A stretch of DNA of 64,000 bases from Prolixibacteraceae bacterium (GTDB lineage: Bacteria; Bacteroidota; Bacteroidia; Bacteroidales; Prolixibacteraceae): assembly GCA_003457135.1 (NCBI GenBank), contig DMSQ01000014.1, positions 10,759 through 74,758 of the forward strand. The letters run 5' to 3'. Within the stretch, counting starts at the first letter, position 1. Every line of letters starts with the position of its first letter. Under the pieces are notes generated by a model, which worked only from the letters and a program-made list of their open reading frames with translations, searched no databases and was not told where the DNA came from. The position numbers and the translations under genes were made by a program. Below, one piece after another: positions 1 to 64,000 of this stretch.

Positions 1-45
1 CAATTGTTTAATCTTTGTTTTGGTTAGTTAAAAAATAATTTCAAT

Positions 46-279
46 ATGAAACTGCAAGTAATTCAAGATAGTAGAGGTAAAGCAACCGGAGTTTTTATTC
101 CCATTAATGATTGGAATGAACTCAAGAAACATTACAAAGGATTGGAAACGCTAGAGTTTATAGAACCTTCAAAAGAACAAATTTTGGAGGAACTAAAGAA
201 TGCAGTTGTCGAACTAAAATTAATCGAACAAGGTAAACTTAAAGCTCGTCCGGCTCAAGCATTGATTGATGAACTATAA
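46..279 (+). CDS. Putative antitoxin of RelE/HigB-type TA pair
   Basis: 77-aa ORF overlapping the start of a RelE-like toxin; typical bicistronic TA layout. Confidence 0.6.
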   Translation: MKLQVIQDSRGKATGVFIPINDWNELKKHYKGLETLEFIEPSKEQILEELKNAVVELKLIEQGKLKARPAQALIDEL

Positions 280-595
280 TGTTTCTACCATACCACTTTT
301 TGACAGGCAAGCCAAACGGTTATCTAAAAAATACCCTTCACTGAAAAATGATTTGGTCGAACTATTCGAAAATCTTGCTAAGGAACCTGAACAAGGAAGA
401 GCACTTGGCAATAACTTCTATAAAGTCCGATTGGCTATTTCAAGCAAAGGAAAAGGCAAATCGGGTGTGGCAAGGGTTATTACATACTTGAAGGTCACCG
501 CGACTACTGTTTATCTCACTGCTATTTACGATAAGTCAGAGAAAAGTAATATCAGCGATGCCGAACTGGAGAAAATCTTCAAATCTATTCCTTAA
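269..595 (+). CDS. RelE/ParE (HigB-2-like) toxin
   Basis: Motifs KRLSKKYPSL and KVRLAISSKGKGKSGVARVITY; ATG at 269 (track start 266 is TTG). Confidence 0.75.
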   Translation: MNYNVSTIPLFDRQAKRLSKKYPSLKNDLVELFENLAKEPEQGRALGNNFYKVRLAISSKGKGKSGVARVITYLKVTATTVYLTAIYDKSEKSNISDAELEKIFKSIP

Positions 596-634
596 AATGC
601 CCTCCGGTGCGGAGATTTTTAATCGCGTTACACA

Positions 635-713
635 TCATGCTTTCGGATTTCCCTGAAACGGCATTTTTGCCATTTTCTCCACTTCGATGCTCGGGAATCC
701 AAATTCTTCAACC
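635..713 (-). pseudogene. Duplicated 3' end (last 25 codons plus stop) of dnaE2
   Basis: Encodes VEEFGFPSIEVEKMAKMPFQGNPKA*, 24/25 identical to the dnaE2 C-terminus at 1375-1453; 67/79 nt identical, offset 740 bp. Confidence 0.9.
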
Positions 714-772
714 AAAGTTCAGATTGTTCCTGCGAATAATTTTTATCTTTGCCCTGATCTAAATTATTTGTC

Positions 773-985
773 ATGATGCAGACTATTACAATTGATATTA
801 TAAACGTAAAAGCCATTAAGCTTTTACAGGATTTAGAATCATTACAACTCATCCGCATGCGAAAGGATCAGCTCGAAATATCAAATCAAATAGATTGGAG
901 AGCTACTTACAAAGGTGCGATGCAAAAACAATCTTTAATTGAAATTGACAACCAATTAAAAGACCTTCGTAACGCATGGGAATAA
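773..985 (+). CDS. Putative VapB-type antitoxin
   Basis: 70-aa ORF overlapping the PIN-domain toxin start. Confidence 0.65.
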   Translation: MMQTITIDIINVKAIKLLQDLESLQLIRMRKDQLEISNQIDWRATYKGAMQKQSLIEIDNQLKDLRNAWE

Positions 986-1368
986 AATACCTTTGGGATA
1001 CAAATACTGCTATCTATTACCTGCAACAGCAGTTTCCACTTTCAGCAGAAAAATATATTGATGATTTACTGAAAAAAGAATCACCCATTATTTCGGCTAT
1101 TACTGAAATCGAATTGCTCTGTTGGAAAACTGCAACTGAAAAGGATACAGAAATAATCAATGGTTTCATAAATGATTCTTTGGTCATCGAATTGGAACAA
1201 TTGATTAAATTGAAAACTGCTGAGATTCGCAAGGCACATCGAATAAAACTTCCAGATGCCATTATTGCCGCAACTGCACTCGTTTACGGACTCACTCTGG
1301 TATCCAGAAATACTGAAGACTTTAAGAATATTCCTGATTTGAATATCATAAATCCCTGGGAACAATAG
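976..1368 (+). CDS. vapC: VapC PIN-domain toxin
   Basis: PIN motifs DTN, TEIEL, KLPDAIIAATA, LVSRNTEDF. Confidence 0.9.
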   Translation: MGIKYLWDTNTAIYYLQQQFPLSAEKYIDDLLKKESPIISAITEIELLCWKTATEKDTEIINGFINDSLVIELEQLIKLKTAEIRKAHRIKLPDAIIAATALVYGLTLVSRNTEDFKNIPDLNIINPWEQ

Positions 1369-1374
1369 AATTGC

Positions 1375-4311
1375 TCACGCTTTCGGGTTGGCCTGAAAAG
1401 GCATTTTTGCCATTTTTTCCACCTCAATGCTCGGAAAGCCGAATTCTTCCACCACTTTACCCAGAATCAGGTACATGCCATCGCCCCTGAACGGATAATA
1501 TTTCAGGGATGGCGGGAAATGCACGGTATCAAAAAACTCGCCCTGCACATCAATGAAAGTTCCGAAGTGCATGATTTCTTTTCGGACCGTCCGAACGTAT
1601 TTGATCGTCACCAAACGCCCCAGCATCCGCACTTTCCGGCCCAGATGGCTCATCATTTCCTTTGCCATAATTTCGCCCCGGAAAGGATTTTGAAGCAATT
1701 CGAAAGTCGTCATCGAAATGGGAAAGCCCAGCAGTTCAATTTCGTCCCAGGCATCGCCAAGCAGAGAATGTTCGAGTTTTGGAAGGGAAAATTCACGTGG
1801 TTTGGCTTCAAACATCGCACGGGTTCGGGCCACCGGAGCGGTATTATTCAACAAAGTATGCGCTTCCCATAACAATTGCGCTTTAGGTATTCCGGTAAAG
1901 CGAAATACGCCCAAACGGATTAAAATGACCAATTGTTCTTTGGTTACCGGTGTCCGCTGAATAAAATCGGCCAGCGAATGAAAGGGCCCGTTACAATTCC
2001 GCTCATTCACAATTTCAGCAATCACGGCACTTTCCAAATTTTGCACATGTATAAAACCCATGTAGATGTTCTTTCCGATGATCCGGGTTTCGTTCCGGCT
2101 CGTGTTCACACAAGGCAGTTCGATGTGTGCACCACAGCGTTGCGCTTCGTTGAAATAAACCCAGCTCCGGTAAAAACCTCCGAAATTATTGATTACGGCC
2201 ACCATAAATTCGAGCGGAAAATGCGCTTTCAGGAACAGGCTCTGGAAACTCTCCACGGCATAGGAGGCCGAATGTGCTTTCGAAAACGAATATCCGGCAA
2301 AGGACTCAATCTGCCGCCACACTTCGCGGGCAATTTCATCGGTATAACCTTTCTCCTTGCAATTGCTGAAATACTTGTCTTCGATGCGCTGAAACTCGAT
2401 CCTGGAGCGAAACTTTCCGCTCATGGCGCGGCGCAGCACATCGGCCTCGGCCAGATCGAGCCCGGCAAAATGGTGAGCAACCTTGATCACATCTTCCTGG
2501 TAAACCATCACGCCGTAGGTTTCCTCAAGCTGTTCCTTCATTACCGGATGCAGGTATTGAATGGTTTCAGGATGGTGAAACCGCTGAATGAACTGCTTCA
2601 TCATTCCGGATTTGGCTACTCCGGGGCGGATAATCGAACTGGCAGCCACCAGCGTAAGGTAATTGTCGCAATGTAGTTTTTTAAGCAGACCGCGCATCGC
2701 AGGACTTTCGATGTAAAAACAGCCGATTGTTTCGCCCGTCCGAAGCTGAAATTTAACCTGTTGGTCCTGAAAAAACCGCTCCACCTGATGCACGTCCACA
2801 TCTTCGCCCCGGTTTTCGCGGATAATGTCAACCGCTTCCCTGATGTGCCCGATGCCGCGCTGACTGAGGATATCCAGCTTTTCGAAGCACAAATCCTCGG
2901 CCATGTACATATCCCATTGGGTAGTTGGAAAACCCTTGGGAGGCATATCCAGCGCCGTGTAGCAGGTAATTGGTTCCTCCGAAATCAGGATTCCTCCGGC
3001 ATGAATGCTCCGGAGATTTGGAAAATCAACCACCTGTTTGGCCATGGTATTGATAAGCATGGTGATCTGGTTTTTGTTGCGGTCGTCTTCCGGATTGAGC
3101 ACCATCAAGTCAATTTCTTCTTTCGGAAGTCCGAAGACTTTGCCTAGTTCACGGTAAATGGAGCGGTCTCTAAATGTGGAGGTAGCGCCGAGCAAAGCCG
3201 TATGGTGGCGACCATATCGCTTGAAAATATAATCCTGAACCTGATCGCGGTCGCGCCACGAATAATCTATGTCGAAATCGGGTGGGGAAGTGCGTTTCGG
3301 ATTCAGAAAACGTTCAAAGTAAAGGTTTAGCTTAATCGGGTCAACATCGGTGATTTTCAGGCAATAAGCCACAATGCTGTTCGCGCCGCTTCCGCGCCCG
3401 ACATGATAAAATCCACGCGACATACTGTAACGGATAATGTCCCAGGTGATCAAAAAATACGACGAAAATCCGAGGTTGTCAATGATTTCGAGTTCATGGG
3501 CAATTCGCTTTTTAGCTTCCGGATTGTTCTTTCCGTAGCGGTAAAGCATGCCGTCGAGAGCCAGTTTCCGGAGCAGAAGCTTGTCGTCGTATGCCGACTG
3601 CCCAAAAACCTTTTTATTCTTGATCGTGGTAAAATCGAAACTGATGTTGCAAGCCTCTAAAAGTTTTTCAGTATTACGGACTATTTCAGGAAAGTTAGCA
3701 AATTGCTGTTTCAAACTCCTGAAATCCATTATTTCCAGCGGATTGGCGAACTGGTTTTCCTGCAATTTACTGATCAGCACATTGTGATCAATGGCCCGCA
3801 GGCTTTTGTGCAGAAACCATCCGGCACGGTCTTTAAAGGTAACCGGCTGCCAAATCACCAGTTTCTCCTGATATTTTCGGTATTCCGAAGTCAGCAGTTT
3901 GTTGAGATCTTCGGCGCGAATGCCGGTAAACTCGTTTTCGCGCAAATCTTTGGCAGACTTTTTCCCGAAGGGATAAACCACAAACACCTCCTGAAATTCA
4001 GGAGCATCCGCCGGATATGTTTTTTTTTCCAGGTTGTGTTCGGTTTGCCAGTCGTTCAGCTCTTTCAATCCTTCGCGATTTTTGGCCAGACCAATGTAAA
4101 GCAGTTCATCATCCTTTCTGAATTCGCATCCTGCAATGGGTTTGATGCCTTTTTGCTGTGCCTTTTTAACCAATTCAGGAATGCCCATCGTGGTATTGAT
4201 ATCGGTGAGTGCAACACTCCCAATCCCGTTCTGAATAGCCAGATCGAGCAGTTCGTCGATGCTCAGTGTGCCGTAGCGAAGGCTGTAATATGAATGGGAG
4301 TTGAGGTACAT
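1375..4311 (-). CDS. dnaE2: Error-prone DNA polymerase III alpha subunit (DnaE2-like)
   Basis: PHP N-terminus (YLNSHSYYSL), GRGSGANS, PDFDIDY, FSKAHS; downstream of dinB; ATG at 4311 preferred over 4383. Confidence 0.88.
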   Translation of the reverse strand: MYLNSHSYYSLRYGTLSIDELLDLAIQNGIGSVALTDINTTMGIPELVKKAQQKGIKPIAGCEFRKDDELLYIGLAKNREGLKELNDWQTEHNLEKKTYPADAPEFQEVFVVYPFGKKSAKDLRENEFTGIRAEDLNKLLTSEYRKYQEKLVIWQPVTFKDRAGWFLHKSLRAIDHNVLISKLQENQFANPLEIMDFRSLKQQFANFPEIVRNTEKLLEACNISFDFTTIKNKKVFGQSAYDDKLLLRKLALDGMLYRYGKNNPEAKKRIAHELEIIDNLGFSSYFLITWDIIRYSMSRGFYHVGRGSGANSIVAYCLKITDVDPIKLNLYFERFLNPKRTSPPDFDIDYSWRDRDQVQDYIFKRYGRHHTALLGATSTFRDRSIYRELGKVFGLPKEEIDLMVLNPEDDRNKNQITMLINTMAKQVVDFPNLRSIHAGGILISEEPITCYTALDMPPKGFPTTQWDMYMAEDLCFEKLDILSQRGIGHIREAVDIIRENRGEDVDVHQVERFFQDQQVKFQLRTGETIGCFYIESPAMRGLLKKLHCDNYLTLVAASSIIRPGVAKSGMMKQFIQRFHHPETIQYLHPVMKEQLEETYGVMVYQEDVIKVAHHFAGLDLAEADVLRRAMSGKFRSRIEFQRIEDKYFSNCKEKGYTDEIAREVWRQIESFAGYSFSKAHSASYAVESFQSLFLKAHFPLEFMVAVINNFGGFYRSWVYFNEAQRCGAHIELPCVNTSRNETRIIGKNIYMGFIHVQNLESAVIAEIVNERNCNGPFHSLADFIQRTPVTKEQLVILIRLGVFRFTGIPKAQLLWEAHTLLNNTAPVARTRAMFEAKPREFSLPKLEHSLLGDAWDEIELLGFPISMTTFELLQNPFRGEIMAKEMMSHLGRKVRMLGRLVTIKYVRTVRKEIMHFGTFIDVQGEFFDTVHFPPSLKYYPFRGDGMYLILGKVVEEFGFPSIEVEKMAKMPFQANPKA

Positions 4312-4472
4312 GAGCGCGTTGCGGGTTTTGTGTTTCATTTTCAGGACTAAAGTCCTGTTATTCTGTTGTTTCATGTCCGTCACATAAATGTGACGGCAAA
4401 GGATACTGCTCCGATGATTATTGTAGGATATCCTTTGCCGTTGGCTTCAGCCAACGGACATGAAGTTTTTTA

Positions 4473-5660
4473 TTATATTGGGGCTTTAGCCCTTTTATCC
4501 TTTTCGCTTTTCTCCACTCCCGAAGCGCGGTGTATGGCTCCGGAGCCATACCGAAGCCGGATTTTATCCATCGAAAGGTAGAGCTTGATCATCTTTTCGT
4601 TGTTATCGAATAAATCGAGTTGCTGAACGCCGCCGATCAATCCGCCCAGTTTGACACCGACAAGCCGGATCAGCATGCGCCGTTCGTACAGCCGCCTGAA
4701 CAATTCGAGTGTGGTTGACATGAGCGTGTGGTCGAATGAAGTGTAGGCAATCTTTTTTTGCAGGGTGTGCGTGTCGTAATTGGCATATCGGATTTTTACT
4801 GTGATTACCGAGGCCAGTTTCTGTTTTTTCCGCATTTTGAAGGCTATTTTTTCGACCATGTGAATCAGCAAACGTTCAAGCATTTGAACATCAATGGTGT
4901 CGGTCTCAAAAGTTCGTTCCGAACTGATTGATTTTTCTTCCGAATAGGGGATGACCGGAGTGAGGTCAATACCATTCGCCTTTCGCCAGATGTCAATTCC
5001 TGATTTTCCGAGTACATTTCGCATCATTTCCGGAGGAATTTCACTCAGTGTATGAATGGTGACCACACCCATCGAACGCAACAAATGGTAGGTTTTATCG
5101 CCCACACCCGGTATCTTTTTAATCGAAAGCGGATTCAGAAAAGGCTGCACCAGATCGCGCGGAACTTCTTTTTCTCCGTTGGGTTTGGCCTCGCCGGTGG
5201 CAATTTTCGACACGGTTTTATTCACCGATAGCCCGAACGAAATGGGCAGTCCGGTTTCGCTGATGATGCTGCTACGTAACTCGTGTGTCCATTTGTATGA
5301 GCCGATGAAACGGTCCATCCCTGAAATGTCGATGTAATGTTCGTCAATCGAGGCCTTTTCATAGACCGGGGCGCGGTCGGCAATGACATCAGTCACCAGC
5401 CGCGAATATTTGCTATACAAATCCATGTCGCCCCGAATGACGGTCGCGTCGCGGCAGAGGTTGAGCGCCATCCGCATGGGCATGGCCGAATGAACGCCAT
5501 ATTTCCGTGCCTCATAGCTGCAACTGGCCACTACGCCACGGTCGGAAAGTCCGCCAATAATAACGGGTTTGCCGATTAATCCGGAATTCATCAGCCGCTC
5601 AACCGACACAAAAAACGTGTCGAGATCCAAATGTACGATGGTGTTGTTTTGAAAGTTCAT
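4473..5660 (-). CDS. dinB: DNA polymerase IV (Y family)
   Basis: HLDLDTFFVSVE, SYEARKYGVHSAMP, SIDEHYID catalytic motifs. Confidence 0.93.
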   Translation of the reverse strand: MNFQNNTIVHLDLDTFFVSVERLMNSGLIGKPVIIGGLSDRGVVASCSYEARKYGVHSAMPMRMALNLCRDATVIRGDMDLYSKYSRLVTDVIADRAPVYEKASIDEHYIDISGMDRFIGSYKWTHELRSSIISETGLPISFGLSVNKTVSKIATGEAKPNGEKEVPRDLVQPFLNPLSIKKIPGVGDKTYHLLRSMGVVTIHTLSEIPPEMMRNVLGKSGIDIWRKANGIDLTPVIPYSEEKSISSERTFETDTIDVQMLERLLIHMVEKIAFKMRKKQKLASVITVKIRYANYDTHTLQKKIAYTSFDHTLMSTTLELFRRLYERRMLIRLVGVKLGGLIGGVQQLDLFDNNEKMIKLYLSMDKIRLRYGSGAIHRASGVEKSEKDKRAKAPI

Positions 5661-5674
5661 TGTAATAGTGTATA

Positions 5675-5718
5675 TTTGATTGTTTTTTAATCAAATTGTA
5701 CGATTGTAATTTAATCAA
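5675..5718. promoter_or_regulatory. Two tandem GATT-N7-AATC inverted repeats, candidate operators of the S24 repressor
   Basis: TTTGATT-GTTTTTT-AATCAAA (5675-5695) and GATT-GTAATTT-AATC (5702-5716) in the 78-bp divergent gap; TATATTTG -7 motif at 5671-5678. Confidence 0.6.
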
Positions 5719-5738
5719 TTACTTTTAAATTTCCAAAT

Positions 5739-6542
5739 ATGTATTTCGATTCGAACATTAAATTTTTGCGTAACCGGAAGAAACTGACACAAGATCAGCT
5801 TGCCACAGCGCTGGAAATCAACCGCTCGACCCTGAATAATTATGAAAACGGAATTTCAGGACCAAGCATTCAGTCATTGGTTTTGTTATCCGATTATTTT
5901 CATGTGGCGATCGACACTTTACTTCGGGTTGATTTGGCAAAGCTTCGCGAAAGTCAACTCTACGAACTGGAACACGGGCAGGATGTTTTCCTGAAAGGCA
6001 GCAATCTGCGTGTAATGGCCACCACGGTTGACCGGCTGAACCGCGATAACATCGAACTGGTTTCCGAAAAAGCCAAGGCTGGCTACACCAATGGATTTTC
6101 CGATCCGGAGTATATTTCAGAACTACCCGTTTTTCAGCTTCCCTTTTTGTCGTCGGAACGAAAATACCGGACTTTTCAGATCAGCGGCGGCTCGATGTTA
6201 CCCATACCTGATGGCGCCTGGATTACCGGAGAATTTGTAACCGATTGGAACGAAATTAAAACCGGCGATTTGTATGTGGTGCTGACCCTGAACGAAGGTC
6301 TGGTTTTTAAGCAACTGAAAAATGAATTGGCCGAACGAGGATGTTTTCAGTTGATTTCACTCAATACAGCTTACCAACCATACGAATTGGCTGCAACCGA
6401 AATTCGCGAGGTTTGGAAATTCGTGCATTACATCAGCAGAGAAATAGCTGAATCACAGTTGACTGACAATCAGGTTGCTTTGCAATTAAAAATATTGACA
6501 GAAGAAATCAGTGCATTGAAACGAAGGTTTGAAAATCAGTAG
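5739..6542 (+). CDS. XRE-HTH plus S24 peptidase (LexA-like) repressor
   Basis: N-terminal HTH, Ala-Gly site KAKAGY, Ser motif SGGSMLP, Lys motif VFKQL; divergent from dinB-dnaE2. Confidence 0.88.
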   Translation: MYFDSNIKFLRNRKKLTQDQLATALEINRSTLNNYENGISGPSIQSLVLLSDYFHVAIDTLLRVDLAKLRESQLYELEHGQDVFLKGSNLRVMATTVDRLNRDNIELVSEKAKAGYTNGFSDPEYISELPVFQLPFLSSERKYRTFQISGGSMLPIPDGAWITGEFVTDWNEIKTGDLYVVLTLNEGLVFKQLKNELAERGCFQLISLNTAYQPYELAATEIREVWKFVHYISREIAESQLTDNQVALQLKILTEEISALKRRFENQ

Positions 6543-6755
6543 GAAGATAAAAGGGTAGGAGTTATAAAAATTCGTATTTGTACCTCTTATATTTTCTGCG
6601 ATGAGATTAGAACACTACTACCATTGATCGAACCCTTGATTAGTTCAATCCATTTTTCTTTCAACAATTAGGTTCTTTTATTAACGGAGTATTTTTTTAA
6701 TTTTCTTTTCAACTACTTTTAGTGCTTCTCTTAATTCTGACAATAAAATTTAACT

Positions 6756-8162
6756 ATGAGCGGATTTTTTGGAAGTATTTCTCAAGATGATTGTGTCGCC
6801 GATGTTTTTTATGGAACCGATTATCACTCCCATTTGGGAACTAAAAGAGCTGGTCTGGCTTTTTATTCTAAAACGAAAGGATTTCAGAGGGCTATTCATA
6901 GTCTGGAAGATGGCTACTTCAGAAATAAATTTGAAAACGACATTGCCGGTTTTAAGGGCAATATGGGAATTGGAGTCATCAGCGACACTGAAGCACAACC
7001 TATTCTTGTCACATCGCATCTTGGCCGGTTTTCAGTGGCAACAGTGAGTAAAATTGCCAATATTAGTGAACTCGAAGAACGGTTCATGAAAATGCACCGC
7101 ACTTTTGCCGAAACCAGCCAGGGATCGGTAAATCCGACCGAACTGGTTGCCATGCTGATTGCCGAAGGGAAAGACTTCGTTTCAGGTATCGAAAATGTTT
7201 ATAATCTGGTAAAAGGTTCGTGTTCAATACTTATCCTGACTGAAAATGGAATTATTGCAGCGCGCGACCGGTTGGGCAGAACTCCGATTGTCATTGGTAA
7301 AAAGGATAAGGCGTACGCAGTAAGTTTCGAAACCTGTGCTTTCCCAAATCTCAATTACGAAATAGAAAAATATTTAGGACCTGGTGAGGTTATTTCACTT
7401 ACTTCCAGTGGTTATGGGCAACTTCGAAAACCGAATGAAAAGATGCAGATTTGCTCATTTCTTTGGGTATATTATGGTTATCCACCCTCGTTTTACGAAG
7501 GAATTAATGTGGATGAATGCCGTTATAAATGTGGCGCTGCATTGGCAAAAAATGATACGAACGAAGCCGATTTTGTTGCAGGCATCCCCGATTCGGGAAT
7601 TGGTCATGCAATTGGCTACAGCAATGAGAAAAAAATCCCTCTAAAACGGCCGTATGCAAAATACACACCTACCTGGCCACGTAGTTTTATGCCGCAAAAT
7701 CAGGCTATGCGCGATTTGGTTGCCAAAATGAAACTAATTCCAAACAAAGCTATTATTAAGGATAAACGGGGTATCTTTCTTGATGATTCCATTGTTCGCG
7801 GAACTCAGCTTAAAGACAATGTTCGCGATTTGCATGAAGCCGGTATTCGGGAAGTACATATGCGCATTGCCTGTCCGCCACTCACTTACCCATGCGAATT
7901 TCTGAATTTCAGCCGATCACGTTCGAATCTTGATCTGGCAACTCATAAAGCGGTGGAGCAACTGGAAGGAAAGGAAAACATGGATTTGAGCGAATATTCT
8001 GACAGTAATAATCCGAAATACCACGAAATGGTTGAACAGATTCGTAAAAATCTGAACCTGACCAGCCTCAAATTTCAAAAACTGGACGATTTGGTTAAAG
8101 CTATTGGATTACCCAAAGACAAGCTCTGTACCCATTGCTGGGATGGCTCAAGTTATTTCTGA
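6756..8162 (+). CDS. purF: Amidophosphoribosyltransferase (variant with N-terminal Ser instead of Cys)
   Basis: PRPP motif DDSIVRGT, GIPDSG, Fe-S ligands CSF/IACPP/LCTHCW. Confidence 0.9.
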   Translation: MSGFFGSISQDDCVADVFYGTDYHSHLGTKRAGLAFYSKTKGFQRAIHSLEDGYFRNKFENDIAGFKGNMGIGVISDTEAQPILVTSHLGRFSVATVSKIANISELEERFMKMHRTFAETSQGSVNPTELVAMLIAEGKDFVSGIENVYNLVKGSCSILILTENGIIAARDRLGRTPIVIGKKDKAYAVSFETCAFPNLNYEIEKYLGPGEVISLTSSGYGQLRKPNEKMQICSFLWVYYGYPPSFYEGINVDECRYKCGAALAKNDTNEADFVAGIPDSGIGHAIGYSNEKKIPLKRPYAKYTPTWPRSFMPQNQAMRDLVAKMKLIPNKAIIKDKRGIFLDDSIVRGTQLKDNVRDLHEAGIREVHMRIACPPLTYPCEFLNFSRSRSNLDLATHKAVEQLEGKENMDLSEYSDSNNPKYHEMVEQIRKNLNLTSLKFQKLDDLVKAIGLPKDKLCTHCWDGSSYF

Positions 8163-8200
8163 TAGTTTACAGAAATTTTGAATATTCAAATTCGACTGAT

Positions 8201-9034
8201 ATGCCCATTATTGACCTCGAAAAATGCAACCGATGTTTAAAATGTGTCAAGGATTGCCCGGCCTCGGCCATTACTATCGAAACCGGTGAAATTGCAAATA
8301 CATGCATTCATTGCGGGCATTGCGTGGCTATTTGTCCGGAAATGGCTGTAAGGCCTGATTTCGGTAATATTTTTCTGCTTCAGCCACATGCTGTAACTCC
8401 GAAAGATTTCAGAAATTTAGCTTCCGGAATCCGGTCCTGCCGGAGTTATCTCCAGAAAGATGTTCCTGATGCCGTTATGATGCAACTGATTGATAATATG
8501 AAACATTATCCATCGGCCAGTAATGCCCGTCCTTTGCAAATCTCCATAGTTCGTTCAAAGGAAAAGGTTAAGCTTCTGAATGACCTGACTGCTGAAACAT
8601 TGATCAGGAAGTTTAGTTTGCTCTGTTCTCCGTGGATTAGTCCTTTTATCCGGATTTTTGTTCCATCCGTGAATATTAATACGATTAAACGATATAAAGC
8701 TTTATTCATTGAGAGAAAGAAAGTAAATGATTCGCAGATCTGTCACCATGCTCCGGCTGTTTTGCTTTTTCATGGCAAAGTATCAAAAACAGGAATGGCT
8801 GAAGCCGATGCCAACATCTGGGCAACTTATACGTCAATCTATGCCAATACACTGGGATTGGGGACTTGTTTCAACGGGTATATCGTGAAAGCAATGGGAA
8901 ATAATAGTAAGCTGAATCAGCAGTTTAAGGTACCTGCAAATCATCGTATTTATGCCTCATTATTGGTTGGTTATCCAAAAGTGAAATACAGAAACGAAGC
9001 ATCGCGGCAGAGTCCGATTGTAGTTTTGTTGTAG
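8201..9034 (+). CDS. Nitroreductase family protein with N-terminal 2x[4Fe-4S] ferredoxin domain
   Basis: CxxCxxCxxxCP twice, RSCRSY, PSASNARP, GLGTCFNG. Confidence 0.88.
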   Translation: MPIIDLEKCNRCLKCVKDCPASAITIETGEIANTCIHCGHCVAICPEMAVRPDFGNIFLLQPHAVTPKDFRNLASGIRSCRSYLQKDVPDAVMMQLIDNMKHYPSASNARPLQISIVRSKEKVKLLNDLTAETLIRKFSLLCSPWISPFIRIFVPSVNINTIKRYKALFIERKKVNDSQICHHAPAVLLFHGKVSKTGMAEADANIWATYTSIYANTLGLGTCFNGYIVKAMGNNSKLNQQFKVPANHRIYASLLVGYPKVKYRNEASRQSPIVVLL

Positions 9035-9074
9035 ATTGACGAATGACAAATAATAGCGATTACAGCTAAATTAT

Positions 9075-9233
9075 TTACAGTTTTTTTACCTCAAGCCTTG
9101 AATAATAACGGCTTCTGGCTTCCTTGGGATCTGCTCCCACCGGAATATAGAGTCTGGTCTTCACATCAATAATAACTTCCTGTAACTTGGTCAAATCCGG
9201 TGTTTTATAATCATGCGGTTTTTTTTCGAACAT
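9075..9233 (-). CDS. Small hypothetical protein (52 aa), not in the ORF track
   Basis: MFEKKPHDYKTPDLTKLQEVIIDVKTRLYIPVGADPKEARSRYYSRLEVKKL, A-rich leader. Confidence 0.55.
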   Translation of the reverse strand: MFEKKPHDYKTPDLTKLQEVIIDVKTRLYIPVGADPKEARSRYYSRLEVKKL

Positions 9234-9374
9234 TTTGTTTCTCCTTTATTGAATGTAAATATTAAATTTTAGTAACGTATAAACTCCTTAAATGTTATAA
9301 TATTGGCAAGTTAATCTTTTAATTTTTAGTATCAGTGCTTTAATGTCAGTTCAGGCAATTATTTAACTTAAAAT

Positions 9375-9848
9375 TCAAAAATCATCAAACGGAATATCAT
9401 CGTCAGGATCGTGATCGAACGGGCCAACACCGGGAGGATTGAAAAGCCCCCAACGATCAATGAAATAATCCATCTGGTCGAATTTCGAAACCCAATCAAT
9501 GAACAGTAAGCGATATTCCTCAATCAAATCGCGCACGATCTGAAAATATTCCACATGCTCAAAACCAAACATTTCGAGGGAGTGGTTTTGAATCATCAGT
9601 TCACGGGCTGCTTTTCGGATGATGGCGGCACACTCCATTTTGATATCGTAAAGTCCTCCACCTTCGGCTCCTGCCACTTTCACAGTTAGGAGCATGGCAT
9701 CTTCAAGCATAATACCCTTCACATGGCTCAAATATTCATCATTGTCATCAATTAGCTGACAAATGTGATCAACCACTTCGAAGATTTCTTTTCCCTTTTT
9801 ATAAATCGGAAGATCTTCAGCTTTTATATCATCTTCGTGTTCAAACAT
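9375..9848 (-). CDS. Acidic hypothetical protein, originally coupled to mnmE
   Basis: ATG at 9848 overlaps the TAA of the duplicated mnmE end (TAATG). Confidence 0.8.
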   Translation of the reverse strand: MFEHEDDIKAEDLPIYKKGKEIFEVVDHICQLIDDNDEYLSHVKGIMLEDAMLLTVKVAGAEGGGLYDIKMECAAIIRKAARELMIQNHSLEMFGFEHVEYFQIVRDLIEEYRLLFIDWVSKFDQMDYFIDRWGLFNPPGVGPFDHDPDDDIPFDDF

Positions 9849-9868
9849 TATTTGCCGATGCAGAAAGT
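9848..9868 (-). repeat. att site: displaced 3' end of mnmE (FCIGK*)
   Basis: TTATTTGCCGATGCAGAAAGT vs TTACTTTCCGATGCAAAAATT at 30060-30080, 17/21 identical, core CCGATGCA. Confidence 0.92.
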
Positions 9869-9903
9869 AATATGTATTGATAATCTGATATTTACAATTT
9901 AAT

Positions 9904-9921
9904 GGTACAAATAAGGTACAA
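9904..9921 (+). repeat. Putative integrase arm-type sites, left end
   Basis: GGTACAA-ATAA-GGTACAA; same motif at 29918-29935. Confidence 0.65.
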
Positions 9922-10493
9922 TGGCCCAATAAATTACATGAATTTCAATTTACTTTCTGTATATTTTCCAAACCGAATTTGTCTCGTAAAAGAACCAAAA
10001 TTACAAATGAGGTTTAAAGGTGTAAAATTCTCAAGGTGTCAAAATTTAGCTTCAAAAGTATTACATACGTTAAACTATTCTTATATTACGTTTGTATTGT
10101 ATTGATAATTAGAATGATACTAACACAATAACATTAAAAACCTGTTGAAATTAACATTAGTAACAATGTGTTACAATGTTATAAAAATAGATGATTGTTT
10201 TTGTAAATAACTATCTGAATATCAGTGTATTATTTCGTGATAAAAATGTTATTTGCGAGTTTTTAAAGTGAGAAATTTAGATAAAAAATTGAGTGAAAAT
10301 GGGTCATATTTAGTGAAAATTGACAACTGAAAAATATTGAATCACAAATTCGCACATGCTTAAAACTGCCTTTTTCCCAAGACTGTCAATGACAAATTAT
10401 TCATCATTGTCATTGAATGCTTCAGATTATTATATCATCTTCTATGAATAAATATTCATTATATTTGCATAAATATTCATTAATTATAATGTC

Positions 10494-10690
10494 ATGGACG
10501 AACACCTATCATTTGAAATTTTAAAAATTGGCGTGGGTATTTACAACAACGCTGTTTCTGGCTGCATTATCAAACACGATCTTCTCACATTAGAAGAAAC
10601 CGTAAAATGTCCTCAGAGGAAATGGACAGGGTGATTCAGGAGCATTACGAGGTTCACGGACAAGTAAATCCGAACAAGAAAATTCTGTAA
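10494..10690 (+). pseudogene. Possible frameshifted small gene
   Basis: 46-aa ORF would extend to about 65 aa with one extra A in an A-run; TATATTTG motif upstream. Confidence 0.3.
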
Positions 10691-10760
10691 TTAAAACACC
10701 CGTAATTCCGTGTATTTGCACGCTCAACAATTTTGGTGAACGTCACAAAATCCATTGCTT

Positions 10761-11035
10761 TCAGTATTTCGTTCGCCAAGACTTTTTAATGTATTTCGGG
10801 TATTTCAATAGAATGCGGTCAATGTCGGATGGGTAGATATCTGTCAGGTTCATTTCGGACATTACCTTCTGAAGCGTGGAAACGATATTCCAAGCTGCTG
10901 GCAAGCTTCGACCTTTGAAAGTGGTGAAATTTTTCTACCTTCATTCTCTGCGATCTCTGCACGAACAATAGCCTTTAGTTCTTCCCTGAACTGTTCGAGT
11001 GTTATTCCCTGTAAAATGATTATTGGTTCATCCAT
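10761..11035 (-). pseudogene. Frameshifted excisionase-like HTH gene
   Basis: MDEPIIILQGITLEQFREELKAIVRAEI...SKVEACQQLGISFPRFRR* (stop 10862-10864) continues in another frame as VMSEMNLTDIYPSDIDRILLKYPK...*. Confidence 0.55.
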
Positions 11036-11150
11036 GATTATTGAATTTGAATTTCAAGTAAACACGAATTTTAGGAAACAAGGTTACAATGGGGTTAGTA
11101 CTACTGAGATCATAGATTCAATGGGTAGAACACAGAAATTTTGCAATCTT

Positions 11151-11516
11151 TTAGTATTGTGACCTCCATAGTTTTTTAATATCGGCCCCAGTATAGAATT
11201 TGCGACCATTAGCCTTTCGAATGCTGCACCTGATTAATCCTTCATTGGAGTATCTATTAAGAGTATTTCTACTAATATTCAGAATTTTACTTGCTTCCCT
11301 AGTTGTAAATCGGCCAGTATCAGAAATTTGTGGTTCATCTGAAATAAATCCAGTAACTTTTTTACTTGATTTTTCAGGTTGAATACTTCCTTGCATTTTT
11401 GCCAACTCCTCTCTGATTGATTCCTTAATGAAAGGCTTTAGCTTAACCAGTAAGGCTTCTGCAAGTTCTTCACAACTGAAACCTTCGGCAATTATATTGG
11501 GATTGTCCATGTACAT
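11151..11516 (-). CDS. Excisionase/MerR-like HTH protein
   Basis: FTTREASKILNISRNTLNRYSNEGLI...RKFYTGADI. Confidence 0.8.
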   Translation of the reverse strand: MYMDNPNIIAEGFSCEELAEALLVKLKPFIKESIREELAKMQGSIQPEKSSKKVTGFISDEPQISDTGRFTTREASKILNISRNTLNRYSNEGLIRCSIRKANGRKFYTGADIKKLWRSQY

Positions 11517-12098
11517 TCATTCTTTAGGTTTTACAAAGCCTATCGGATTCCGGGACTGGATGGGTGATTGATCAATGCTCTTTTGTTTACTGGCAAGTTC
11601 TGAGAGTGCCATGTAAATATCATCGAAAACAACCTGATTATCTTCGCTCAAATCGTTCATGGCTTTAAGATTTTCTTCGCTCTGTTCCTCCAATGCTTTG
11701 ACGTGCAGCCAGAGTTCCTTTATTTCAGCAGAAACAGCCGATTGAGTAAGCAGATAATTTCTGACCGCGACAAAAGCCCTCATAATGTTGATATTTATCT
11801 CAATGGCTTTTTCGCTTCGTAATACACTCGATAGCATGGCAACACCTTGTTCAGTAAATGCAAACGGCGCATAACCTGTTGATAGTGATGTGGAGATCAC
11901 AGATTGTGATCTTAAAAAGGTAACTTCATTTTTGGTTAGTTCAAACATGAAATCTTCGGGAAACCGGTTCATATTACGTCTTACTGCCTGTTTTACTGCC
12001 CGTGTTTCTACCTGATACATTTCTGCAAGGTCGAAGTCCAACATTACACGCTGTCCCCGAATCTCGTATATCTTCTTTTGGATGACTGATAGTTCCAT
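11517..12098 (-). CDS. ORF6N-domain protein (phage antirepressor-like)
   Basis: IYEIRGQRVMLDFDLAEMYQVET, RFPEDFMFELT, PFAFTEQGVAMLSSVL. Confidence 0.9.
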   Translation of the reverse strand: MELSVIQKKIYEIRGQRVMLDFDLAEMYQVETRAVKQAVRRNMNRFPEDFMFELTKNEVTFLRSQSVISTSLSTGYAPFAFTEQGVAMLSSVLRSEKAIEININIMRAFVAVRNYLLTQSAVSAEIKELWLHVKALEEQSEENLKAMNDLSEDNQVVFDDIYMALSELASKQKSIDQSPIQSRNPIGFVKPKE

Positions 12099-12102
12099 AA
12101 AA

Positions 12103-12345
12103 CTATTCTTTTGATACTTTCAATTTTGTACCACAATTCGGGCAAGTAAATTCATTAGTCTTGGCCGGTTCGAATAACTCGGCAATAGGAACGTCCAAAG
12201 CATTGGCAATTTTCTGAAGCGTATCAGTGGTTGTATTACTTCCATTAATGATTCTGCTCAATGCCGGTGCCTGAACATCCATTCTTTTTGCAACATCGGC
12301 AATTGTTAACCTTTTTTCTTTTGCAATTTCTTTTACTCTTAACAC
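12103..12345 (-). CDS. XRE-family HTH regulator with C-terminal CxxC ribbon
   Basis: LTIADVAKRMDVQAPALSRIING, TLQKIANALDV, CPNCG. Confidence 0.85.
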   Translation of the reverse strand: MLRVKEIAKEKRLTIADVAKRMDVQAPALSRIINGSNTTTDTLQKIANALDVPIAELFEPAKTNEFTCPNCGTKLKVSKE

Positions 12346-12463
12346 TTGTGTTATTTTTTTAGTTTTATCAAAAGTACAAAATATTTGTATGTAGGTGCAA
12401 GTATTTCATGTAAAATAACTCATTGGGTTATTTTTTAATGAAATAAATTTGGATTGTATTAAA

Positions 12464-12796
12464 TTATGACTTTGATACTTTGCCTTTGACCTCTTCCAGA
12501 AGCTTTTCAAGATCCTGCACGGACTGGATACGGTAAATTGTACCGTTAAAATCTATGAACCCGGATAGTTCTGATTGGCCCGGGTGTGAATAGTTGAACA
12601 ATTCACCTATCTCAACTTTAAGAGCTTCAGCAATTATCTGCAAAGTTTCAACTTTAGGATTATTGTTTTCGTTCAGGATATTGCTGATTGAATTTCTGGA
12701 TAAACTATGTCCGTTCGCCTCTATCCGGTCTTTCAATATTTCAATGTTGACCTTTCGGTCTGCCATTAACTGTTTCAAATTATCAATCCAATTCAT
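12464..12796 (-). CDS. XRE-family HTH repressor (cI-like position)
   Basis: SRNSISNILN, NPKVETLQIIAEALKV; ATG at 12796, divergent from the small-gene operon. Confidence 0.8.
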   Translation of the reverse strand: MNWIDNLKQLMADRKVNIEILKDRIEANGHSLSRNSISNILNENNNPKVETLQIIAEALKVEIGELFNYSHPGQSELSGFIDFNGTIYRIQSVQDLEKLLEEVKGKVSKS

Positions 12797-12917
12797 AACA
12801 AGTATATTTTTCATCAAATGTAAGAAACTTGAATGTAATAACAAGTATATTTTTCAAATAAATCATTTTATAACAAATATATTTTCTGTTTCATTTGTTT
12901 ATAACAAATATACTTTG
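12795..12917 (+). promoter_or_regulatory. Four operator-like repeats ATAACAARTATAYTTT
   Basis: Copies at 12795, 12838, 12870 and 12901 between divergent genes. Confidence 0.75.
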
Positions 12918-12950
12918 TATCATTACGGAATATTACAAAACAAAGTTGTT

Positions 12951-13271
12951 ATGAAAGCAAAATTAAATTTCAGGTCTGTGGTTTTCAAAAGGGCTTACAT
13001 TTTAGTAAAGCAAACCGGATGCAACTTCTCGTCAGCATTAACTCAGGCATGGAAACGCTACCGGGATTTCAAGGCCAGAACTATTGAGCAACTAACCAAA
13101 CAGATTAACGGTTTTGACTACTATTACCAAATGTGTGACGATGGCAGGGTTTATCGTTACTGGTCGGCAATTCAGAAAGAAATCAGGGAACAAATTCAAA
13201 CTCTTCCGGGCAGCTTCATTTCTGCCATTGCACAGCATTTTAATTCAAATCAAATAAAGTCATTCATTTAA
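12951..13271 (+). CDS. Hypothetical protein (phage/MGE-type)
   Basis: ATG at 12951 (MKAKLNFRSVVFKRAY...ALTQAWKRY); the longer track start overlaps the repressor gene. Confidence 0.7.
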   Translation: MKAKLNFRSVVFKRAYILVKQTGCNFSSALTQAWKRYRDFKARTIEQLTKQINGFDYYYQMCDDGRVYRYWSAIQKEIREQIQTLPGSFISAIAQHFNSNQIKSFI

Positions 13272-13290
13272 TCACTTAAAAATCACAGTT

Positions 13291-13563
13291 ATGGAAAGTA
13301 AAAAATCAACCCCTAAGAAAAACACGGTAACCGTTACAATTCCGTGTTCAAATTCTCATTCAATCCCGGTCTTTGAAGATTTCATGGCTGAAGCTCAAAG
13401 ACGCTTTCAGGTCGAATGTGATGCAAAAAACAAGGCTTATAGCTTTATCCTATCAACTGGACGGCTTCGGGAATTCGAAGAGTTTTGCAAATTAACTCAA
13501 GGACTGAATCATCATGGCAATTGCATTGATCATTTGGCTCTAATTATCCCTAATCAGCAATAG
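13291..13563 (+). CDS. Hypothetical protein
   Basis: 90 aa, AKNKAYSFILS motif, TTAAAA-N9-ATG leader. Confidence 0.7.
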   Translation: MESKKSTPKKNTVTVTIPCSNSHSIPVFEDFMAEAQRRFQVECDAKNKAYSFILSTGRLREFEEFCKLTQGLNHHGNCIDHLALIIPNQQ

Positions 13564-13579
13564 TTTAAAACCCATCATC

Positions 13580-13741
13580 ATGGAAAAGTACAAACAATTA
13601 CTTGCTGGTCAAATTGAATCAATCCTATCGGCTTACAATCCCTACCTTGACAAATTAAATGAAGGTGAAAAAAAGGATTTGGAGGACATAACCAAGTGTC
13701 TTCAAATACTTAAGTCAGACAGTGATTATACAGCTTCTTGA
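13580..13741 (+). CDS. Small hypothetical protein (53 aa), not in the ORF track
   Basis: MEKYKQLLAGQIESILSAYNPYLDKLNEGEKKDLEDITKCLQILKSDSDYTAS; same TTAAAA-N9-ATG leader as neighbours. Confidence 0.6.
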   Translation: MEKYKQLLAGQIESILSAYNPYLDKLNEGEKKDLEDITKCLQILKSDSDYTAS

Positions 13742-13840
13742 TATTCTTTACGAATACTTTCATTACTGACCTTTGGGATAATCTCACAGGTCTGATTATA
13801 TCAAACTCAAATAATATTTATTCATTTAAAACCAATCAAA

Positions 13841-14161
13841 ATGGAAAACACAACTTTTTTAAACCCAAGAATTGAAGGCAACAAACTTATCGTTGACGTT
13901 AAAACTGAATTTTCAGACGGACCTTTAATCAAACACATGACCCTACAACTTTCTCCTTTGTATGAAATGATAGTTGAAGCAGAAACAAGCAGGTTCGCCA
14001 ACGCGGCTAGCGGACTAATTTTTGCTTATACCAGACTTGCCTCTTTCGCCCTTAACAGTGATAGTGAATTTATAAAGAAAGAATTACTTGGAGCCGACGA
14101 TGGCGATCTTTACTATTTGAATATGTTATCTCAATTGCTTAGGCGCATGGATGTACTGTAA
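13841..14161 (+). CDS. Hypothetical protein
   Basis: 106 aa, TTAAAA-N9-ATG leader, followed by a terminator-like hairpin. Confidence 0.7.
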   Translation: MENTTFLNPRIEGNKLIVDVKTEFSDGPLIKHMTLQLSPLYEMIVEAETSRFANAASGLIFAYTRLASFALNSDSEFIKKELLGADDGDLYYLNMLSQLLRRMDVL

Positions 14162-14182
14162 TCTATTCGAACTATTCTGCTG

Positions 14183-14218
14183 AAAAGGCCTGTTGGGTAA
14201 TTCCGGCAGACTTTTTTT
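14183..14218 (+). terminator. Intrinsic terminator candidate
   Basis: GC/GU stem followed by T7 just after the 13841-14161 gene. Confidence 0.5.
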
Positions 14219-14407
14219 ATTTTCATTGACAAGGTGAGCTCAAAATTGAGCTCACCGTTTTCTCGCTCCACAATTTTATCGAACGAAACTGCTCGATGTG
14301 TGTTTCCCTCACTTCTTGGATTTAAAATGAAAATCGGGTCCGATGCTTCACAGTGTTACAAATAATGAGCACCGGCACCAGGTCTTATCTAATGAATGCA
14401 ATATTTA

Positions 14408-17400
14408 CTACTTCCCAAAATATTTGTACTTGCTTACAAACCCTCTGCGTAATCCTAAGATTTGAAGATCGATTACTTTATTTTCATCTTCGTCCGTTGT
14501 CGTCTTTTTCAAGTCCAAAAGCGATTTTATTTCATCATTTGTCATCTCGAAATCAATCAAAAAATCCCTTTGATTTTCTGATATTTCAGGGATTCTATTT
14601 GGATCATTGGCTTGATTTCGTCTATCATCTTCAAACTTCAATTCCTCTGCCTTGTTTGCAACCTCCCTGTATTCGTCATACATGAACCCGGTGTACTTCT
14701 TGTGGTAATATGTTTGAAGGATCGGAATACTTGTTGGGTCAAATCCTTCAATTTTATGTTCCCTGTCCTTTATCTGTTTGTCGAGATCATCAACGGTTTT
14801 CAGAATCATGTAATTGGCAGCATCTAAAACGGTCTGGCCTGGGCCACCGGTGTATGACTTCAGAATATATTCTATTTTAGCAGGATTCCAGTCGTATTTT
14901 TCAAGGATACGTTTGCCTATTATCGTTTTTGTCCCAAGTTCCGGATCACCACCGCCCTGTTTGTACAACCAATTAGTGAATGAAACGATCATCGCATTGG
15001 TATTATTGAAGTGCATCTGGCTGTCAGCAAATTTCCCCTGTTGACTTTTAAGAAATGGTTCCCGGAATATTGGTCTCTTTCTGTAGTCCTCGTTAGTCGA
15101 AATATCCATCAATGGCTTAATTGCGCTGAATAAAGAACCTGCAACCTTTGGGGCAGATAGTTTACCTTGCTTATTGAATATTCCACTAATTTCAACAGGA
15201 GATAATGCCTGAGTGAAAACTTCTGCCATATCGAAAGACATTTGTTCCGTGGATATCCTGCCGGTGTGATGTTCATACATTGCAACACCAAGCGCATTCC
15301 AAACTCGGTATCCCTGAGCTAATGGGATACTCACATAGTTATCCTTCCATCCAATGACAGTATTGTTGTACATGGTGTACTTGTTGATTTCGGCATAATC
15401 CTTATCATCATCGTCACCATTTAATAAATCCCATAGATACCTAGATAATAAGCCCTGGATTACAAGAGAAACAGCATTTATAGCAAAGTACCGGAAAGTA
15501 TGGTTCTTTGCTAAATCGTATTGTTTTGCGGCTCCTTGAATGGAAGCATTGAAGAACATGATGAACGATCCGATTGTGGCAGAATATTCACCCCTTGTAT
15601 CGAAGTTTGTAGTTATTTCCTTTGCTTCGTTGATTGACATGATAATAGATTCACCTCTTTCTCTTGCCATGGCATAAGCTGTAAACCTGGCAATACTTTC
15701 ACCGTATCCGGCCAATCCTTCCATTAACCTTAAAGCATTTAAAGGATTTGCAAGTCTGGCAAGACTGCTTGATCCACTTCTTTTGATGTGTCTAATATAT
15801 CTTTCAACCTTTGATTTTACTTCATCAAGTGGCATCAAATAAGCTTGTCCGGTTGGTCCACCATTCAGGTTATACTCATCGTATAATTTTTTCCACTTCT
15901 TTTCTTTCTCTGTCTTTGGCTCAACACCCATAAAATCAAGTAATTTATCACCTGTTTTGCTTGAATTGCGCCAAGCATCATTCAGCATGTTTGAAGCGAG
16001 AAAACGGGCTGCAACCGTGTATTTAGCCTGAAATTTCAGACTGTCTTTGAATCCCCTTTGAATAAACATTGTTTTTGCGCCAGTCTTGAAGTCACGATAT
16101 GTATTTGAGGTTATAAATGATGGCCTCCATGATGTGACACTCCTTGACATGAAGCGCGTAATGCTTGCAATCGGAAGGTACTTAAAGTTGATTGACTGAG
16201 AATAATTGTCACCGTTTATTGCGTTTGAAATAGCAGGGTCTTTAAAAATCATCTTAAATCGATTTCCATCCACATAAACATCAACCTCATGTTGTTTTCG
16301 CAAGTATGTTGGTTTTTCGCTCATTGGGTTCGATATTCTTGACGAAGAAAATGTATATCCGCTTCCTTCCAAAACACTCTTAAAACCAAGCTCGGTTTTC
16401 TTCGTATTACCTTCCTCGTCGGTGTTCATCAGGAATACTTTATGGTCAGGCTTATCGTTACCCTTTTGATCCTTAAAAGTGCCTGAAGTTTCATAAACCA
16501 CTTCCGTTACCATGCCCAACTTATCGGTCATGTAATTCATCTGGGACATCTCGAACAAGTCTTTCCTGTTACTGTTCAGCTTGATCAAATTGTAAGCTGA
16601 CCTCTTGGCCCTATTCTTTTCTCCCCACATTATCGCGGATGTTGCCATTTGATAAATGTATGCAATAGGATCATCTGCCATACTTTCACGGCCTTCTGTT
16701 TTTTCATCCCCGGAAAACTCGCTTCGTTTTTCTGATTTTTCGTAGTCAAGCTGTATTTCTTCAGCTATTGGCTCAAATCCTCTCAATGGAACGTAGTATT
16801 TCCAATTTCTTGCTACTACTGCATTAAGAGAATCCTGAGTGTACTTGCCGTATTCCACCCAATAACGGGCAATTTTTCCGGTGCATTCGCGTGTATTTGT
16901 CCAAAGTTCATCAATCAACTCCCGTGGAATTTCGCTTTCGAATTTTTCATAGATTGCTATTGCCTGGTCGTCAGTCATTCCGGAGAAGTTATTTCCCTTT
17001 TTACCCAGAGAACGGAACCACCTATTACGTTCTGGGGCATGTCTGGCGATCATGTATTCTTGGACTTTTTTATAGGCTTCTTCGTTTTTTAAATCTTTCT
17101 TTTCCAGTATGGCCATGACATTCTCTACCGATCTAAGCATTGGATTGAATAGCTTCTTTTCAAAATGAGTTTTCTGTCCCATCTGTCTGGAACTTTTCTG
17201 ATTCACAGCAAGGAAGACGTTCGCGTAATCCGGAACTTTTAAATCAAATTTTTCAAGTAGTATTTTGATGGCAGTATTGCCATTAATGAAGCGAGAAACA
17301 AAGCGGTCTGTTTTAGTTCTTACTTTCTGGGGCATTCTTTTTTGTTTGACACGGACAGATGCTGCTTTAAGAAGAGAAGATAACGGCTCTTGACCTTTCT

Positions 17401-20400
17401 TGAAGTTAACACGAGAATCCGTGCTATCTAATTCTTGATTCGATTCAGGAGTGTTTATTCTTGAATCTTCTTCGTTGGCTGAATTGGTTCCGTTCCTATC
17501 CAAAACCCGTCCTGATCTGTCTTTAGCCTGTATCCGTCCATCGGTCTGATCCTGATATTCTCTTCCATCATTAGGATTTCCTTCGCTTCCATCAATGTTA
17601 CGTTGTTCTCCTTTGCGTAGGCTTCCGATTCCTCTCTGACTACTACTGGAATGCTCATTTTTTTGAAAATTAGATTGAACAGAAACACGAATAATTTCAA
17701 TAAGTTGCCCTTCAGTTAAAAGACTCCCGTTAAAGTTATACAATTTTGAAAGTAGAGCTCGAAGATATTTAATCGTTTCATTCCAAATAGATTTTACTTC
17801 TGGGTTTAAATCTTCTCTGGAAACGATCTTCTCAGACAAATTCGCCAGCAATTCTTCGCCTCTTACCTGCTTTGTACTTCCGGCATACTCTCTGTTAACC
17901 CAATCGAATAGTTCCTTAATTTCCGGCTTAATTTCGGCAATTTTTCTGAAGCTGTCATAAACCTGAACCATAAGTAAATTTCGCTCATTTGTCGGCAAAA
18001 TGTTTCTCAATCCGTTATGAACCCCATTTTCATGTATCCATATTGCAATAAGGTGGTCAATTGATTTTATCTTATCGGCCATGACGTAAACTTTGTCATT
18101 ATACCAAACGCCATAAATACCAAGTGAAAATAAACTGTGATTTCTTATACCTGCCGGGAGTTCATCCACTGATTGAACAAGAATAACTGGTGCCGCACTT
18201 GGCGCAATAGATTGAAGTTCATCAATCTTGGATTGCATTTCTTCAACCGTAGGAGTTATCCTAAATCTGTTGAACGAAAATTCATTGCTTGTTTGATCAT
18301 TTTGTAAACTATTTGTATTTTCAAAAAGCGCATCGAATGGATTATCAGTATAAAGAATTTTTTGATACGCTTCAACCTCTCCAATACCCATCTGTCCGTT
18401 CAGTGCTTTTGATACAATTTCACCGGGTATTAGTTCAGATAACTGTAGATCGGATTGGTCAAGTTCTGTCTTTCCTGTGATTAGCTGATAGGCTTTCTGT
18501 TTATCGGTTAATTGAGGAATTGAGGTGTCCACATTCTCGACCGGACTGTCCATGGTCTTTTGTACAGGTTGTTGTTTAGGAACAATCTTGATGCTCCTTA
18601 CTTCAGTCTTAAAGGTAGGTTTCTTGTATTTGTTTTCAGCCGGTATTTCAACCTGAACACGTTCGGCCACAACTTCAAAGTCCGAGTTGTCCTTAAATTC
18701 TTTTTCAAGTGCTGGTAATGCTTTTTCAAGTGATACACGTTCGTTCGGGACCACTTCGTCAAACCCTTCATTTTCGATAATGTCAATAACAGTACTGCCA
18801 AATTTCTGAGGGGTGATTTGGCGCTCAACCGGCCCAGTCGAATTCTGGTCATTTTGTGTCAATCCATTATCCCCGCTCGGTGTCGTTGTAACAGATTCGT
18901 TATTTTGTGGCTGATTTTGTATTGAATTTATAATTTTTTCTTTTTCCCATCTTTGAACTTCTTCAATAGGAACCCATACAGCATTCTCGTTTTCATCAAG
19001 CCATGCCTCCTGTTTTCCATCATCTGATAATCCTTCACCGTTTGGTATCCTGATAAGTGTCTTACCATTAAACACCATTTTGTTTTCGTTTGATTGCTCC
19101 TGGTTAACGGCTTCGGTCTGGTCAAATGAAGCAAGCCCGGCCTGAACATATTCGTCTTTGGTCGTTTCCTGTTTCTCAACAACCATTTCAGGGCTGACCA
19201 TCTTGGTTAGTTTACCATCTTCAAAAGGCTGTTTATCCAATCTTCTGACCATTACAGCCCCGGAAATATCCCCTTGTTCGCCTGAAACAATATAAACAGG
19301 CGTATTTTCTTCAGTTCCTAAAGTAGTTAGTTTGCCTACTACAATGGTTCCGGTTGTTTGGTGTGCCAGTTCGTTGGCTTCAGTAGTTATTTCGGATTCT
19401 TTAGATTGTCGCGGATTGAGTTTATTTACACCCATAACCGCTAATGCTCCACCTGAGCCAAACGCCCCACCGCCCATTCCGTAAACAAATGATTTTGCAG
19501 CGTCTTTTGTTGGTTCAAAAACAGTATTTGCGCCAGTAAAATAGTCAATTGTATTTGTGGCTAGGCTATTGGCATATTCTTCAATTCCTTCGGCTACCGG
19601 GCCAATAATAAGGCCGAAACGATCAAACATTTTAGTAGTCCATGCAGAAATTCCTTTTTGAAGAACTTCTTTTGCTACCTTTTCGCCAGATTTAGCCACC
19701 AATCGTCCAATATATTTTCCCATCGGAACAGAACCAAGTAATTCTGTGGCCGCTTCAGATGTTCCAGAAAGTGCCGAATTGGTAAGTTTCTGAAATTCGC
19801 CCATGTTTTTCTGAGCAATAAAATCAGCCTTTTGTTTTTCTGTAAATATTTGAGGTAATTCTGGATTGTCAAGCTGTTCGTATTTTCCGGCTGCTGAAGT
19901 TGCCCCAATTGCACCAAGCCCGGCTGCTCCTCCGCCCATTGCCATTATCATGTATGGTAAACTCTTTGCGCCCTGAAGGAATATGTCACCCGCAACGGCT
20001 CCATACTCACCTTTCTTCCATAGGTCCGTAAAATCTTCGCCATTATATCGGTCTGACTTCGCTTCAAGCTTCTTTGCTTCTTCTTTGGCTGATACTTTTA
20101 GTTCTTCAGCTGCGCTTGTGGCTGGATTAGTTTGAAGGAATGAATCAACAAATACTTTTCTTTCTTCATCACCAATTCCTAATTCCTTTGTTTTATAATT
20201 CAGGTATGAACGCATTGGAAGATTTTGTAACGCCCCAACGTTTCCGGCTATGTCAACTGAAGTTCCGGCAAATCCCTGCATTGCATCACCAAGCCAAGTA
20301 CTCCAAAATCCTGAATCTTCTTTTGTTTTTGGTTGCTCGGTAGTTGTATTTTGTGCAACAACCTGATTTTTTTCTTCCGTATAATTTTCAGGGAATTTCT

Positions 20401-20614
20401 GCCTTAACTCTATTTGCATGAACGTTAAAGGCTGTTCTGTTTCCGGTTGTATTTGATCAAATGAAACCTGATCTCTGTATTCAGGGTATTTTTCAACCAT
20501 CTTTTTTGCAAGAGTAAGATCATCTACATCTTTATAATCAGGGTATTTGGCTTTAACCCTACTTGAAAATTCCTGAAAATTTACCGGTTTTTGTGCAATA
20601 TCCTGTTCTGTCAT
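14408..20614 (-). CDS. Large polyvalent/ejection-like protein (2068 aa) with HExxxH metallopeptidase-like and C-terminal LPD38-like regions
   Basis: Intact 6.2-kb ORF; Gly/Ala-rich hydrophobic segments in the N-terminal fifth; IHENGVHNGLRNIL at 18017-18034; KYYVPLRGF; FFNASIQG...NNTVIGWKDNYVSIPL. Confidence 0.7.
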   Translation of the reverse strand: MTEQDIAQKPVNFQEFSSRVKAKYPDYKDVDDLTLAKKMVEKYPEYRDQVSFDQIQPETEQPLTFMQIELRQKFPENYTEEKNQVVAQNTTTEQPKTKEDSGFWSTWLGDAMQGFAGTSVDIAGNVGALQNLPMRSYLNYKTKELGIGDEERKVFVDSFLQTNPATSAAEELKVSAKEEAKKLEAKSDRYNGEDFTDLWKKGEYGAVAGDIFLQGAKSLPYMIMAMGGGAAGLGAIGATSAAGKYEQLDNPELPQIFTEKQKADFIAQKNMGEFQKLTNSALSGTSEAATELLGSVPMGKYIGRLVAKSGEKVAKEVLQKGISAWTTKMFDRFGLIIGPVAEGIEEYANSLATNTIDYFTGANTVFEPTKDAAKSFVYGMGGGAFGSGGALAVMGVNKLNPRQSKESEITTEANELAHQTTGTIVVGKLTTLGTEENTPVYIVSGEQGDISGAVMVRRLDKQPFEDGKLTKMVSPEMVVEKQETTKDEYVQAGLASFDQTEAVNQEQSNENKMVFNGKTLIRIPNGEGLSDDGKQEAWLDENENAVWVPIEEVQRWEKEKIINSIQNQPQNNESVTTTPSGDNGLTQNDQNSTGPVERQITPQKFGSTVIDIIENEGFDEVVPNERVSLEKALPALEKEFKDNSDFEVVAERVQVEIPAENKYKKPTFKTEVRSIKIVPKQQPVQKTMDSPVENVDTSIPQLTDKQKAYQLITGKTELDQSDLQLSELIPGEIVSKALNGQMGIGEVEAYQKILYTDNPFDALFENTNSLQNDQTSNEFSFNRFRITPTVEEMQSKIDELQSIAPSAAPVILVQSVDELPAGIRNHSLFSLGIYGVWYNDKVYVMADKIKSIDHLIAIWIHENGVHNGLRNILPTNERNLLMVQVYDSFRKIAEIKPEIKELFDWVNREYAGSTKQVRGEELLANLSEKIVSREDLNPEVKSIWNETIKYLRALLSKLYNFNGSLLTEGQLIEIIRVSVQSNFQKNEHSSSSQRGIGSLRKGEQRNIDGSEGNPNDGREYQDQTDGRIQAKDRSGRVLDRNGTNSANEEDSRINTPESNQELDSTDSRVNFKKGQEPLSSLLKAASVRVKQKRMPQKVRTKTDRFVSRFINGNTAIKILLEKFDLKVPDYANVFLAVNQKSSRQMGQKTHFEKKLFNPMLRSVENVMAILEKKDLKNEEAYKKVQEYMIARHAPERNRWFRSLGKKGNNFSGMTDDQAIAIYEKFESEIPRELIDELWTNTRECTGKIARYWVEYGKYTQDSLNAVVARNWKYYVPLRGFEPIAEEIQLDYEKSEKRSEFSGDEKTEGRESMADDPIAYIYQMATSAIMWGEKNRAKRSAYNLIKLNSNRKDLFEMSQMNYMTDKLGMVTEVVYETSGTFKDQKGNDKPDHKVFLMNTDEEGNTKKTELGFKSVLEGSGYTFSSSRISNPMSEKPTYLRKQHEVDVYVDGNRFKMIFKDPAISNAINGDNYSQSINFKYLPIASITRFMSRSVTSWRPSFITSNTYRDFKTGAKTMFIQRGFKDSLKFQAKYTVAARFLASNMLNDAWRNSSKTGDKLLDFMGVEPKTEKEKKWKKLYDEYNLNGGPTGQAYLMPLDEVKSKVERYIRHIKRSGSSSLARLANPLNALRLMEGLAGYGESIARFTAYAMARERGESIIMSINEAKEITTNFDTRGEYSATIGSFIMFFNASIQGAAKQYDLAKNHTFRYFAINAVSLVIQGLLSRYLWDLLNGDDDDKDYAEINKYTMYNNTVIGWKDNYVSIPLAQGYRVWNALGVAMYEHHTGRISTEQMSFDMAEVFTQALSPVEISGIFNKQGKLSAPKVAGSLFSAIKPLMDISTNEDYRKRPIFREPFLKSQQGKFADSQMHFNNTNAMIVSFTNWLYKQGGGDPELGTKTIIGKRILEKYDWNPAKIEYILKSYTGGPGQTVLDAANYMILKTVDDLDKQIKDREHKIEGFDPTSIPILQTYYHKKYTGFMYDEYREVANKAEELKFEDDRRNQANDPNRIPEISENQRDFLIDFEMTNDEIKSLLDLKKTTTDEDENKVIDLQILGLRRGFVSKYKYFGK

Positions 20615-20616
20615 AG

Positions 20617-21807
20617 TTAAAATCCTCCCTTTGGAACGCCTTTTAAATTGTATGGATTCTCTTGAAAAAATGACGGTACTTTTTTTGAATAATCAACTTT
20701 CTGTGTCACATGATTTTCTTCTAATTGATTATTATGGAACAATCCAAGAGGATCGGGTTTTGTTGCGTTTGGTGCTGATTTTTGTTCGTTTTGTTTGAGA
20801 ACTTCAGGAGATGGGGTTGTTGAATTTTCTTCCATCTCAATATCTGCCCGTACCAAATCATCGTCTTTTATGTCTGGACTAAGTGATGTAACGAATTGAC
20901 CCGGAATAGGCTTGTTGTACTTATTGAGCTTAGGCGTATCGATGAACATATTTTTAAACCGGGTCTTCAATAGTTCGCTATTCTTTAATGCCCTTTCCCT
21001 TCTGAATGAATATTCGGCAGGTGAAATATTGTGAGTGGCGTTTTTTGTTTGAATTATCTTTGGACGATCTGCTTTGTTTTCCGATCCTGTTTTGTTTGCC
21101 CTGATCAATGCTGCTTTGCCAAGAGTTTTTTTGTATTCTTCGTCAATATCCTGTTGTTTTTGCTTAATCTTAAACTCAGCTTGCCATTTAGCCAAGTCTT
21201 GTGCATTCTTAACCTTTCTGAAGGCTTCGTTTGCTGCCTGCACCCGGTTCCGGTATTCACGTTCTGTTTCTTTGTCCAATCGTGCTATCCCAAACTGAAT
21301 GTCACTTAACTTTCTTTGGTAATCCCGGTATTTGAAGGCTTTATTTTCCTGATCGTGTTTGTCGAGAACATTTTCATAAGACTGATAGAGTGCCGGTGAA
21401 ATCTGGTCCGGTGCTTTTCTTCTCACATTTGCGCCAAGTCCAAGAGAAAGTGCATCGCCAAGAATACCAACGCCACGCCCAAACTGATTAATCCTGCCCA
21501 TGCGCCTCAAACGGTCAATTTTATCCTGATCAATCTTTGGTGCTTCTTCCCGGGTAGACAAAAACCTTTTCATGATTTTTTCTTCCGGTGAAAGTTTTCG
21601 TTCTGATACCATTGCTGAATTAACCGGATTGATAGGTGCTTCTGATTCCTGTAACCTCTGGTCAGTAGGATCAACCTGATAGTTTGACTGAACTTGCTGA
21701 GCAGGTCTTGATGGGATAAACAGTTCTTTCCCGTCCTCCGGGCTGTCGAATCTTCTTTGAGGATAATCAATTAGGTAATCTTCTGTTTGGAATTCGGGTG
21801 TTGGCAT
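20617..21807 (-). CDS. Putative ejection/pilot-like protein (396 aa)
   Basis: Coiled-coil-like, amphipathic GVGILGDALSLGLG segment; stop 2 nt before the large gene. Confidence 0.5.
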   Translation of the reverse strand: MPTPEFQTEDYLIDYPQRRFDSPEDGKELFIPSRPAQQVQSNYQVDPTDQRLQESEAPINPVNSAMVSERKLSPEEKIMKRFLSTREEAPKIDQDKIDRLRRMGRINQFGRGVGILGDALSLGLGANVRRKAPDQISPALYQSYENVLDKHDQENKAFKYRDYQRKLSDIQFGIARLDKETEREYRNRVQAANEAFRKVKNAQDLAKWQAEFKIKQKQQDIDEEYKKTLGKAALIRANKTGSENKADRPKIIQTKNATHNISPAEYSFRRERALKNSELLKTRFKNMFIDTPKLNKYNKPIPGQFVTSLSPDIKDDDLVRADIEMEENSTTPSPEVLKQNEQKSAPNATKPDPLGLFHNNQLEENHVTQKVDYSKKVPSFFQENPYNLKGVPKGGF

Positions 21808-21979
21808 ATCTTAATTTTTATAGCTTATGTGTATGCAATATTAATAATATAAATCATTAATATTCTTGTATTACAGTAGATTATATCTATCATTTAAAGT
21901 GATACTTTAAGTATAATTTAATTATCAATAATGATTTATCTGGAATTAATAGTCTTGTCAACATCAACAAAAGAAGTAA

Positions 21980-22414
21980 TCAATTCAAATCGATATTCAA
22001 GTCATAACCCGGAAATTCAGCAATTACTAGATTTAAAACCATAATGTCAGTGAATGGAAATCCATAAATATTATTAATAAATTTTCGAAGAAGTTGGAAA
22101 TACTTATGGTTATCAAGGCAATTTTCATTAAGTATTAAATGACAGCCAAGGGTAATTAACAAAAATCTTAATAGCTTAAACCTTGCTTCTGGAAGGCATA
22201 AATCATTTTCATAAGCTGTTATTTTTAGCGATTCCTTGTACTTATCTGCGATCAAAAATTTAAATAGCATTTTTATTTCATCAAGATTGTAGAACTGATA
22301 TAGACCAGAAATAGCACTTATATCGAAAAGTAAAGGCTTAAATATTTTTAATTCCATATCGTATAGGCAATGAATTTCAGCATCATTAACCTTAATTATT
22401 TTTTGATTGTCCAT
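21980..22414 (-). CDS. Hypothetical protein
   Basis: 144-aa AT-rich ORF in the same operon orientation. Confidence 0.6.
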   Translation of the reverse strand: MDNQKIIKVNDAEIHCLYDMELKIFKPLLFDISAISGLYQFYNLDEIKMLFKFLIADKYKESLKITAYENDLCLPEARFKLLRFLLITLGCHLILNENCLDNHKYFQLLRKFINNIYGFPFTDIMVLNLVIAEFPGYDLNIDLN

Positions 22415-22433
22415 CTGGTTAAATAATTTAATG

Positions 22434-23018
22434 TTAAGAATTAGGATCTCTTTTTAGAATCTTCTGTTCAATTTCATTGAATTTTGCCACTGTTTTGAGA
22501 AATGTCCGTATAACAAGTCCGGGATGAAAAGTAAACAGATCATCCCCGGCCTCCACAATATTCGCGAACGCCTGCCACATTTCGTGTTCAGTTATCTTCC
22601 CAACATTCCTTTCCTGAATAGCCAATCCTAAGTGTATGATATAGCCAATATTGCATTTCAACATGGCCACTTCAAAGCCAGTGTGAGCATACCAGTGAGC
22701 AAAACTGTTAAGGACCCGTTTTTCAAAAGGGCAAATTGAAACTGCAATCTGGAAATTCTGATATTCTTTGATTGATTCATTGGCAGTTTCTTCAATGGAA
22801 GTCATAAATTGATATGGATTTGTATCAGCCTTGAAAAGAAGATTGATAAGATTTGAAGTATTTTGAGCTTCAGCTAAGGTTGTAGGTTTGGCACATTGGG
22901 CAGTTATTACAGCCTTGTCGAAATAATGTGAGGCCGATATTGCAAAGTATGTTTTGGTTCTCTGGAATTGTCTTTTGAGCTGATTCAATTCTTTTGTGTT
23001 GATTTCTATCGGGTTCAT
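22434..23018 (-). CDS. Hypothetical protein, paralog B
   Basis: 81/194 identities, ungapped, to 23074-23676. Confidence 0.8.
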   Translation of the reverse strand: MNPIEINTKELNQLKRQFQRTKTYFAISASHYFDKAVITAQCAKPTTLAEAQNTSNLINLLFKADTNPYQFMTSIEETANESIKEYQNFQIAVSICPFEKRVLNSFAHWYAHTGFEVAMLKCNIGYIIHLGLAIQERNVGKITEHEMWQAFANIVEAGDDLFTFHPGLVIRTFLKTVAKFNEIEQKILKRDPNS

Positions 23019-23073
23019 AATGAATGTTTTAATTTTGATTGTTTTTTAAAATGTATAGATTATCCTTCTCTGT

Positions 23074-23676
23074 TCAATCGTTTTCTGTTCCATATTCAAA
23101 TAGTGTTCTTAAATAGATTTTATCTTCAATCTCAACCAGCTTATTTGAAGCCTGTGTAAAAGCTCGTAATATCCACATCGGCTTGAAACTAAAGAACCTA
23201 TTTCCTGCTTTTGAAACGGAATCAATACACTCAAGCAGTTCTTTTTTAGAGATCATTTCCAAATAATGTTGTTGAATCGCAATTCCGCAATAAAGAATGT
23301 AATTCATATTACACTTGAGCATGGAAGCCTCCCAGCCAGTATTCACGTACCATTTGCAAAAACTTTCGAGTATCCGTTTGTCCGTTGACCAGTTTTGTAG
23401 TACCAATTTGTACACGTTGTATTCTTCAATGGACTTATTTGAAGTGTCCTCAATCGAGTTCATAAATTCAAAAGGCGTTGTTTCAGCTTGGAATAAAAAG
23501 TTAATAAAGTCTGACGTTTTTTGGGCTTCCGGCAGTGTTGTTTTTTTTGCACAATGGCTGCTGATAATTGCATGATCAAGACTGTGGGCGGCTATCAAGG
23601 CCTGAAAGGTTTTTATTTTTGCATGGTTTTTTCGGATTTGAACAAGTTCTTTTTGAAGTTGTTTAATTTCGTTCAT
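23074..23676 (-). CDS. Hypothetical protein, paralog A
   Basis: Paralog of 22434-23018; TTAAAA-N9-ATG leader. Confidence 0.8.
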   Translation of the reverse strand: MNEIKQLQKELVQIRKNHAKIKTFQALIAAHSLDHAIISSHCAKKTTLPEAQKTSDFINFLFQAETTPFEFMNSIEDTSNKSIEEYNVYKLVLQNWSTDKRILESFCKWYVNTGWEASMLKCNMNYILYCGIAIQQHYLEMISKKELLECIDSVSKAGNRFFSFKPMWILRAFTQASNKLVEIEDKIYLRTLFEYGTEND

Positions 23677-23717
23677 ATGAATTGTTTTTAAATGATTTGT
23701 ATAAAATATTGATTGTG

Positions 23718-25109
23718 TTAGAATGGATCCTTACCTGTCGGTTCGATGCGATGGTCGGGGGAATAATGGTTGATATCGCTTATTGGATTATCACTGAATC
23801 CTGTCATTTCTTCATTGGCGAATATTTCAAAGTCGCCACAAGTTCCCCTCCGGTTCTTTGCGATGGAAATATAGAACCGGTTATCTGTATCGTTTCTCCA
23901 TGGGAATATCACTATGTCAGCATCCTGCTCGATGGCTCCCGATTCCCGAAGGTGGTGCAACTGTGGTTTTTCTCCGGCTGCTGCCCGGTTGAGCTGCGAA
24001 AGGCAAATGATAGGTATGTTTTCAGCAAGTGCGATTTCCTTTAGAGTTCGGCTGATTTCGGAAATTTGCTGTTCTCTGATCGCTTTCTTGTCAATAGGCT
24101 TAACAAGCTGCAAATAGTCTAAAATAATTAAATCGCACCGTCCGGCCTTTCTGTTCCTGATCGTATTGGACTTTATGCGGGATGAGGTCAACCCAGCATA
24201 GTCATTCCAGATTATAGGCAACCGTTCAAAATTGATCAGTGAAGCGTTTATTGCGTTCCAATCCTTATCGTTTATGTAGCCGTCCCTCAGCCGGGTCCTG
24301 TTTATGGAAGATTCGCCACTAATCATTATTCTCATCAGGTCGGATGACTTCATTTCAAGGCCGTAAAAATTAACCCAGCTTCCGGCTCTGGCTGCCATCT
24401 TTGCAAAGTGAAGTGCAAGGCTTGTTTTTCCAATTCCGGGGCGTGCAGCGACAATAACTAGGTTTGTGCTGCGCCATCCTCCTGTGGCATTGTTCAGGGT
24501 TTTAAGTCCTGTTGTGATACCGGGTTGTTTTCCATTTTTAGCCTGAACACAATCTTTCTCAATCTCTTTGATGGTTTCCCGGATTACGTTGAAATGCGAT
24601 TGGCCAGTGTTTGCTCCTAGAGTTGAATCCTCAATTGCTGATATTTTTTGTTTTACTGAGATTAATAGATCTTCAATGTCTGTTCCTTCTTCATAAGCCT
24701 CACTAATTGTTTCTGAGCCTATCCTGATCAATTCTCTTTGTGCATAAAGTTGCGCTATGATACGGGCGTGAGCTTCGATATGTGCGGCCGATGCAACTTT
24801 GCTTGTTAGCTGGGTAATGTAAAGCGGTCCTCCTATCGTTTCCAGTTGGTTTGTAGTAATCAACGCCCTGGTTACAGTAAGTAAATCAATCTGTCTATTT
24901 GCATCTGCCAGCGATTTTACGACATCAAATATTATCTGATGCTCATATTTGTAAAAGCTATTAGAGGTTAAAACTCCACTTACTTTATGTATTGCTTCAG
25001 CTTCTAACATTAAGGATCCTAAAACGGCCTCTTCCATATCTATGGCTTGGGGTGGAATTTTACCATATTGAGCATTAATTTCATCTATTTGGTTTTTCAT
25101 CTTGTCCAT
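23718..25109 (-). CDS. dnaB: Replicative DNA helicase (element-encoded)
   Basis: PPQAIDMEEAVLG, Walker A AARPGIGKT, DYLQL, LSQLNR, LRESGAIEQDAD. Confidence 0.95.
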   Translation of the reverse strand: MDKMKNQIDEINAQYGKIPPQAIDMEEAVLGSLMLEAEAIHKVSGVLTSNSFYKYEHQIIFDVVKSLADANRQIDLLTVTRALITTNQLETIGGPLYITQLTSKVASAAHIEAHARIIAQLYAQRELIRIGSETISEAYEEGTDIEDLLISVKQKISAIEDSTLGANTGQSHFNVIRETIKEIEKDCVQAKNGKQPGITTGLKTLNNATGGWRSTNLVIVAARPGIGKTSLALHFAKMAARAGSWVNFYGLEMKSSDLMRIMISGESSINRTRLRDGYINDKDWNAINASLINFERLPIIWNDYAGLTSSRIKSNTIRNRKAGRCDLIILDYLQLVKPIDKKAIREQQISEISRTLKEIALAENIPIICLSQLNRAAAGEKPQLHHLRESGAIEQDADIVIFPWRNDTDNRFYISIAKNRRGTCGDFEIFANEEMTGFSDNPISDINHYSPDHRIEPTGKDPF

Positions 25110-25783
25110 TCTTTGGGTGTTTTGATTTCAATTTTTGTTTTTGGGTTGCCACCTGTATTGCTTCGGGCTATCCATCCGGTAACAGATTTCTTCCAATTTG
25201 CCATTTTGTTTTTACCCACCATCCAGTTTATTGATCCGTAATGAGCATCAAATTTTACAGCTTCTGTTTCTGGGTTCAGGGTTAAACCTTTTTCTTTGAT
25301 ACTTTCTGAAAAATATGATTGAATTTCTAAGAGAGAAGGAGGGGTAAAACGATCAGTTTTCACCTCTCTTTTATTATTCTCATTATTCTCATTATTTAAT
25401 TGGTGTCGTTTGCGTTTCACTTCCGTTTCATTTGCGTTTCGGTCATTCTGGTAACTGTCATAATTACAGACCTTTATCCGTGTCGTTTTTTGTTCGGGTT
25501 TTAGTACAATCATTGAACACGCTTCTAGGAGCTTAAAGAACCTTCTGACCTTCGATTTATTCCAGTTAAAAATCTTTGCCCATGTATCCAAACTGTAAAG
25601 TTTTTCTCCTCTGTTACAGCATAAAACTGCATTTCCAATATTGACCGTTTCATCCTGATGGTTAACTTCCATGAGAATAGTTAACCATGCTTCAAATTTT
25701 GTGAAAGGGCGACCTTTAGGAAATATCCAATGTTTTCTGATTGCACGATAAACAGAGATCCAGCCTTCGTTAATATCATTCAT
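25097..25783 (-). CDS. Phage-type replication initiator (replisome-organiser/lambda-O-like)
   Basis: GWISVYRAI...EAWLTIL...RGEKLYSLDTWAKIFNWNKSKVRRFF winged helix; C-terminal FTPPSL...NWKKSVTGW; overlaps the dnaB start; ATG at 25783. Confidence 0.8.
   Translation of the reverse strand: MNDINEGWISVYRAIRKHWIFPKGRPFTKFEAWLTILMEVNHQDETVNIGNAVLCCNRGEKLYSLDTWAKIFNWNKSKVRRFFKLLEACSMIVLKPEQKTTRIKVCNYDSYQNDRNANETEVKRKRHQLNNENNENNKREVKTDRFTPPSLLEIQSYFSESIKEKGLTLNPETEAVKFDAHYGSINWMVGKNKMANWKKSVTGWIARSNTGGNPKTKIEIKTPKEWTR
25371..25440. repeat. Putative origin inside rep: three 11-bp iterons plus AT-rich tract
   Basis: GTTTGCGTTTC / ACTTCCGTTTC / ATTTGCGTTTC (25408-25440) next to TTATTATTCTCATTATTCTCATTATTTAATT (25371-25401). 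Confidence 0.65.
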
Positions 25784-25982
25784 TGGACTTGTTTTTAAAG
25801 CGATTACACTGATCCAGAGTTCCGGAATAAACCCGAAACCATATTGAAGTTCGGGAAGTGCTGAACCCAAGGGAAACAATTTTATATTCCTTGAACAAGG
25901 GATTAAATAAGACCTTATGGGTGGCAGAAGTTCTGAAAATACGGTTCAAATAGTTTCCTGATGGTTTTGTGGCTGTCAGCAT
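25776..25982 (-). CDS. Small hypothetical protein
   Basis: 68 aa, overlaps both neighbours by 7-8 nt, filling the operon gap. Confidence 0.5.
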   Translation of the reverse strand: MLTATKPSGNYLNRIFRTSATHKVLFNPLFKEYKIVSLGFSTSRTSIWFRVYSGTLDQCNRFKNKSNE

Positions 25983-26476
25983 GGATTACCCTCCTGAAAC
26001 TTTAGATTGTAGAATTTTAAGAACTGCTCGAATGATGTGACAGTGACGGAGATTAGTCCGGCTTCTTCAGTGACTTGTGCGTGGCTTTGAAGATCCCTGC
26101 TGATCCTTATACGAACAGTAATTTCGCCAATGATCGTAGAAATATCAAACATTTCATTGATTCCGTTTTTAATCCAATGGGTTTCAATGATACTCCGCTG
26201 GTGTCCTATTACATTAGTGAATATTGTTTTAGTGGTAATCCTTCGGTTTATTTGTTCGGCCTTGTATCCAGACAATTTGAGAAAGTCAGTTATTGCTTTC
26301 ATCAGCCCGGAAGTTGTATCGTCCCGGTATTCGTCTTTAGCAAGGAAGCGGATAGGAGTGTTTGGTAATCTGATTTTCTTTGCTTCAAATGCCAAGGATT
26401 CAAGATACTTGACAGCATCAGGCTTGACGTATCTCGGCTTTCTTCCCTTTGCTTTTAATTCGGCTGTCTGGTTCAT
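25976..26476 (-). CDS. VRR-NUC/PD-(D/E)xK-like protein, apparently degenerate
   Basis: GLMKAITDFLKLSGYKAEQIN, WIK, DISTII, RDLQSHAQ, SFEQFLKFY; no ExK motif. Confidence 0.5.
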   Translation of the reverse strand: MNQTAELKAKGRKPRYVKPDAVKYLESLAFEAKKIRLPNTPIRFLAKDEYRDDTTSGLMKAITDFLKLSGYKAEQINRRITTKTIFTNVIGHQRSIIETHWIKNGINEMFDISTIIGEITVRIRISRDLQSHAQVTEEAGLISVTVTSFEQFLKFYNLKFQEGNPC

Positions 26477-26805
26477 AGTGAAAGGGATTTAGTTGGTGAG
26501 TCAAACAGACTTAACTGAGCATGTCTTTTAGGAGCTTTTTGGGGATCGGTACTTAAGTACCAAGCCTTGAATCCTGTTTTCTGGCAATCCCTCTTTTCAA
26601 TTTCCCAAAGCATTTCCGCTTTTTCAAGATCGCGCTTGTAACGTGTTATGCATTTCTGGGGTACACCGGTAGCATCAGTCACCATTGAAGCTGTAGCAAC
26701 ATGTTCTTTCAGATAGTGAAATATGGTTTGCAGTTGATTTAAGTGTGTTGTATCTTTGTCAAGTTCTAATTGCAAAGATTTTCTGGAGGTAGTATGTAGG
26801 CACAT
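26473..26805 (-). CDS. Winged-helix-like hypothetical protein
   Basis: TASMVTDATGVPQKCITRYKRDLEK; ATGA overlap with the downstream gene. Confidence 0.65.
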   Translation of the reverse strand: MCLHTTSRKSLQLELDKDTTHLNQLQTIFHYLKEHVATASMVTDATGVPQKCITRYKRDLEKAEMLWEIEKRDCQKTGFKAWYLSTDPQKAPKRHAQLSLFDSPTKSLSL

Positions 26806-26806
26806 A

Positions 26807-27148
26807 TTACCTCCGTTTTTTATTTTCCAAAAATTGATCCGCCTCTACGGCTGTTTCCAAAAAGGTTTTGCGTCGCCCGGACTTCAACCAAAAATCAATT
26901 TCCGATTTTAAGAATGTAATTTTCTTTCCCCTTTTATGGAAAGGGATAGCTCTTTCATGCACATAACCGTAAAAAGTCGCCTTGCTTCTTTTTTCAGGAT
27001 CGTACTCAACTAATTCATTAAGATCAAACCAACAGTCGGGTAGGGGTTGGTTGTTGTTACTCTTTTCAAGTAACAGCCGTTCCATATTTTCCAGCTTCTG
27101 ATAAATCTGGTGAACGGATGCGGGTAAATTTTCGAATGTAACTGTCAT
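26807..27148 (-). CDS. Excisionase-like HTH protein (Bacteroidetes MGE type)
   Basis: WFDLNEL...KATFYGYVHERAIPFHKRGKKITFLKSEIDFWL. Confidence 0.85.
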   Translation of the reverse strand: MTVTFENLPASVHQIYQKLENMERLLLEKSNNNQPLPDCWFDLNELVEYDPEKRSKATFYGYVHERAIPFHKRGKKITFLKSEIDFWLKSGRRKTFLETAVEADQFLENKKRR

Positions 27149-27254
27149 TGCATCATTATTTAAGTGAATAATGATGCAATGATATTGGGTTGTTATGGTG
27201 CTATTCTTTTGAAGGCAAAGAGGACAAAAAGAAAGGCAAAGCAGGCAAAAAATA

Positions 27255-28199
27255 CTACCATTTGTTTATTGTTTTGCCCGGTTTAAAGAAAGATGGAATA
27301 GATTTTTCACCCCAGTTATCGAAGCATTCTGTAAATAGTTTAATAAACCTTCTCTTATTCTGTATGTGGCCATAGTGAGCCACAGCAATATCAAAAAGTT
27401 CGTAAAATCGTTTTATCACAAATCCCTTTTCACCGTTAGAACAGTTTATTTTTTGTTTCGGTTGGGTTGTATCATTCAAAAATCCTTTTCTTAGAAATGA
27501 AATTAGCTGTTTGGTAGTCAAAAATTCATTTCCATTTTTGCTTTTTTTGGTGGTCATTACCGTAAAGTGTGATATTACTTTATCCATTGGAAGACCTTTC
27601 CAGAAAAGATTCTCAGAACTCCTTATTTTGTCCAGTTCTAATTTCAGTTCTTCACTTTTGGATTGCTCTTTTTCAGGTAGCGAAGGTTGTTCTGGCAGAT
27701 CACTTGATTCCTGAGTCTGTGGCTGTTTGACATACTCTTTTTTGATAAATTCAAAATATGACTCCGTAAATTGACGTATCAATTCACAGTCATTATTAGT
27801 AAGATAAGGATAAATCTTCTTTGAGTACGCTACTCTTGCATTTTCTTCTTCGATATGCTGTCTGTAATATTCAGCTTTTAAATCTCGCTTAAATGCTCCC
27901 GGTAATTTTTCCTCCTTATTTATAAAGTCCGCCAGGCAAAGCTCATAAAACCCCTTGTACATTTCCGTTTCAGATTTTCCCCAGTTATGAATAAGATAGG
28001 CCGTAAATCCAAGAACCATCACCGGACAATTTTCTTCATTTCGCTCAGATGGATTTATAATATAAGCAGGTTCATCAGGTGTAAGTTCAATTAACTGATA
28101 CCATACCTGCGTTGCGTTATATTTAAATTCTGCAACCTTTTTATTCATCCAACTACTTGATGTTGCTTCAGTCTTAACTTTCGGTATTAATGACTCCAT
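27255..28199 (-). CDS. Hypothetical protein between integrase and excisionase
   Basis: 314-aa intact ORF, two domains joined by a Pro/Ser/Glu linker. Confidence 0.7.
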   Translation of the reverse strand: MESLIPKVKTEATSSSWMNKKVAEFKYNATQVWYQLIELTPDEPAYIINPSERNEENCPVMVLGFTAYLIHNWGKSETEMYKGFYELCLADFINKEEKLPGAFKRDLKAEYYRQHIEEENARVAYSKKIYPYLTNNDCELIRQFTESYFEFIKKEYVKQPQTQESSDLPEQPSLPEKEQSKSEELKLELDKIRSSENLFWKGLPMDKVISHFTVMTTKKSKNGNEFLTTKQLISFLRKGFLNDTTQPKQKINCSNGEKGFVIKRFYELFDIAVAHYGHIQNKRRFIKLFTECFDNWGEKSIPSFFKPGKTINKW

Positions 28200-28211
28200 A
28201 CTTATTTAGTT

Positions 28212-29450
28212 TTAAAAGTCCAGTTTAATTCTATCCGCAGCATCCCGTTTGGTTTGGCTGATGATCTTAGCGTAAATCTGAGTGGTTTTCAAGTCACGGT
28301 GACCTAACATCTTTGAAACGGTATAAATATCAGTGCCATTACTTAACTGCAAGGTGGCGTATGTATGCCGGAAGCAATGAAAAGTAATATCCTTCGTTAT
28401 TCCGGCTGCACCAATCCATTTAGCCAGGTCTTTGTTTGAGTACGCTGAATAATTCAATCCATCAAATACTTTATCGGTGGGTGCTTTGCGTTCACCAAGC
28501 AGACTGTATGCCTGTTCTGATATGGGCATCATCTCCTCATCATCAGTCTTCTGTTGCCTAAACTGTATAAAATATCCATTGCCTTCAATGTATTCCAATT
28601 CAGACCATACTAGTTTTGAAATATCGGAGAACCGGAGCCCGGTCATGGCTGAAAATATTGCAGCGTTTTTGAGAACGGAATTTTTACATTCAGTCTTGAC
28701 AAGGCTGTTCATTTCTTCGATAGTCAGGAAGCTTCTTCTGGTTTCCGATACTTTAATCGGATCAATGCTATTATTCAAGTCATACTGCAAGTATTTGTCT
28801 TTATAAGCCTGTTTTAATGCAGCTTTAAACTTTAGAAAATATGATCCTGCGGTATTCTGTGAAAGAGTTGTTTTATCACTTCTCTTGCTTTTTGCTGATA
28901 GCAGATAATCTTTGAAATCGTTGCATAAGGTCTCGTTCAAGTCTTCAAATTTCAATTTTCCATTGGTAAATGCTTCAAGATATTGGTAAGCTGACAACCA
29001 GTTTGAACGGTTTGAATCTATACGCTTGTCGGCCAGCTTTTTGAAATATTCAATGAAGTTCTTTTCACCCTGTTGTTTAATTTTCAACTGTTGTTTCTCA
29101 TAGCCAGAGTATATTTCCGGTTTGTTAATCTCACTTTCCTTTTTCTGCCTGATCTGCTCAGCACGTTGTAGTGTCACTTCGTTGTGTTGCTTTTCAGTAG
29201 GGTCAAGCTTTGCTTTTTTAGGATTGCCCTTCTTGTCCAGTACTGGAATAAATCGTTTTTGCTCTTTACCATTTATATCATCATACTTCTGTTCCTCAAT
29301 TTCTGTATCACTGAAAACATAAGTATTCAGAAACTCCCTCCGTGTGATTTTCCCTGTTTTGGGATCAATTATAGCAGGGTAGAAGTCCAGATACAAGGTT
29401 TGCCTTTTACCTGAAATAGGTTTCATTCGAAGTGATACTTTTATTGCCAT
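28212..29450 (-). CDS. Tyrosine site-specific integrase
   Basis: TGLRFSD (R), FHCFRHT (HxxR), LGH, TTQIYA (Y); adjacent to att. Confidence 0.95.
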   Translation of the reverse strand: MAIKVSLRMKPISGKRQTLYLDFYPAIIDPKTGKITRREFLNTYVFSDTEIEEQKYDDINGKEQKRFIPVLDKKGNPKKAKLDPTEKQHNEVTLQRAEQIRQKKESEINKPEIYSGYEKQQLKIKQQGEKNFIEYFKKLADKRIDSNRSNWLSAYQYLEAFTNGKLKFEDLNETLCNDFKDYLLSAKSKRSDKTTLSQNTAGSYFLKFKAALKQAYKDKYLQYDLNNSIDPIKVSETRRSFLTIEEMNSLVKTECKNSVLKNAAIFSAMTGLRFSDISKLVWSELEYIEGNGYFIQFRQQKTDDEEMMPISEQAYSLLGERKAPTDKVFDGLNYSAYSNKDLAKWIGAAGITKDITFHCFRHTYATLQLSNGTDIYTVSKMLGHRDLKTTQIYAKIISQTKRDAADRIKLDF

Positions 29451-29456
29451 TGTGTT

Positions 29457-29813
29457 TTATGTTTTAATGAATAGTCTGTCAATATCTGACCGCTGAATAA
29501 TGATACGCTTTCCGGCCTTACCTGCATTGAGTTCTCCACGATCCATCATTCTATAAACTGTTCGCCTGCTTATTCCTAAAAGTGTACAAGTTTCAACAAT
29601 ACTTAAAAATGGCTTGGTTTTGAGTTCTTCAATCGGCTTGTTTCTGATTTGCTGAACTTCACGGTTGCTTGATTCAACTTTTGCGTTCTTGACAGTTTCC
29701 TTGTAAGCCTTATTGTTGCACGTATGGGAACAGTAGCGTGTTTTCGTTGTTCTGGCAGTAAATTCATTACCGCAATATTCACAAAATCTTTGTACCTCAA
29801 TAGTTGTACTCAT
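29457..29813 (-). CDS. Cys-rich plus HTH excisionase-like protein
   Basis: CEYC...YCSHTC then LSIVETCTLLGISRRTVYRMM HTH; 6 nt upstream of int. Confidence 0.8.
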   Translation of the reverse strand: MSTTIEVQRFCEYCGNEFTARTTKTRYCSHTCNNKAYKETVKNAKVESSNREVQQIRNKPIEELKTKPFLSIVETCTLLGISRRTVYRMMDRGELNAGKAGKRIIIQRSDIDRLFIKT

Positions 29814-29834
29814 GTTTGTAGCTTATTATGCCTT

Positions 29835-29870
29835 TGTGTGTCATTAAGTGTCTATGTGTGCCATTAAGTG
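29835..29870 (+). repeat. Direct repeat TGTGTGYCATTAAGTG x2 upstream of the xis-int operon
   Basis: 29835-29850 and 29855-29870, 15/16 identical. Confidence 0.7.
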
Positions 29871-29899
29871 CATTTAAAAAAGGGAAAAACCCTTTAAAT

Positions 29900-29935
29900 T
29901 TGTACCTCTTAGTCAGAGGTACAACAAAGGTACAA
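29900..29935. repeat. Putative integrase arm-type sites, right end
   Basis: TTGTACC (29900-29906, inverted) and GGTACAA-CAAA-GGTACAA (29918-29935). Confidence 0.65.
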
Positions 29936-30059
29936 ATATTTACGAAACAAACACATAACAAACCAAAACAAATAAAAGCTTTACAGCATAAAAAAAGCCT
30001 TATAATCAAGGCTTTTAAAGGGTTTACACTATGTTTTGTATTTGATTGTTTTGTGGTAG

Positions 30060-30080
30060 TTACTTTCCGATGCAAAAATT
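30060..30080 (-). repeat. att site reconstituting the mnmE 3' end
   Basis: Matches 9848-9868; differences in the FCIGK codons are synonymous. Confidence 0.92.
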
Positions 30081-31454
30081 CTTAAAAATATGGCCTAAAA
30101 TTTCATCATTGGAGATATCACCAGTGATTTCCCCCAAGTAATGCAGACATTCCCGAATATCCTGCGCCAGAAAGTCCCCTGAAATCAGATTTTCAAGCCC
30201 AAGCTGTACCCTTTCAATGGATTCCAAAGCTTTTGACAGCGCTTCGAAGTGACGAATATTGGTTACAATCACTGCATCTTCACTTAGCGAATCGAGCGAA
30301 ACGGCATGTTGCATTTCCTGAATCAGGACATCAAGATTGGTTTTTTGCTTGGCGGCAATAAATACCAGTTTTTCGTTTGGAAGCAAACTCATTTCTTTCA
30401 GTCCGGAGATTGTTTCATTTGAACCGCGATCAACCTTATTGGCGGCAATAATTAAATGTTGATCGGCCAACCGTTTCCTGATTTTAACAATTCTCCCGAA
30501 AACAGTTGTAAAATCATTTTTGGTGTCAACAACCAGAATCACCACCGTTGCCTGATCTAATTTACTGTAGCTGCGTTCAATGCCAAGTGTTTCAATTTCG
30601 TCGGTCGTTTCGCGGATTCCGGCAGTATCAAAAAAGCGGAAAGCAGTTCCGTGAATATTCACCACATCTTCAATCACATCTCGGGTAGTGCCATGAATGT
30701 CTGAAACAATGGACTTCTCTTCATTGAGCAAGGCATTGAGTAGGGTTGACTTGCCTACATTAGTATCTCCAATAATAGCAACCGGAATTCCATTTTTAAT
30801 CACATTGCCCAGTTGAAATGAATTTTTTAGCTTCCGGAGAATCTCTTCAATTTTCGAAACTAACTTTTTGAGTTGATTACGGTCGGCAAATTCAACATCT
30901 TCTTCACTAAAATCAAGTTCCAGCTCAATCATGGCTATAAAATGCAGTAATTCGCCACGTAGATTTTTTAATTCTGATGAAAAACCTCCACGCATCTGAT
31001 TGATCGCCACTTTTTGAGTAGCACGGTTGGTTGATGCAATCAAATCGGCCACTGCCTCTGCCTGAGAAAGATCCATCTTCCCATTCAGGAATGCCCGTTG
31101 GGTAAATTCTCCCGGACGCGCCATTCGGGCACCTTTAGTAATGAGCAATTGAAGTATTCGTTGCTGGATATATACCGAACCATGACAGGTAATTTCAATC
31201 ACATCTTCACCGGTAAATGAATGGGGGGATCGGAATATGGAAACAACAACTTCGTCAATCAGTTCATTCCCATCAGAAATGCTCCCAAAATGCAGCGTGT
31301 TAGGTTTTTGATCCGTTAAATTTTTGTTCGATTTTGCTGATTGAAATACAGAATCTGCAATTTCAATCGCTTTTTCACCTGAAAGTCGTATGGTTGCAAT
31401 AGCTCCCATGCCGGGAGAAGTTGCTATGGCGCAAATGGTTAACTGATCGAGCAT
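30060..31454 (-). CDS. mnmE: tRNA modification GTPase MnmE (TrmE)
   Basis: GDTNVGKSTLLN, GTTRD, DTAGIR, NKVD, C-terminal FCIGK. Confidence 0.97.
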   Translation of the reverse strand: MLDQLTICAIATSPGMGAIATIRLSGEKAIEIADSVFQSAKSNKNLTDQKPNTLHFGSISDGNELIDEVVVSIFRSPHSFTGEDVIEITCHGSVYIQQRILQLLITKGARMARPGEFTQRAFLNGKMDLSQAEAVADLIASTNRATQKVAINQMRGGFSSELKNLRGELLHFIAMIELELDFSEEDVEFADRNQLKKLVSKIEEILRKLKNSFQLGNVIKNGIPVAIIGDTNVGKSTLLNALLNEEKSIVSDIHGTTRDVIEDVVNIHGTAFRFFDTAGIRETTDEIETLGIERSYSKLDQATVVILVVDTKNDFTTVFGRIVKIRKRLADQHLIIAANKVDRGSNETISGLKEMSLLPNEKLVFIAAKQKTNLDVLIQEMQHAVSLDSLSEDAVIVTNIRHFEALSKALESIERVQLGLENLISGDFLAQDIRECLHYLGEITGDISNDEILGHIFKNFCIGK

Positions 31455-31511
31455 GAATCAAAGATTTAAAGCAATAAAAATACACTATTTGAAGATATTA
31501 GCGATCCATTG

Positions 31512-32324
31512 TTATTCATACTTAAACCGTTTGAAATAGATAACAGGCAATTCGATACAATTCAATTGTTTTTTCCTGAACCAAATGGTTAACAAGCGCT
31601 CGGCCATGAAACCCATAATTCGTTTCTGATAACCGGTATAACTATCCAGGTCTATCCTGCGTTCAAATTCAAAAAGAACATCAAACCACCAGGCCATAAA
31701 TTCCTGGAAATGGCTGTCTTTCATGATAAACATGTTGTTTGCATGTAAACGCTTACTTTCTATAACCTTGTAAAATGCGTCAAGATATTCCGGATATTTT
31801 TCAGTCAGAATCGTTTCAAGCAGTTTCAGGTCTTTGATGTCGTGGTAGCGCCGAAAATGAGTTTCAACGGTATATTTTAGTTTCCGGGTCTGAGGTAAAA
31901 TGGCATCGTGCTTATTAAGCAACTCTTTTATTTCCTGCTCATTGATAATTTTTGGAGTGAATAGTTTCGTGTTTTCAGTATAGATCAGGCCAAATCGTTT
32001 TTTATGCAATCCAACAGTAATGTATAAAAGCCGTTTTAGCCGATATAAAAATGGTTCTGGTTTTGCAGTGAAAAAGCGCCGGTAATGACATGCTCCGGTT
32101 ACATCCTGACTGGTATTTTTCCAAACCCAATAAATGCCCGTCAATTCGCTGTAATGAGGATTTTTTAAAGAAATATTATCGTCCGTATCATCACCTGTAA
32201 TTCCAGAATCTCCAGAATGAAGGGCATTCCCGGCCATGACCGGCTGATAAATGCGATCTATTTCAAGGATCGATCCTTTTTTATAATGAAAAACATAGAC
32301 TTTCACACTCGAAATATCGCCCAT
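31512..32324 (-). CDS. DUF4422-like glycosyltransferase-related protein
   Basis: GDDTDDNISLKNPHYSELTGIYWVWKN, HYRRFF, GFMAERL; ATG at 32324. Confidence 0.8.
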   Translation of the reverse strand: MGDISSVKVYVFHYKKGSILEIDRIYQPVMAGNALHSGDSGITGDDTDDNISLKNPHYSELTGIYWVWKNTSQDVTGACHYRRFFTAKPEPFLYRLKRLLYITVGLHKKRFGLIYTENTKLFTPKIINEQEIKELLNKHDAILPQTRKLKYTVETHFRRYHDIKDLKLLETILTEKYPEYLDAFYKVIESKRLHANNMFIMKDSHFQEFMAWWFDVLFEFERRIDLDSYTGYQKRIMGFMAERLLTIWFRKKQLNCIELPVIYFKRFKYE

Positions 32325-32496
32325 CAAGTTTTTAGTTTTTACAAAAATAATTGTTTCCGAATGTTTTCTGCAAGTTGAGCCACATTTAATTCTCTCCTTT
32401 AAAATTTTAACTTTGCGGCGACGTAAACCTTGGGAAGGAAAAAGATGAAATGGATTCTTTGAACTTCCGTCCAATTGTGATTCTTTAATATTGACG

Positions 32497-33384
32497 ATGA
32501 TGAATAGAATTGCCGCTCAAATATATCGTATTGTTGTCCCAAAACCGATTCGAAAAAAGATACTGGACAAAAGGCTTCCAATCGCAATACGAAATTATTA
32601 CGACAGCCTTCCTGAAGCTCCTTCGGAAGAGATAAAATCAGTGCTAAATTACCTGAGGACAAACCCATTGGCCGTTTTTCCTTACGATTTTCAGAACGAG
32701 CATATTGCCGGAGAAATTGAAGTTTTTGATGATCGGGAAAAAGGTTTGCGTTTTGTTGTTCAGGATGGCAAGAAGCTTTACTTCAAAAAAAGATGGGGCA
32801 AACAAAAAATCAGAAACCTTTATAATCTGTTGTCAAAAGAACAGGATATCCGGAGCCCGCACCGATATTTGACCGGAGAATTTACATTCGATGAAGGTGA
32901 AATACTTGTTGATGTTGGAGCAGCAGAAGGTAATTTCGCATTAAGTGTTGTTGAACGAGCGTCACGGATCGTTCTTTTTGAAGCTGATAAAGAGTGGATA
33001 GAACCATTGAAAGCAACTTTCGAACCCTGGAAAGAAAAAGTTCAGATCGTTAATACATTTGTAAGCGATATAACCGACTATACCAATACAAAACTGGACG
33101 ATTTTACAGCAAATGAAATTTTCGGGATATTTCTGAAAATTGATGTCGAAGGAGCTGAGTCGCGTTTAATAAATGGATGTAAAAGAATCCTTTCTGAGCA
33201 AAAACCTCTTAAAGTTGCCATATGCACCTATCATAAACAGAACGACGAAAGGGAGTTTTCAACAGTATTGGCACAAAATGGATTTAAAACTTCGCATTCC
33301 CATGGCTTTATGCTTTTCTTCTACGATAAAAAAATGAAAGCTCCATATTTTAGACGGGGCTTGATCCGGGCAATAAAATCCTGA
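32497..33384 (+). CDS. FkbM-family methyltransferase
   Basis: VDVGAAEGNF, LKIDVEGAE, ICTYH. Confidence 0.85.
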   Translation: MMNRIAAQIYRIVVPKPIRKKILDKRLPIAIRNYYDSLPEAPSEEIKSVLNYLRTNPLAVFPYDFQNEHIAGEIEVFDDREKGLRFVVQDGKKLYFKKRWGKQKIRNLYNLLSKEQDIRSPHRYLTGEFTFDEGEILVDVGAAEGNFALSVVERASRIVLFEADKEWIEPLKATFEPWKEKVQIVNTFVSDITDYTNTKLDDFTANEIFGIFLKIDVEGAESRLINGCKRILSEQKPLKVAICTYHKQNDEREFSTVLAQNGFKTSHSHGFMLFFYDKKMKAPYFRRGLIRAIKS

Positions 33385-33463
33385 AAATACCGTGGAATTT
33401 TCAGTTTCACAGATTTTATTACTTTTGCCCGTAGTTCGAAAAATAACAATCAAATATTTTACT

Positions 33464-34210
33464 ATGAAACTTCTTGAAGGAAAAACGGCCATAGTTACTG
33501 GCGCATCGAGGGGAATTGGAAAAGCAATTGCCATAAAATTTGCGGAGGAAGGTTGCAACATTGCCTTTACCGATCTTTTTGAAGATGAGAACATGAAAAA
33601 TACAGAGGCTGAATTGATAGCCATTGGAGTGAAAGCCAAAGGATATGCATCGAATGCCGCTAACTTTGAAGATACCGACCGGGTCGTAACCCAAATTGTT
33701 GAAGATTTTGGCACGGTGGATGCCCTGATTAACAATGCAGGCATTACCAAAGATACCCTTTTAATGCGTATGACCGAAGAGCAATGGGATGCAGTGATCA
33801 ATGTAAATCTGAAATCAGTTTTCAACTTTACCAAAGCAGCCCAGAAAATTATGCTAAAGCAAAAATCCGGCTCTATCGTAAATATGAGTTCGGTGGTTGG
33901 GGTAAGTGGAAATGCCGGTCAGTCAAACTATTCGGCATCAAAGGCTGGTATTATTGGTTTCACCAAATCAATTGCCAAAGAATTGGGTTCTCGTGGAATT
34001 CGCTCAAATGCAATTGCCCCGGGATTTATAATTACTGAAATGACAGCCAAAATACCTGAAGATGCCCGCAAACAATGGGAAGCAAGTATTCCTTTAAAAC
34101 GTGGCGGAACTCCTGAAGAAGTTGCGAAAGTTGCTTTGTTCCTGGCATCCGACCTTTCATCCTATGTTAGCGGACAAGTTATTAACGTTTGTGGTGCGAT
34201 GAATACTTAA
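33464..34210 (+). CDS. fabG: 3-oxoacyl-ACP reductase
   Basis: TGASRGIG, NNAG, YSASK SDR motifs. Confidence 0.95.
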   Translation: MKLLEGKTAIVTGASRGIGKAIAIKFAEEGCNIAFTDLFEDENMKNTEAELIAIGVKAKGYASNAANFEDTDRVVTQIVEDFGTVDALINNAGITKDTLLMRMTEEQWDAVINVNLKSVFNFTKAAQKIMLKQKSGSIVNMSSVVGVSGNAGQSNYSASKAGIIGFTKSIAKELGSRGIRSNAIAPGFIITEMTAKIPEDARKQWEASIPLKRGGTPEEVAKVALFLASDLSSYVSGQVINVCGAMNT

Positions 34211-34354
34211 ATTATTTTCTAAAATATTTTCAAGGCCGCATGCTTTGCACCGGCTTTTTTTTATACAGTAAAAACAATCATTTTTTTTACTTATTGCAGG
34301 TTATTTTCCGGTTGCTTTTACTACATTAGATAGCCATATAAACCTGAAAAAATA

Positions 34355-36238
34355 ATGAGCCAAAGAGGAATATCTTTTCGATTGAATTTGCACATATCTG
34401 CATTTGCCATCCTCATTATTTCAGCCATTGTTTTCATTAATTACTATTTCAGCAATAAAATCCTGATCGAAAAAATTGAAGAAGGTGCAGTCAATCAAAG
34501 TAACCTGGTAATCTCCAGAATTTCACGGATTACGCTTGGAACAGAGGAAATTGCCAGAAACGTGTCGTATCAGGCCCTGTATTACTTTCAGAACAAGGAT
34601 CTTGATTTCTTTTTGCAGCAGGTTGTGGCATCAAATAAAATTCTGGAAAGTATTCACGTAGAATTTATAGAAGATCAGCAAACGAGTTTTACTGCCTGCC
34701 TCTCAACCGGGCATTGCCTTCACCGGTGCAATCCCGATAACGAAATCTTCTCCGATAGTCCCGCCTCTTTGGATCAGGGAACCTGGTCAAAGCCTTTTTA
34801 TTGCATGAACGATACTTCTCATTTGTTGGTTACTTACCGGATGCCAGTCTTTCATCCTGAATCAAAAAAAATTGTCGGGCTTGTATATTGTGAGATTTCT
34901 CTTCGAAAGATGAAACAAATGCTTGATGAATTAAAAATAGGCGAGCGTGGCTATGCGTTTATTATCAACCATGCCGGAAGTTTCATCACTCACCCCAACG
35001 AAAAATGGATTCTACGCAGAAACCTTTACATTAAACCTCCGGTTATTTTTTCAAGCGATCTTTCAGAAATTGAATCGAATATTAAAAGTGGTAAAGTTGG
35101 CACAGGGCGTGGGCTTTCTGAATATCTGAACAATCAGAAAGCCTGGTATTATTTCGCCCCTTTACCAAACTCGAAATGGACAGTTATTATAGTAATTCCG
35201 GAAAAAGAACTATTTAAAAAAATTGATTTTATTTTTCAGAAAATTATTCTGGTATCCGGCCTTGGAATATTGCTCCTTTTTATGATGAACATGTTAATAT
35301 TCAAAAGAATACTTACTCCGCTTGCACAAATTGCGGCTGCCATTCAGCGGTTTACCACTTTACCCGGTAAGAAACAAAAATCGAAAGATGAAATAAAAAT
35401 GCTGGTCGAAAGCCTGGAAGACTGGCAGACCAAATATGGTCTTTTAATTAAAGAACAAACCCATACTGCCACCGAAAAACGGAAGTTCGACAAGGATTTA
35501 AAGTCAGCCCGGGATATCCAATTGAATATCATTCCATCAGGAAAACCTTCATTTACCGATCATCCTGAAATTGATTTATCTGCCATACTAAAGCCAGCTC
35601 AGACAATTGGAGGTGATTTGTATGATTATTTTTTCATTGATGAGCATCATTTACTGATTGCCATTGGCGATGTTTCAGGAAAAGGTATTTCTGCTTCCTT
35701 ATTTATGGCCGTTGCAAGTACCCTGATAAAAACAAACGCGAATATTCTTTCAGCAAAAGATATAATAAGCCGCGTAAATAAAGAATTAAGTGAAAGGAAC
35801 TCCAATCAGTATTTTGTGACCCTATTTATTGGTATTCTTGATGTCAGGTCAGGAATAGTGGATTATTGTAACGCCGCTCATAATTACCCTTACATTCTTC
35901 GTAATGAAGGAACGGTACAAACTTTATCAAAAAGCCATGGTTTGCCTCTGGGCATTTATAAAAATAAAACATACGGGAGCAGCAGCATTGAATTGAAACG
36001 TGGCGATGTTTTACTTTTATATACCGATGGTGTTATCAATTCAATGGATTTTAATAATCAGCATTACGGTATCGAAAAACTCGAGAATAATTTGCAGAAT
36101 CTCATTGATTTGTCCGCTGATGAAGTAGTGAACAGGCTGGTTAAAAGCATAGCTATCTATGAAGGAGAAAGCAGTCAGGCCGACGATATTACTTTAATGG
36201 CCATAAAATACCTTCCACAAGCAGAAAACCAGGCTTAA
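34355..36238 (+). CDS. Cache/HAMP sensor with SpoIIE (PP2C) phosphatase domain
   Basis: Two TM segments; GGDLYD, GDVSGKG, YTDG, DDIT. Confidence 0.88.
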   Translation: MSQRGISFRLNLHISAFAILIISAIVFINYYFSNKILIEKIEEGAVNQSNLVISRISRITLGTEEIARNVSYQALYYFQNKDLDFFLQQVVASNKILESIHVEFIEDQQTSFTACLSTGHCLHRCNPDNEIFSDSPASLDQGTWSKPFYCMNDTSHLLVTYRMPVFHPESKKIVGLVYCEISLRKMKQMLDELKIGERGYAFIINHAGSFITHPNEKWILRRNLYIKPPVIFSSDLSEIESNIKSGKVGTGRGLSEYLNNQKAWYYFAPLPNSKWTVIIVIPEKELFKKIDFIFQKIILVSGLGILLLFMMNMLIFKRILTPLAQIAAAIQRFTTLPGKKQKSKDEIKMLVESLEDWQTKYGLLIKEQTHTATEKRKFDKDLKSARDIQLNIIPSGKPSFTDHPEIDLSAILKPAQTIGGDLYDYFFIDEHHLLIAIGDVSGKGISASLFMAVASTLIKTNANILSAKDIISRVNKELSERNSNQYFVTLFIGILDVRSGIVDYCNAAHNYPYILRNEGTVQTLSKSHGLPLGIYKNKTYGSSSIELKRGDVLLLYTDGVINSMDFNNQHYGIEKLENNLQNLIDLSADEVVNRLVKSIAIYEGESSQADDITLMAIKYLPQAENQA

Positions 36239-36255
36239 GCTTGGTTTTCTGCTAT

Positions 36256-38790
36256 TTACTTCGTATTTGTTGAAGCTGTTAATATCCTGATTTTAATTTT
36301 TTCGTTTTTCTTATCAAAACCTACTGAAATGGTATCTCCCTGAACCACTGAAGCTTTAATAATAACTTCAGCCATTTCATCTTCCAGGTATTTTTGTATG
36401 GCCCGTTTTAATGGCCTTGCACCAAATTGCACATCATAACCTTTATCGGCAATAAAATCTTTGGCTGCGGATGATATTTTTAATTTGTAATTCAGCGAGT
36501 TAACCCGATCATACAAACCTTTCAGTTCGATATCAATTATTTCGTGAATATGTTCTTTCGTTAATGAATTGAACATGATCACATCATCCACACGATTTAA
36601 AAATTCAGGTGCAAATGTTTTTTTCAATGCTTTTTCAACAATGTATTTTGCATTCTCACTTTCATCAACACTGGCCTTTTGGGTTGAAAATCCGACTCCC
36701 CTTCCAAATTCGGATAATTGACGGGAGCCAATATTTGATGTCATTATTATTATCGTGTTCTTAAAATCAATACTCCTTCCCAAACTATCTGTTAATCGTC
36801 CCTCGTCGAGTACTTGAAGCAGAAGGTGAAAAACATCGGGGTGGGCTTTTTCGATTTCGTCCAATAAAACCACACAATATGGTTTTCTTCTGACTTTTTC
36901 GGTCAACTGTCCGCCTTCTTCGTAACCAACATATCCGGGAGGCGCTCCAACTAACCGGGATACAGAGAATTTTTCCATGTATTCGCTCATGTCAACCCTG
37001 ATCAATGAATCGGTGCTGTCGAATAAGTATTTAGCCAGAACTTTTGCCAACTGTGTTTTACCAACACCGGTAGGCCCCAGGAAAATGAACGATCCGATAG
37101 GTTTGTTTGGGTCTTTAAGTCCTGCACGGTTTCTCTGAATGGATTTCACAATTTTTACAATCGCATCATTTTGACCCACAACACTGCCCATGAGTTGTTT
37201 GCCCATATCCATCAACCGCTTGCCTTCGGCCTGTGCAATCCGTTGTATCGGTATTCCCGACATCATAGCTACCACTTCTGCCACTTTCTCTTCGGTAACT
37301 GTTTCCCTGTGGCTGATGAGTTCTTTTTCCCATTCTTCCTTTTCCTGGTCGAGCAGTTGAAGAAGGCTTTTTTCTTTGTCGCGGTGATTGGCGGCCAGTT
37401 CAAAATTCTGGCTTTTTACCGCCTTTATTTTATCTTCCTTGGTTCGTTCTATTTTCTCTTCCAGCTTCAGGATTCGTTCCGGAACATTAATATTTGAGAT
37501 GTGTACCCTTGAACCTGATTCATCCAATGCATCTATGGCTTTGTCGGGTAAAAACCGGTCAGGAATATACCTGGCAGTTAGTTTAACACATGCCTCAATT
37601 GCTTCAGGGGTATAAATTACATTGTGATGGTCTTCATACCTTGATTTAATGTTGTTCAGAATTTCTATGGTTTCGTCAACAGAGGTTGGCTCAACCATTA
37701 TTTTCTGGAACCTCCGTTCCAAAGCGCCATCTTTTTCAATTTGCTGACGGTATTCATCCAAAGTGGTAGCTCCGATGCATTGTATTTCGCCCCGGGCAAG
37801 GGCCGGTTTCAGCATATTGGCGGCATCGAGCGAGCCGGTCGCACCTCCGGCGCCAACAATGGTATGAATTTCGTCAATAAATAAAATGACATTACTGACT
37901 TTTGATAATTCATTCAGGATGGCTTTCATGCGTTCTTCGAACTGTCCGCGGTATTTGGTTCCGGCAACAATTGAGGCAATATCAAGGCTCACCACTCTTT
38001 TATCGAACAAAACCCGTGAAACTTTTTTCTGAATGATACGAAGGGCAAGCCCTTCAGCAATAGCAGACTTACCAACACCAGGTTCGCCAATTAAGATCGG
38101 ATTATTTTTCTTCCGGCGGGATAAGATTTGGGCTAAGCGTTCAATTTCCCGTTCGCGGCCAACAATGGGATCCAGATTATTTTCTTCGGCTGCTTTGGTT
38201 ATATCAACCCCAAAATTATCGAGTACCGGAGTGTCTGATTTTACACTTCCTGATTTCTTTGCCGGTGAGGGAGGCGCAGCTCCACTACCTCCGGGAGGTT
38301 TTGAGAAACTATCGTCGGCATCGTCATCTTCATCATCAAAATCCGATTTGGCTTCAGGATTTTTATAATCTTCGAGCCTGGATTTCAGAATATAGTAATT
38401 GATATGGTAGTCGTTTAGGATATTACTGATCAGGCTATCCTTGTCTTTAATTAATGCCAATAAAAGATGACCTGTATTAATGGTAGGACTATTAAAAGAA
38501 CGGGCTTCGAGATATACGAGCTTCAAAGCCTTTTCAGCCGACTTTAGCAACTGGACAGAAGCCTGTGAATCAACATCTTTACCGGTTCTGAGTTTTTCTT
38601 CAATAGATTGTTTTATTTCAGACAGGTTAATTCCCAAATTAGAGAGAATTTCAATGGCTACTCCTTCTCCGTCTCTAAGGATTCCGAGGAAAATATGCTC
38701 TAATCCGATGCTTTCATTACCCAGTCGGATAGCTTCCTCCCTGCTGTAAGAAAGTACATCTTTAATTCTTGGTGAAAATTGTGAATCCAT
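36256..38790 (-). CDS. clpC: ATP-dependent Clp protease ATP-binding subunit
   Basis: Clp N repeats, two Walker A motifs ([16 protein letters not shown]), UVR coil. Confidence 0.95.
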
Positions 38791-39060
38791 ATGAATTGAC
38801 AGGTTAAGAAATTACGTACCAAAATAACAAAAACTATTCCTAAAAGTTGGCCTGGTTTATAAGCCTGAAAACTTCTTTCATCAAAAATACTCATTATAAA
38901 TTAAGAATTAGGTATAAATTGCTGATTTTTTGAACATTGCATTGTTAAAATCTTCTTGCAATTTTAGCAATGAAAAGTACTTAAAACGCTTGATTCAAGA
39001 AGTATTTTTGTATTTTTGTCAGTCATTTTTTTAAGTCATTTTTATTTAAAGGAGGAGTAA

Positions 39061-41565
39061 ATGTCGGAAGGCGAAAAAATTATCAAGATAAATATTGAAG
39101 AGCAAATGAAATCGGCTTACATCGATTATTCGATGTCTGTTATTGTTTCAAGAGCGCTTCCAGATGTGAGAGATGGTTTAAAGCCTGTACATCGTCGGGT
39201 ATTATTTGGAATGAGCGAATTGGGAACCTATTCGAATAAGCCTTATAAGAAATCAGCGAGGATTGTAGGGGAAGTTCTGGGGAAGTTTCACCCACACGGC
39301 GATTCATCCGTTTACTTTACCATGGTTCGTATGGCTCAGGAATGGTCGTTACGTTATCCATTGGTTGACGGACAAGGAAACTTTGGGTCAGTTGATGGCG
39401 ATAGTCCGGCTGCCATGCGTTATACCGAAGCCCGGTTGTCGAAAATTGCAGAAGAAACTCTTTCTGATCTGGAAAAAAATACGGTTGATTTCCAGCCCAA
39501 TTTTGACGAATCATTGAAAGAACCGACCGTTCTTCCTACCCGTATCCCAAATTTATTGGTCAACGGAGCATCTGGTATTGCTGTTGGTATGGCAACGAAC
39601 ATGCCTCCACATAACTTGTCGGATACCATTGATGCAATAGTAGCCTATATTGATAATAAAGATATTGATATACAAGATCTTACTGCAATAATAAAAGCTC
39701 CTGATTTTCCGACTGGCGGAATTATTTATGGATATCGCGGTGTTCAGGAAGCCTTCGAAACAGGAAGAGGTCGTATCGTGGTTCGGGGTAAAGCACATAT
39801 TGAAGTAACTCCAAATGGACGTGAAAAGGTAGTTGTTACTGAAATCCCTTACATGGTGAATAAAGCAGAGCTGATTATCAAAACTGCTGAATTAATCAAT
39901 GAAAAGAAAATTGAAGGGATTTCGAATGTCAATGATGAATCGGATCGTGACGGAATGCGCATTGTTTTTGATATTAAAAAAGATGAAATTTCGAATGTCG
40001 TACTGAATAAGCTTTACAAATTTACACAGTTACAAAACAGCTTCAGCGTGAATAATATTGCCCTCGTAAAAGGCAGGCCTAAAATGCTGAACCTAAAAGA
40101 TCTGATTCATTATTTTGTTGAACACCGGCACGATGTAGTGATACGCAGAACTCAATTTGAATTGGACCAGGCAGAAAAACGTGCTCATATTCTGGAAGGA
40201 CTTATTATTGCAAGCGATAACATTCAAGAAGTTATTGATATTATCCGGGCATCAAAAAATCCGGACGAAGCAAGACTTCAATTGTGCGAGCGTTTTAATC
40301 TCTCAGAAATTCAGTCTCGGGCCATCGTTGAAATGCGTTTGCGTCAACTCACAGGTTTGGAGCAGGATAAATTACATCAGGAATATGAAGACGTACTGAA
40401 ACAGATTGAATACCTGAAAGGTGTCTTGGCAGATATCAATCTGCGAATGGAAATCATTAAAAATGAACTACTTGAAATCAAGGAAAAGTATGGTGATGTA
40501 CGCAAAACTGAAATAGTTCCTGATGCAGGAGAATTTAATCCGGAGGATTTTTACGCCGATGAAGAAATGGTAATTACTATTTCACATATGGGTTATATAA
40601 AACGTACACCTCTGACTGATTTTAAAATACAGGGGAGGGGAGGAGTTGGTTCAAAAGGAAGTACAACAAGAGATTCCGACTTCCTTGAACATATGTTTAA
40701 TGCCACGATGCACAACACTTTACTTCTGTTTTCTGAAAAAGGTAAGTGTTTCTGGCTGAAAGTTTACGAAATCCCGGAAGGCACAAAAACGTCGAAGGGC
40801 CGGGCAATTCAAAATGTGATAAATATTGAACAGGACGATAAGATTTTAGCCTATATTAATGTTGACAACCTTACCGATCCTGAATACATTAATAATAATT
40901 TCATTATTCTGTGCACCAAAAAAGGAATTATTAAGAAGACAGCGCTTGAAGCATATTCCCGTCCACGTCAAAATGGAGTTAATGCAATTACCATCCGTGA
41001 AGATGACCAACTTTTTGAAGCCAGAATGACCAATGGAAATCATCACATCATGATGGCTGTCCGTTCAGGTAAAGCAGTTCGTTTTGAGGACCATAGCGTT
41101 CGTCCAATTGGAAGGACCGCATCAGGGGTAAGAGGGATTACCCTTGGAAACGACTTTGATGAAGTGGTTGGCATGGTTTGTGTTGAAAACGAAAACGAAG
41201 ACATTTTAGTAGTTTCTGAAAATGGTTATGGAAAACGATCGAAGATCGAAGATTACCGGTTAACCAACCGGGGAGGCAAAGGTGTTAAAACAATTAATGT
41301 AACTGAAAAAACCGGACCGCTGATATCGATTAAAAGTGTGGACGAAAGCAATGACCTGATGATTATCACGCAATCAGGACTTACAATCAGAATGTCAATT
41401 TCTGCACTTCGTATTATTGGAAGAACTGCCCAGGGTGTACGTTTGATTAATCTGAAAGAAGGAGATAAAATTGCTTCCATAACGATTGTTCCTGCAGCAG
41501 AGGATGAAATTGCCGAAATTCAGGATGAAATCATTGATTTATCTGAAGATATTGATAATATTTGA
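39061..41565 (+). CDS. gyrA: DNA gyrase subunit A
   Basis: HPHGDSS, AAMRYTE, GyrA-box QGRGGVG, C-terminal blades. Confidence 0.97.
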
Positions 41566-41611
41566 CGACTATTATTTAAATTTATGGTATAATAACAAAC
41601 TATTTAATAAA

Positions 41612-42793
41612 ATGAAGAGAACAACAATTTTATTTGCTTTACTTTTTGCCGTAACATGCGTATTCGCTCAGAAAGGCAAAGTAACCAGTGCTTTAAGTTT
41701 TAAAGAAACCGGTAAGCTCGACAAAGCGGTTGAAGCGATAGAAGAAACTATTGATGCAAGCAACCCAAAAACTGAAAGTTCAATTACCTGGCCAAGGACG
41801 TGGGAAGTTCGTGGAGAAATTTACCAGGCTGTTTTTCAATCGAAAGATGAAAACTACAAAAAGCTTAGTAGTGATCCACTTACAATCGCACTTGATTCTT
41901 ATTTAAAGGCATTACAACTTGATGATAAAGATCGTTTTTCGAAAAGTGTGAAGATCAAACTTACTCTTTTAATCGGAGATCTGACCAATCAGGCCATTGC
42001 CGCATTTAATGAAGAAAATTTCGAAAAAGCGTTAAAATCTTTTGAAATGATTATGGCAATTGAACAAACACCTGTGTATAAGGCTGATGATCCAAATGCT
42101 GTTGATACAGTAATCATGTTTAATGCGGGCCTGGCTGCTTACAATGCACAGAATTACGATAAAGCCATTGAATATTATAAACAAGCGGCCAAATACAAAT
42201 ATAACGGAGCAAAAACATACACACTGATTTCAAGTAGCTATCTCCAAAAGAAAGATACCGTTGGAGCTTTGGAGGTATTGCAGGAAGGATTGAAGGAATA
42301 TTCACAGGAAAGTTCTCTTTTAGTCGAAATAATTAATATCTATATTAATAAGAATAAAGTAGATGAAGCTATTAAGTATTTAGAGTTGGCGATTGCCCAG
42401 GATCCAAAGAATGCTACATTTTATTTTGCACAGGGAACGATGTATGATAGACTTCTGAAAACAGATGAAGCAATAAGCTGTTACCTCAAAGCTATTGAGT
42501 TGAAAGAAGACTATTTTGATGCTTATTACAACCTGGGCGCACTATATTACAATAAAGGAGTCAAACAGGTTGATATAGCTAATGCTGTTCCGAGTAATCA
42601 GCCTGAAAAGTATGAAGTTGAAAAAAACAAGGCTGATATTGAATTTAAAAAAGCAATTCCATATATGGAAAAAGCACATGAAATCAATCCAACCGATAAG
42701 TTTACAATGGAATCGCTGAAAACCTTGTATTACCGTTTAAAGATGTTGGATAAACATGCCGAGATCATTGAAAAGATGAAGACTAATCAATAA
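41612..42793 (+). CDS. Secreted TPR protein
   Basis: Signal peptide MKRTTILFALLFAVTCVFA, multiple TPRs. Confidence 0.85.
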   Translation: MKRTTILFALLFAVTCVFAQKGKVTSALSFKETGKLDKAVEAIEETIDASNPKTESSITWPRTWEVRGEIYQAVFQSKDENYKKLSSDPLTIALDSYLKALQLDDKDRFSKSVKIKLTLLIGDLTNQAIAAFNEENFEKALKSFEMIMAIEQTPVYKADDPNAVDTVIMFNAGLAAYNAQNYDKAIEYYKQAAKYKYNGAKTYTLISSSYLQKKDTVGALEVLQEGLKEYSQESSLLVEIINIYINKNKVDEAIKYLELAIAQDPKNATFYFAQGTMYDRLLKTDEAISCYLKAIELKEDYFDAYYNLGALYYNKGVKQVDIANAVPSNQPEKYEVEKNKADIEFKKAIPYMEKAHEINPTDKFTMESLKTLYYRLKMLDKHAEIIEKMKTNQ

Positions 42794-42803
42794 TTAAGAA
42801 TTT

Positions 42804-42830
42804 AGGAAGGAGTTTTCTCCTTCCTTTTTT
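42804..42830 (+). terminator. Intrinsic terminator
   Basis: AGGAAGGAG-TTTT-CTCCTTCCT followed by a T-run. Confidence 0.85.
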
Positions 42831-43320
42831 GCCATACAAAAATAACATAATATTAATTCTAAGACAAATGAGTGAAAAAATTGATTTATGAGTTTTTTTA
42901 TCATAACGAAGTCAATTTCCTTGGCTTCGTTGTAAATAACTGATCACTTTCCCATAAATATCGAACTCTGATAAAAGCCAAATAGTTTTAAATTTTTGGA
43001 CTGAAAAAATTTCACTTAAATGAATTGTAATTTCACTTTAATTAATTGTAGTTTGTACGTATTCTAAACTAACGTTTTCTGGAAGTGTCTACTGTACAAA
43101 ATCTTTGTTTGAGTTTCAATTTCATATTCACACATAGCATTTTAATTAATATTTTATACATGCCTGCTTGTTACATTTGTAATTTTACATTTAATGACAG
43201 TCTTAATTATCTCTTAATTAACATCTTATTATATTAACATATGTAAATGTAGGATAATTTAGACCTATGAAAGGATTTAATAATTCCCGTCAATACCTAT
43301 AACTTTCTTTTTCTTCATAA

Positions 43321-43830
43321 TTAATTGAACTGTGTTTTCAGGTCTTTAACCCATTCCGATATTCTTTCTTTTGTAAGTCGCGGTTGTGTTTCCTGATCCA
43401 GAACTAATCCCAGAAATTTACCATCAACTTCAGCCCGTGAAGATTCATAAGTATATCCATCAGTAGAAGTTAAACCAACCAGCTTTGCTCCTCTTTCCTG
43501 AACTAATTCGGCCATAATACCCACAGCGTCTCCGAAATTTTCAGGATATTCTATTTGATTTCCGAGACCAAAAATAGCTATTGTTTTGCCTTTCAGATTT
43601 AAATCCTCAATGGCAGGTACAAATTCATCCCAATAAATAGGTAATTCACCATCAAACCAGGTTGGTACACCCAAAATCAAATTCGTAAATGAGAGAAACA
43701 ATTCTTCTGTCAATTCTTCTGCATTAACTTTTTGAATGTTAAATTCAGGTTCAAATTCCTGAATGATTTTTTCAGCCGCTTTTGCTGTTTTAGTTGAACT
43801 AAAGCTGTAAAATATTCCTGTATTATTCAT
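43321..43830 (-). CDS. fldA: Long-chain flavodoxin
   Basis: GVPTWFDGEL, AIFGLGNQ, GLVLDQ. Confidence 0.85.
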   Translation of the reverse strand: MNNTGIFYSFSSTKTAKAAEKIIQEFEPEFNIQKVNAEELTEELFLSFTNLILGVPTWFDGELPIYWDEFVPAIEDLNLKGKTIAIFGLGNQIEYPENFGDAVGIMAELVQERGAKLVGLTSTDGYTYESSRAEVDGKFLGLVLDQETQPRLTKERISEWVKDLKTQFN

Positions 43831-43843
43831 GACATTCAAGTTA

Positions 43844-45886
43844 TTAATAAGCCAAAACTTCTTTGGCGGCGTTATAAATTTTTTCAGTATTTGGTAATAT
43901 CATTCGCTCGAAAGACCGGTGAAATCCAACAGGAGTAAATGACGAACCTACCCGTTTCACAGGTCCGTCCAGGTATTCAAATGCTTCTTCCATGATTACC
44001 GATGTAATTTCCGAACCAAAGCCTGAGTGTACTTTATCTTCGTGAACTACCATTACTTTGCCGATACGTTTAACCGAATTCAGAATAGTTTCCTTGTCAA
44101 GTGGAATTAATGAACGAAGGTCAATAACTTCAACAGATACTCCTTCTTTTGAAAGCTTTTCAGATGCTTCAAGGCACATGTGTGTCGTATTTCCATAGGT
44201 AATCATGACCAAATCTTCACCGTCGCGACGAATCCTGGCTTTTCCGAACGGAACTTCAAAATCATCCGGGATGACAGTTGCCGCTTTAGGATCGTTGTAA
44301 AGCGCTTTGGGTTCCATAAACATGGTCAAACCTCTTGATCTCATTGCTGTTCTTAACAAACCGGCTGCATCATCGGCAAACGACGGATATACAATCCGAA
44401 CCCCGGGAATTGACGTCAAGGCTCCTTCTATATTCTGAGAGTGGTATATTCCTCCGCCAATATAGCCGCCCGATGCAAGCCGAATGGTTACATTGGGAGT
44501 AAACTGACCATTCGAACGCCAGTAATCGTGACTCGAATCAACATACTGTTCCATCGCCGGCCAAAAGTAATCAGCAAACTCGGCGCCTTCAATCACAATC
44601 CTGATTTTTTCGTCGTATCTCGACATTCCATTTGCAGTACCAACAATGAAATCCTCGGCAATTGGGGCATTAAAAACCCGTTTAATTCCAAATTCCTTTT
44701 GTAAACCTTTGGAAACATTAAAAATGCCACCTTTGTCTTTGTTAGCCATATCCTGTCCCCAGATAAAGGTATCGGGATTATGCCTGAATTCAGCTTTCAG
44801 TGTTTCATTCAGCGCAGTGATCAGCTTTTTCTTTTCACCGGTTTCCTGATGGGTTCCATCAGGATATTTTACCGGAATGTGAGGTTCAGGAAGAACAAAG
44901 TCCAGGTAAGTTGATGGATCTGGATCCGGGGCTTTTAAAGCTTGCTTATGTGCTTCTTTTAGCTCATTTTTAGCCCGATTTTCGATAAGTTCAAGCTCTT
45001 CAGCAGTAAACCTTTCGTATCGAACCAACATTCGTTTAAACTTAAATAAAGGATCATAATCCAAAACATAACCACGTTCATCCTCCGAACGGTATAATTC
45101 ATGCCTGTCGGAATTGGAATGCGAGTGCATACGAACGCAATTGGCCTGTACCATTACAGGCATACCGGTATCCAAAGCATGTCGCTTGGCTTCAAACATA
45201 GCATTCATCGAATCGAAAACATCTTTTCCATTGCAATGAATAATCCGGAGATTTTTAAATCCGGTGAAATTATTGGCCACTTTACGGTTTGCAGTCTGGT
45301 CTTTTTTGGGAACTGAAATTCCGTATCCATTATCCTGTATGGCAAATATTACCGGTAATTTTTCTTTTGAAGCACCATTAATGGCTTCATAAACGTAGCC
45401 TTCGGATAACGAAGATTCGCCCTGAACACTGATGGCAACAGCTTTTTCGCCATAATATTTAATTGCACGGGCCACTCCTACTGCATGTAGAGTGTGGTTG
45501 CCTGTCAGGGATGAAACATTGTGTATATTCCAGGCAATTTTAGCAAAGTGATTCGACATGTGTCTTCCACCGCTGGTAAGGTCAGTAGCCTTTGAGATTC
45601 CGTTCAGGATAATTTCCTCTGCTGTCAGCCCACATGATAATGCTGTGAGCATATCACGGTAATATAAAAATATGTGGTCAACCTCTTTTTCAAATGTTTG
45701 CCCGATAGCGAGCTGAATTCCATCATGTCCGGCATATGGGGCATGGTACGACCACCCGATGGCTTGTTTCAGGTAATTCGGCGCTTTTTCGTCGAGCGCC
45801 CGGCCTAATGTCATCAAATGGTACCATTTTTCAAGTATTTCTTTGGGTGTGGTTTTAACCGAAAATACTTTTGGAACTGTTGTCAT
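43844..45886 (-). CDS. 2-oxoacid (likely branched-chain) dehydrogenase E1, fused alpha+beta
   Basis: TPP motif GESSLSEG...QDN, RMHSHS, APIAE, GGIYHSQ. Confidence 0.88.
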   Translation of the reverse strand: MTTVPKVFSVKTTPKEILEKWYHLMTLGRALDEKAPNYLKQAIGWSYHAPYAGHDGIQLAIGQTFEKEVDHIFLYYRDMLTALSCGLTAEEIILNGISKATDLTSGGRHMSNHFAKIAWNIHNVSSLTGNHTLHAVGVARAIKYYGEKAVAISVQGESSLSEGYVYEAINGASKEKLPVIFAIQDNGYGISVPKKDQTANRKVANNFTGFKNLRIIHCNGKDVFDSMNAMFEAKRHALDTGMPVMVQANCVRMHSHSNSDRHELYRSEDERGYVLDYDPLFKFKRMLVRYERFTAEELELIENRAKNELKEAHKQALKAPDPDPSTYLDFVLPEPHIPVKYPDGTHQETGEKKKLITALNETLKAEFRHNPDTFIWGQDMANKDKGGIFNVSKGLQKEFGIKRVFNAPIAEDFIVGTANGMSRYDEKIRIVIEGAEFADYFWPAMEQYVDSSHDYWRSNGQFTPNVTIRLASGGYIGGGIYHSQNIEGALTSIPGVRIVYPSFADDAAGLLRTAMRSRGLTMFMEPKALYNDPKAATVIPDDFEVPFGKARIRRDGEDLVMITYGNTTHMCLEASEKLSKEGVSVEVIDLRSLIPLDKETILNSVKRIGKVMVVHEDKVHSGFGSEITSVIMEEAFEYLDGPVKRVGSSFTPVGFHRSFERMILPNTEKIYNAAKEVLAY

Positions 45887-45909
45887 AGATCTTGTTTTAT
45901 TTATTGAAT

Positions 45910-47241
45910 TTAAATTTCACGATTAATATTGAATTCTTCAAGAATGTCCGCTATTCGCCTCAGAAAAGCACCGCCCAAAGCGCCATCTATGATTCTGTGA
46001 TCATATGATAAAGACAAAAACATTTTATGGCGTACAACAATAGCATCACCTGTAGAGGTTTCCATAACCGCTGGTTTTTTCTCGATACTTCCGGTAGCCA
46101 GGATAGCAACCTGAGGCTGGTTAATTATCGGAGTACCAATCAGGTTACGGAACGAACCAAAATTGGTAATGGTAAAAGTTCCTCCCTGATAATCTTCAAC
46201 TGTCAGTTTGTTCTTGCGTGCAGCATCAGCCAACTGATTCAGGTTACGGGTTAGACCAACCAGATTTTTTTGTTCCGCATTTTTGATCACAGGAACAACC
46301 AGGTTTCCATCAGGCTTTGCAACCGCAATGGCAATGTTTACATCCTTGTGCATAATGATGTTATATCCGTCAACTGATGAATTCAATAATGGGAATTCAG
46401 TAATCGCCCGTGCCACAGCCTCAGTAAATAAAGGCATATAAGTAATTTTTTCACCATATTTGGCAAGGTATTCATCTTTAACCTTAGTTCTCCATAATAC
46501 CAGGTTGGTTACATCAGCTTCTACGACAACAGTCACATGCGGTGAAACTTGTTTCGACATCACCATGTGATCGGCAATAATTTTCCGAACCCGGTCCATT
46601 TCAATGATCTGATCATTCAGGCCTGGTGTAACTGAAGCTTTTAAAGGCAAGTGTATATCCTTTACTATCGTTGCTTTTGGGGTAATATTTCCCTTCTTGC
46701 GGTCATCAACATACGCAAGTATGTCCTTTTTCTGAACCCTGTCATTTAATCCTGAACCTTTAATGGTTTCCAGTTCAGATAAACTTACCTGCTCTGAATT
46801 AGCAATTGACAAAACTAAAGGCGAGTAAAATCTGGTTGATTTGGGTTCAGTTATATCAACTGAAGGTTTTTGTTCAGCAACATTAACCGGTACACTTTTC
46901 TGAATTGATTCTTTCACTTCTTTTTGCTCCTGCACTGCTGGTTTTTCAGGTTCCGGAGCAGTTGACTTTTCTTCTGGCTCGTTTTGCGGTTCATCATCAC
47001 CTTCTGTCGTAATAATTGCTACTGTATCGCCCACCGGAACAAGTGCATTAACCTGAAAAAATATTTTCTTTATAATGCCATCAACCGGAGATGGAATTTC
47101 AGAATCAACCTTATCAGTCGCAACCTCAAAAAGAGGTTCATCTTCTTCAATTCGATCGCCTTCTTTTACAAACCATTTGGTAATGGTAGCTTCCTGGACG
47201 CTTTCGCCCAATTTTGGCATCTGGATTTTAAATTCTGACAT
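45910..47241 (-). CDS. Dihydrolipoamide acyltransferase E2
   Basis: Lipoyl motif EVATDKVDSE, E3-binding region, catalytic DHRIIDG. Confidence 0.92.
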   Translation of the reverse strand: MSEFKIQMPKLGESVQEATITKWFVKEGDRIEEDEPLFEVATDKVDSEIPSPVDGIIKKIFFQVNALVPVGDTVAIITTEGDDEPQNEPEEKSTAPEPEKPAVQEQKEVKESIQKSVPVNVAEQKPSVDITEPKSTRFYSPLVLSIANSEQVSLSELETIKGSGLNDRVQKKDILAYVDDRKKGNITPKATIVKDIHLPLKASVTPGLNDQIIEMDRVRKIIADHMVMSKQVSPHVTVVVEADVTNLVLWRTKVKDEYLAKYGEKITYMPLFTEAVARAITEFPLLNSSVDGYNIIMHKDVNIAIAVAKPDGNLVVPVIKNAEQKNLVGLTRNLNQLADAARKNKLTVEDYQGGTFTITNFGSFRNLIGTPIINQPQVAILATGSIEKKPAVMETSTGDAIVVRHKMFLSLSYDHRIIDGALGGAFLRRIADILEEFNINREI

Positions 47242-47344
47242 AAATTCATTAATTATTTAACATTTATAGCTTCATGTTTTCACACAAACTAACAAGATAC
47301 AGATTGAAAAGTTCAATCCAGAATAACTATCAGGCCCTGCGGGA

Positions 47345-47385
47345 AACAAAAAAGAGAGATAATCTGATTTCATTTTATCTCTCTT
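47345..47385 (-). terminator. Intrinsic terminator of the pyrK-pyrD-hydrolase operon
   Basis: 11-bp stem AAGAGAGATAA/TTATCTCTCTT with U-tract on the minus strand. Confidence 0.75.
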
Positions 47386-47411
47386 AAATTCATAGTTTAA
47401 ATTTGTGATTG

Positions 47412-48728
47412 TTAAAGTTTTTCAGGAACATATTTAAACAAATCGTGCCTGGGCCAGTTTGATAAATTCTTCTCAATTTTGCCCATCATATAATTGATGT
47501 ATGCCGGTAATCTGGGACCTTTCCAACTACTTGAATTAATAACTACCACCCATGAAAATCCGTTACTTTGCCTTTTCATTATCGCTGAAGTACCAGCCAT
47601 ACTTCCTGTTCTGATCCAATCTCCGTTCTTTTTTACCACTTTCCATCCAAGTGGTCCACTCAAATCATCCTCTTCAACCATTTGGTTTATTAATGACTGG
47701 GGTAACATATCGGGAACATTTTTGAAACCATCAATTTGAACCATCAATTTGGCTAATTCAACCGAAGATGCAATCCAGCCACCAGCAGGCCCAAGCAATT
47801 CTATCGGATTTCCACCATAAGGTTTGGGAACCAATCTGCTTGATCCGTCAAATGCAGGAATCATTGGACTTTCTTCGGCTTCATAATATTTTACCTCGTT
47901 GATCCGCCGTTCAGCTAAATAACTTCTGCCTATATGCATATCCGAAATTCCTGCTGGTATTAAAACTTCCTTCCGAACGAAATCTTCATATTTTCGTCCG
48001 GTTACCACATTAATTACTTTCCCAAGAAACATGTAACCCATATTTGAATAAGACGAACGGGTTCCGGGCTCAAAATGAAGTCTTCTGGTGGCAACAAACC
48101 GGCAATAGGAATCCAATGTTGCAGCCCCTTTTTCTCCGGTCCTTTCCAGTACGACCAATGAGTTAAATGCCGGATCGCCATAATGTAACGACCACCCGCC
48201 TGAATGAGCTAAAAGCTGACGTATTGTAATGTTATACAATCTTTTATCAACTACTGAATTAAATACAGGATCTTTTAAAATTCCATGAGGTCCAAATACT
48301 TTTGAATCGAGAGAAATTAATTTCTTTTCGACCAGTTTCATGATTGCAACAGCCGTAATTAGTTTGCTGACACTGGCCACGCGAAACAAATCTCCAGGTG
48401 AAACCTGTTGCCTGGTTTCAATATCAGAATAACCAAAACCCTGAGCATAAACAAGCTTGCCGTCTTTGACGATAGCCATAGTCATTCCAGCCAAATTCCA
48501 CTGCTGCAAAAATCCATTAGCCTCCTTTTCAATGAAACTGCTACCTGAAAACTCAGACAGATCATTGGAAATTAAATAATTCAGACCAACTGATTCTGAT
48601 TCTTCGTTTAGATTAGGCATCTCATTCGGGCCTAAATGAAATGTACAAGTGGGAACGATGAGAAAAATAATCAAAACGTACCTGAAAAACTTAATTGTGC
48701 AGATTTGTGCTTTAATGAAATTCAACAT
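47412..48728 (-). CDS. Serine hydrolase, beta-lactamase/AmpC family
   Basis: SVSK (SxxK), YSN, LLAHSGG. Confidence 0.85.
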
Positions 48729-49633
48729 TGTAAACTTCCAATTATTTCATTAACTGACTGAATTTTATGCCGTTCCATATATTCTGAAATACCATTAATA
48801 ATTTTCACAGGTACAGCCGGATCAATAAAAAGCGCTGTACCAACCTGAATTGCAGAAGCGCCGGCAATCATAAATTCCAGAGCATCCGTGGCATTCATGA
48901 TGCCTCCCATTCCCATAACCGGGATTTTCACAGCATTATATACCTGCCAAACCATCCGAAGAGCAATTGGCTTTATGGCAGGGCCTGAAAGACCGCCGGT
49001 CACTGTAGATAAAACCGGTTTTCTGCTTTCTGCATTTACCGCCATGCCGAGCAAAGTATTAATTAGCGAAACACTATCTGCCCCCTGGCCTTCAACTGCC
49101 TTTGCAATTTCGGATATATTGGTAACATTCGGTGAAAGTTTGACTATGAGGGTTTTACTATATGCTTTTCTGACAGCTTTAACTACTGCTTCAGCCGAAA
49201 CACAACTAATCCCGAAGGCCATTCCCCCTTCTTTTACGTTCGGACAACTGATGTTTAATTCTATGGCCGGAATTTTTTCAAGTTCATCCAACCGTTCAGT
49301 TAATGCCACATAATCTTCAATAGTTGAACCATTTACATTTACTATGATATGAGTATTCAAATCTTTAATCCGTGGATAAATATTAGATATGAAATTATCA
49401 ACACCCTTGTTTTGTAATCCAACCGCATTGAGCATACCAGATGGAGTTTCAGCCATTCTTGGATATGCATTTCCTTCCCTGTGCTTTAAGGTAGTTCCCT
49501 TTACAACAATACCACCAAGAAGCGACAAATCAAAAAAATCAGCAATTTCTTCGCCAAATCCACAAGTTCCGGACGCTGTCAATACCGGATTTTTAAAATC
49601 AAGCTCATGAATTTTTACACTTAAATTCACCAT
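48722..49633 (-). CDS. pyrD: Dihydroorotate dehydrogenase 1B catalytic subunit
   Basis: [19 protein letters not shown]. Confidence 0.93.
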
Positions 49634-50400
49634 TTCAGATCATTTACATTAAACACAGGTCCATCGGTACACACACATTTATGACCGGTTTTGGTATCTT
49701 CGACACAGCACAAACATACACCAAAACCACAAGCCATCATATTTTCGAGCGATACTTCACAGAAAATCCCCTTATCAATTGCTTTTCTTCCTATGGCCTT
49801 CATCATCAAATCCGGTCCACAGGCATATATTTTATTATAGCGATTAAATTGTTCGCTGAAGACCGGATGATCGGTTACATAACCCTTTTCTCCTAATGAA
49901 CCGTCTTCTGTTGTAAAATAAAACATTCCATACGGCTGATATTCAGAAATATCAATATGATCGGAAACAGACCTGGCGCCAATTAAAACCGTAACATTGG
50001 CAGGATTCAACTGACATATTTTCGAAAGAAACAACATGGGAGCAACGCCGCTTCCACCACCTATTAATAAAATATGATCTTGGTTATCAGGTAAAGTAAA
50101 CGATTTTCCAAGAGGGAAAATGGCATTTATAGTTTCCCCGAGCCGGGCTTCGGTCAATTTTTTAGATCCCCTTCCGAGAATCTTGACTAACAGGGATATA
50201 GTTTGCTTTTCGTAATCAACATTCAATACAGAAAATGGACGACGCAGAAAAATCTCAGGAGATCCTTTAATTTCAACATTGATAAACTGACCGGGGAAAA
50301 TATCAGAAACCGGGACTGGAGACTGAAGAACAAGTAAGAAATTATCTTTATTAAGTTGCTTATTTTCAATCAATAAGAAATCAGTAACCGTCTTTTTCAT
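49627..50400 (-). CDS. pyrK: Dihydroorotate dehydrogenase electron-transfer subunit
   Basis: [22 protein letters not shown]...C [2Fe-2S] motif; alternative ATG at 50406. Confidence 0.92.
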
Positions 50401-50436
50401 GAACATGAATTTGCCGGCAAATATAGTTTAAAAAAA

Positions 50437-50910
50437 TTATCTCGATGGGTTGTAAACTTTAAATGTTGCATCTTTAAAGAAAACTATCAGGCGTTCAACA
50501 GGTTTTTCCGAACTAAAAAATTGATCCTGAAGCTCATGGTCAGATGTTGCTTTTTCTGATATTGGTCCAGGAATGATTTCTTGTGCCTGAATTGGTTTTT
50601 GCTCATTGGTGATAGTTTTTTCAAGAATCTTCTCAGTTTTAATTTGAGTTTGGCTGATTGGTTCTGTATCCTGATCAAATAAAGTTCGTGATTTGACTGG
50701 GGTATCAACCATTGATCCGGTTCCTAACAGGAGCCATTTTGCATTCAGATCAGGATATATCTGTAACATCTTTTCTATAAACTGGAAGCTTGGTTTGTTT
50801 CTGGCTTTTAAAACATGTGTTACATTCGAACGTTGTACTCCGATAGTATCGGCAAGTTCCGAAGCAGATATCCCTTTATATTCCATGAATTTCCTGATTC
50901 TTTCTTCCAT
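50437..50910 (-). CDS. XRE-family HTH regulator
   Basis: SELADTIGVQRSNVTHVLKARNKPS, WLLLGTGSM. Confidence 0.85.
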   Translation of the reverse strand: MEERIRKFMEYKGISASELADTIGVQRSNVTHVLKARNKPSFQFIEKMLQIYPDLNAKWLLLGTGSMVDTPVKSRTLFDQDTEPISQTQIKTEKILEKTITNEQKPIQAQEIIPGPISEKATSDHELQDQFFSSEKPVERLIVFFKDATFKVYNPSR

Positions 50911-51833
50911 ACTAAATGTGAATTAGCTAATGCACAAATGTATCAAATTTATTTCATTTATGAATTTGCATTTGGCAATTACTCTAAGTTACATTTGTGT
51001 GCATAAATTTTTAGAACAATCAATTTATTCAAAATAATAGTTAATTAATAACTTCATATACATCTGATATAAAATTCATATACAGTACTATTAATTATCT
51101 AATTATAGCAATATTTGCCTATAATTAACAATCTTAAACAATTATCAACATTATTAGATGAATTAAATGATACTAACTTACTGTATGTAAATACTATATT
51201 TGTTAAAATACGAATAAAAAATATTCATAATTTTCTATGTTATAGTTGTAAATTACTCAATGAATATTTTTTAAACTAATGACAATATTGTTCATTTACA
51301 TTTGTTGTATTATTACATTTGCTTCATATGTAAATTAGTTTATTTGAAATCATTCCATTCTCATTTGTAAATTGTCGTACAATTTTCATGTAGTCAGTTT
51401 ATAGAACTGGATTAAATTATTGATTGAAGAATTTGATTGCCGATTGAAACTCGTGGAAAATAGAAACATCTGATAGAATTTCACAAAGTAAAGCTTTCTG
51501 AATCCTTGCTCTCTTCCCTACCCTTTGATTATTTTTGTTGAGCTCTGTAGTTATTTACAATTTTCTTTCCTAAGCTAAAACTGGATTTCATGCTAATTTT
51601 CATGAGCACTGTCGTTACAGATTAAAATATGGAACTCTCAAGCGCATAAATATTCGATATTTGTCGGTAAATATTTTGATATCAGTGCAATAATCCTAAT
51701 CTCCTGCTAAGGAAAACTAAACCAATCTGTATATAAACTGTTACAACGGAAAAATAATGTATTTAAATTTGCTTGTAATTCTGAAAACAGAATTGAAAAT
51801 GTGTAATTTTCTTTTTTGAAATACTTAGTGTTT

Positions 51834-53054
51834 ATGAGAGTTATTATATCGTCATTTTTATTCAGCTTTTTTGTTATTGTGTTTCTTATTGAACTCATCT
51901 CCTATTTTGGAATTCGGGTCCTAGTCAAGCAATTCTCAAAAAAATTAGGGGCTTACCTTTCGATTATCTATATAATAGTTGGAATTGCTGTATTGGGGTT
52001 ACTGCTCTATTCATTCTCAAATCCAAATGCCATCAGGCAAAGTCAGAATTATTCGTTTGTTTTTTTTGTTATCTCAATTTCCATTTTATACCTATTGCCT
52101 ATTTCCTTTCTTGCTTTTATGACCATTCTTTCTTATCTGGTTCGCTGGGTAACAGATAGACAAAAGCAGTTATTAATTCTGGCAGCTTCGTTTCTGATAA
52201 GTACCGGAATTTTCATGATGATTGCTCATGGAATTTTATTTGGGAAATACAACCTGAATGTAGTGAAACGCGAGCTCTGTTTTCCTGATTTGCCCGAACA
52301 ACTTAACGGTCTTAAAATTGTTCAGATTTCTGATTTTCACCTTGGTACTTTTGGTAAGAATCCGACCATTATAAAACAAACTTTGGATATTCTGTTGAAG
52401 TTAAAACCTGATATCCTGTTTTTTACCGGTGATATCGTGAATAATTTAAGCGTTGAAATGGATGGATTTAAGCCTTATTTGAAACAGTTTCCAGCCCTGT
52501 ACGGCAAATTTGCAATTCAAGGTAATCACGATTATGGCGATTACTCCCAGTGGCCTGATTCCGCAAGTAAACTGAAAAACCTTGCTTTAATTAGAAACGG
52601 TTTTACTGACGCTGGTTTCGATTTACTTCTGAACCGCTGGACAAAGCTTCAAATCAAAGACACCTCCATTTGTATCATTGGGGTTGAAAATTGGGGACAT
52701 CCTCCATTCCCGCAATATGCCCGGCTGGATTTGGCACTGGACAGCATACCTGCCAATTACTTCAAAATACTTTTATCGCACGATCCGGCACACTGGCAGG
52801 CAAAAGTTGTTCCTGAGACGGATATTCCTCTTACACTCTCGGGGCACACCCATGGAGGTCAGTTCGGAATTAAAATTGCCGGAATTGAATTCAGCCCAAT
52901 TTATTTTTTCCAAAAGAATTGGGGCGGACTCTATCAGGCTGATAACCAGTTTCTTTATGTGAACAGAGGACTTGGCTGCATCGGACTCCCAGCCCGTATT
53001 GAAATGCGGCCGGAAATCACTGTTCTTACTTTAAGGCGAACTAAAAGCCATTAA
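51834..53054 (+). CDS. Membrane-anchored metallophosphoesterase
   Basis: SDFH, TGD, GNHD, LSHDP, GHTHGGQ, NRGLG; N-terminal TM helices. Confidence 0.9.
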   Translation: MRVIISSFLFSFFVIVFLIELISYFGIRVLVKQFSKKLGAYLSIIYIIVGIAVLGLLLYSFSNPNAIRQSQNYSFVFFVISISILYLLPISFLAFMTILSYLVRWVTDRQKQLLILAASFLISTGIFMMIAHGILFGKYNLNVVKRELCFPDLPEQLNGLKIVQISDFHLGTFGKNPTIIKQTLDILLKLKPDILFFTGDIVNNLSVEMDGFKPYLKQFPALYGKFAIQGNHDYGDYSQWPDSASKLKNLALIRNGFTDAGFDLLLNRWTKLQIKDTSICIIGVENWGHPPFPQYARLDLALDSIPANYFKILLSHDPAHWQAKVVPETDIPLTLSGHTHGGQFGIKIAGIEFSPIYFFQKNWGGLYQADNQFLYVNRGLGCIGLPARIEMRPEITVLTLRRTKSH

Positions 53055-55941
53055 AATCAACTGAAACTAACAGATTAAAGGTGAAATCCTTAAATTCAGG
53101 ACGATATACCGATCTGAAACCTAATTCAAAAGGAGCAAAAAACCGCAAAAAGTGAACATCGGAAGTTAGTTCAAATCCTATAGATTTAAGTTGCATTTCA
53201 TGGTCATTCGGAAAAATGGTTCCATTTTTATCGGCCACTGGTACTGAAAGCCAGGCATAATCATAGAAAACTGATGATTTCAACCGTTTGATATATGCCA
53301 GTTTGCCAATATTAAGATCAGGATAACAAATTGGGAATTTATAATCGGCTGACAATGAATATATTTTGTTGTTTTGATATCCACCGAAACCTCTTGGGAA
53401 GTGTACGAAATTTGAAAAGTTATAGTTATGAGTAAAACTCTTTTCCTGATATCCCTGATAAACTCTTAACCCGGAGTTCCTGGTCATTCCCGGAAAATAA
53501 AGTACCGACTGAATACCTGCCAGAGTCCCCAGATCATTACCAATAAATGGTGTGTACCGGTAAATAAGATCGAACTGTTGACCCCATCTGGGCATTATAT
53601 TTTGGGTTGATTGGTGCAAGAGATTATAGAAATAGAGCCTGTAAGCCAGGGCATGATAATTACCAGAGTAAAAATTTTCAGGAGTTGATCCGTTGTGCAA
53701 CACCTGATTTAAGGTATATTTAACTTCAGGATAAAAAATTCGTGAATATTTACCTTTTGAGAAATTAAGCGGCAACCGGATATCAAAATCAGCCGTTAAT
53801 TCTTTCCAGCTAAACCGTTGAACTATCGTATCACTTTTTATTATCTGATTGAGTTTATTAACCGTATTCGTAATTTGAAAATAATTTGAAGCTTCGTTAC
53901 CAAAGGACAATTCTGCATTTATTTCAGGAAATAATCCGGAATAGCTAAATCCAAGTTTATACCGGCCAGTTCGGTCAGCAACATTATAATCGTATCCCAG
54001 CCGGGTTTCAGCAGTGCCAAGCTTATTCTGCGAAAACAGTGAAACGCCGGGCCTTATTTCGTAACTGTTGACATCGATATATGCTGGAGCCCAACTATGA
54101 AAATTAAACAAATGACCTATTTTCGAATACTTCTTTGATTCATACTTCACCGAATCCGGGTTTGAAAAATCAGGGATGCCATTTTCCTGAGCAGCAAGAT
54201 TGTCGGCAAGTGAATCGGCGCCTAACTGAATATTTTCAATCTCTTTTTTCCTGATAATTTGGTCAGTTTGAATGGTTGCAAGCTGATAGCCCGCAGAGGT
54301 ATAATGGCTAAAAAGTACTTTAGTTCCTGAAATTGACGGATAGTCAGCCCCGAACCGAACTGATACAATTTCTGATATTCGATTACTTTCTACATCAATC
54401 GAATATAGATTGTCTGTTCCCGAAAAATCAGCAGAAAAGTAGATCAGTCCTTTGGAAAAAACCGGGTTTTTCAGATTGGCAAAGGTATTTACAGTCAATG
54501 GTTTGATCTGTTTGGATTTAAGATCGGCCGAAGCCAGATATTTCCCTTTTGCCGACAAACAAACTACATACAACTTCTCCGCTTTTTCGTCCCAGCATGG
54601 GGTAAAAAAATATTGATTATCATTGGTTTTGTAACGGGCTTTCAGTTCGCCGGTTGTTAAATCAAAAACTGACAGATAAAAATTGTTTCCCGGATCAACT
54701 TCTACCGCTGCGAACGATTTTAAATCAGGCGAAATTACCGGACTGAACAGCTTGTTCTCATTTTTAATTTCCTGTAATACTTTGTTCGCGATGTTGTAGA
54801 TCTGAATGACCGACCGGTCAGAATGAGACCACCGGAGGTCGGCCCGTCTTTCAGCCCAAATAATCAGGTTGCCTTGCAGTGAAACTGATTCTTCGAAAAT
54901 TTTTCCGGGCGTATAAATTACTTTTTCACTTTTATCAGGACTAATAATAACAAAACGGCCAATATCATCCATTGAAGTTCGGTAAGCAATAATCAGTGAA
55001 TCGCGATAAAATTCCGGATACAAATATTCAGTATAGCTCTCTCGTCGTGGCGAAACTATTGAAATTGAATCAATTATCTTTCTATTTATGTTTTCCTTCC
55101 ATTCCTGAGTGAGCTTGTCAAATATGCCTGAATACATTTGTTTGGTCGAAAATCCGCTCGATTTCTTTAATGAGGAATTTAGTGGGGTCAGTGAATAAGG
55201 TTGCTTACCGATTTTTTTCAAAGCGTTGGACCAAATTTGAGGCCCGAATTTTTCCCGACTTTTTCCAACCATCCAATAGCCTAATTTATAATGATCGGGT
55301 ACAAAATCTTTGTAAGAGCCCAGGAACGCTTTGTCGAAAGAATATTTTCCTAATTCGGCTAATTGCGCTTTGTGTTCCATACTAAAGGAGGCCAGTCTTC
55401 CGCGACCTGAATTTGACAGGGCAGTTTCGGTAACCACAGCATCGCCTTCTAAAAACCAAAATGGCAAGTAGGTTCCAACAATAATAGCAGTAGCCTGTTC
55501 ACCTAATATAGCTTTCACTATTCCGGGCATTTCACTTTGAATTTTATCCATCTGGACCAAATGCCTGAATTCGTGCAAAGCCAGTTGTTCGAGCCAATCC
55601 TGAGCATAAATTTGCTGGTGTGGGGTTGTGAAAAGCTCGATTCGTTTAGGTGCCCAGGCCATTAATCCATTCGATTTTACTGTACGGGTGTGCAAAACTA
55701 CCGAAACCTGGTGTGGACGAAAATCCAACGATTTTGAGCCATAGCCGTAAACTTTTTCAAGCACATAAGAAATTCGTTGTGCCTGTATTTCAAACTCTTC
55801 CGGATAAATGACCTGAAAATTCAAGGTATTGATCTGTCGCCACCTGATTTGCGAAGGGTCTTGGCCGGTTTGAAAATACTGCGCCTTCGCAGAGAGATTG
55901 TATATGAGAACAAAAAAAATTAGTATCGGTAATTTCTTCAT
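53041..55941 (-). CDS. Outer-membrane protein: zinc-peptidase-like domain, beta-propeller and probable beta-barrel
   Basis: Signal peptide, HEFRH plus WFLEG, SPD-type repeats, C-terminal Phe. Confidence 0.7.
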   Translation of the reverse strand: MKKLPILIFFVLIYNLSAKAQYFQTGQDPSQIRWRQINTLNFQVIYPEEFEIQAQRISYVLEKVYGYGSKSLDFRPHQVSVVLHTRTVKSNGLMAWAPKRIELFTTPHQQIYAQDWLEQLALHEFRHLVQMDKIQSEMPGIVKAILGEQATAIIVGTYLPFWFLEGDAVVTETALSNSGRGRLASFSMEHKAQLAELGKYSFDKAFLGSYKDFVPDHYKLGYWMVGKSREKFGPQIWSNALKKIGKQPYSLTPLNSSLKKSSGFSTKQMYSGIFDKLTQEWKENINRKIIDSISIVSPRRESYTEYLYPEFYRDSLIIAYRTSMDDIGRFVIISPDKSEKVIYTPGKIFEESVSLQGNLIIWAERRADLRWSHSDRSVIQIYNIANKVLQEIKNENKLFSPVISPDLKSFAAVEVDPGNNFYLSVFDLTTGELKARYKTNDNQYFFTPCWDEKAEKLYVVCLSAKGKYLASADLKSKQIKPLTVNTFANLKNPVFSKGLIYFSADFSGTDNLYSIDVESNRISEIVSVRFGADYPSISGTKVLFSHYTSAGYQLATIQTDQIIRKKEIENIQLGADSLADNLAAQENGIPDFSNPDSVKYESKKYSKIGHLFNFHSWAPAYIDVNSYEIRPGVSLFSQNKLGTAETRLGYDYNVADRTGRYKLGFSYSGLFPEINAELSFGNEASNYFQITNTVNKLNQIIKSDTIVQRFSWKELTADFDIRLPLNFSKGKYSRIFYPEVKYTLNQVLHNGSTPENFYSGNYHALAYRLYFYNLLHQSTQNIMPRWGQQFDLIYRYTPFIGNDLGTLAGIQSVLYFPGMTRNSGLRVYQGYQEKSFTHNYNFSNFVHFPRGFGGYQNNKIYSLSADYKFPICYPDLNIGKLAYIKRLKSSVFYDYAWLSVPVADKNGTIFPNDHEMQLKSIGFELTSDVHFLRFFAPFELGFRSVYRPEFKDFTFNLLVSVDFNGF

Positions 55942-56132
55942 CTATTCAGTTTGATAAAATAAACAGCTTTACTTTCGCTCTTGCCCCAAAATGATTAAAA
56001 GCGAAAATTTAAATCTAATGAAATAATATTTAGCAGCAATATTTGTCGCTTGATTCGAACTGACATTTTCAATTCAGAATAAAAACTTCGATTTTGAGTT
56101 CATATTTTATTGAACAGAAAGTTGACACGATA

Positions 56133-58256
56133 ATGCCCTATTTAGCCAAGTTTGTTAATTTTGACTCATTCTTAAATTCAGAGCAATTGGAAATTAGTTT
56201 TGATCACCGTTTTGCCGGACTTTTCGTTTTGTTGGCCGTGTTATTGGCTGCAGGTATCAGTTATCTGCTTTATTTCAGGAATTCACAGAATTCCAGTTTA
56301 AGCAGCTATCAGAAGATTTTTCTGGTTGTGATGCGGTTTTTATCCCTTTTTCTTGTTTTTCTGTTTCTCCTTTCTCCACTGATGGAGCGACAAAAGAAAA
56401 TCAGTCAGTTACCAATCCTGGCTGTCGCTTTCGACAATTCACAATCGGTTCAGGCGTATGGTCCATCGTTTGGTCAGTTTAAGCAAAGCCTGAAAGATCG
56501 TTTTGCAGATGATTATCAGTTGGAATTCTGGTCGTTTGGAGAAAAAACTGAAAATAAAGAGGATTTCACCGGGACTGATCGGCGTTCAAATTACGGAAAA
56601 CTACTTAAATCACTAAAAAATAACTACATAAATAAAAATATTGGAGCTTTGATTTTGCTGGGCGACGGCATTTACAATCAGGGACAAAATCCCGAAAACC
56701 TGGCTTCAGGACTTAAATTTCCGGTTTACACGCTGGGCGTTGGCGATACTACCCTGAAAACCGATGCGTTGATCAGAAATGTAAAGACCAACAAAATTGC
56801 TTTTCTGAAAAATAAATTTCCGGTTGAAATTGAATTTAAGTTTTCAAATTTGAAAGACCAAATTGCCTACATTGACATTGAAAACGATCAGAAACAAGTC
56901 TATTCAACTACTGTGTCAATTGTTTCGGATGATGATTTCAAGCTCGAATTTGTCAATCTTGAAGCTGCAAAACCCGGATTGCAACATTACAAAATAAAAA
57001 TCAGGCCATTCGATGGAGAGGCTAATCTTAAAAACAATGAGTATGAATTTGTGATCCAGATTTTGGAGAACAAACAAAAAATCTTAATGCTCAGCGACGG
57101 CCCGCATCCTGATTTAGGCGCTATTCGCACCAGCGTTTCCGAACTTCAGAACTATGAAATAAAACTACTTACAGGGAATAGTGTTCCTGATAGTCTTTCA
57201 ACTTTCAGCCTGATTGTTCTGAACCAGTTGCCCTCCATAAAAAATGCGGCCAGCAGCTTGCTAACCCAAATTAAAGCGAGTCGAATCCCGGTATTGTTTC
57301 TCATCGGACCGAATTCGCTGCTCGAACAATTGAATTCGCTGGACATGGGACTGAAAATTTCGGCCAGTAAAAACACGGAAGAAGTTCAGGCTTTATTTGA
57401 AATCAACTTCCCGCTTTTTGTGCTTTCCGAAAGCGCCCAAGAAACTCTTTCAATGGCTCCTCCCCTCGTTGCTCCTTTCGGAAGTACAGAACTTTCGCCC
57501 CTGATGCAAAACCTGGCTAAGCAAAGCATCCGAAACATACAGACCAACAAGACCCTGATGGCTTTTGGAACGGACAAAGGCCGCAAATTCGGATTTATTT
57601 TGGGCGAAGGCCTTTGGCGATGGAGGTTATACAATTACCATGCAAATGGAAACCACGAGGCATTTAACGAATTCGTTCAAAAAATCATTCAGTATCTGGC
57701 GCTCAAACAAAATGAAGATAACTTCAATGTTTACTACCCTGCTATTTTTCAGGAAACTGACCAGATAGAACTGATTGCGGAACTGTATAACGACAGCTAT
57801 GAACTGATTAACACTCCGGATGTAAATATCAGGATACAGAACGACAGTCTCCGGGAATTCAGTTACCAATTCGACCGGAGCAATGATTTCTACCGGCTAA
57901 ATGCCGGAAATATGAAACCTGGCGACTATACTTTCGAAGCCGAGACCCAACTGGGAAATCAACATTTTACTGAACAAGGAAACTTCAGCATCGTGAAAAA
58001 TGACATTGAAATACAAAATACAAGCGCTGATTTTGGTGTTTTATATCAGTTATCAGCAAAAACAGGAGGCCAGTTTAATACATTCAATAATTATGGCACA
58101 TTACTTGATATAATCGGCCAAAACAAACAAATTGCAGTTCAGCAGCATCAGCTTACCTTTCAAAACGAATGGATCAATTTGAAGTTGCTTTTTTTTATGC
58201 TCCTTGTTTTGTTGGGCGCTGAGTGGTTTTTCAGAAAATATTGGGGCATTTATTAA
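56133..58256 (+). CDS. VWA-like membrane-anchored protein (start uncertain)
   Basis: N-terminal TMs, DNSQS MIDAS-like, LGDGIYNQG, Ig-like and GATase-like regions, EWFFRK C-terminus. Confidence 0.7.
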   Translation: MPYLAKFVNFDSFLNSEQLEISFDHRFAGLFVLLAVLLAAGISYLLYFRNSQNSSLSSYQKIFLVVMRFLSLFLVFLFLLSPLMERQKKISQLPILAVAFDNSQSVQAYGPSFGQFKQSLKDRFADDYQLEFWSFGEKTENKEDFTGTDRRSNYGKLLKSLKNNYINKNIGALILLGDGIYNQGQNPENLASGLKFPVYTLGVGDTTLKTDALIRNVKTNKIAFLKNKFPVEIEFKFSNLKDQIAYIDIENDQKQVYSTTVSIVSDDDFKLEFVNLEAAKPGLQHYKIKIRPFDGEANLKNNEYEFVIQILENKQKILMLSDGPHPDLGAIRTSVSELQNYEIKLLTGNSVPDSLSTFSLIVLNQLPSIKNAASSLLTQIKASRIPVLFLIGPNSLLEQLNSLDMGLKISASKNTEEVQALFEINFPLFVLSESAQETLSMAPPLVAPFGSTELSPLMQNLAKQSIRNIQTNKTLMAFGTDKGRKFGFILGEGLWRWRLYNYHANGNHEAFNEFVQKIIQYLALKQNEDNFNVYYPAIFQETDQIELIAELYNDSYELINTPDVNIRIQNDSLREFSYQFDRSNDFYRLNAGNMKPGDYTFEAETQLGNQHFTEQGNFSIVKNDIEIQNTSADFGVLYQLSAKTGGQFNTFNNYGTLLDIIGQNKQIAVQQHQLTFQNEWINLKLLFFMLLVLLGAEWFFRKYWGIY

Positions 58257-58268
58257 CAGTTTCGAAAA

Positions 58269-59369
58269 ATGCAATATTTCAATCAATTCAAATCCTATCA
58301 GGCATTTATTCTTCTCCTTGCCGGAATTGCCCTTACCTCGTGCAAAAGCAATTTTGCAGTTCTGACTATTGAAAATTCCCGACCATCGTACGAAGAACTT
58401 CCTGCAGATATCCAAAGCATTACACTGATGAACCGGAGTATGAACTCTCAGTTTGAAAATTATCGTGAAGACTCGCTGCAAGTGTATTTTTACCGGAAGG
58501 GCTTTCAGCTTTCAAAAATTATTCTGGATAGTGTTTCATCAGATACTACTATTCGCGCCTTGGCCGAATTATTATTTGAATCGGGCAGGTATGATGTCGT
58601 TGTTCCGCTTGAACGAAATTTACGTCGTGAATTTATTGAATCCGGAAACTATGGTTTCCTTTCTTCTATCGAACGGAATATATCAAAGGAATTATCCTAT
58701 GAACAGCTTCCTGACACTTTAAATCCGTTTATCGTAAAAAAAATATGCAGTGACTTCAATACTGATGCTTTAATAGTACTGGAAAGATACTCAAATAAGG
58801 TAATGGCCGATTACAGCTATGAAAAAGTCGGTGTTAATGATTATCATTATGCTTCGGTTGATGTGAAATATGATGCCTTTTTCAGGATTTATAAACCAGG
58901 TAAAAAAACGCTGGTCAGGGAGATTGAACTGATTGATACCATTAACTGGGAGAGTTCAGATTATAACCAGGTCCGGCTTTTCAGCAAATTACCATCCATC
59001 AAACAGGCGCTGATTAATGCCGGAATAAAAATTGCCCTTGAAGTTGATGAGAAACTCTCTCCTACCTGGATTTCTGAAAAAAGGGGATACTTTCTTTTCA
59101 GCCCTAAAAATGACCGCGGCCAACAATTAATGAACGACAATAATTACGACGAAGCCTGTAAATACTGGACTGAAATGGCTCAGTCAACAAATAAAAAGAA
59201 CAGAAGTAAAGCTGAATTTAACCTTGCCCTGATGAGTGAATTGAATGGTGACATTGACGGCGCATTGGTATGGGGCTTGAAATCTTTTAATTCATACTAC
59301 AGGTATCAGACCGAGGCATACCTAAAAAAGCTAAAAGCGAGGAAGGAAATCCAACAAAAAAACCGATAA
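58269..59369 (+). CDS. DUF6340-like lipoprotein with C-terminal TPR, copy 1
   Basis: Lipobox LTSC, C-terminal AEFNLAL...E..G..D.A. Confidence 0.7.
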   Translation: MQYFNQFKSYQAFILLLAGIALTSCKSNFAVLTIENSRPSYEELPADIQSITLMNRSMNSQFENYREDSLQVYFYRKGFQLSKIILDSVSSDTTIRALAELLFESGRYDVVVPLERNLRREFIESGNYGFLSSIERNISKELSYEQLPDTLNPFIVKKICSDFNTDALIVLERYSNKVMADYSYEKVGVNDYHYASVDVKYDAFFRIYKPGKKTLVREIELIDTINWESSDYNQVRLFSKLPSIKQALINAGIKIALEVDEKLSPTWISEKRGYFLFSPKNDRGQQLMNDNNYDEACKYWTEMAQSTNKKNRSKAEFNLALMSELNGDIDGALVWGLKSFNSYYRYQTEAYLKKLKARKEIQQKNR

Positions 59370-59370
59370 T

Positions 59371-60387
59371 ATGTCACCAAAGTCAGTATTGTTCCTGATT
59401 GTTTTGTTGTTGAGCTTTAGCTCCTGTGTGAGCTATAAAAAGCTTACCATTGAAATCGTTAAGCCTGCCGGATATCTGATTCCCCCGGAAATAAAAAAAC
59501 TGGCTATCGTTTCGCGAAACCTGAAATACGAATCCGATACCTTGCAAAATTATCATGCAAGGAACAGTCACCTGGTAAAAGATAAAATACAGTTCAATCC
59601 TGACAGCCTGGCCCGAAAAACCTGCTTAGACAGCCTTGCCCGAAATTTGATGAAACAGAACCGGTTTGATAGTATCCTGACTTATCCTGTCAACTATTTT
59701 CCTTTGATTCGGGTAAAAAAAATTGGTCCTAACAAAGCCGACTGGTACAAAATAATCACTCAACAAACAAATGCAGATGGGCTGATCATTCTGGATATGT
59801 TTTCATGTTTTTACAGCAATTTGGATAATACAACTGCAAATGTTGTAACTTCAAATATCTGGTCGTTTTATGATGCGAAAAAGCAAAAAATAACTGATCG
59901 TTTTGTTCAGATTGACACCCTGTACTGGGACGGAACAGATGAAAGTGGCCTTAAAAAAATCAGGATACCGGCTAAAAAAGAAGCAATTACACTTGCTGCA
60001 GGGATTATCGGCGAAAACTATTCAAAACACATCCAGCCTTCCTGGACGATGGTTTACCGTGATATTATGGTGTGTAAGAATCCTGACTTAAATCTTGCCG
60101 AAAAACTGGCCCGGAAAAATAATTGGGAAGATGCCTCAGCTATCTGGCAAAAGTATGCAGATGGTAAAAATAAACGGAACCAGATAGTTGCCTTATACAA
60201 TCTGGCCCTTGCCAGTGAAATGAATGGCGATGTTGATCAGGCCATTAAACTTACCGATCGGGCAGCTAAAGTCAGCACAGGCTTTTTTTGGTCACTCGAA
60301 AATGAGGCGGTCCGCAAATATTCGGCAGTACTTTACCAGCGAAAAACCGAACTTAAAAAGCTTAATACCCAATATGAGCTTCCATAG
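59371..60387 (+). CDS. DUF6340-like lipoprotein, copy 2
   Basis: Lipobox FSSC, LYNLALASEMNGDVD. Confidence 0.7.
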   Translation: MSPKSVLFLIVLLLSFSSCVSYKKLTIEIVKPAGYLIPPEIKKLAIVSRNLKYESDTLQNYHARNSHLVKDKIQFNPDSLARKTCLDSLARNLMKQNRFDSILTYPVNYFPLIRVKKIGPNKADWYKIITQQTNADGLIILDMFSCFYSNLDNTTANVVTSNIWSFYDAKKQKITDRFVQIDTLYWDGTDESGLKKIRIPAKKEAITLAAGIIGENYSKHIQPSWTMVYRDIMVCKNPDLNLAEKLARKNNWEDASAIWQKYADGKNKRNQIVALYNLALASEMNGDVDQAIKLTDRAAKVSTGFFWSLENEAVRKYSAVLYQRKTELKKLNTQYELP

Positions 60388-61387
60388 AAATACATTGCTG
60401 CTATTTGTTATCCTCTTTGGACTGACTTCTTGCATATTAACTGAACATATTAATGTGATGCAAGTAGAGGTAATGAAACCAGGCGTATTTATTTTTCCGG
60501 AAAATATTAAGAAAGTCGCTGTTTTCAAGCGTGATTCGTATAAATCTGATACTTGCCTGTTCAAATATCTTAATATTGACGAGATAGTAGCTGATTCAAC
60601 CATCAAATCATCGGATTTGTCGAATCAATGTGTTGATGCACTTGCCGGTTATTTTGACAAAGAAGGCTATTTTCAGGATGTGAAAAATTACCGGGATACC
60701 TTAAATTCTGAATGGAATTCAAATTCCGCTATCTATTCTCCTGAAGAGCTGTACAGTAAATCAAATTCTGATATTTTAATTTTTCTTGACTTCTTTAGAT
60801 TATATGACGTCCTGATCAGCAATTCATTGAACCATCTGCACACATCTGCCAGTTTATCATGGACCATTACAATCAGGAACGATACGGTAGCCTATATCTA
60901 TAATCAGATTGACACCCTGAACTATGATGATTGGCAATTTAAAAATTTTAATCTTGAGAAAGATGGTTTTGAGAAAATTCTAATGGATGCTGCCAAATAT
61001 CTTGGTGAATCGTTTGGAAAAAAAATAATTCCAAGTTGGATACCGGTTGAACGAATGTATTACAAATCGGGCAATCCGGATATGCTGAAAGCTGAACAAT
61101 ATGTCCTATCAAACGAATGGCTGAAGGCTGCCGAAAAATGGAAACCGGAAACCAAAAACAAAAACCCGAAGATAGTTGCCAAAGCGTGTTATAACATGGC
61201 ATTATCCGCCGAAATGGAAGGAGAAATTGATGTTGCCATTGACTGGCTGGTCAAATCTTATTCGGCGCTACCGAAAAATAACCAGGAACACAAAGCCAAT
61301 TGTCAGCGTTACATCAATGTGCTGGCCATGCGAAAAAAAGAGATTGAGCGGTTGGATAAACAGGTTCGGAAACCGGAAAATAAATAA
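60374..61387 (+). CDS. DUF6340-like lipoprotein, copy 3
   Basis: ATG at 60374, lipobox LTSC, CYNMALSAEMEGEID. Confidence 0.7.
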   Translation: MSFHRNTLLLFVILFGLTSCILTEHINVMQVEVMKPGVFIFPENIKKVAVFKRDSYKSDTCLFKYLNIDEIVADSTIKSSDLSNQCVDALAGYFDKEGYFQDVKNYRDTLNSEWNSNSAIYSPEELYSKSNSDILIFLDFFRLYDVLISNSLNHLHTSASLSWTITIRNDTVAYIYNQIDTLNYDDWQFKNFNLEKDGFEKILMDAAKYLGESFGKKIIPSWIPVERMYYKSGNPDMLKAEQYVLSNEWLKAAEKWKPETKNKNPKIVAKACYNMALSAEMEGEIDVAIDWLVKSYSALPKNNQEHKANCQRYINVLAMRKKEIERLDKQVRKPENK

Positions 61388-61543
61388 ACCATATAAACAG
61401 AAGCCTTTAGGATTCAGAGTGAATTGCCATGAATGAAATGTATGGTTATTCATAATCAATCCATTCAGGATTATTTATCCAGATTTCTATGTTTAATCCT
61501 TAGAAAGGGCTATTTTTGAAAAACGAACAAAAAGAAAACCAAT

Positions 61544-63625
61544 ATGACTCTCGCCGAAATACTTCGCGACTCGAATTACAAAATTACCCAGTTCGACCTT
61601 GTCCAGATACAGGAATTTGAAAAACGAATTGTTGCCCGACACGATAAAAAGGGAACTCCTGTCCCCTATATTACCTGTTTAGTCCGGAAAAAGGAAATTA
61701 AATTAGTTCCTGAAGAAGTCGTGCGCCAGTTGTTTCTGAGTGTGTTGATAAATGACTTCGGTTATCCGGCAGAGCGTATGGAACTGGAATACGCGGTATC
61801 GTTCGGACGAGAGAAAAAGCGAGCCGACATTGTGATTTTCGACAAACAGAAAACCACCACGCCTTACATTATGGTGGAGTTGAAAAAACCCAAACTAAAA
61901 GACGGAAAAGAACAACTCAAATCGTATTGCAATGCTACTGGCGCACCGATTGGCGTATGGAGCAATGGAGAATCCATCTCGTTTTACCACCGCAAAGATC
62001 CCAATTATTTCGAAGATATTCCTGGAATCCCCAAGGCATCCGAAAAACTATCCGACATTCTTTCGGAACGCTGGACAATCAAGGAACTTATCGAAAAAGA
62101 CAAGCTGGTTACCGAGCGCAAATCATTGAAAGATTTGATTCTGGAAATGGAAGACGAAGTACTGGCCAACGCCGGGGTTGATGTGTTTGAGGAACTGTTT
62201 AAACTCATTTTCACCAAACTGTTCGACGAAATGGAATCGGGCCGCAATGCTACTCGCTTCCTCGAATTTCGTAATTATGGCGATACCGAAACCGAGCTAA
62301 AAGATAAAATACAGAACCTGTTCAACAAAGCCAAAAAGAAATGGGAAGGTGTATTTTCATCCGATTCCAAAATTGAACTGACCGCTTCGCACCTTTCTGT
62401 TTGTGTTTCGTCGTTGCAGGATGTGAAACTGTTTAATTCGAACCTCGATGTGGTTGACGAAGCCTTCGAATACCTGATCAATAAAAGCAGCAAAGGCGAA
62501 AAAGGACAGTATTTTACGCCGCGTTATGTGATTGATATGGCCGTAAAAATGCTTAACCCGAATGAGCATGAAACCATGATTGACACGGCAGCAGGAAGTT
62601 GCGGATTCCCTGTGCATACCATTTTCCATGTGTGGGAACAAATACTGAAACGCAAAGGGTTGAACAAAAGTCACCTGTTTACCCTTGAAGATAAACCTGT
62701 TGAATGTGTTGACTATGTTCAGGAAAAAGTGTTTGCCATTGATTTTGACGAAAAGGCCGTGCGTGTTGGCCGGACCCTGAACCTAATTGCAGGCGACGGA
62801 CAAACCAATGTGCTGCACCTGAACACACTCGACTGGGAACGTTGGGACGATAAAACCAAAGACGAAGACTGGCTCGATATTTACAACGAAGGCTGGAAAA
62901 AGCTGAAACGCCTGCGCACCTCGAAAGACAGCAACCACGATTTTCAGTTTGATATTTTGATGGCCAATCCGCCATTTGCAGGCGACATTAAAGAAAGCCG
63001 GATATTGGCCAAATACGAACTGGGCAAAAATGCCGGGGGAAAATACCAAACCAAGGTTGGCCGCGACATTCTGTTTATTGAGCGTAACCTCGATTTCCTG
63101 AAAACGGGTGGACGAATGGCCATTGTGTTGCCGCAAGGCCGCTTTAACAACAGCAGCGACAAACAAATCCGCGAATTTATTGCCGAGCGCTGCCGCATTT
63201 TAGCCGTAGTGGGCTTGCACGGCAATGTTTTTAAACCACACACCGGAACCAAAACAAGTGTGCTGCTGGTGCAGAAATGGGAAGATAAATTATGCCCGAA
63301 ACGGGAAGATTATCCCATCTTTTTTGCCACCATGCAGGAATCCAGCAAAGACAATAGTGGAGATAAAATTTATCTGCGGAAACGCGATAATCCCCGCTAC
63401 CAGGTAAAACCGCAAGAACCGGTTTACGAGCAAGGCGAACTGGAATTAAACGACCCACAGGCTTTTTATGTAAGCACAGCCAAAGACCTCGACGAATATT
63501 TGCTCGACGATCACGGACACCTGATTGTAAAACACGACCTGTTTAACCACGATGACCAGACCCGCGACGGCATTGCTGAAGCTTTTGCCGAATTCGCCAA
63601 AAAAGAGCGCCTCAGTTTTTTTTAA
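61544..63625 (+). CDS. Fused restriction endonuclease (HsdR-N-like) plus N6-adenine methyltransferase
   Basis: ADIVIF...VELKKP nuclease motif, GQYFTPR, DTAAGSCGF, NPPF. Confidence 0.9.
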   Translation: MTLAEILRDSNYKITQFDLVQIQEFEKRIVARHDKKGTPVPYITCLVRKKEIKLVPEEVVRQLFLSVLINDFGYPAERMELEYAVSFGREKKRADIVIFDKQKTTTPYIMVELKKPKLKDGKEQLKSYCNATGAPIGVWSNGESISFYHRKDPNYFEDIPGIPKASEKLSDILSERWTIKELIEKDKLVTERKSLKDLILEMEDEVLANAGVDVFEELFKLIFTKLFDEMESGRNATRFLEFRNYGDTETELKDKIQNLFNKAKKKWEGVFSSDSKIELTASHLSVCVSSLQDVKLFNSNLDVVDEAFEYLINKSSKGEKGQYFTPRYVIDMAVKMLNPNEHETMIDTAAGSCGFPVHTIFHVWEQILKRKGLNKSHLFTLEDKPVECVDYVQEKVFAIDFDEKAVRVGRTLNLIAGDGQTNVLHLNTLDWERWDDKTKDEDWLDIYNEGWKKLKRLRTSKDSNHDFQFDILMANPPFAGDIKESRILAKYELGKNAGGKYQTKVGRDILFIERNLDFLKTGGRMAIVLPQGRFNNSSDKQIREFIAERCRILAVVGLHGNVFKPHTGTKTSVLLVQKWEDKLCPKREDYPIFFATMQESSKDNSGDKIYLRKRDNPRYQVKPQEPVYEQGELELNDPQAFYVSTAKDLDEYLLDDHGHLIVKHDLFNHDDQTRDGIAEAFAEFAKKERLSFF
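63616..63623 (+). other. T8 slippery tract at the RM/specificity junction
   Basis: CTC AGT TTT TTT TAA; one extra T or a -1 shift reads SFF-LSSPFNEAKY into the S frame. Confidence 0.65.
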
Positions 63626-64000
63626 GTAGCCCTTTCAACGAAGCAAAATATAAGGCATTGTTGGAAGGGCTGGAAGCGGCAGAAATTTACAAATCTAGAA
63701 TTGGTTATGAAAATGACATTTTTAGATTTGATAGCCAATATTTCAAAAATGAATATCTTAAAGAAGATGTCAATCGGAAAAAGTATGAAAACAATTATCT
63801 CGGTCAAATCGCTTTCATCACTGACGGACAACATGGCTATCATGAAGTTGATGAAAATTCACCTATTAGACATTTAACTGCAAAAAATGCCAAGGGTTGG
63901 TTTGCTAATGATATTGATGCCGATAGAATTGCAAAATGGGTTGATGACAATAACAAACGCTCCTCTTTAGAAAAGGATGATTTGATTCTTTCAACTCGTG
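63622..64000 (+). CDS. HsdS-like specificity subunit, partial (runs off the window), no in-frame ATG
   Basis: Open frame LSSPFNEAKYKALLEGLE...ITDGQHG...LEKDDLILSTR; missed by the ORF track. Confidence 0.8.

Follow-up and report, generated by a model that had tools for sequence, protein, structure and literature searches.

A phage-derived integrative element with satellite-like organisation and a giant LPD38 protein in a Prolixibacteraceae bacterium

Phage satellites of the PICI/SaPI and P4-like kinds carry an integrase, a repressor switch and a replicon of their own, virion genes being absent, and those known so far act mainly on packaging or on the size of the capsid. To our knowledge no phage satellite has been characterised experimentally in Bacteroidota, and a literature search likewise found none. 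The closest precedent for the element examined here is EcCIMP1, a 19,963 bp PICI from E. coli MP1 that uses the P22-like podophage Kapi1 as its helper; its authors compared the genes EcCIMP1_017-019 with 'DNA transfer proteins' of phages (Pick, Stadel & Raivio, ISME J 2025, PMC11773190). It is mobilised by a short-tailed phage and, like the present element, is about 20 kb long and lacks capsid genes, being an integrase-regulator-primase island (PMC11773190). EcCIMP1 is, however, a proteobacterial, AlpA-regulated PICI with separate P22-type genes in place of an LPD38 giant, its helper and transfer, unlike those proposed for the present element, were shown experimentally, and no sequence relationship between the two was found. 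The original prediction that this gene set is unmatched among described satellites went too far in view of the EcCIMP1 genes, and given this precedent the element is a variation on a known satellite category and not a new one.

The polyvalent proteins described by Iyer, Burroughs, Anand, de Souza & Aravind (2017, PMC5512222) share LPD38 and a predicted delivery with DNA with the giant protein of this element, relatives of which also carry an LPD14-like N-terminal module, as polyvalent proteins do. The present giant is nevertheless "polyvalent" in name only, with no catalytic domains detected, and the element that carries it belongs neither to the phages nor to the conjugative elements. One LPD38 protein, gp47 of phi24B, has been reported to be packaged in virions (preprint 10.64898/2026.04.10.717836).

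The integrated element occupies positions 9848-30078 (20231 nt, ca 20.2 kb) of the window, that is, of the whole stretch of 64,000 nucleotides analysed, and lies at the 3' end of mnmE. It has the layout of PICI/SaPI/P4-like satellites, their absence of virion genes and their size of about a third of the (here presumed) helper genome. It differs from them in that no terS, ppi, cpm, sid or psu analogue is recognised, in its Bacteroidota host and in carrying a cassette of virion-internal proteins. We regard it as a phage-derived, integrative, self-replicating element with the organisation of a phage satellite; its life style is best read as satellite-like and dependent on a helper, at about an even chance. 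Its features are the following.

9848..9866, minus strand: second att copy, an mnmE 3' remnant (ITFCIGK*) overlapping the start codon (ATG) of the adjoining host gene
9904..9921, plus strand: arm-type GGTACAA pair at the far end of the element
10760..11035, minus strand: HTH-like conserved gene, 89 aa, with a frameshift near codon 52 here
11151..11516, minus strand: MerR/HTH_17 DNA-binding protein, 121 aa
11517..12098, minus strand: ORF6N (KilA-N/Rha-like) protein, candidate antirepressor or sensor
12103..12844, minus strand: two Cro/CI-type HTH regulators, 126 aa and 80 aa
12792..12916, unstranded: three 19-nt repeats TTTATAACAAATATATTTT, candidate operators in and beside the divergent intergenic region
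12948..14161, plus strand: four small conserved genes (107, 90, 53 and 106 aa), divergent from the repressor gene
14408..20614, minus strand: giant LPD38 protein, 2068 aa (Pfam LPD38 1.7e-18; phrog_14770 6.8e-81), with a Gly/Ala-rich N-terminal region (~100-420), a variable middle, an HExxxH region (859-866) and a conserved C-terminal module (1071-2068)
20617..21807, minus strand: 396-aa partner protein, with a single amphipathic stretch rich in Gly and, after it, a charged coiled coil
21980..23676, minus strand: two tandem paralogues (200 aa and 194 aa, 43% identity) plus a 144-aa protein
23718..25109, minus strand: DnaB replicative helicase, 463 aa (2.5e-66)
25097..25879, minus strand: DnaD-like replication initiator/helicase loader (phrog_2514, 8e-26)
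25373-25440: short tandem repeats within the initiator gene, candidate iterons
25976..26805, minus strand: backbone proteins of 110 aa and 166 aa, with paralogues in other islands of the source genome
26807..27148, minus strand: HTH_17 DNA-binding protein, 113 aa
27255..28199, minus strand: conserved protein beside the integrase, 314 aa, with a C-terminal helical domain common in Bacteroidota
28212..29450, minus strand: tyrosine integrase, 412 aa, intact (Phage_integrase and SAM_5; 52% identical to the L008/L033 integrase)
29457..29813, minus strand: zinc-ribbon and HTH_17 protein, 118 aa, excisionase/AlpA-like (HTH_17, 2e-13)
29790..29935, unstranded: arm-type GGTACAA repeats beside the integrase (29790-, 29900-, 29918+, 29929+)
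29825-29871: 20-bp tandem repeat adjoining the integrase
30060..30078, minus strand: att junction on the mnmE side, restoring the mnmE stop region (FCIGK*)
30060-31454: mnmE ORF

The 19-nt pattern TTAYTTKCCGATGCARAAA has only two sites in the 64 kb, at 9848-9866 and 30060-30078, with an expected count of 0.01, and none of 100 shuffles gave two. Both att copies encode FCIGK*, the C-terminus of MnmE, and mnmE genes of the same genus end in the same way. GGTACAA pairs with 11 bp spacing lie at both ends (9904/9915 and 29918/29929), together with the inverted copies at 29900 and 29790. A joined-flank search of same-genus genomes recovered no empty attB, because the left-flank gene does not adjoin mnmE in these relatives; the two are on separate contigs or far apart. 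As in satellites, an integrase and att sites at a specific chromosomal locus are accompanied by an own replication module and a repressor switch (DnaD-like protein, DnaB and HTH proteins, assigned by homology only). Most of what had been predicted for this part of the element is thus borne out, namely the bounded element with both att sites, the arm-type repeats, the intact 412-aa integrase and the switch, represented by the regulators at 12103-12844 and the operator-like repeats. For the replication module, the initiator and DnaB stand, but the candidate iterons are weak, being an 11-mer in 2.5 copies and a 9-mer in 2.7 copies inside the initiator gene.

Searches of the element with Pfam, PHROGs, NCBIfam, PADLOC and PDB sequences gave no gene for a capsid, portal, terminase, tail, lysis protein, relaxase or T4SS; two AlphaFold (AF2) models were also used in this check, which is limited by the sensitivity of the methods. 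The satellite-like lack of capsid, tail and lysis genes holds for Pfam, PHROGs, NCBIfam, PDB and the two AF2 models. The prediction that virion and conjugation genes would be missing agrees with four HMM libraries, PDB sequences and both models, and no ORF turned out to be a relaxase or a capsid protein in profile, PDB and AF2 fold searches. The AF2 model of the 314-aa protein is helical and matches no capsid or relaxase fold; it has no PDB fold match with E < 0.5. The PADLOC, NCBIfam and Rfam searches of the element gave nothing. Packaging hijack functions (terS, ppi, cos/pac, capsid-size redirection) were not recognised among the proteins of 144 to 314 aa, where they could hide, and no small terminase or capsid-redirecting gene was recognised in the element. 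The conserved proteins with no assigned function amount to about 1500 aa, and the 200-, 194- and 144-aa proteins have no similarity to genes upstream of the phage cassette discussed below. No helper podovirus prophage was found in the host: searches of the source genome (92% complete) for TerL (PF03237, PF03354), for a P22-type portal and for homologues of the BS-TP4 structural proteins were all negative.

The 396-aa and 2068-aa genes make up (1191+6207)/20231 = 36.6% of the element, matching the predicted share of about 36%. LPD38, lying within the conserved C-terminal module of about 950 aa, is the only domain found in the giant; its N-terminal and middle pieces have no Pfam match even at E 5, and the several unrelated enzymatic domains of polyvalent proteins were not found. 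The giant has a single cysteine in 2068 aa and is the shortest form of its family. Because no enzyme domain is recognisable, it looks like a bare vehicle for delivery, with no effectors on board. Matches to its C-terminal module comprise 5587 cluster representatives, the module being C-terminal in 150/150 among the matches listed, and 74 BFVD models, of which the named ones are phage or viral proteins, while no PDB fold match with E < 0.5 was obtained. No PDB sequence or fold match to ejection proteins of the T7 or P22 type (gp14-16, gp7/16/20) was found. The C-terminal module is under strong purifying selection, with dN/dS of 0.07-0.10 over the C-terminal ~1000 aa at dS up to 1.5.

Homologous C-terminal modules of about 950 aa are present in phi24B gp47 (2811 aa), in gp3 of the Bacteroides phage BS-TP4 (5391 aa) and in PHROGs 14770 and 616. 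A homologous gene of ~360-390 aa followed by a giant LPD38 gene lies immediately upstream of the portal gene in three podophage-type genomes, namely BS-TP4, L025 from IMG/VR, and L034, whose portal is a P22_portal; genomes of this type with the homologous cassette are 45-66 kb long. In phages, the gene ahead of the giant encodes a homologue of the 396-aa protein (hhalign E 3.6e-5; tblastn E 1.6e-6 against the 358-aa gene of L034), and the HExxxH region is common to both kinds of giant. The podophage giants, on the other hand, lie beside the portal in a full virion module, as in every phage homologue examined, whereas the present one lies in a capsid-less element, and they usually carry enzyme domains (InPase, ART, LPD1, methylase), in contrast to the lack of a recognisable effector domain here. 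The nearest phage-borne giant is only 35-40% identical over the C-terminal module. Judged by homology and gene order, the cassette derives from a phage virion module, in line with the original view of the two genes as virion-interior-like.

Independent copies of this architecture were sought and found. The reduced gene set recurs in at least four further elements, including one at tRNA-Pro and one at tRNA-Arg, with integrase and replication modules that differ between elements. The first (L004/L030) measures 20.7 kb, with an exact 43-bp tRNA-Pro repeat at its borders, and its integrase shares only 22% identity with the present one; the second (L006) adjoins tRNA-Arg; L008, L009 and L032 are further members. 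The L008 giant has inserted InPase/LPD1 domains, and its contig (27.2 kb) showed no terminal overlap in a circularity test. The ORF6N protein is 81-83% identical in L004 and L006, and the 144-aa protein has homologues in 4/4 relatives compared. No relative has a head-tail module in the slot corresponding to 14408-22414. The 89-aa gene, intact in L004, L006 and L008, is the only broken gene of the present element. The gene context of a distant LPD38 protein in one family genome (G100) was uninformative. The family is small, belongs to Prolixibacteraceae-like Bacteroidota and is rare: scans with the giant alone found no close relative in genome contigs or viral contigs, and alignment-based scans gave nothing in GTDB representative genomes, distant matches only in IMG/VR, and one short JGI fragment.

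From this organisation we infer helper dependence, packaging and an effect on entry or host range. A helper podophage of the cassette's lineage would infect or be induced, upon which the element would be de-repressed, excise and replicate, and its DNA would be taken up into capsids made by the helper. With 20 kb, the element has about a third of the length of the related phages (60-66 kb), to which the helper presumably belongs. The 396-aa and giant proteins would be loaded into these capsids through the conserved C-terminal module, the giant beside or instead of that of the helper, and on infection would exit with the DNA and aid envelope crossing. Against this reading stand the missing helper in the source genome, the lack of a recognised small terminase, cos/pac function or capsid-redirecting gene, the failure to recover an empty site, the lack of terminal overlap in the 27.2-kb L008 contig, the frameshift in the conserved 89-aa gene, the 35-40% identity of the nearest phage-borne giant, and the rarity of the family, with none in GTDB representatives and only distant matches in IMG/VR. 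A bolder version, which we consider possible but doubtful, is that a family of Bacteroidota satellites takes a whole shell from a P22-portal-type helper and exchanges the internal payload of the virion for one that it encodes itself. In the giant, the conserved modules at the N- and C-terminus would then be a capsid-loading and ejection vehicle, bare here or fitted with effectors (InPase/LPD1 in L008), and the satellite instead of the helper would control DNA entry and early anti-defence.

Satellites commonly interfere with their helpers, and the cassette might mainly poison assembly or entry of related podophages, the truncated giant being co-assembled into their capsids or blocking their conduit, with horizontal transfer secondary. 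The lack of an effector domain in this shortest giant of the family fits such an interference or defence island, and EcCIMP1 confers superinfection immunity against its helper (PMC11773190). The element has, however, no PADLOC match, and its integration, replication and switch modules point to a mobile life cycle, so that we consider this improbable as the main function; an interference role is compatible with the satellite model.

We also think it unlikely that the element is the immobile relic of a podophage from which an internal deletion removed the genes for morphogenesis and lysis. The clearly phage-derived cassette, the frameshifted 89-aa gene and the failure to find a helper in the source genome or an empty site would be expected of a defective prophage. 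However, relatives share an intact reduced set and show no random decay: the same genes recur in at least five elements at at least three integration sites, with differing integrase and replication modules and all large ORFs intact, and no residual, broken or fragmentary structural genes were found in any of the copies. The low dN/dS of the giant gene at dS up to 1.5 likewise argues against a decayed prophage.

Bacteroidota are rich in integrative mobilisable and conjugative elements, and the integrase-X-HTH_17-p110-p166 backbone recurs in other islands of the source genome. About 40% of polyvalent proteins are on conjugative elements (PMC5512222), and the giant could in the same way be transferred with DNA through the T4SS of a conjugative element. 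We give this little credence, for Pfam and NCBIfam detect no relaxase, coupling protein or T4SS/Tra gene in the element, the phage homologues examined all have the giant gene beside the portal, and all structural matches of the giant are viral. An autonomous virus or transfer agent of a new type, with a particle made of the unannotated 314-, 200-, 194-, 166- and 144-aa proteins or with vesicles, could draw on the ~1500 aa of conserved protein of no known function but is very improbable, as no remaining ORF exceeds 400 aa for a portal or large terminase, the helical 314-aa protein has no capsid-like fold match, and tailed phages, the source of the cassette, require a portal.

As the shortest natural form, the present giant is a handy object for learning the role of the conserved C-terminal module, which has no structural match in the PDB. 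If the family is helper-dependent, satellites would also be able to supply the capsid-interior proteins that open the way for DNA, and the idea raised by EcCIMP1 would carry over to a distant phylum and to the LPD38 proteins, a very large family.

The element spans 9848-30078 (~20.2 kb), and the original prediction that it is bounded by att sites at mnmE is borne out by the duplicated FCIGK* gene end and by paired GGTACAA arm-type repeats just inside either end. A 19-nt pattern common to both mnmE-end copies is absent elsewhere in the window (0.01 expected), and FCIGK*-type endings are also seen in same-genus mnmE genes. The two ends have just TGCATCGG in common as an exact core, flanked by partial matches. 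To the left lies ordinary host DNA with a dnaE2/imuB/lexA-like cassette and a nitroreductase, and to the right likewise host DNA. An empty site was not recovered in the same-genus genomes, where the left-flank gene does not adjoin mnmE. The features, read from the mnmE end, are the following.

Features of the element
30060-31454, minus: mnmE, ending in FCIGK*
minus: gene 1, HTH_17/zinc-ribbon protein
minus: gene 2, tyrosine integrase, 412 aa
minus: gene 3, p314 (element proteins are named by their length in residues)
minus: gene 4, second HTH_17 protein
minus: genes 5-6, p110 and p166
minus: gene 7, DnaD-like initiator (phrog_2514), with short repeats within the gene
minus: gene 8, DnaB
22434-23676, minus: genes 9-10, p200 and p194, tandem paralogues, 43% identical
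minus: gene 11, p144
minus: genes 12-13, p396, then the 2068-aa giant protein
plus: four small genes beyond the giant, divergent from a pair of Cro/CI-type HTH genes; in and beside the region between the two groups, three 19-nt repeats
after the Cro/CI-type genes: ORF6N protein, MerR/HTH_17 protein and 89-aa HTH-like gene (10760-11035)
10435-10480: 21-bp tandem repeat, within the far end of the element
9848-9873: second copy of the mnmE end, encoding ITFCIGK* and overlapping the ATG start codon of a host gene (157 aa)

The far end (9874-10860, ~1 kb) has AT-rich repeats and no conserved ORF; it may harbour a pac/cos site or a regulatory one. The 89-aa gene carries a frameshift near codon 52, which could be a real defect or an assembly error of the metagenome-assembled genome (MAG); the gene is intact in three relatives, and its first 52 residues are 62-87% identical to those of L004, L006 and L008, three loci with related elements. 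A second full-length mnmE is present in the source assembly (G000:C65:9015-10410, equal to L022 2516-3910); its 3' third has 79% nucleotide identity to the window gene, which points to a related strain binned together with this one (estimated contamination 4%) or to a genuine duplication.

It had been claimed that capsid, portal, terminase, tail, lysin and relaxase/T4SS genes are missing, and this holds: the element's unassigned proteins gave no match to any of these families in Pfam, including a scan with loosened E-value cut-offs, or in PHROGs, NCBIfam, PADLOC or PDB sequences. No packaging gene was recognised in the element. Its only ORFs above 400 aa encode DnaB, the integrase and the giant, so no candidate is left for a portal or large terminase. 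For p200 and p194 there was no family, defence or structure match; L008 has one homologue in place of the two. The AlphaFold2 (AF2) model of p314 is helical (pLDDT 73, C-terminal domain >90) and has no match in the PDB.

The two large genes, on the other hand, do resemble virion-interior genes, as proposed. By sequence comparison p396 is homologous to phage partner genes (tblastn E 1.6e-6 against the 358-aa gene of L034; hhalign E 3.6e-5 against the BS-TP4/L025 partner pair). The local order partner-giant-portal is common to three phage-type genomes, namely Bacteroides phage BS-TP4 (gp2, 393 aa; gp3, 5391 aa; portal), IMG/VR contig L025 (382 aa; 4094 aa; portal, phrog_156) and the 65.8-kb JGI contig L034 (358 aa; 3715 aa; P22_portal). 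The 25-kb stretch of L034 examined has a GC content of 37.6%, similar to the element. Pfam LPD38 covers residues 1737-1948 of the giant, and the stretch 1114-2046 aligns with the C-terminal end of phrog_14770 (6.8e-81). Another LPD38 protein, phi24B gp47 (2811 aa), is found in virions by proteomics, is absent from the cryo-EM map, and has been proposed to be an encapsidated ejection protein (preprint, 10.64898/2026.04.10.717836).

With the giant's last 1000 residues as query, a full HMMER scan matched 5587 cluster representatives. Among the matches listed the module is C-terminal in 150 of 150 hits, in proteins of <300 to >6000 aa, the shortest of which are probably fragments. The AF2 model of residues 788-1987 (pLDDT 66) has no fold match in the PDB and matches 74 BFVD models, those named being phage or viral proteins. 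The N-terminal module has amphipathic segments rich in Gly/Ala. The protein contains one cysteine, an invariant HExxxH at residues 861-866 and no recognisable enzyme domain. Relative to L004, L006 and L032, dN/dS is 0.07-0.10 for the C-terminal module (dS 0.22-1.5) and 0.24-0.49 for the N-terminal part. The giant is a mosaic: residues 788-2068 are 88-96% identical to L004/L006, the N-terminal 787 aa only 37-44%. In another protein, P0008 (2006 aa), the similarity is confined to the N-terminal module (63% identity) and the C-terminus differs, and this split similarity indicates that the two modules recombine independently. Another island of the same genome (G000:C90:196017-205762) has the same backbone of integrase, 269-aa, HTH_17, p110-like and p166-like genes, then a 448-aa gene; it also encodes a 427-aa protein with weak similarity to residues 1217-1362 of the giant (E 2.7e-4).

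Seven proteins share 56-78% identity with the giant; their loci are as follows.

Loci with related elements
L004/L030: Prolixibacteraceae MAG, 20.7-kb element between exact 43-bp repeats of a tRNA-Pro 3' end; integrase only 22% identical to that of the window
L006/L007: element adjoins tRNA-Arg
L008/L033: 27.2-kb contig with element genes only; primase-helicase instead of DnaB
L009: further relative with a giant homologue
L032 8884-11700: extra 938-aa gene after the giant, homologous to BS-TP4 gp26 ('putative structural protein') and phrog_32516

L004, L006, L008 and L009 all have counterparts of p144, p396, the MerR/HTH_17 protein and the last 1290 aa of the giant; three of them also have the 89-aa gene, and other small genes are patchier. 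In the same four, the integrase and replication genes form a block that is turned round with respect to the p396-giant cassette, so the family is mosaic and does not descend from a single copied insertion. Independent copies of the architecture exist, among them those at tRNA-Pro and tRNA-Arg. A head-tail module in close relatives would have spoken against the prediction; precomputed Pfam lists gave no match to head, tail or packaging families among the called genes in the stretches examined, L032 included, and neither did a separate scan of unannotated genes among them. The L008 giant (3343 aa; L008 10001-20032) has InPase and LPD1 domains, whereas Pfam finds neither in the window giant, indicating that cargo is exchangeable within a capsid-less element.

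Random prophage decay could be considered as the origin of the reduced gene set, but that set is conserved, mobile-looking and under selection, which argues against it. Conjugative mobilisation is opposed by the phage-only relatives of the cassette and by the lack of a relaxase. The best reading, as we infer it, is that the element would be a satellite that relies on a helper and brings internal virion or ejection proteins of its own. No helper was found on searching the host's own genome, nor was any sign of excision seen. The original statement that no described satellite has such a gene set has to be tempered: EcCIMP1, likewise a 20-kb island (a PICI), carries genes resembling phage DNA transfer proteins, and its mobilisation by a P22-like podophage is published (PMC11773190). 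The concept of a satellite with DNA-transfer-type genes is therefore already known, and the present element would be a variant of it.

Follow-up and report, generated by a model that had tools for sequence, protein, structure and literature searches.

A minimal LPD38-class polyvalent protein carried by a putatively satellite-like integrative element of Bacteroidota

In many phages of the gut and the sea, giant polyvalent proteins take up as much as one third of the genome. A gene of this kind lies in the stretch of Prolixibacteraceae DNA analysed here (64 kb in all, hereafter the window), within a small integrated element that has no capsid genes. An earlier note, made from the sequence alone, had read it as a co-injected channel and effector protein with a zincin-like peptidase and an LPD38-like C-terminus. 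The ORF starts with ATG on the minus strand and is intact, with zero internal stops over 2068 residues, and a script check found every feature listed in that note in its described place. The features of the locus are as follows.

10862..30059, no strand assigned: host element of ~19-20 kb, delimited by domain scans and synteny brackets
14408..20614, minus strand: whole gene of the chassis-only LPD38 polyvalent protein, 2068 aa
20435..20614, minus strand: N-terminal tag with two KYPxY motifs, aa 1-60
19355..20317, minus strand: Gly-rich N-module, aa ~100-420, containing a PxxEGxEE motif and a conserved pair of hydrophobic Gly/Ala stretches
18260..19354, minus strand: acidic, poorly conserved middle, aa 421-785
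17606..18259, minus strand: HExxxH zincin-like module, aa 786-1003, with H861, E862, H866, G868 and E921
17348..17605, minus strand: charged low-complexity linker, aa 1004-1089
14411..17347, minus strand: C-terminal ~950-aa family-defining module, aa 1090-2068, of which Pfam LPD38 covers only aa 1737-1948
20617..21807, minus strand: partner ORF of 396 aa, with its stop 2 nt before the ATG of the giant

The tag carries KAKYPDYKDVDDLTLAKKMVEKYPEY at residue 21, and its two KYPxY copies are spaced 19 residues apart (script check), a pair that is also visible in the DNA as a 57-nt-spaced repeat (repeat family D13). The N-module includes AMGGGAAGLGAIGATSAAG at residue 225 and GMGGGAFGSGGALAVMGV at residue 379, both placed by script. 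Kyte-Doolittle hydropathy of these Gly/Ala stretches peaks at only ~1.27 over 19 residues, and they are glycine-zipper-like, not classical transmembrane helices. The N-module is found near the N-terminus in ~40 of 68 homologues, has P220, G228, G229, G237, G382 and G386 as invariant residues, and has zero Pfam matches. Its assignment to LPD14 (PF18827) was considered but not supported: the giant gives no match, hhalign returned E = 0.05 with a probability of 1%, and only the N-module version of P0003 scores against the LPD14 profile (27.1 bits). The middle of the protein is net acidic (71 D+E vs 40 K+R over residues 401-800), has no Pfam match over residues 421-785 and is 27-44% identical to its orthologues, with dS saturated. 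The linker is disordered in the model, with pLDDT <50 at its start.

The C-module comprises the last 979 residues and is C-terminal in every one of the 68 homologues compared for architecture. It is predicted to form mostly long helices with one β-hairpin insert, in a model of moderate confidence (pLDDT 70). The LPD38-like C-terminus suggested earlier was borne out by a Pfam LPD38 (PF18857) match at residues 1737-1948, nucleotides 14771-15406 (67.8 bits, E = 1.7e-18, for a gathering cut-off of 27 bits), and matches to PHROG 14770, 616 and 10691 span residues 1114-2046. The tag, the Gly-rich N-module, the HExxxH module and the C-module are each found in other architectures, in keeping with the several independently mobile domains that characterise LPD38 polyvalent proteins. 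Only one of these four mobile modules has a Pfam model, and classical effector domains are absent. The giant is thus a minimal phage-type large polyvalent protein of the LPD38 class, reduced to the chassis.

The HENGVH at residue 861, with GIYGVWYNDKVYV at residue 832 (script check), is a six-residue HExxxH motif that differs from the canonical zincin HExxH, and no HExxH occurs anywhere in the 2068-residue protein. Pfam peptidase models gave zero matches, even at E ≤ 10 on the isolated module segment. A deep search recovered the module in 196 clusters at 50% identity; among 134 diverged copies, conservation is 100% at H861, H866, G868 and E921 and 99% at E862. AlphaFold models the module confidently, with a pLDDT of 83.9 and a pTM of 0.77 as a helix, a three-stranded sheet, the HExxxH helix and a Glu helix, a predicted topology that would fit a zincin. 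The best PDB fold matches found by Foldseek are themselves zincins, MATCAP and lethal factor, at non-significant values (E = 0.36-0.74). Structure matches in BFVD are to phage polyvalent proteins (E = 1e-4) and to "structural" proteins, and a SprT-like match there is weak. In MATCAP/TMCP and DPP III the HExxxH motif forms a functional zinc site, and the module resembles these gluzincins (PDB 7z5g; MEROPS M49) in having the motif in a helix and, downstream, an EE-containing helix that would give the third ligand. The likeness is one of motif and predicted fold: the module has no sequence similarity to either MATCAP or DPP III, and MATCAP, although the top PDB fold match, is non-significant at E = 0.36 and a TM of ~0.3. 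Of the zincin-like peptidase proposed in the earlier note, the conserved H/E/H/E set holds and the predicted topology is compatible, while the motif is non-canonical and neither Pfam nor the PDB provides a significant peptidase match. We take the module to be a putative peptidase that probably binds a metal and cleaves a peptide bond, its target being either the giant or a protein that is its partner or lies in the envelope.

We performed a search for homologues of the giant, which recovered 67 proteins. Its C-terminal ~900 residues are ~24% identical to gp3 of Bacteroides phage BS-TP4, which adjoins the portal gene, and to the giants of Vibrio podophages and of Stx phages. Distant homologues are giants of podophages and crAss-like phages, encoded in or beside virion modules, and all homologues in recognisable contexts belong to tailed phages. 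Two LPD38 relatives have been found in purified virions: phi24B gp47 is abundant there by proteomics but unseen in the cryo-EM shell, and has been proposed to be an ejection protein, and JC1 gp69 is represented by 51 peptides in CsCl-purified virions, where JC1 gp68, encoded upstream of gp69, is also virion-associated.

The giant shares with the LPD38 podophage giants (phi24B gp47, JC1 gp69, Bcep22 gp75, BS-TP4 gp3; PMC5512222) the same ~900-residue C-module including LPD38, and many of these also have the HExxxH module upstream of the C-module, a Gly-rich N-module and, as here, a mid-sized ORF directly upstream. It differs from them in size (2068 residues vs 2800-5400) and in location, its gene lying in a capsid-less integrative element whereas theirs lie in the virion module. 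In phage relatives the N-module is separated from the remainder by at least 1500 inserted residues of effector domains; the methylase-helicase, ART, PBECR, InPase, lytic transglycosylase and MuF-C domains of the podophage giants are all missing here, and the label "effector" is weak for that reason. A counterpart of similar size is P0030, a 1965-residue protein with LPD38 as its sole Pfam domain, encoded on a 76-kb crAss-like phage contig in the cargo slot just past the crAss muzzle genes and directly preceded by a 549-aa ORF. Its KYPxY tag is 49% identical over 39 residues (E = 3e-10) and its C-module 26% identical over ~800 residues; unlike the giant, it lacks the HExxxHxG motif and belongs to a complete phage, beside tail muzzle genes. 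The tag also matches the beginning of a giant gene in the cultured Maribacter phage Panino (55% identity, E = 1e-12), where that gene ends the structural block, and the N-module is 25% identical to its Panino counterpart (E = 1e-8).

We propose that the giant is an internal virion protein that exits with the DNA, like T7 gp14/15/16, P22 gp7/16/20 and the N4 virion RNA polymerase, the last of which uses its terminal regions for encapsidation and injection. Unlike in that functional comparison, no sequence or fold similarity to any of these proteins was detected. The resemblance to T7 gp15/gp16, P22 gp16/gp20 and solved crAss cargo proteins anticipated in the earlier note was likewise not found in structure or sequence: a Foldseek search of the PDB with the moderately confident C-module model reached E = 0.6 at best and listed none of the T7, P22 and crAss ejection proteins, and phmmer of the giant against PDB sequences gave nothing at E ≤ 1. 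Since confidence in the C-module model is only moderate and the PDB offers no relative, the argument for an ejection or channel role comes from the proteomics of homologues and not from structure.

The gene is maintained by selection, as had been supposed from its intact frame. Across residues 786-2068 (the C-terminal 1280 residues) dN/dS is 0.05-0.2, reaching 0.05-0.10 in the C-module, where dS is unsaturated at 0.19-0.41, and rising to a near-neutral 0.5-1.3 in the linker (residues 1004-1089). Strong purifying selection acts on the C-terminal 1280 residues, and recombination has made the N-terminal half a mosaic. The different flanks of the orthologues compared argue against their being near-clonal copies of a single recent insertion.

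The host element carries an HTH_17 gene, a tyrosine integrase, a DnaD-like loader, DnaB, the partner and the giant, small ORFs, two HTH_3 repressor-like genes, an ORF6N antirepressor and a further HTH_17 gene. By synteny brackets its right end abuts the mnmE stop and its left end falls within 9035-10862; an att repeat was not found. It is absent from 60 relatives and from 36 species of the same genus, and therefore arrived recently, in line with the recent acquisition considered earlier. No virion or transfer genes were detected in it with Pfam, PHROGs and NCBIfam, nor was a relaxase, coupling protein or Tra gene found in the element or the rest of the window, and the packaging or transfer genes beside which LPD38 genes are typically encoded are not seen in this element. 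No packaging signal, small terminase, capsid-remodelling gene or packaging ATPase of any kind was recognised in it. A search for a helper phage found no Terminase_6N or Phage_portal match and no second LPD38 gene in the host genome. IMG/VR contains no close relative. About 10 conserved ORFs of the element match nothing in any library; leaving aside giant and partner, the ORFs without a match are mostly of 50-200 aa, with one of 314 aa. Virion functions could be concealed in several element proteins of unknown fold.

Five related elements (L002, L004, L019, L020 and L021) share a core and the same layout at other chromosomal sites, so that six elements, from different samples and insertion sites, have the same compact gene set in 17-27 kb. 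One of them, L019, carries no genes but those of the element, whose integrase end is joined to its partner end. The partner lies upstream of the giant in all five (26-59% identity), and in phages an ORF of 390-550 aa occupies the same position. Homology was not detected between the partner ORFs of the elements and those of phages, and no phage relatives were found for the partner or for the 200-aa and 314-aa element proteins. We propose that the giant and its 396-aa partner are translationally coupled.

In gene content the element is integrative, self-replicating and repressor-controlled, and is devoid of recognised virion genes. It thereby resembles phage satellites (PICIs, P4-like elements and PLEs), which combine an integrase, their own replication module and repressor/antirepressor control with a lack of virion genes. 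Its size, about one third of a 60-kb LPD38 podophage genome, is a further likeness. Unlike PICIs, P4-like elements and PLEs, it has no recognised packaging or capsid-redirection gene and no known helper. A further difference from known satellites is that one third of its coding capacity is given to a virion-cargo-type protein, a share for which our literature search found no report.

A capsid-less element of ~20 kb carrying an LPD38 giant suggests a hitch-hiker with an entry protein of its own, and on balance we think it probable, though well short of certain, that the element is satellite-like and that it supplies the giant as an entry protein to be delivered by virions. In phages, LPD38 giants are packed in the capsid and leave with the DNA at infection. 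The shared tag, N-module, HExxxH module and C-module would most likely serve head loading, tail exit and action on the cell envelope, and the variable middle domains of phage giants are an anti-defence payload, which is almost absent here. Once induced, the element would replicate and its DNA would be packaged by a helper phage of Bacteroidota, either a podophage or a crAss-like phage. The giant and its partner, loaded into the helper-built particles, may then be ejected and assist entry into the next cell, possibly through a membrane or channel role.

The bareness of the giant also admits an unlikely reading as an exclusion or interference device. Made in the lysogen, and not delivered to serve the element itself, the protein would compete with the effector-laden LPD38 giant that an infecting or helper phage loads or ejects, or would poison either step, and so cause superinfection exclusion or helper interference. 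Helper interference is common among satellites, the giant keeps all conserved chassis modules without effector domains, the element has phage-type repressor and antirepressor genes, and mosaic exchange in the N-terminal half is consistent with an arms race over the match to a partner phage. However, a crAss-like phage has the similarly bare P0030 in its own cargo slot, and bareness therefore does not imply a poison. That all 1280 C-terminal residues are under purifying selection suggests a fully functional protein and not a decoy. It is improbable, too, that the element is a complete virus or other self-transmitting particle with structural genes too novel to recognise, for example a pleomorphic or membrane-vesicle virion that uses the giant for entry or fusion. 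The ~10 unmatched conserved ORFs, the conserved Gly-zipper-like hydrophobic segments and the element-only DNA of contig L019 would suit such a virus, but homologues with recognisable context are all in tailed phages, the unmatched ORFs other than the giant and its partner are small, and no packaging ATPase was found.

The lack of virion genes would also be explained by a decaying prophage remnant, in which a podophage lost its virion genes and left the giant as a functionless leftover. The intact 6.2-kb frame, a C-module dN/dS far below neutrality at unsaturated dS, the recurrence of one gene set in six elements and the element's recent arrival all speak against decay, and we regard this reading as very improbable, since the data on selection and on the element family largely refute it. 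Conjugative transposons abound in Bacteroidota, which would suit mobilisable or conjugative transfer in which the giant acts as a pilot protein and accompanies the DNA through a type IV secretion system, a role that has been suggested for polyvalent proteins encoded by conjugative elements. Polyvalent proteins do occur in conjugative elements as well as in phages (Iyer et al. 2017, PMC5512222). Against this stand the lack of a relaxase, coupling protein or Tra gene in the element or window, the typing of all six plasmid records with an LPD38 match as non-mobilisable, and the tailed-phage nature of every other identifiable C-module context, which together make conjugation a highly improbable explanation.

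If the giant is indeed an entry protein that a satellite-like element supplies, the element may represent a new kind of satellite, a suggestion that we put forward tentatively. Such ~20-kb Bacteroidota elements would replace part of the protein payload of the virion and not resize the helper capsid, and the tag, N-module and HExxxH/LPD38 C-module would form a portable load-and-eject chassis recognised by the heads of helper podophages or crAss-like phages. Each satellite would then bring along a bare entry protein and partner of its own, and helper particles that take up the bare giant would lose the effector-laden one, so that entry and helper interference would follow from one gene. The family of capsid-less, integrase-bearing replicons points to an undescribed class of hitch-hiking Bacteroidota elements with virion cargo, not capsid-remodelling genes. 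As a four-module, stripped-down giant under strong selection, the protein is also a candidate minimal delivery chassis of ~2000 residues, with clear mutational targets in the tag, the Gly stretches and H861/E862/H866/E921. Finally, the HExxxH module, which is common and has no Pfam model, is well suited to become a new curated family.

The ORF at 14408-20614 is intact, reading on the minus strand from an ATG start through 2068 aa without interruption. All the features listed in the earlier note were located by script, with a double KYPxY at aa 21, Gly/Ala stretches at aa 225 and aa 379, GIYGVWYNDKVYV at aa 832 and HENGVH at aa 861. A net acidic region is present as described, at residues 401-800 (71 D+E versus 40 K+R), and the charged low-complexity linker corresponds to aa 1004-1089. 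The two Gly/Ala-rich stretches are present, but the hydrophobicity ascribed to them is weak, peaking at 1.27 in a 19-residue span. The proposed LPD38 domain was recovered by Pfam at aa 1737-1948 (E = 1.7e-18, 67.8 bits for a cut-off of 27). It is the single significant Pfam family in the protein, and the only one found when each segment was searched separately at E <= 10. PHROGs 14770, 616 and 10691, of unknown function, match aa 1114-2046 at the C-terminal ends of 2800-3900-position profiles. A sequence search of the N-terminal 430 aa against the PDB returned nothing meaningful, and assignment of the N-terminal module to LPD14 was not supported for the window protein.

The surprise lies in the genomic context: a capsid-less element encodes a protein of virion-delivered type. 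Domain scans of the element gave no capsid, portal, terminase, tail, lysis, relaxase or Tra family match. The window outside the element is housekeeping, with ClpB-like, GyrA and 2-oxoacid dehydrogenase genes.

Gene order of the element, read along the minus strand starting at mnmE.
30060-31454, mnmE, flanking gene
29457-29813, HTH_17
28212-29450, tyrosine integrase
314-aa ORF
second HTH_17
ORFs of 110 and 166 aa
DnaD-like loader
DnaB
22434-23676, tandem paralogues of 200 and 194 aa
144-aa ORF
396-aa partner, its stop 2 nt ahead of the ATG of the giant
14408-20614, minus strand, the giant
four small ORFs, plus strand
two HTH_3 repressor-like genes
ORF6N antirepressor (PHROG 4792, E = 1e-33)
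third HTH_17
57-aa ORF

Homology with related genomes ends exactly at the mnmE stop codon. In one of them (G035), mnmE is followed by 5 kb of other DNA and then by a nitroreductase/LexA-like/imuB/dnaE2 block, which places the island limits at 9035-30059 at most. The shared core of the element starts at 10862. The giant is missing from 60 of the 60 relatives searched, 36 species of the genus included. The host is a MAG of Bacteroidota, and its MnmE clusters with records that carry the labels Bacteroidota and Odoribacter sp. No att repeat of at least 11 bp was found between the junction zones. The DNA that separates the HTH_17 gene from the mnmE stop contains several inverted and direct TTGTACC / GGTACAA repeats (29790-29945), which are candidate right-end binding sites for an integrase or excisionase; the left end has no repeat of at least 11 bp matching this region. 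A second cluster, at 12790-12920, comprises 4-5 copies of a 19-nt direct repeat (TTTATAACAAATATATTTT and variants) that overlap the 5' end of a repressor-like HTH_3 gene (12464-12844, minus strand) and continue into the space ahead of the operon of small plus-strand ORFs; this cluster resembles an operator or switch region. In the window's own assembly mnmE is present twice, on contigs C69 and C65, with 82% identity in DNA; given 4% estimated contamination, this may reflect another strain or species that was binned together with the MAG and not a true paralogue.

Close homologues of the giant occur in similar units: L002 and L003, from Prolixibacteraceae MAGs, L004 and L005, L019, L020, and L021. 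The window element is one of a family of elements, whose other members come from different samples and occupy different chromosomal sites. Each has, within ~17-27 kb, HTH genes, a replication gene (DnaB or a primase-helicase) and, ahead of the giant, a partner of 328-406 aa; virion genes are recognisable in none. The integrase lies inside the stretch of DNA examined or runs off it, except in L004 and L005, where that stretch ends before one, and in L021, where none was recognised. The L019 contig (JGI 3300020045, 27.2 kb) contains element genes only, and its integrase/HTH_17 end is joined to the partner-giant end within 1.2 kb. This is how an excised element of the L002 type would be expected to look, and L019 may represent an episomal or packaged form. 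Its single 200-aa ORF is matched by both the 194-aa and 200-aa paralogues of the window (39% and 48% identity), for which Pfam, PHROGs, NCBIfam and phage genomes gave no match. No phage relatives of the 396-aa partner, 200-aa or 314-aa proteins were found. Homology of the partner to phage upstream ORFs was rejected, as the BLASTP match (E = 0.004) covers only a low-complexity stretch and the hhalign probability is 0.2%; the resemblance is kept as a positional analogy.

A search of 5.8 billion proteins revealed 67 relatives of the window protein. Close relatives number six, at 56-78% identity and with lengths of 1978-3343 aa. The others, of 2100-3600 aa, share LPD38 and carry a varying set of other domains from the polyvalent-protein catalogue of Iyer et al. 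2017 (PMC5512222), including LPD1, LPD3, LPD14, ART-PolyVal and InPase. Among 50,697 phage genomes, tblastn matched 311 records, every one via aa ~1127-2060 at ~24% identity. They include ~100 Vibrio podophages, Stx-converting phages, Burkholderia and Ralstonia Bcep22-like phages, and Bacteroides phage BS-TP4, whose 5391-aa gp3 directly precedes the portal gene. IMG/VR contained no close relatives, GTDB pattern scans gave none, in part owing to poor patterns, and a phylum sample gave a distant relative in only 2 of 400 other genomes. For two of the phage proteins, experiments support a place in the virion. Purified virions of phi24B contain abundant gp47 (LPD5, LPD1, LPD38, MuF-C), which is not visible in the cryo-EM shell; the authors proposed an encapsidated ejection protein. 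Gp69 of JC1 (4515 aa, LPD38 at 4195-4401) yielded 51 unique peptides in CsCl-purified virions, in which the 510-aa gp68 encoded just upstream is likewise present.

Homology, the detection of relatives in virions by proteomics, and the place of such proteins in the cargo slot of crAss-like and Flavobacteriia phages mark the giant as a virion-delivered type of protein, and the element encoding it cannot build a virion. The simplest reconciliation of the two, towards which we lean without strong conviction, would be a satellite-like element that is packaged by a helper phage and brings its own entry protein, the giant, together with the partner. The element, at 19-20 kb, is about one third the size of the 59-64-kb LPD38 podophage genomes, which we infer would suit headful packaging of multimers. 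Against this reading, no helper was found (searches of the same genome gave no second LPD38 and no Terminase_6N or Phage_portal, the two virion families searched), IMG/VR contains no close virome relatives, no att repeat of at least 11 bp links the junction zones, and no packaging determinant was recognised in the element.

An interference or exclusion device is an unlikely explanation. That the element is a complete virus whose virion is built from novel structural genes, and so went unrecognised, seems more doubtful again, and a decaying prophage remnant we hold to be quite improbable. Mobilisable or conjugative transfer would be the most far-fetched of these readings: the conjugative version was rejected, as scans of element and window gave no transfer genes and the LPD38 plasmids, only six records, are all typed non-mobilisable. 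A capsid-less carrier of an LPD38 giant is beyond anything we found described in a literature search.

Each segment of the window protein was searched against 68 homologues. In ~40 of the 68, the Gly-rich module (aa ~100-420) is found at positions ~135-425, and the C-terminal module is always C-terminal. Phage versions insert at least 1500 aa of variable domains between the two. When 36 sequences are aligned, their consensus also retains an HExxxHxGLR…EEYxAxLAE block immediately before the C-module. The window protein consists of these conserved parts and an acidic, weakly conserved middle region, and nothing else; it is the family chassis without payload, a minimal new representative of a known family. 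True phages also have bare versions, such as P0030, a 1965-aa protein with LPD38 as sole Pfam domain from a 76-kb crAss-like contig. There, muzzle genes (crAss_MUZ, crAss_MUZ_C) and a 549-aa ORF immediately precede P0030, whose N-terminal tag is 49% identical to that of the window protein (E = 3e-10) and whose C-module is 26% identical. In the cultured Maribacter phage Panino, the giant gene is the last of the structural block; its start is 55% identical to the window tag (E = 1e-12), and the Gly module recurs in its body (25% identity across 295 aa, E = 1e-8). At 12001-12276 of the Panino locus (PP540027.1, L028) the KYPxY tag and the 1842-aa body are in different frames, which overlap at ~12153-12276, owing to a frameshift or sequencing error or else to a programmed shift. 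As deposited, the gene is annotated from a start further downstream and labelled a tRNA methyltransferase.

The HExxxH module (aa 786-1003) had been called a zincin-like peptidase. The isolated segment has no curated Pfam peptidase match at E <= 10, and HENGVH is an HExxxH motif, not HExxH. Exhaustive phmmer over 1.84 billion representatives gave 196 clusters, mostly embedded in 2000-5800-aa proteins, with some free-standing at 166-330 aa.

Conservation in 134 aligned copies of the HExxxH module.
H861, H866, G868 and E921, 100%
E862, 99%
Y910, 93%
W944, 91%
W859, 88%

An AlphaFold2 model from a 39-sequence alignment (pLDDT 83.9, pTM 0.77) comprises a helix, a three-stranded sheet, a long helix with H76/E77/H81 and a later helix with E136, an order that fits the zincin core described by Iyer et al. 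(PMC5512222). PDB sequence searches with the segment and its 39-sequence profile found no relative, and Foldseek against the PDB nothing significant, two zincins ranking first, MATCAP at E = 0.36 and lethal factor at E = 0.74. Against BFVD, Foldseek matched fragments of large polyvalent proteins from phages and 'structural proteins' of Flavobacterium and Tenacibaculum phages (E = 1e-4 to 1e-2, probability 1.0), with a weak SprT-like match too. MATCAP/TMCP and DPP III (M49) have a proven zinc site built from HExxxH and an EE(G) ligand further downstream. We take the segment for a conserved, probably metal-binding, zincin-like module; a putative peptidase activity is plausible. As a zincin-like domain without a Pfam model, it too is beyond anything found described in the literature search.

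The AlphaFold2 model of the C-module (aa 1090-2068, 36 sequences; pLDDT 70.2, pTM 0.66) agrees with the long helical C-terminus of the earlier note, being predicted as mostly long helices with a β-hairpin insert at ~aa 1354-1457. Foldseek against the PDB found no relative (best E = 0.6) and phmmer nothing, so that, for this moderate-confidence model, the suggested likeness to T7 gp15/gp16, P22 gp16/gp20 or solved crAss proteins was not borne out. An N4 fold relationship was likewise negative by Foldseek against the PDB. At L021, in an element occupying the same site as that of L002, the giant P0068 (10001-18505, 2834 aa) has LPD1 and the HExxxH module, but its ~900 C-terminal aa form another module, which lacks LPD38; the delivery module at the C-terminus can thus be exchanged as a whole.

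The selection anticipated for the intact gene is strong and purifying in the HExxxH module and C-module. By Nei-Gojobori estimates against the L002 and L004 orthologues, dN/dS is 0.18-0.21 in the former and 0.05-0.10 in the latter; aa 786-2068, linker excepted, are 92-97% identical with unsaturated dS (0.13-0.41). In the linker dN/dS is 0.5-1.3. Against these orthologues, identity is just 29-44% in the Gly module and middle region, where dS is saturated, but the Gly module matches that of L020 at 69% identity. This makes the gene a recombinational mosaic, its N-terminal half exchanged between lineages. In the related element L020, a HicA/HicB toxin-antitoxin pair (9271-9893) lies directly downstream of the giant gene.
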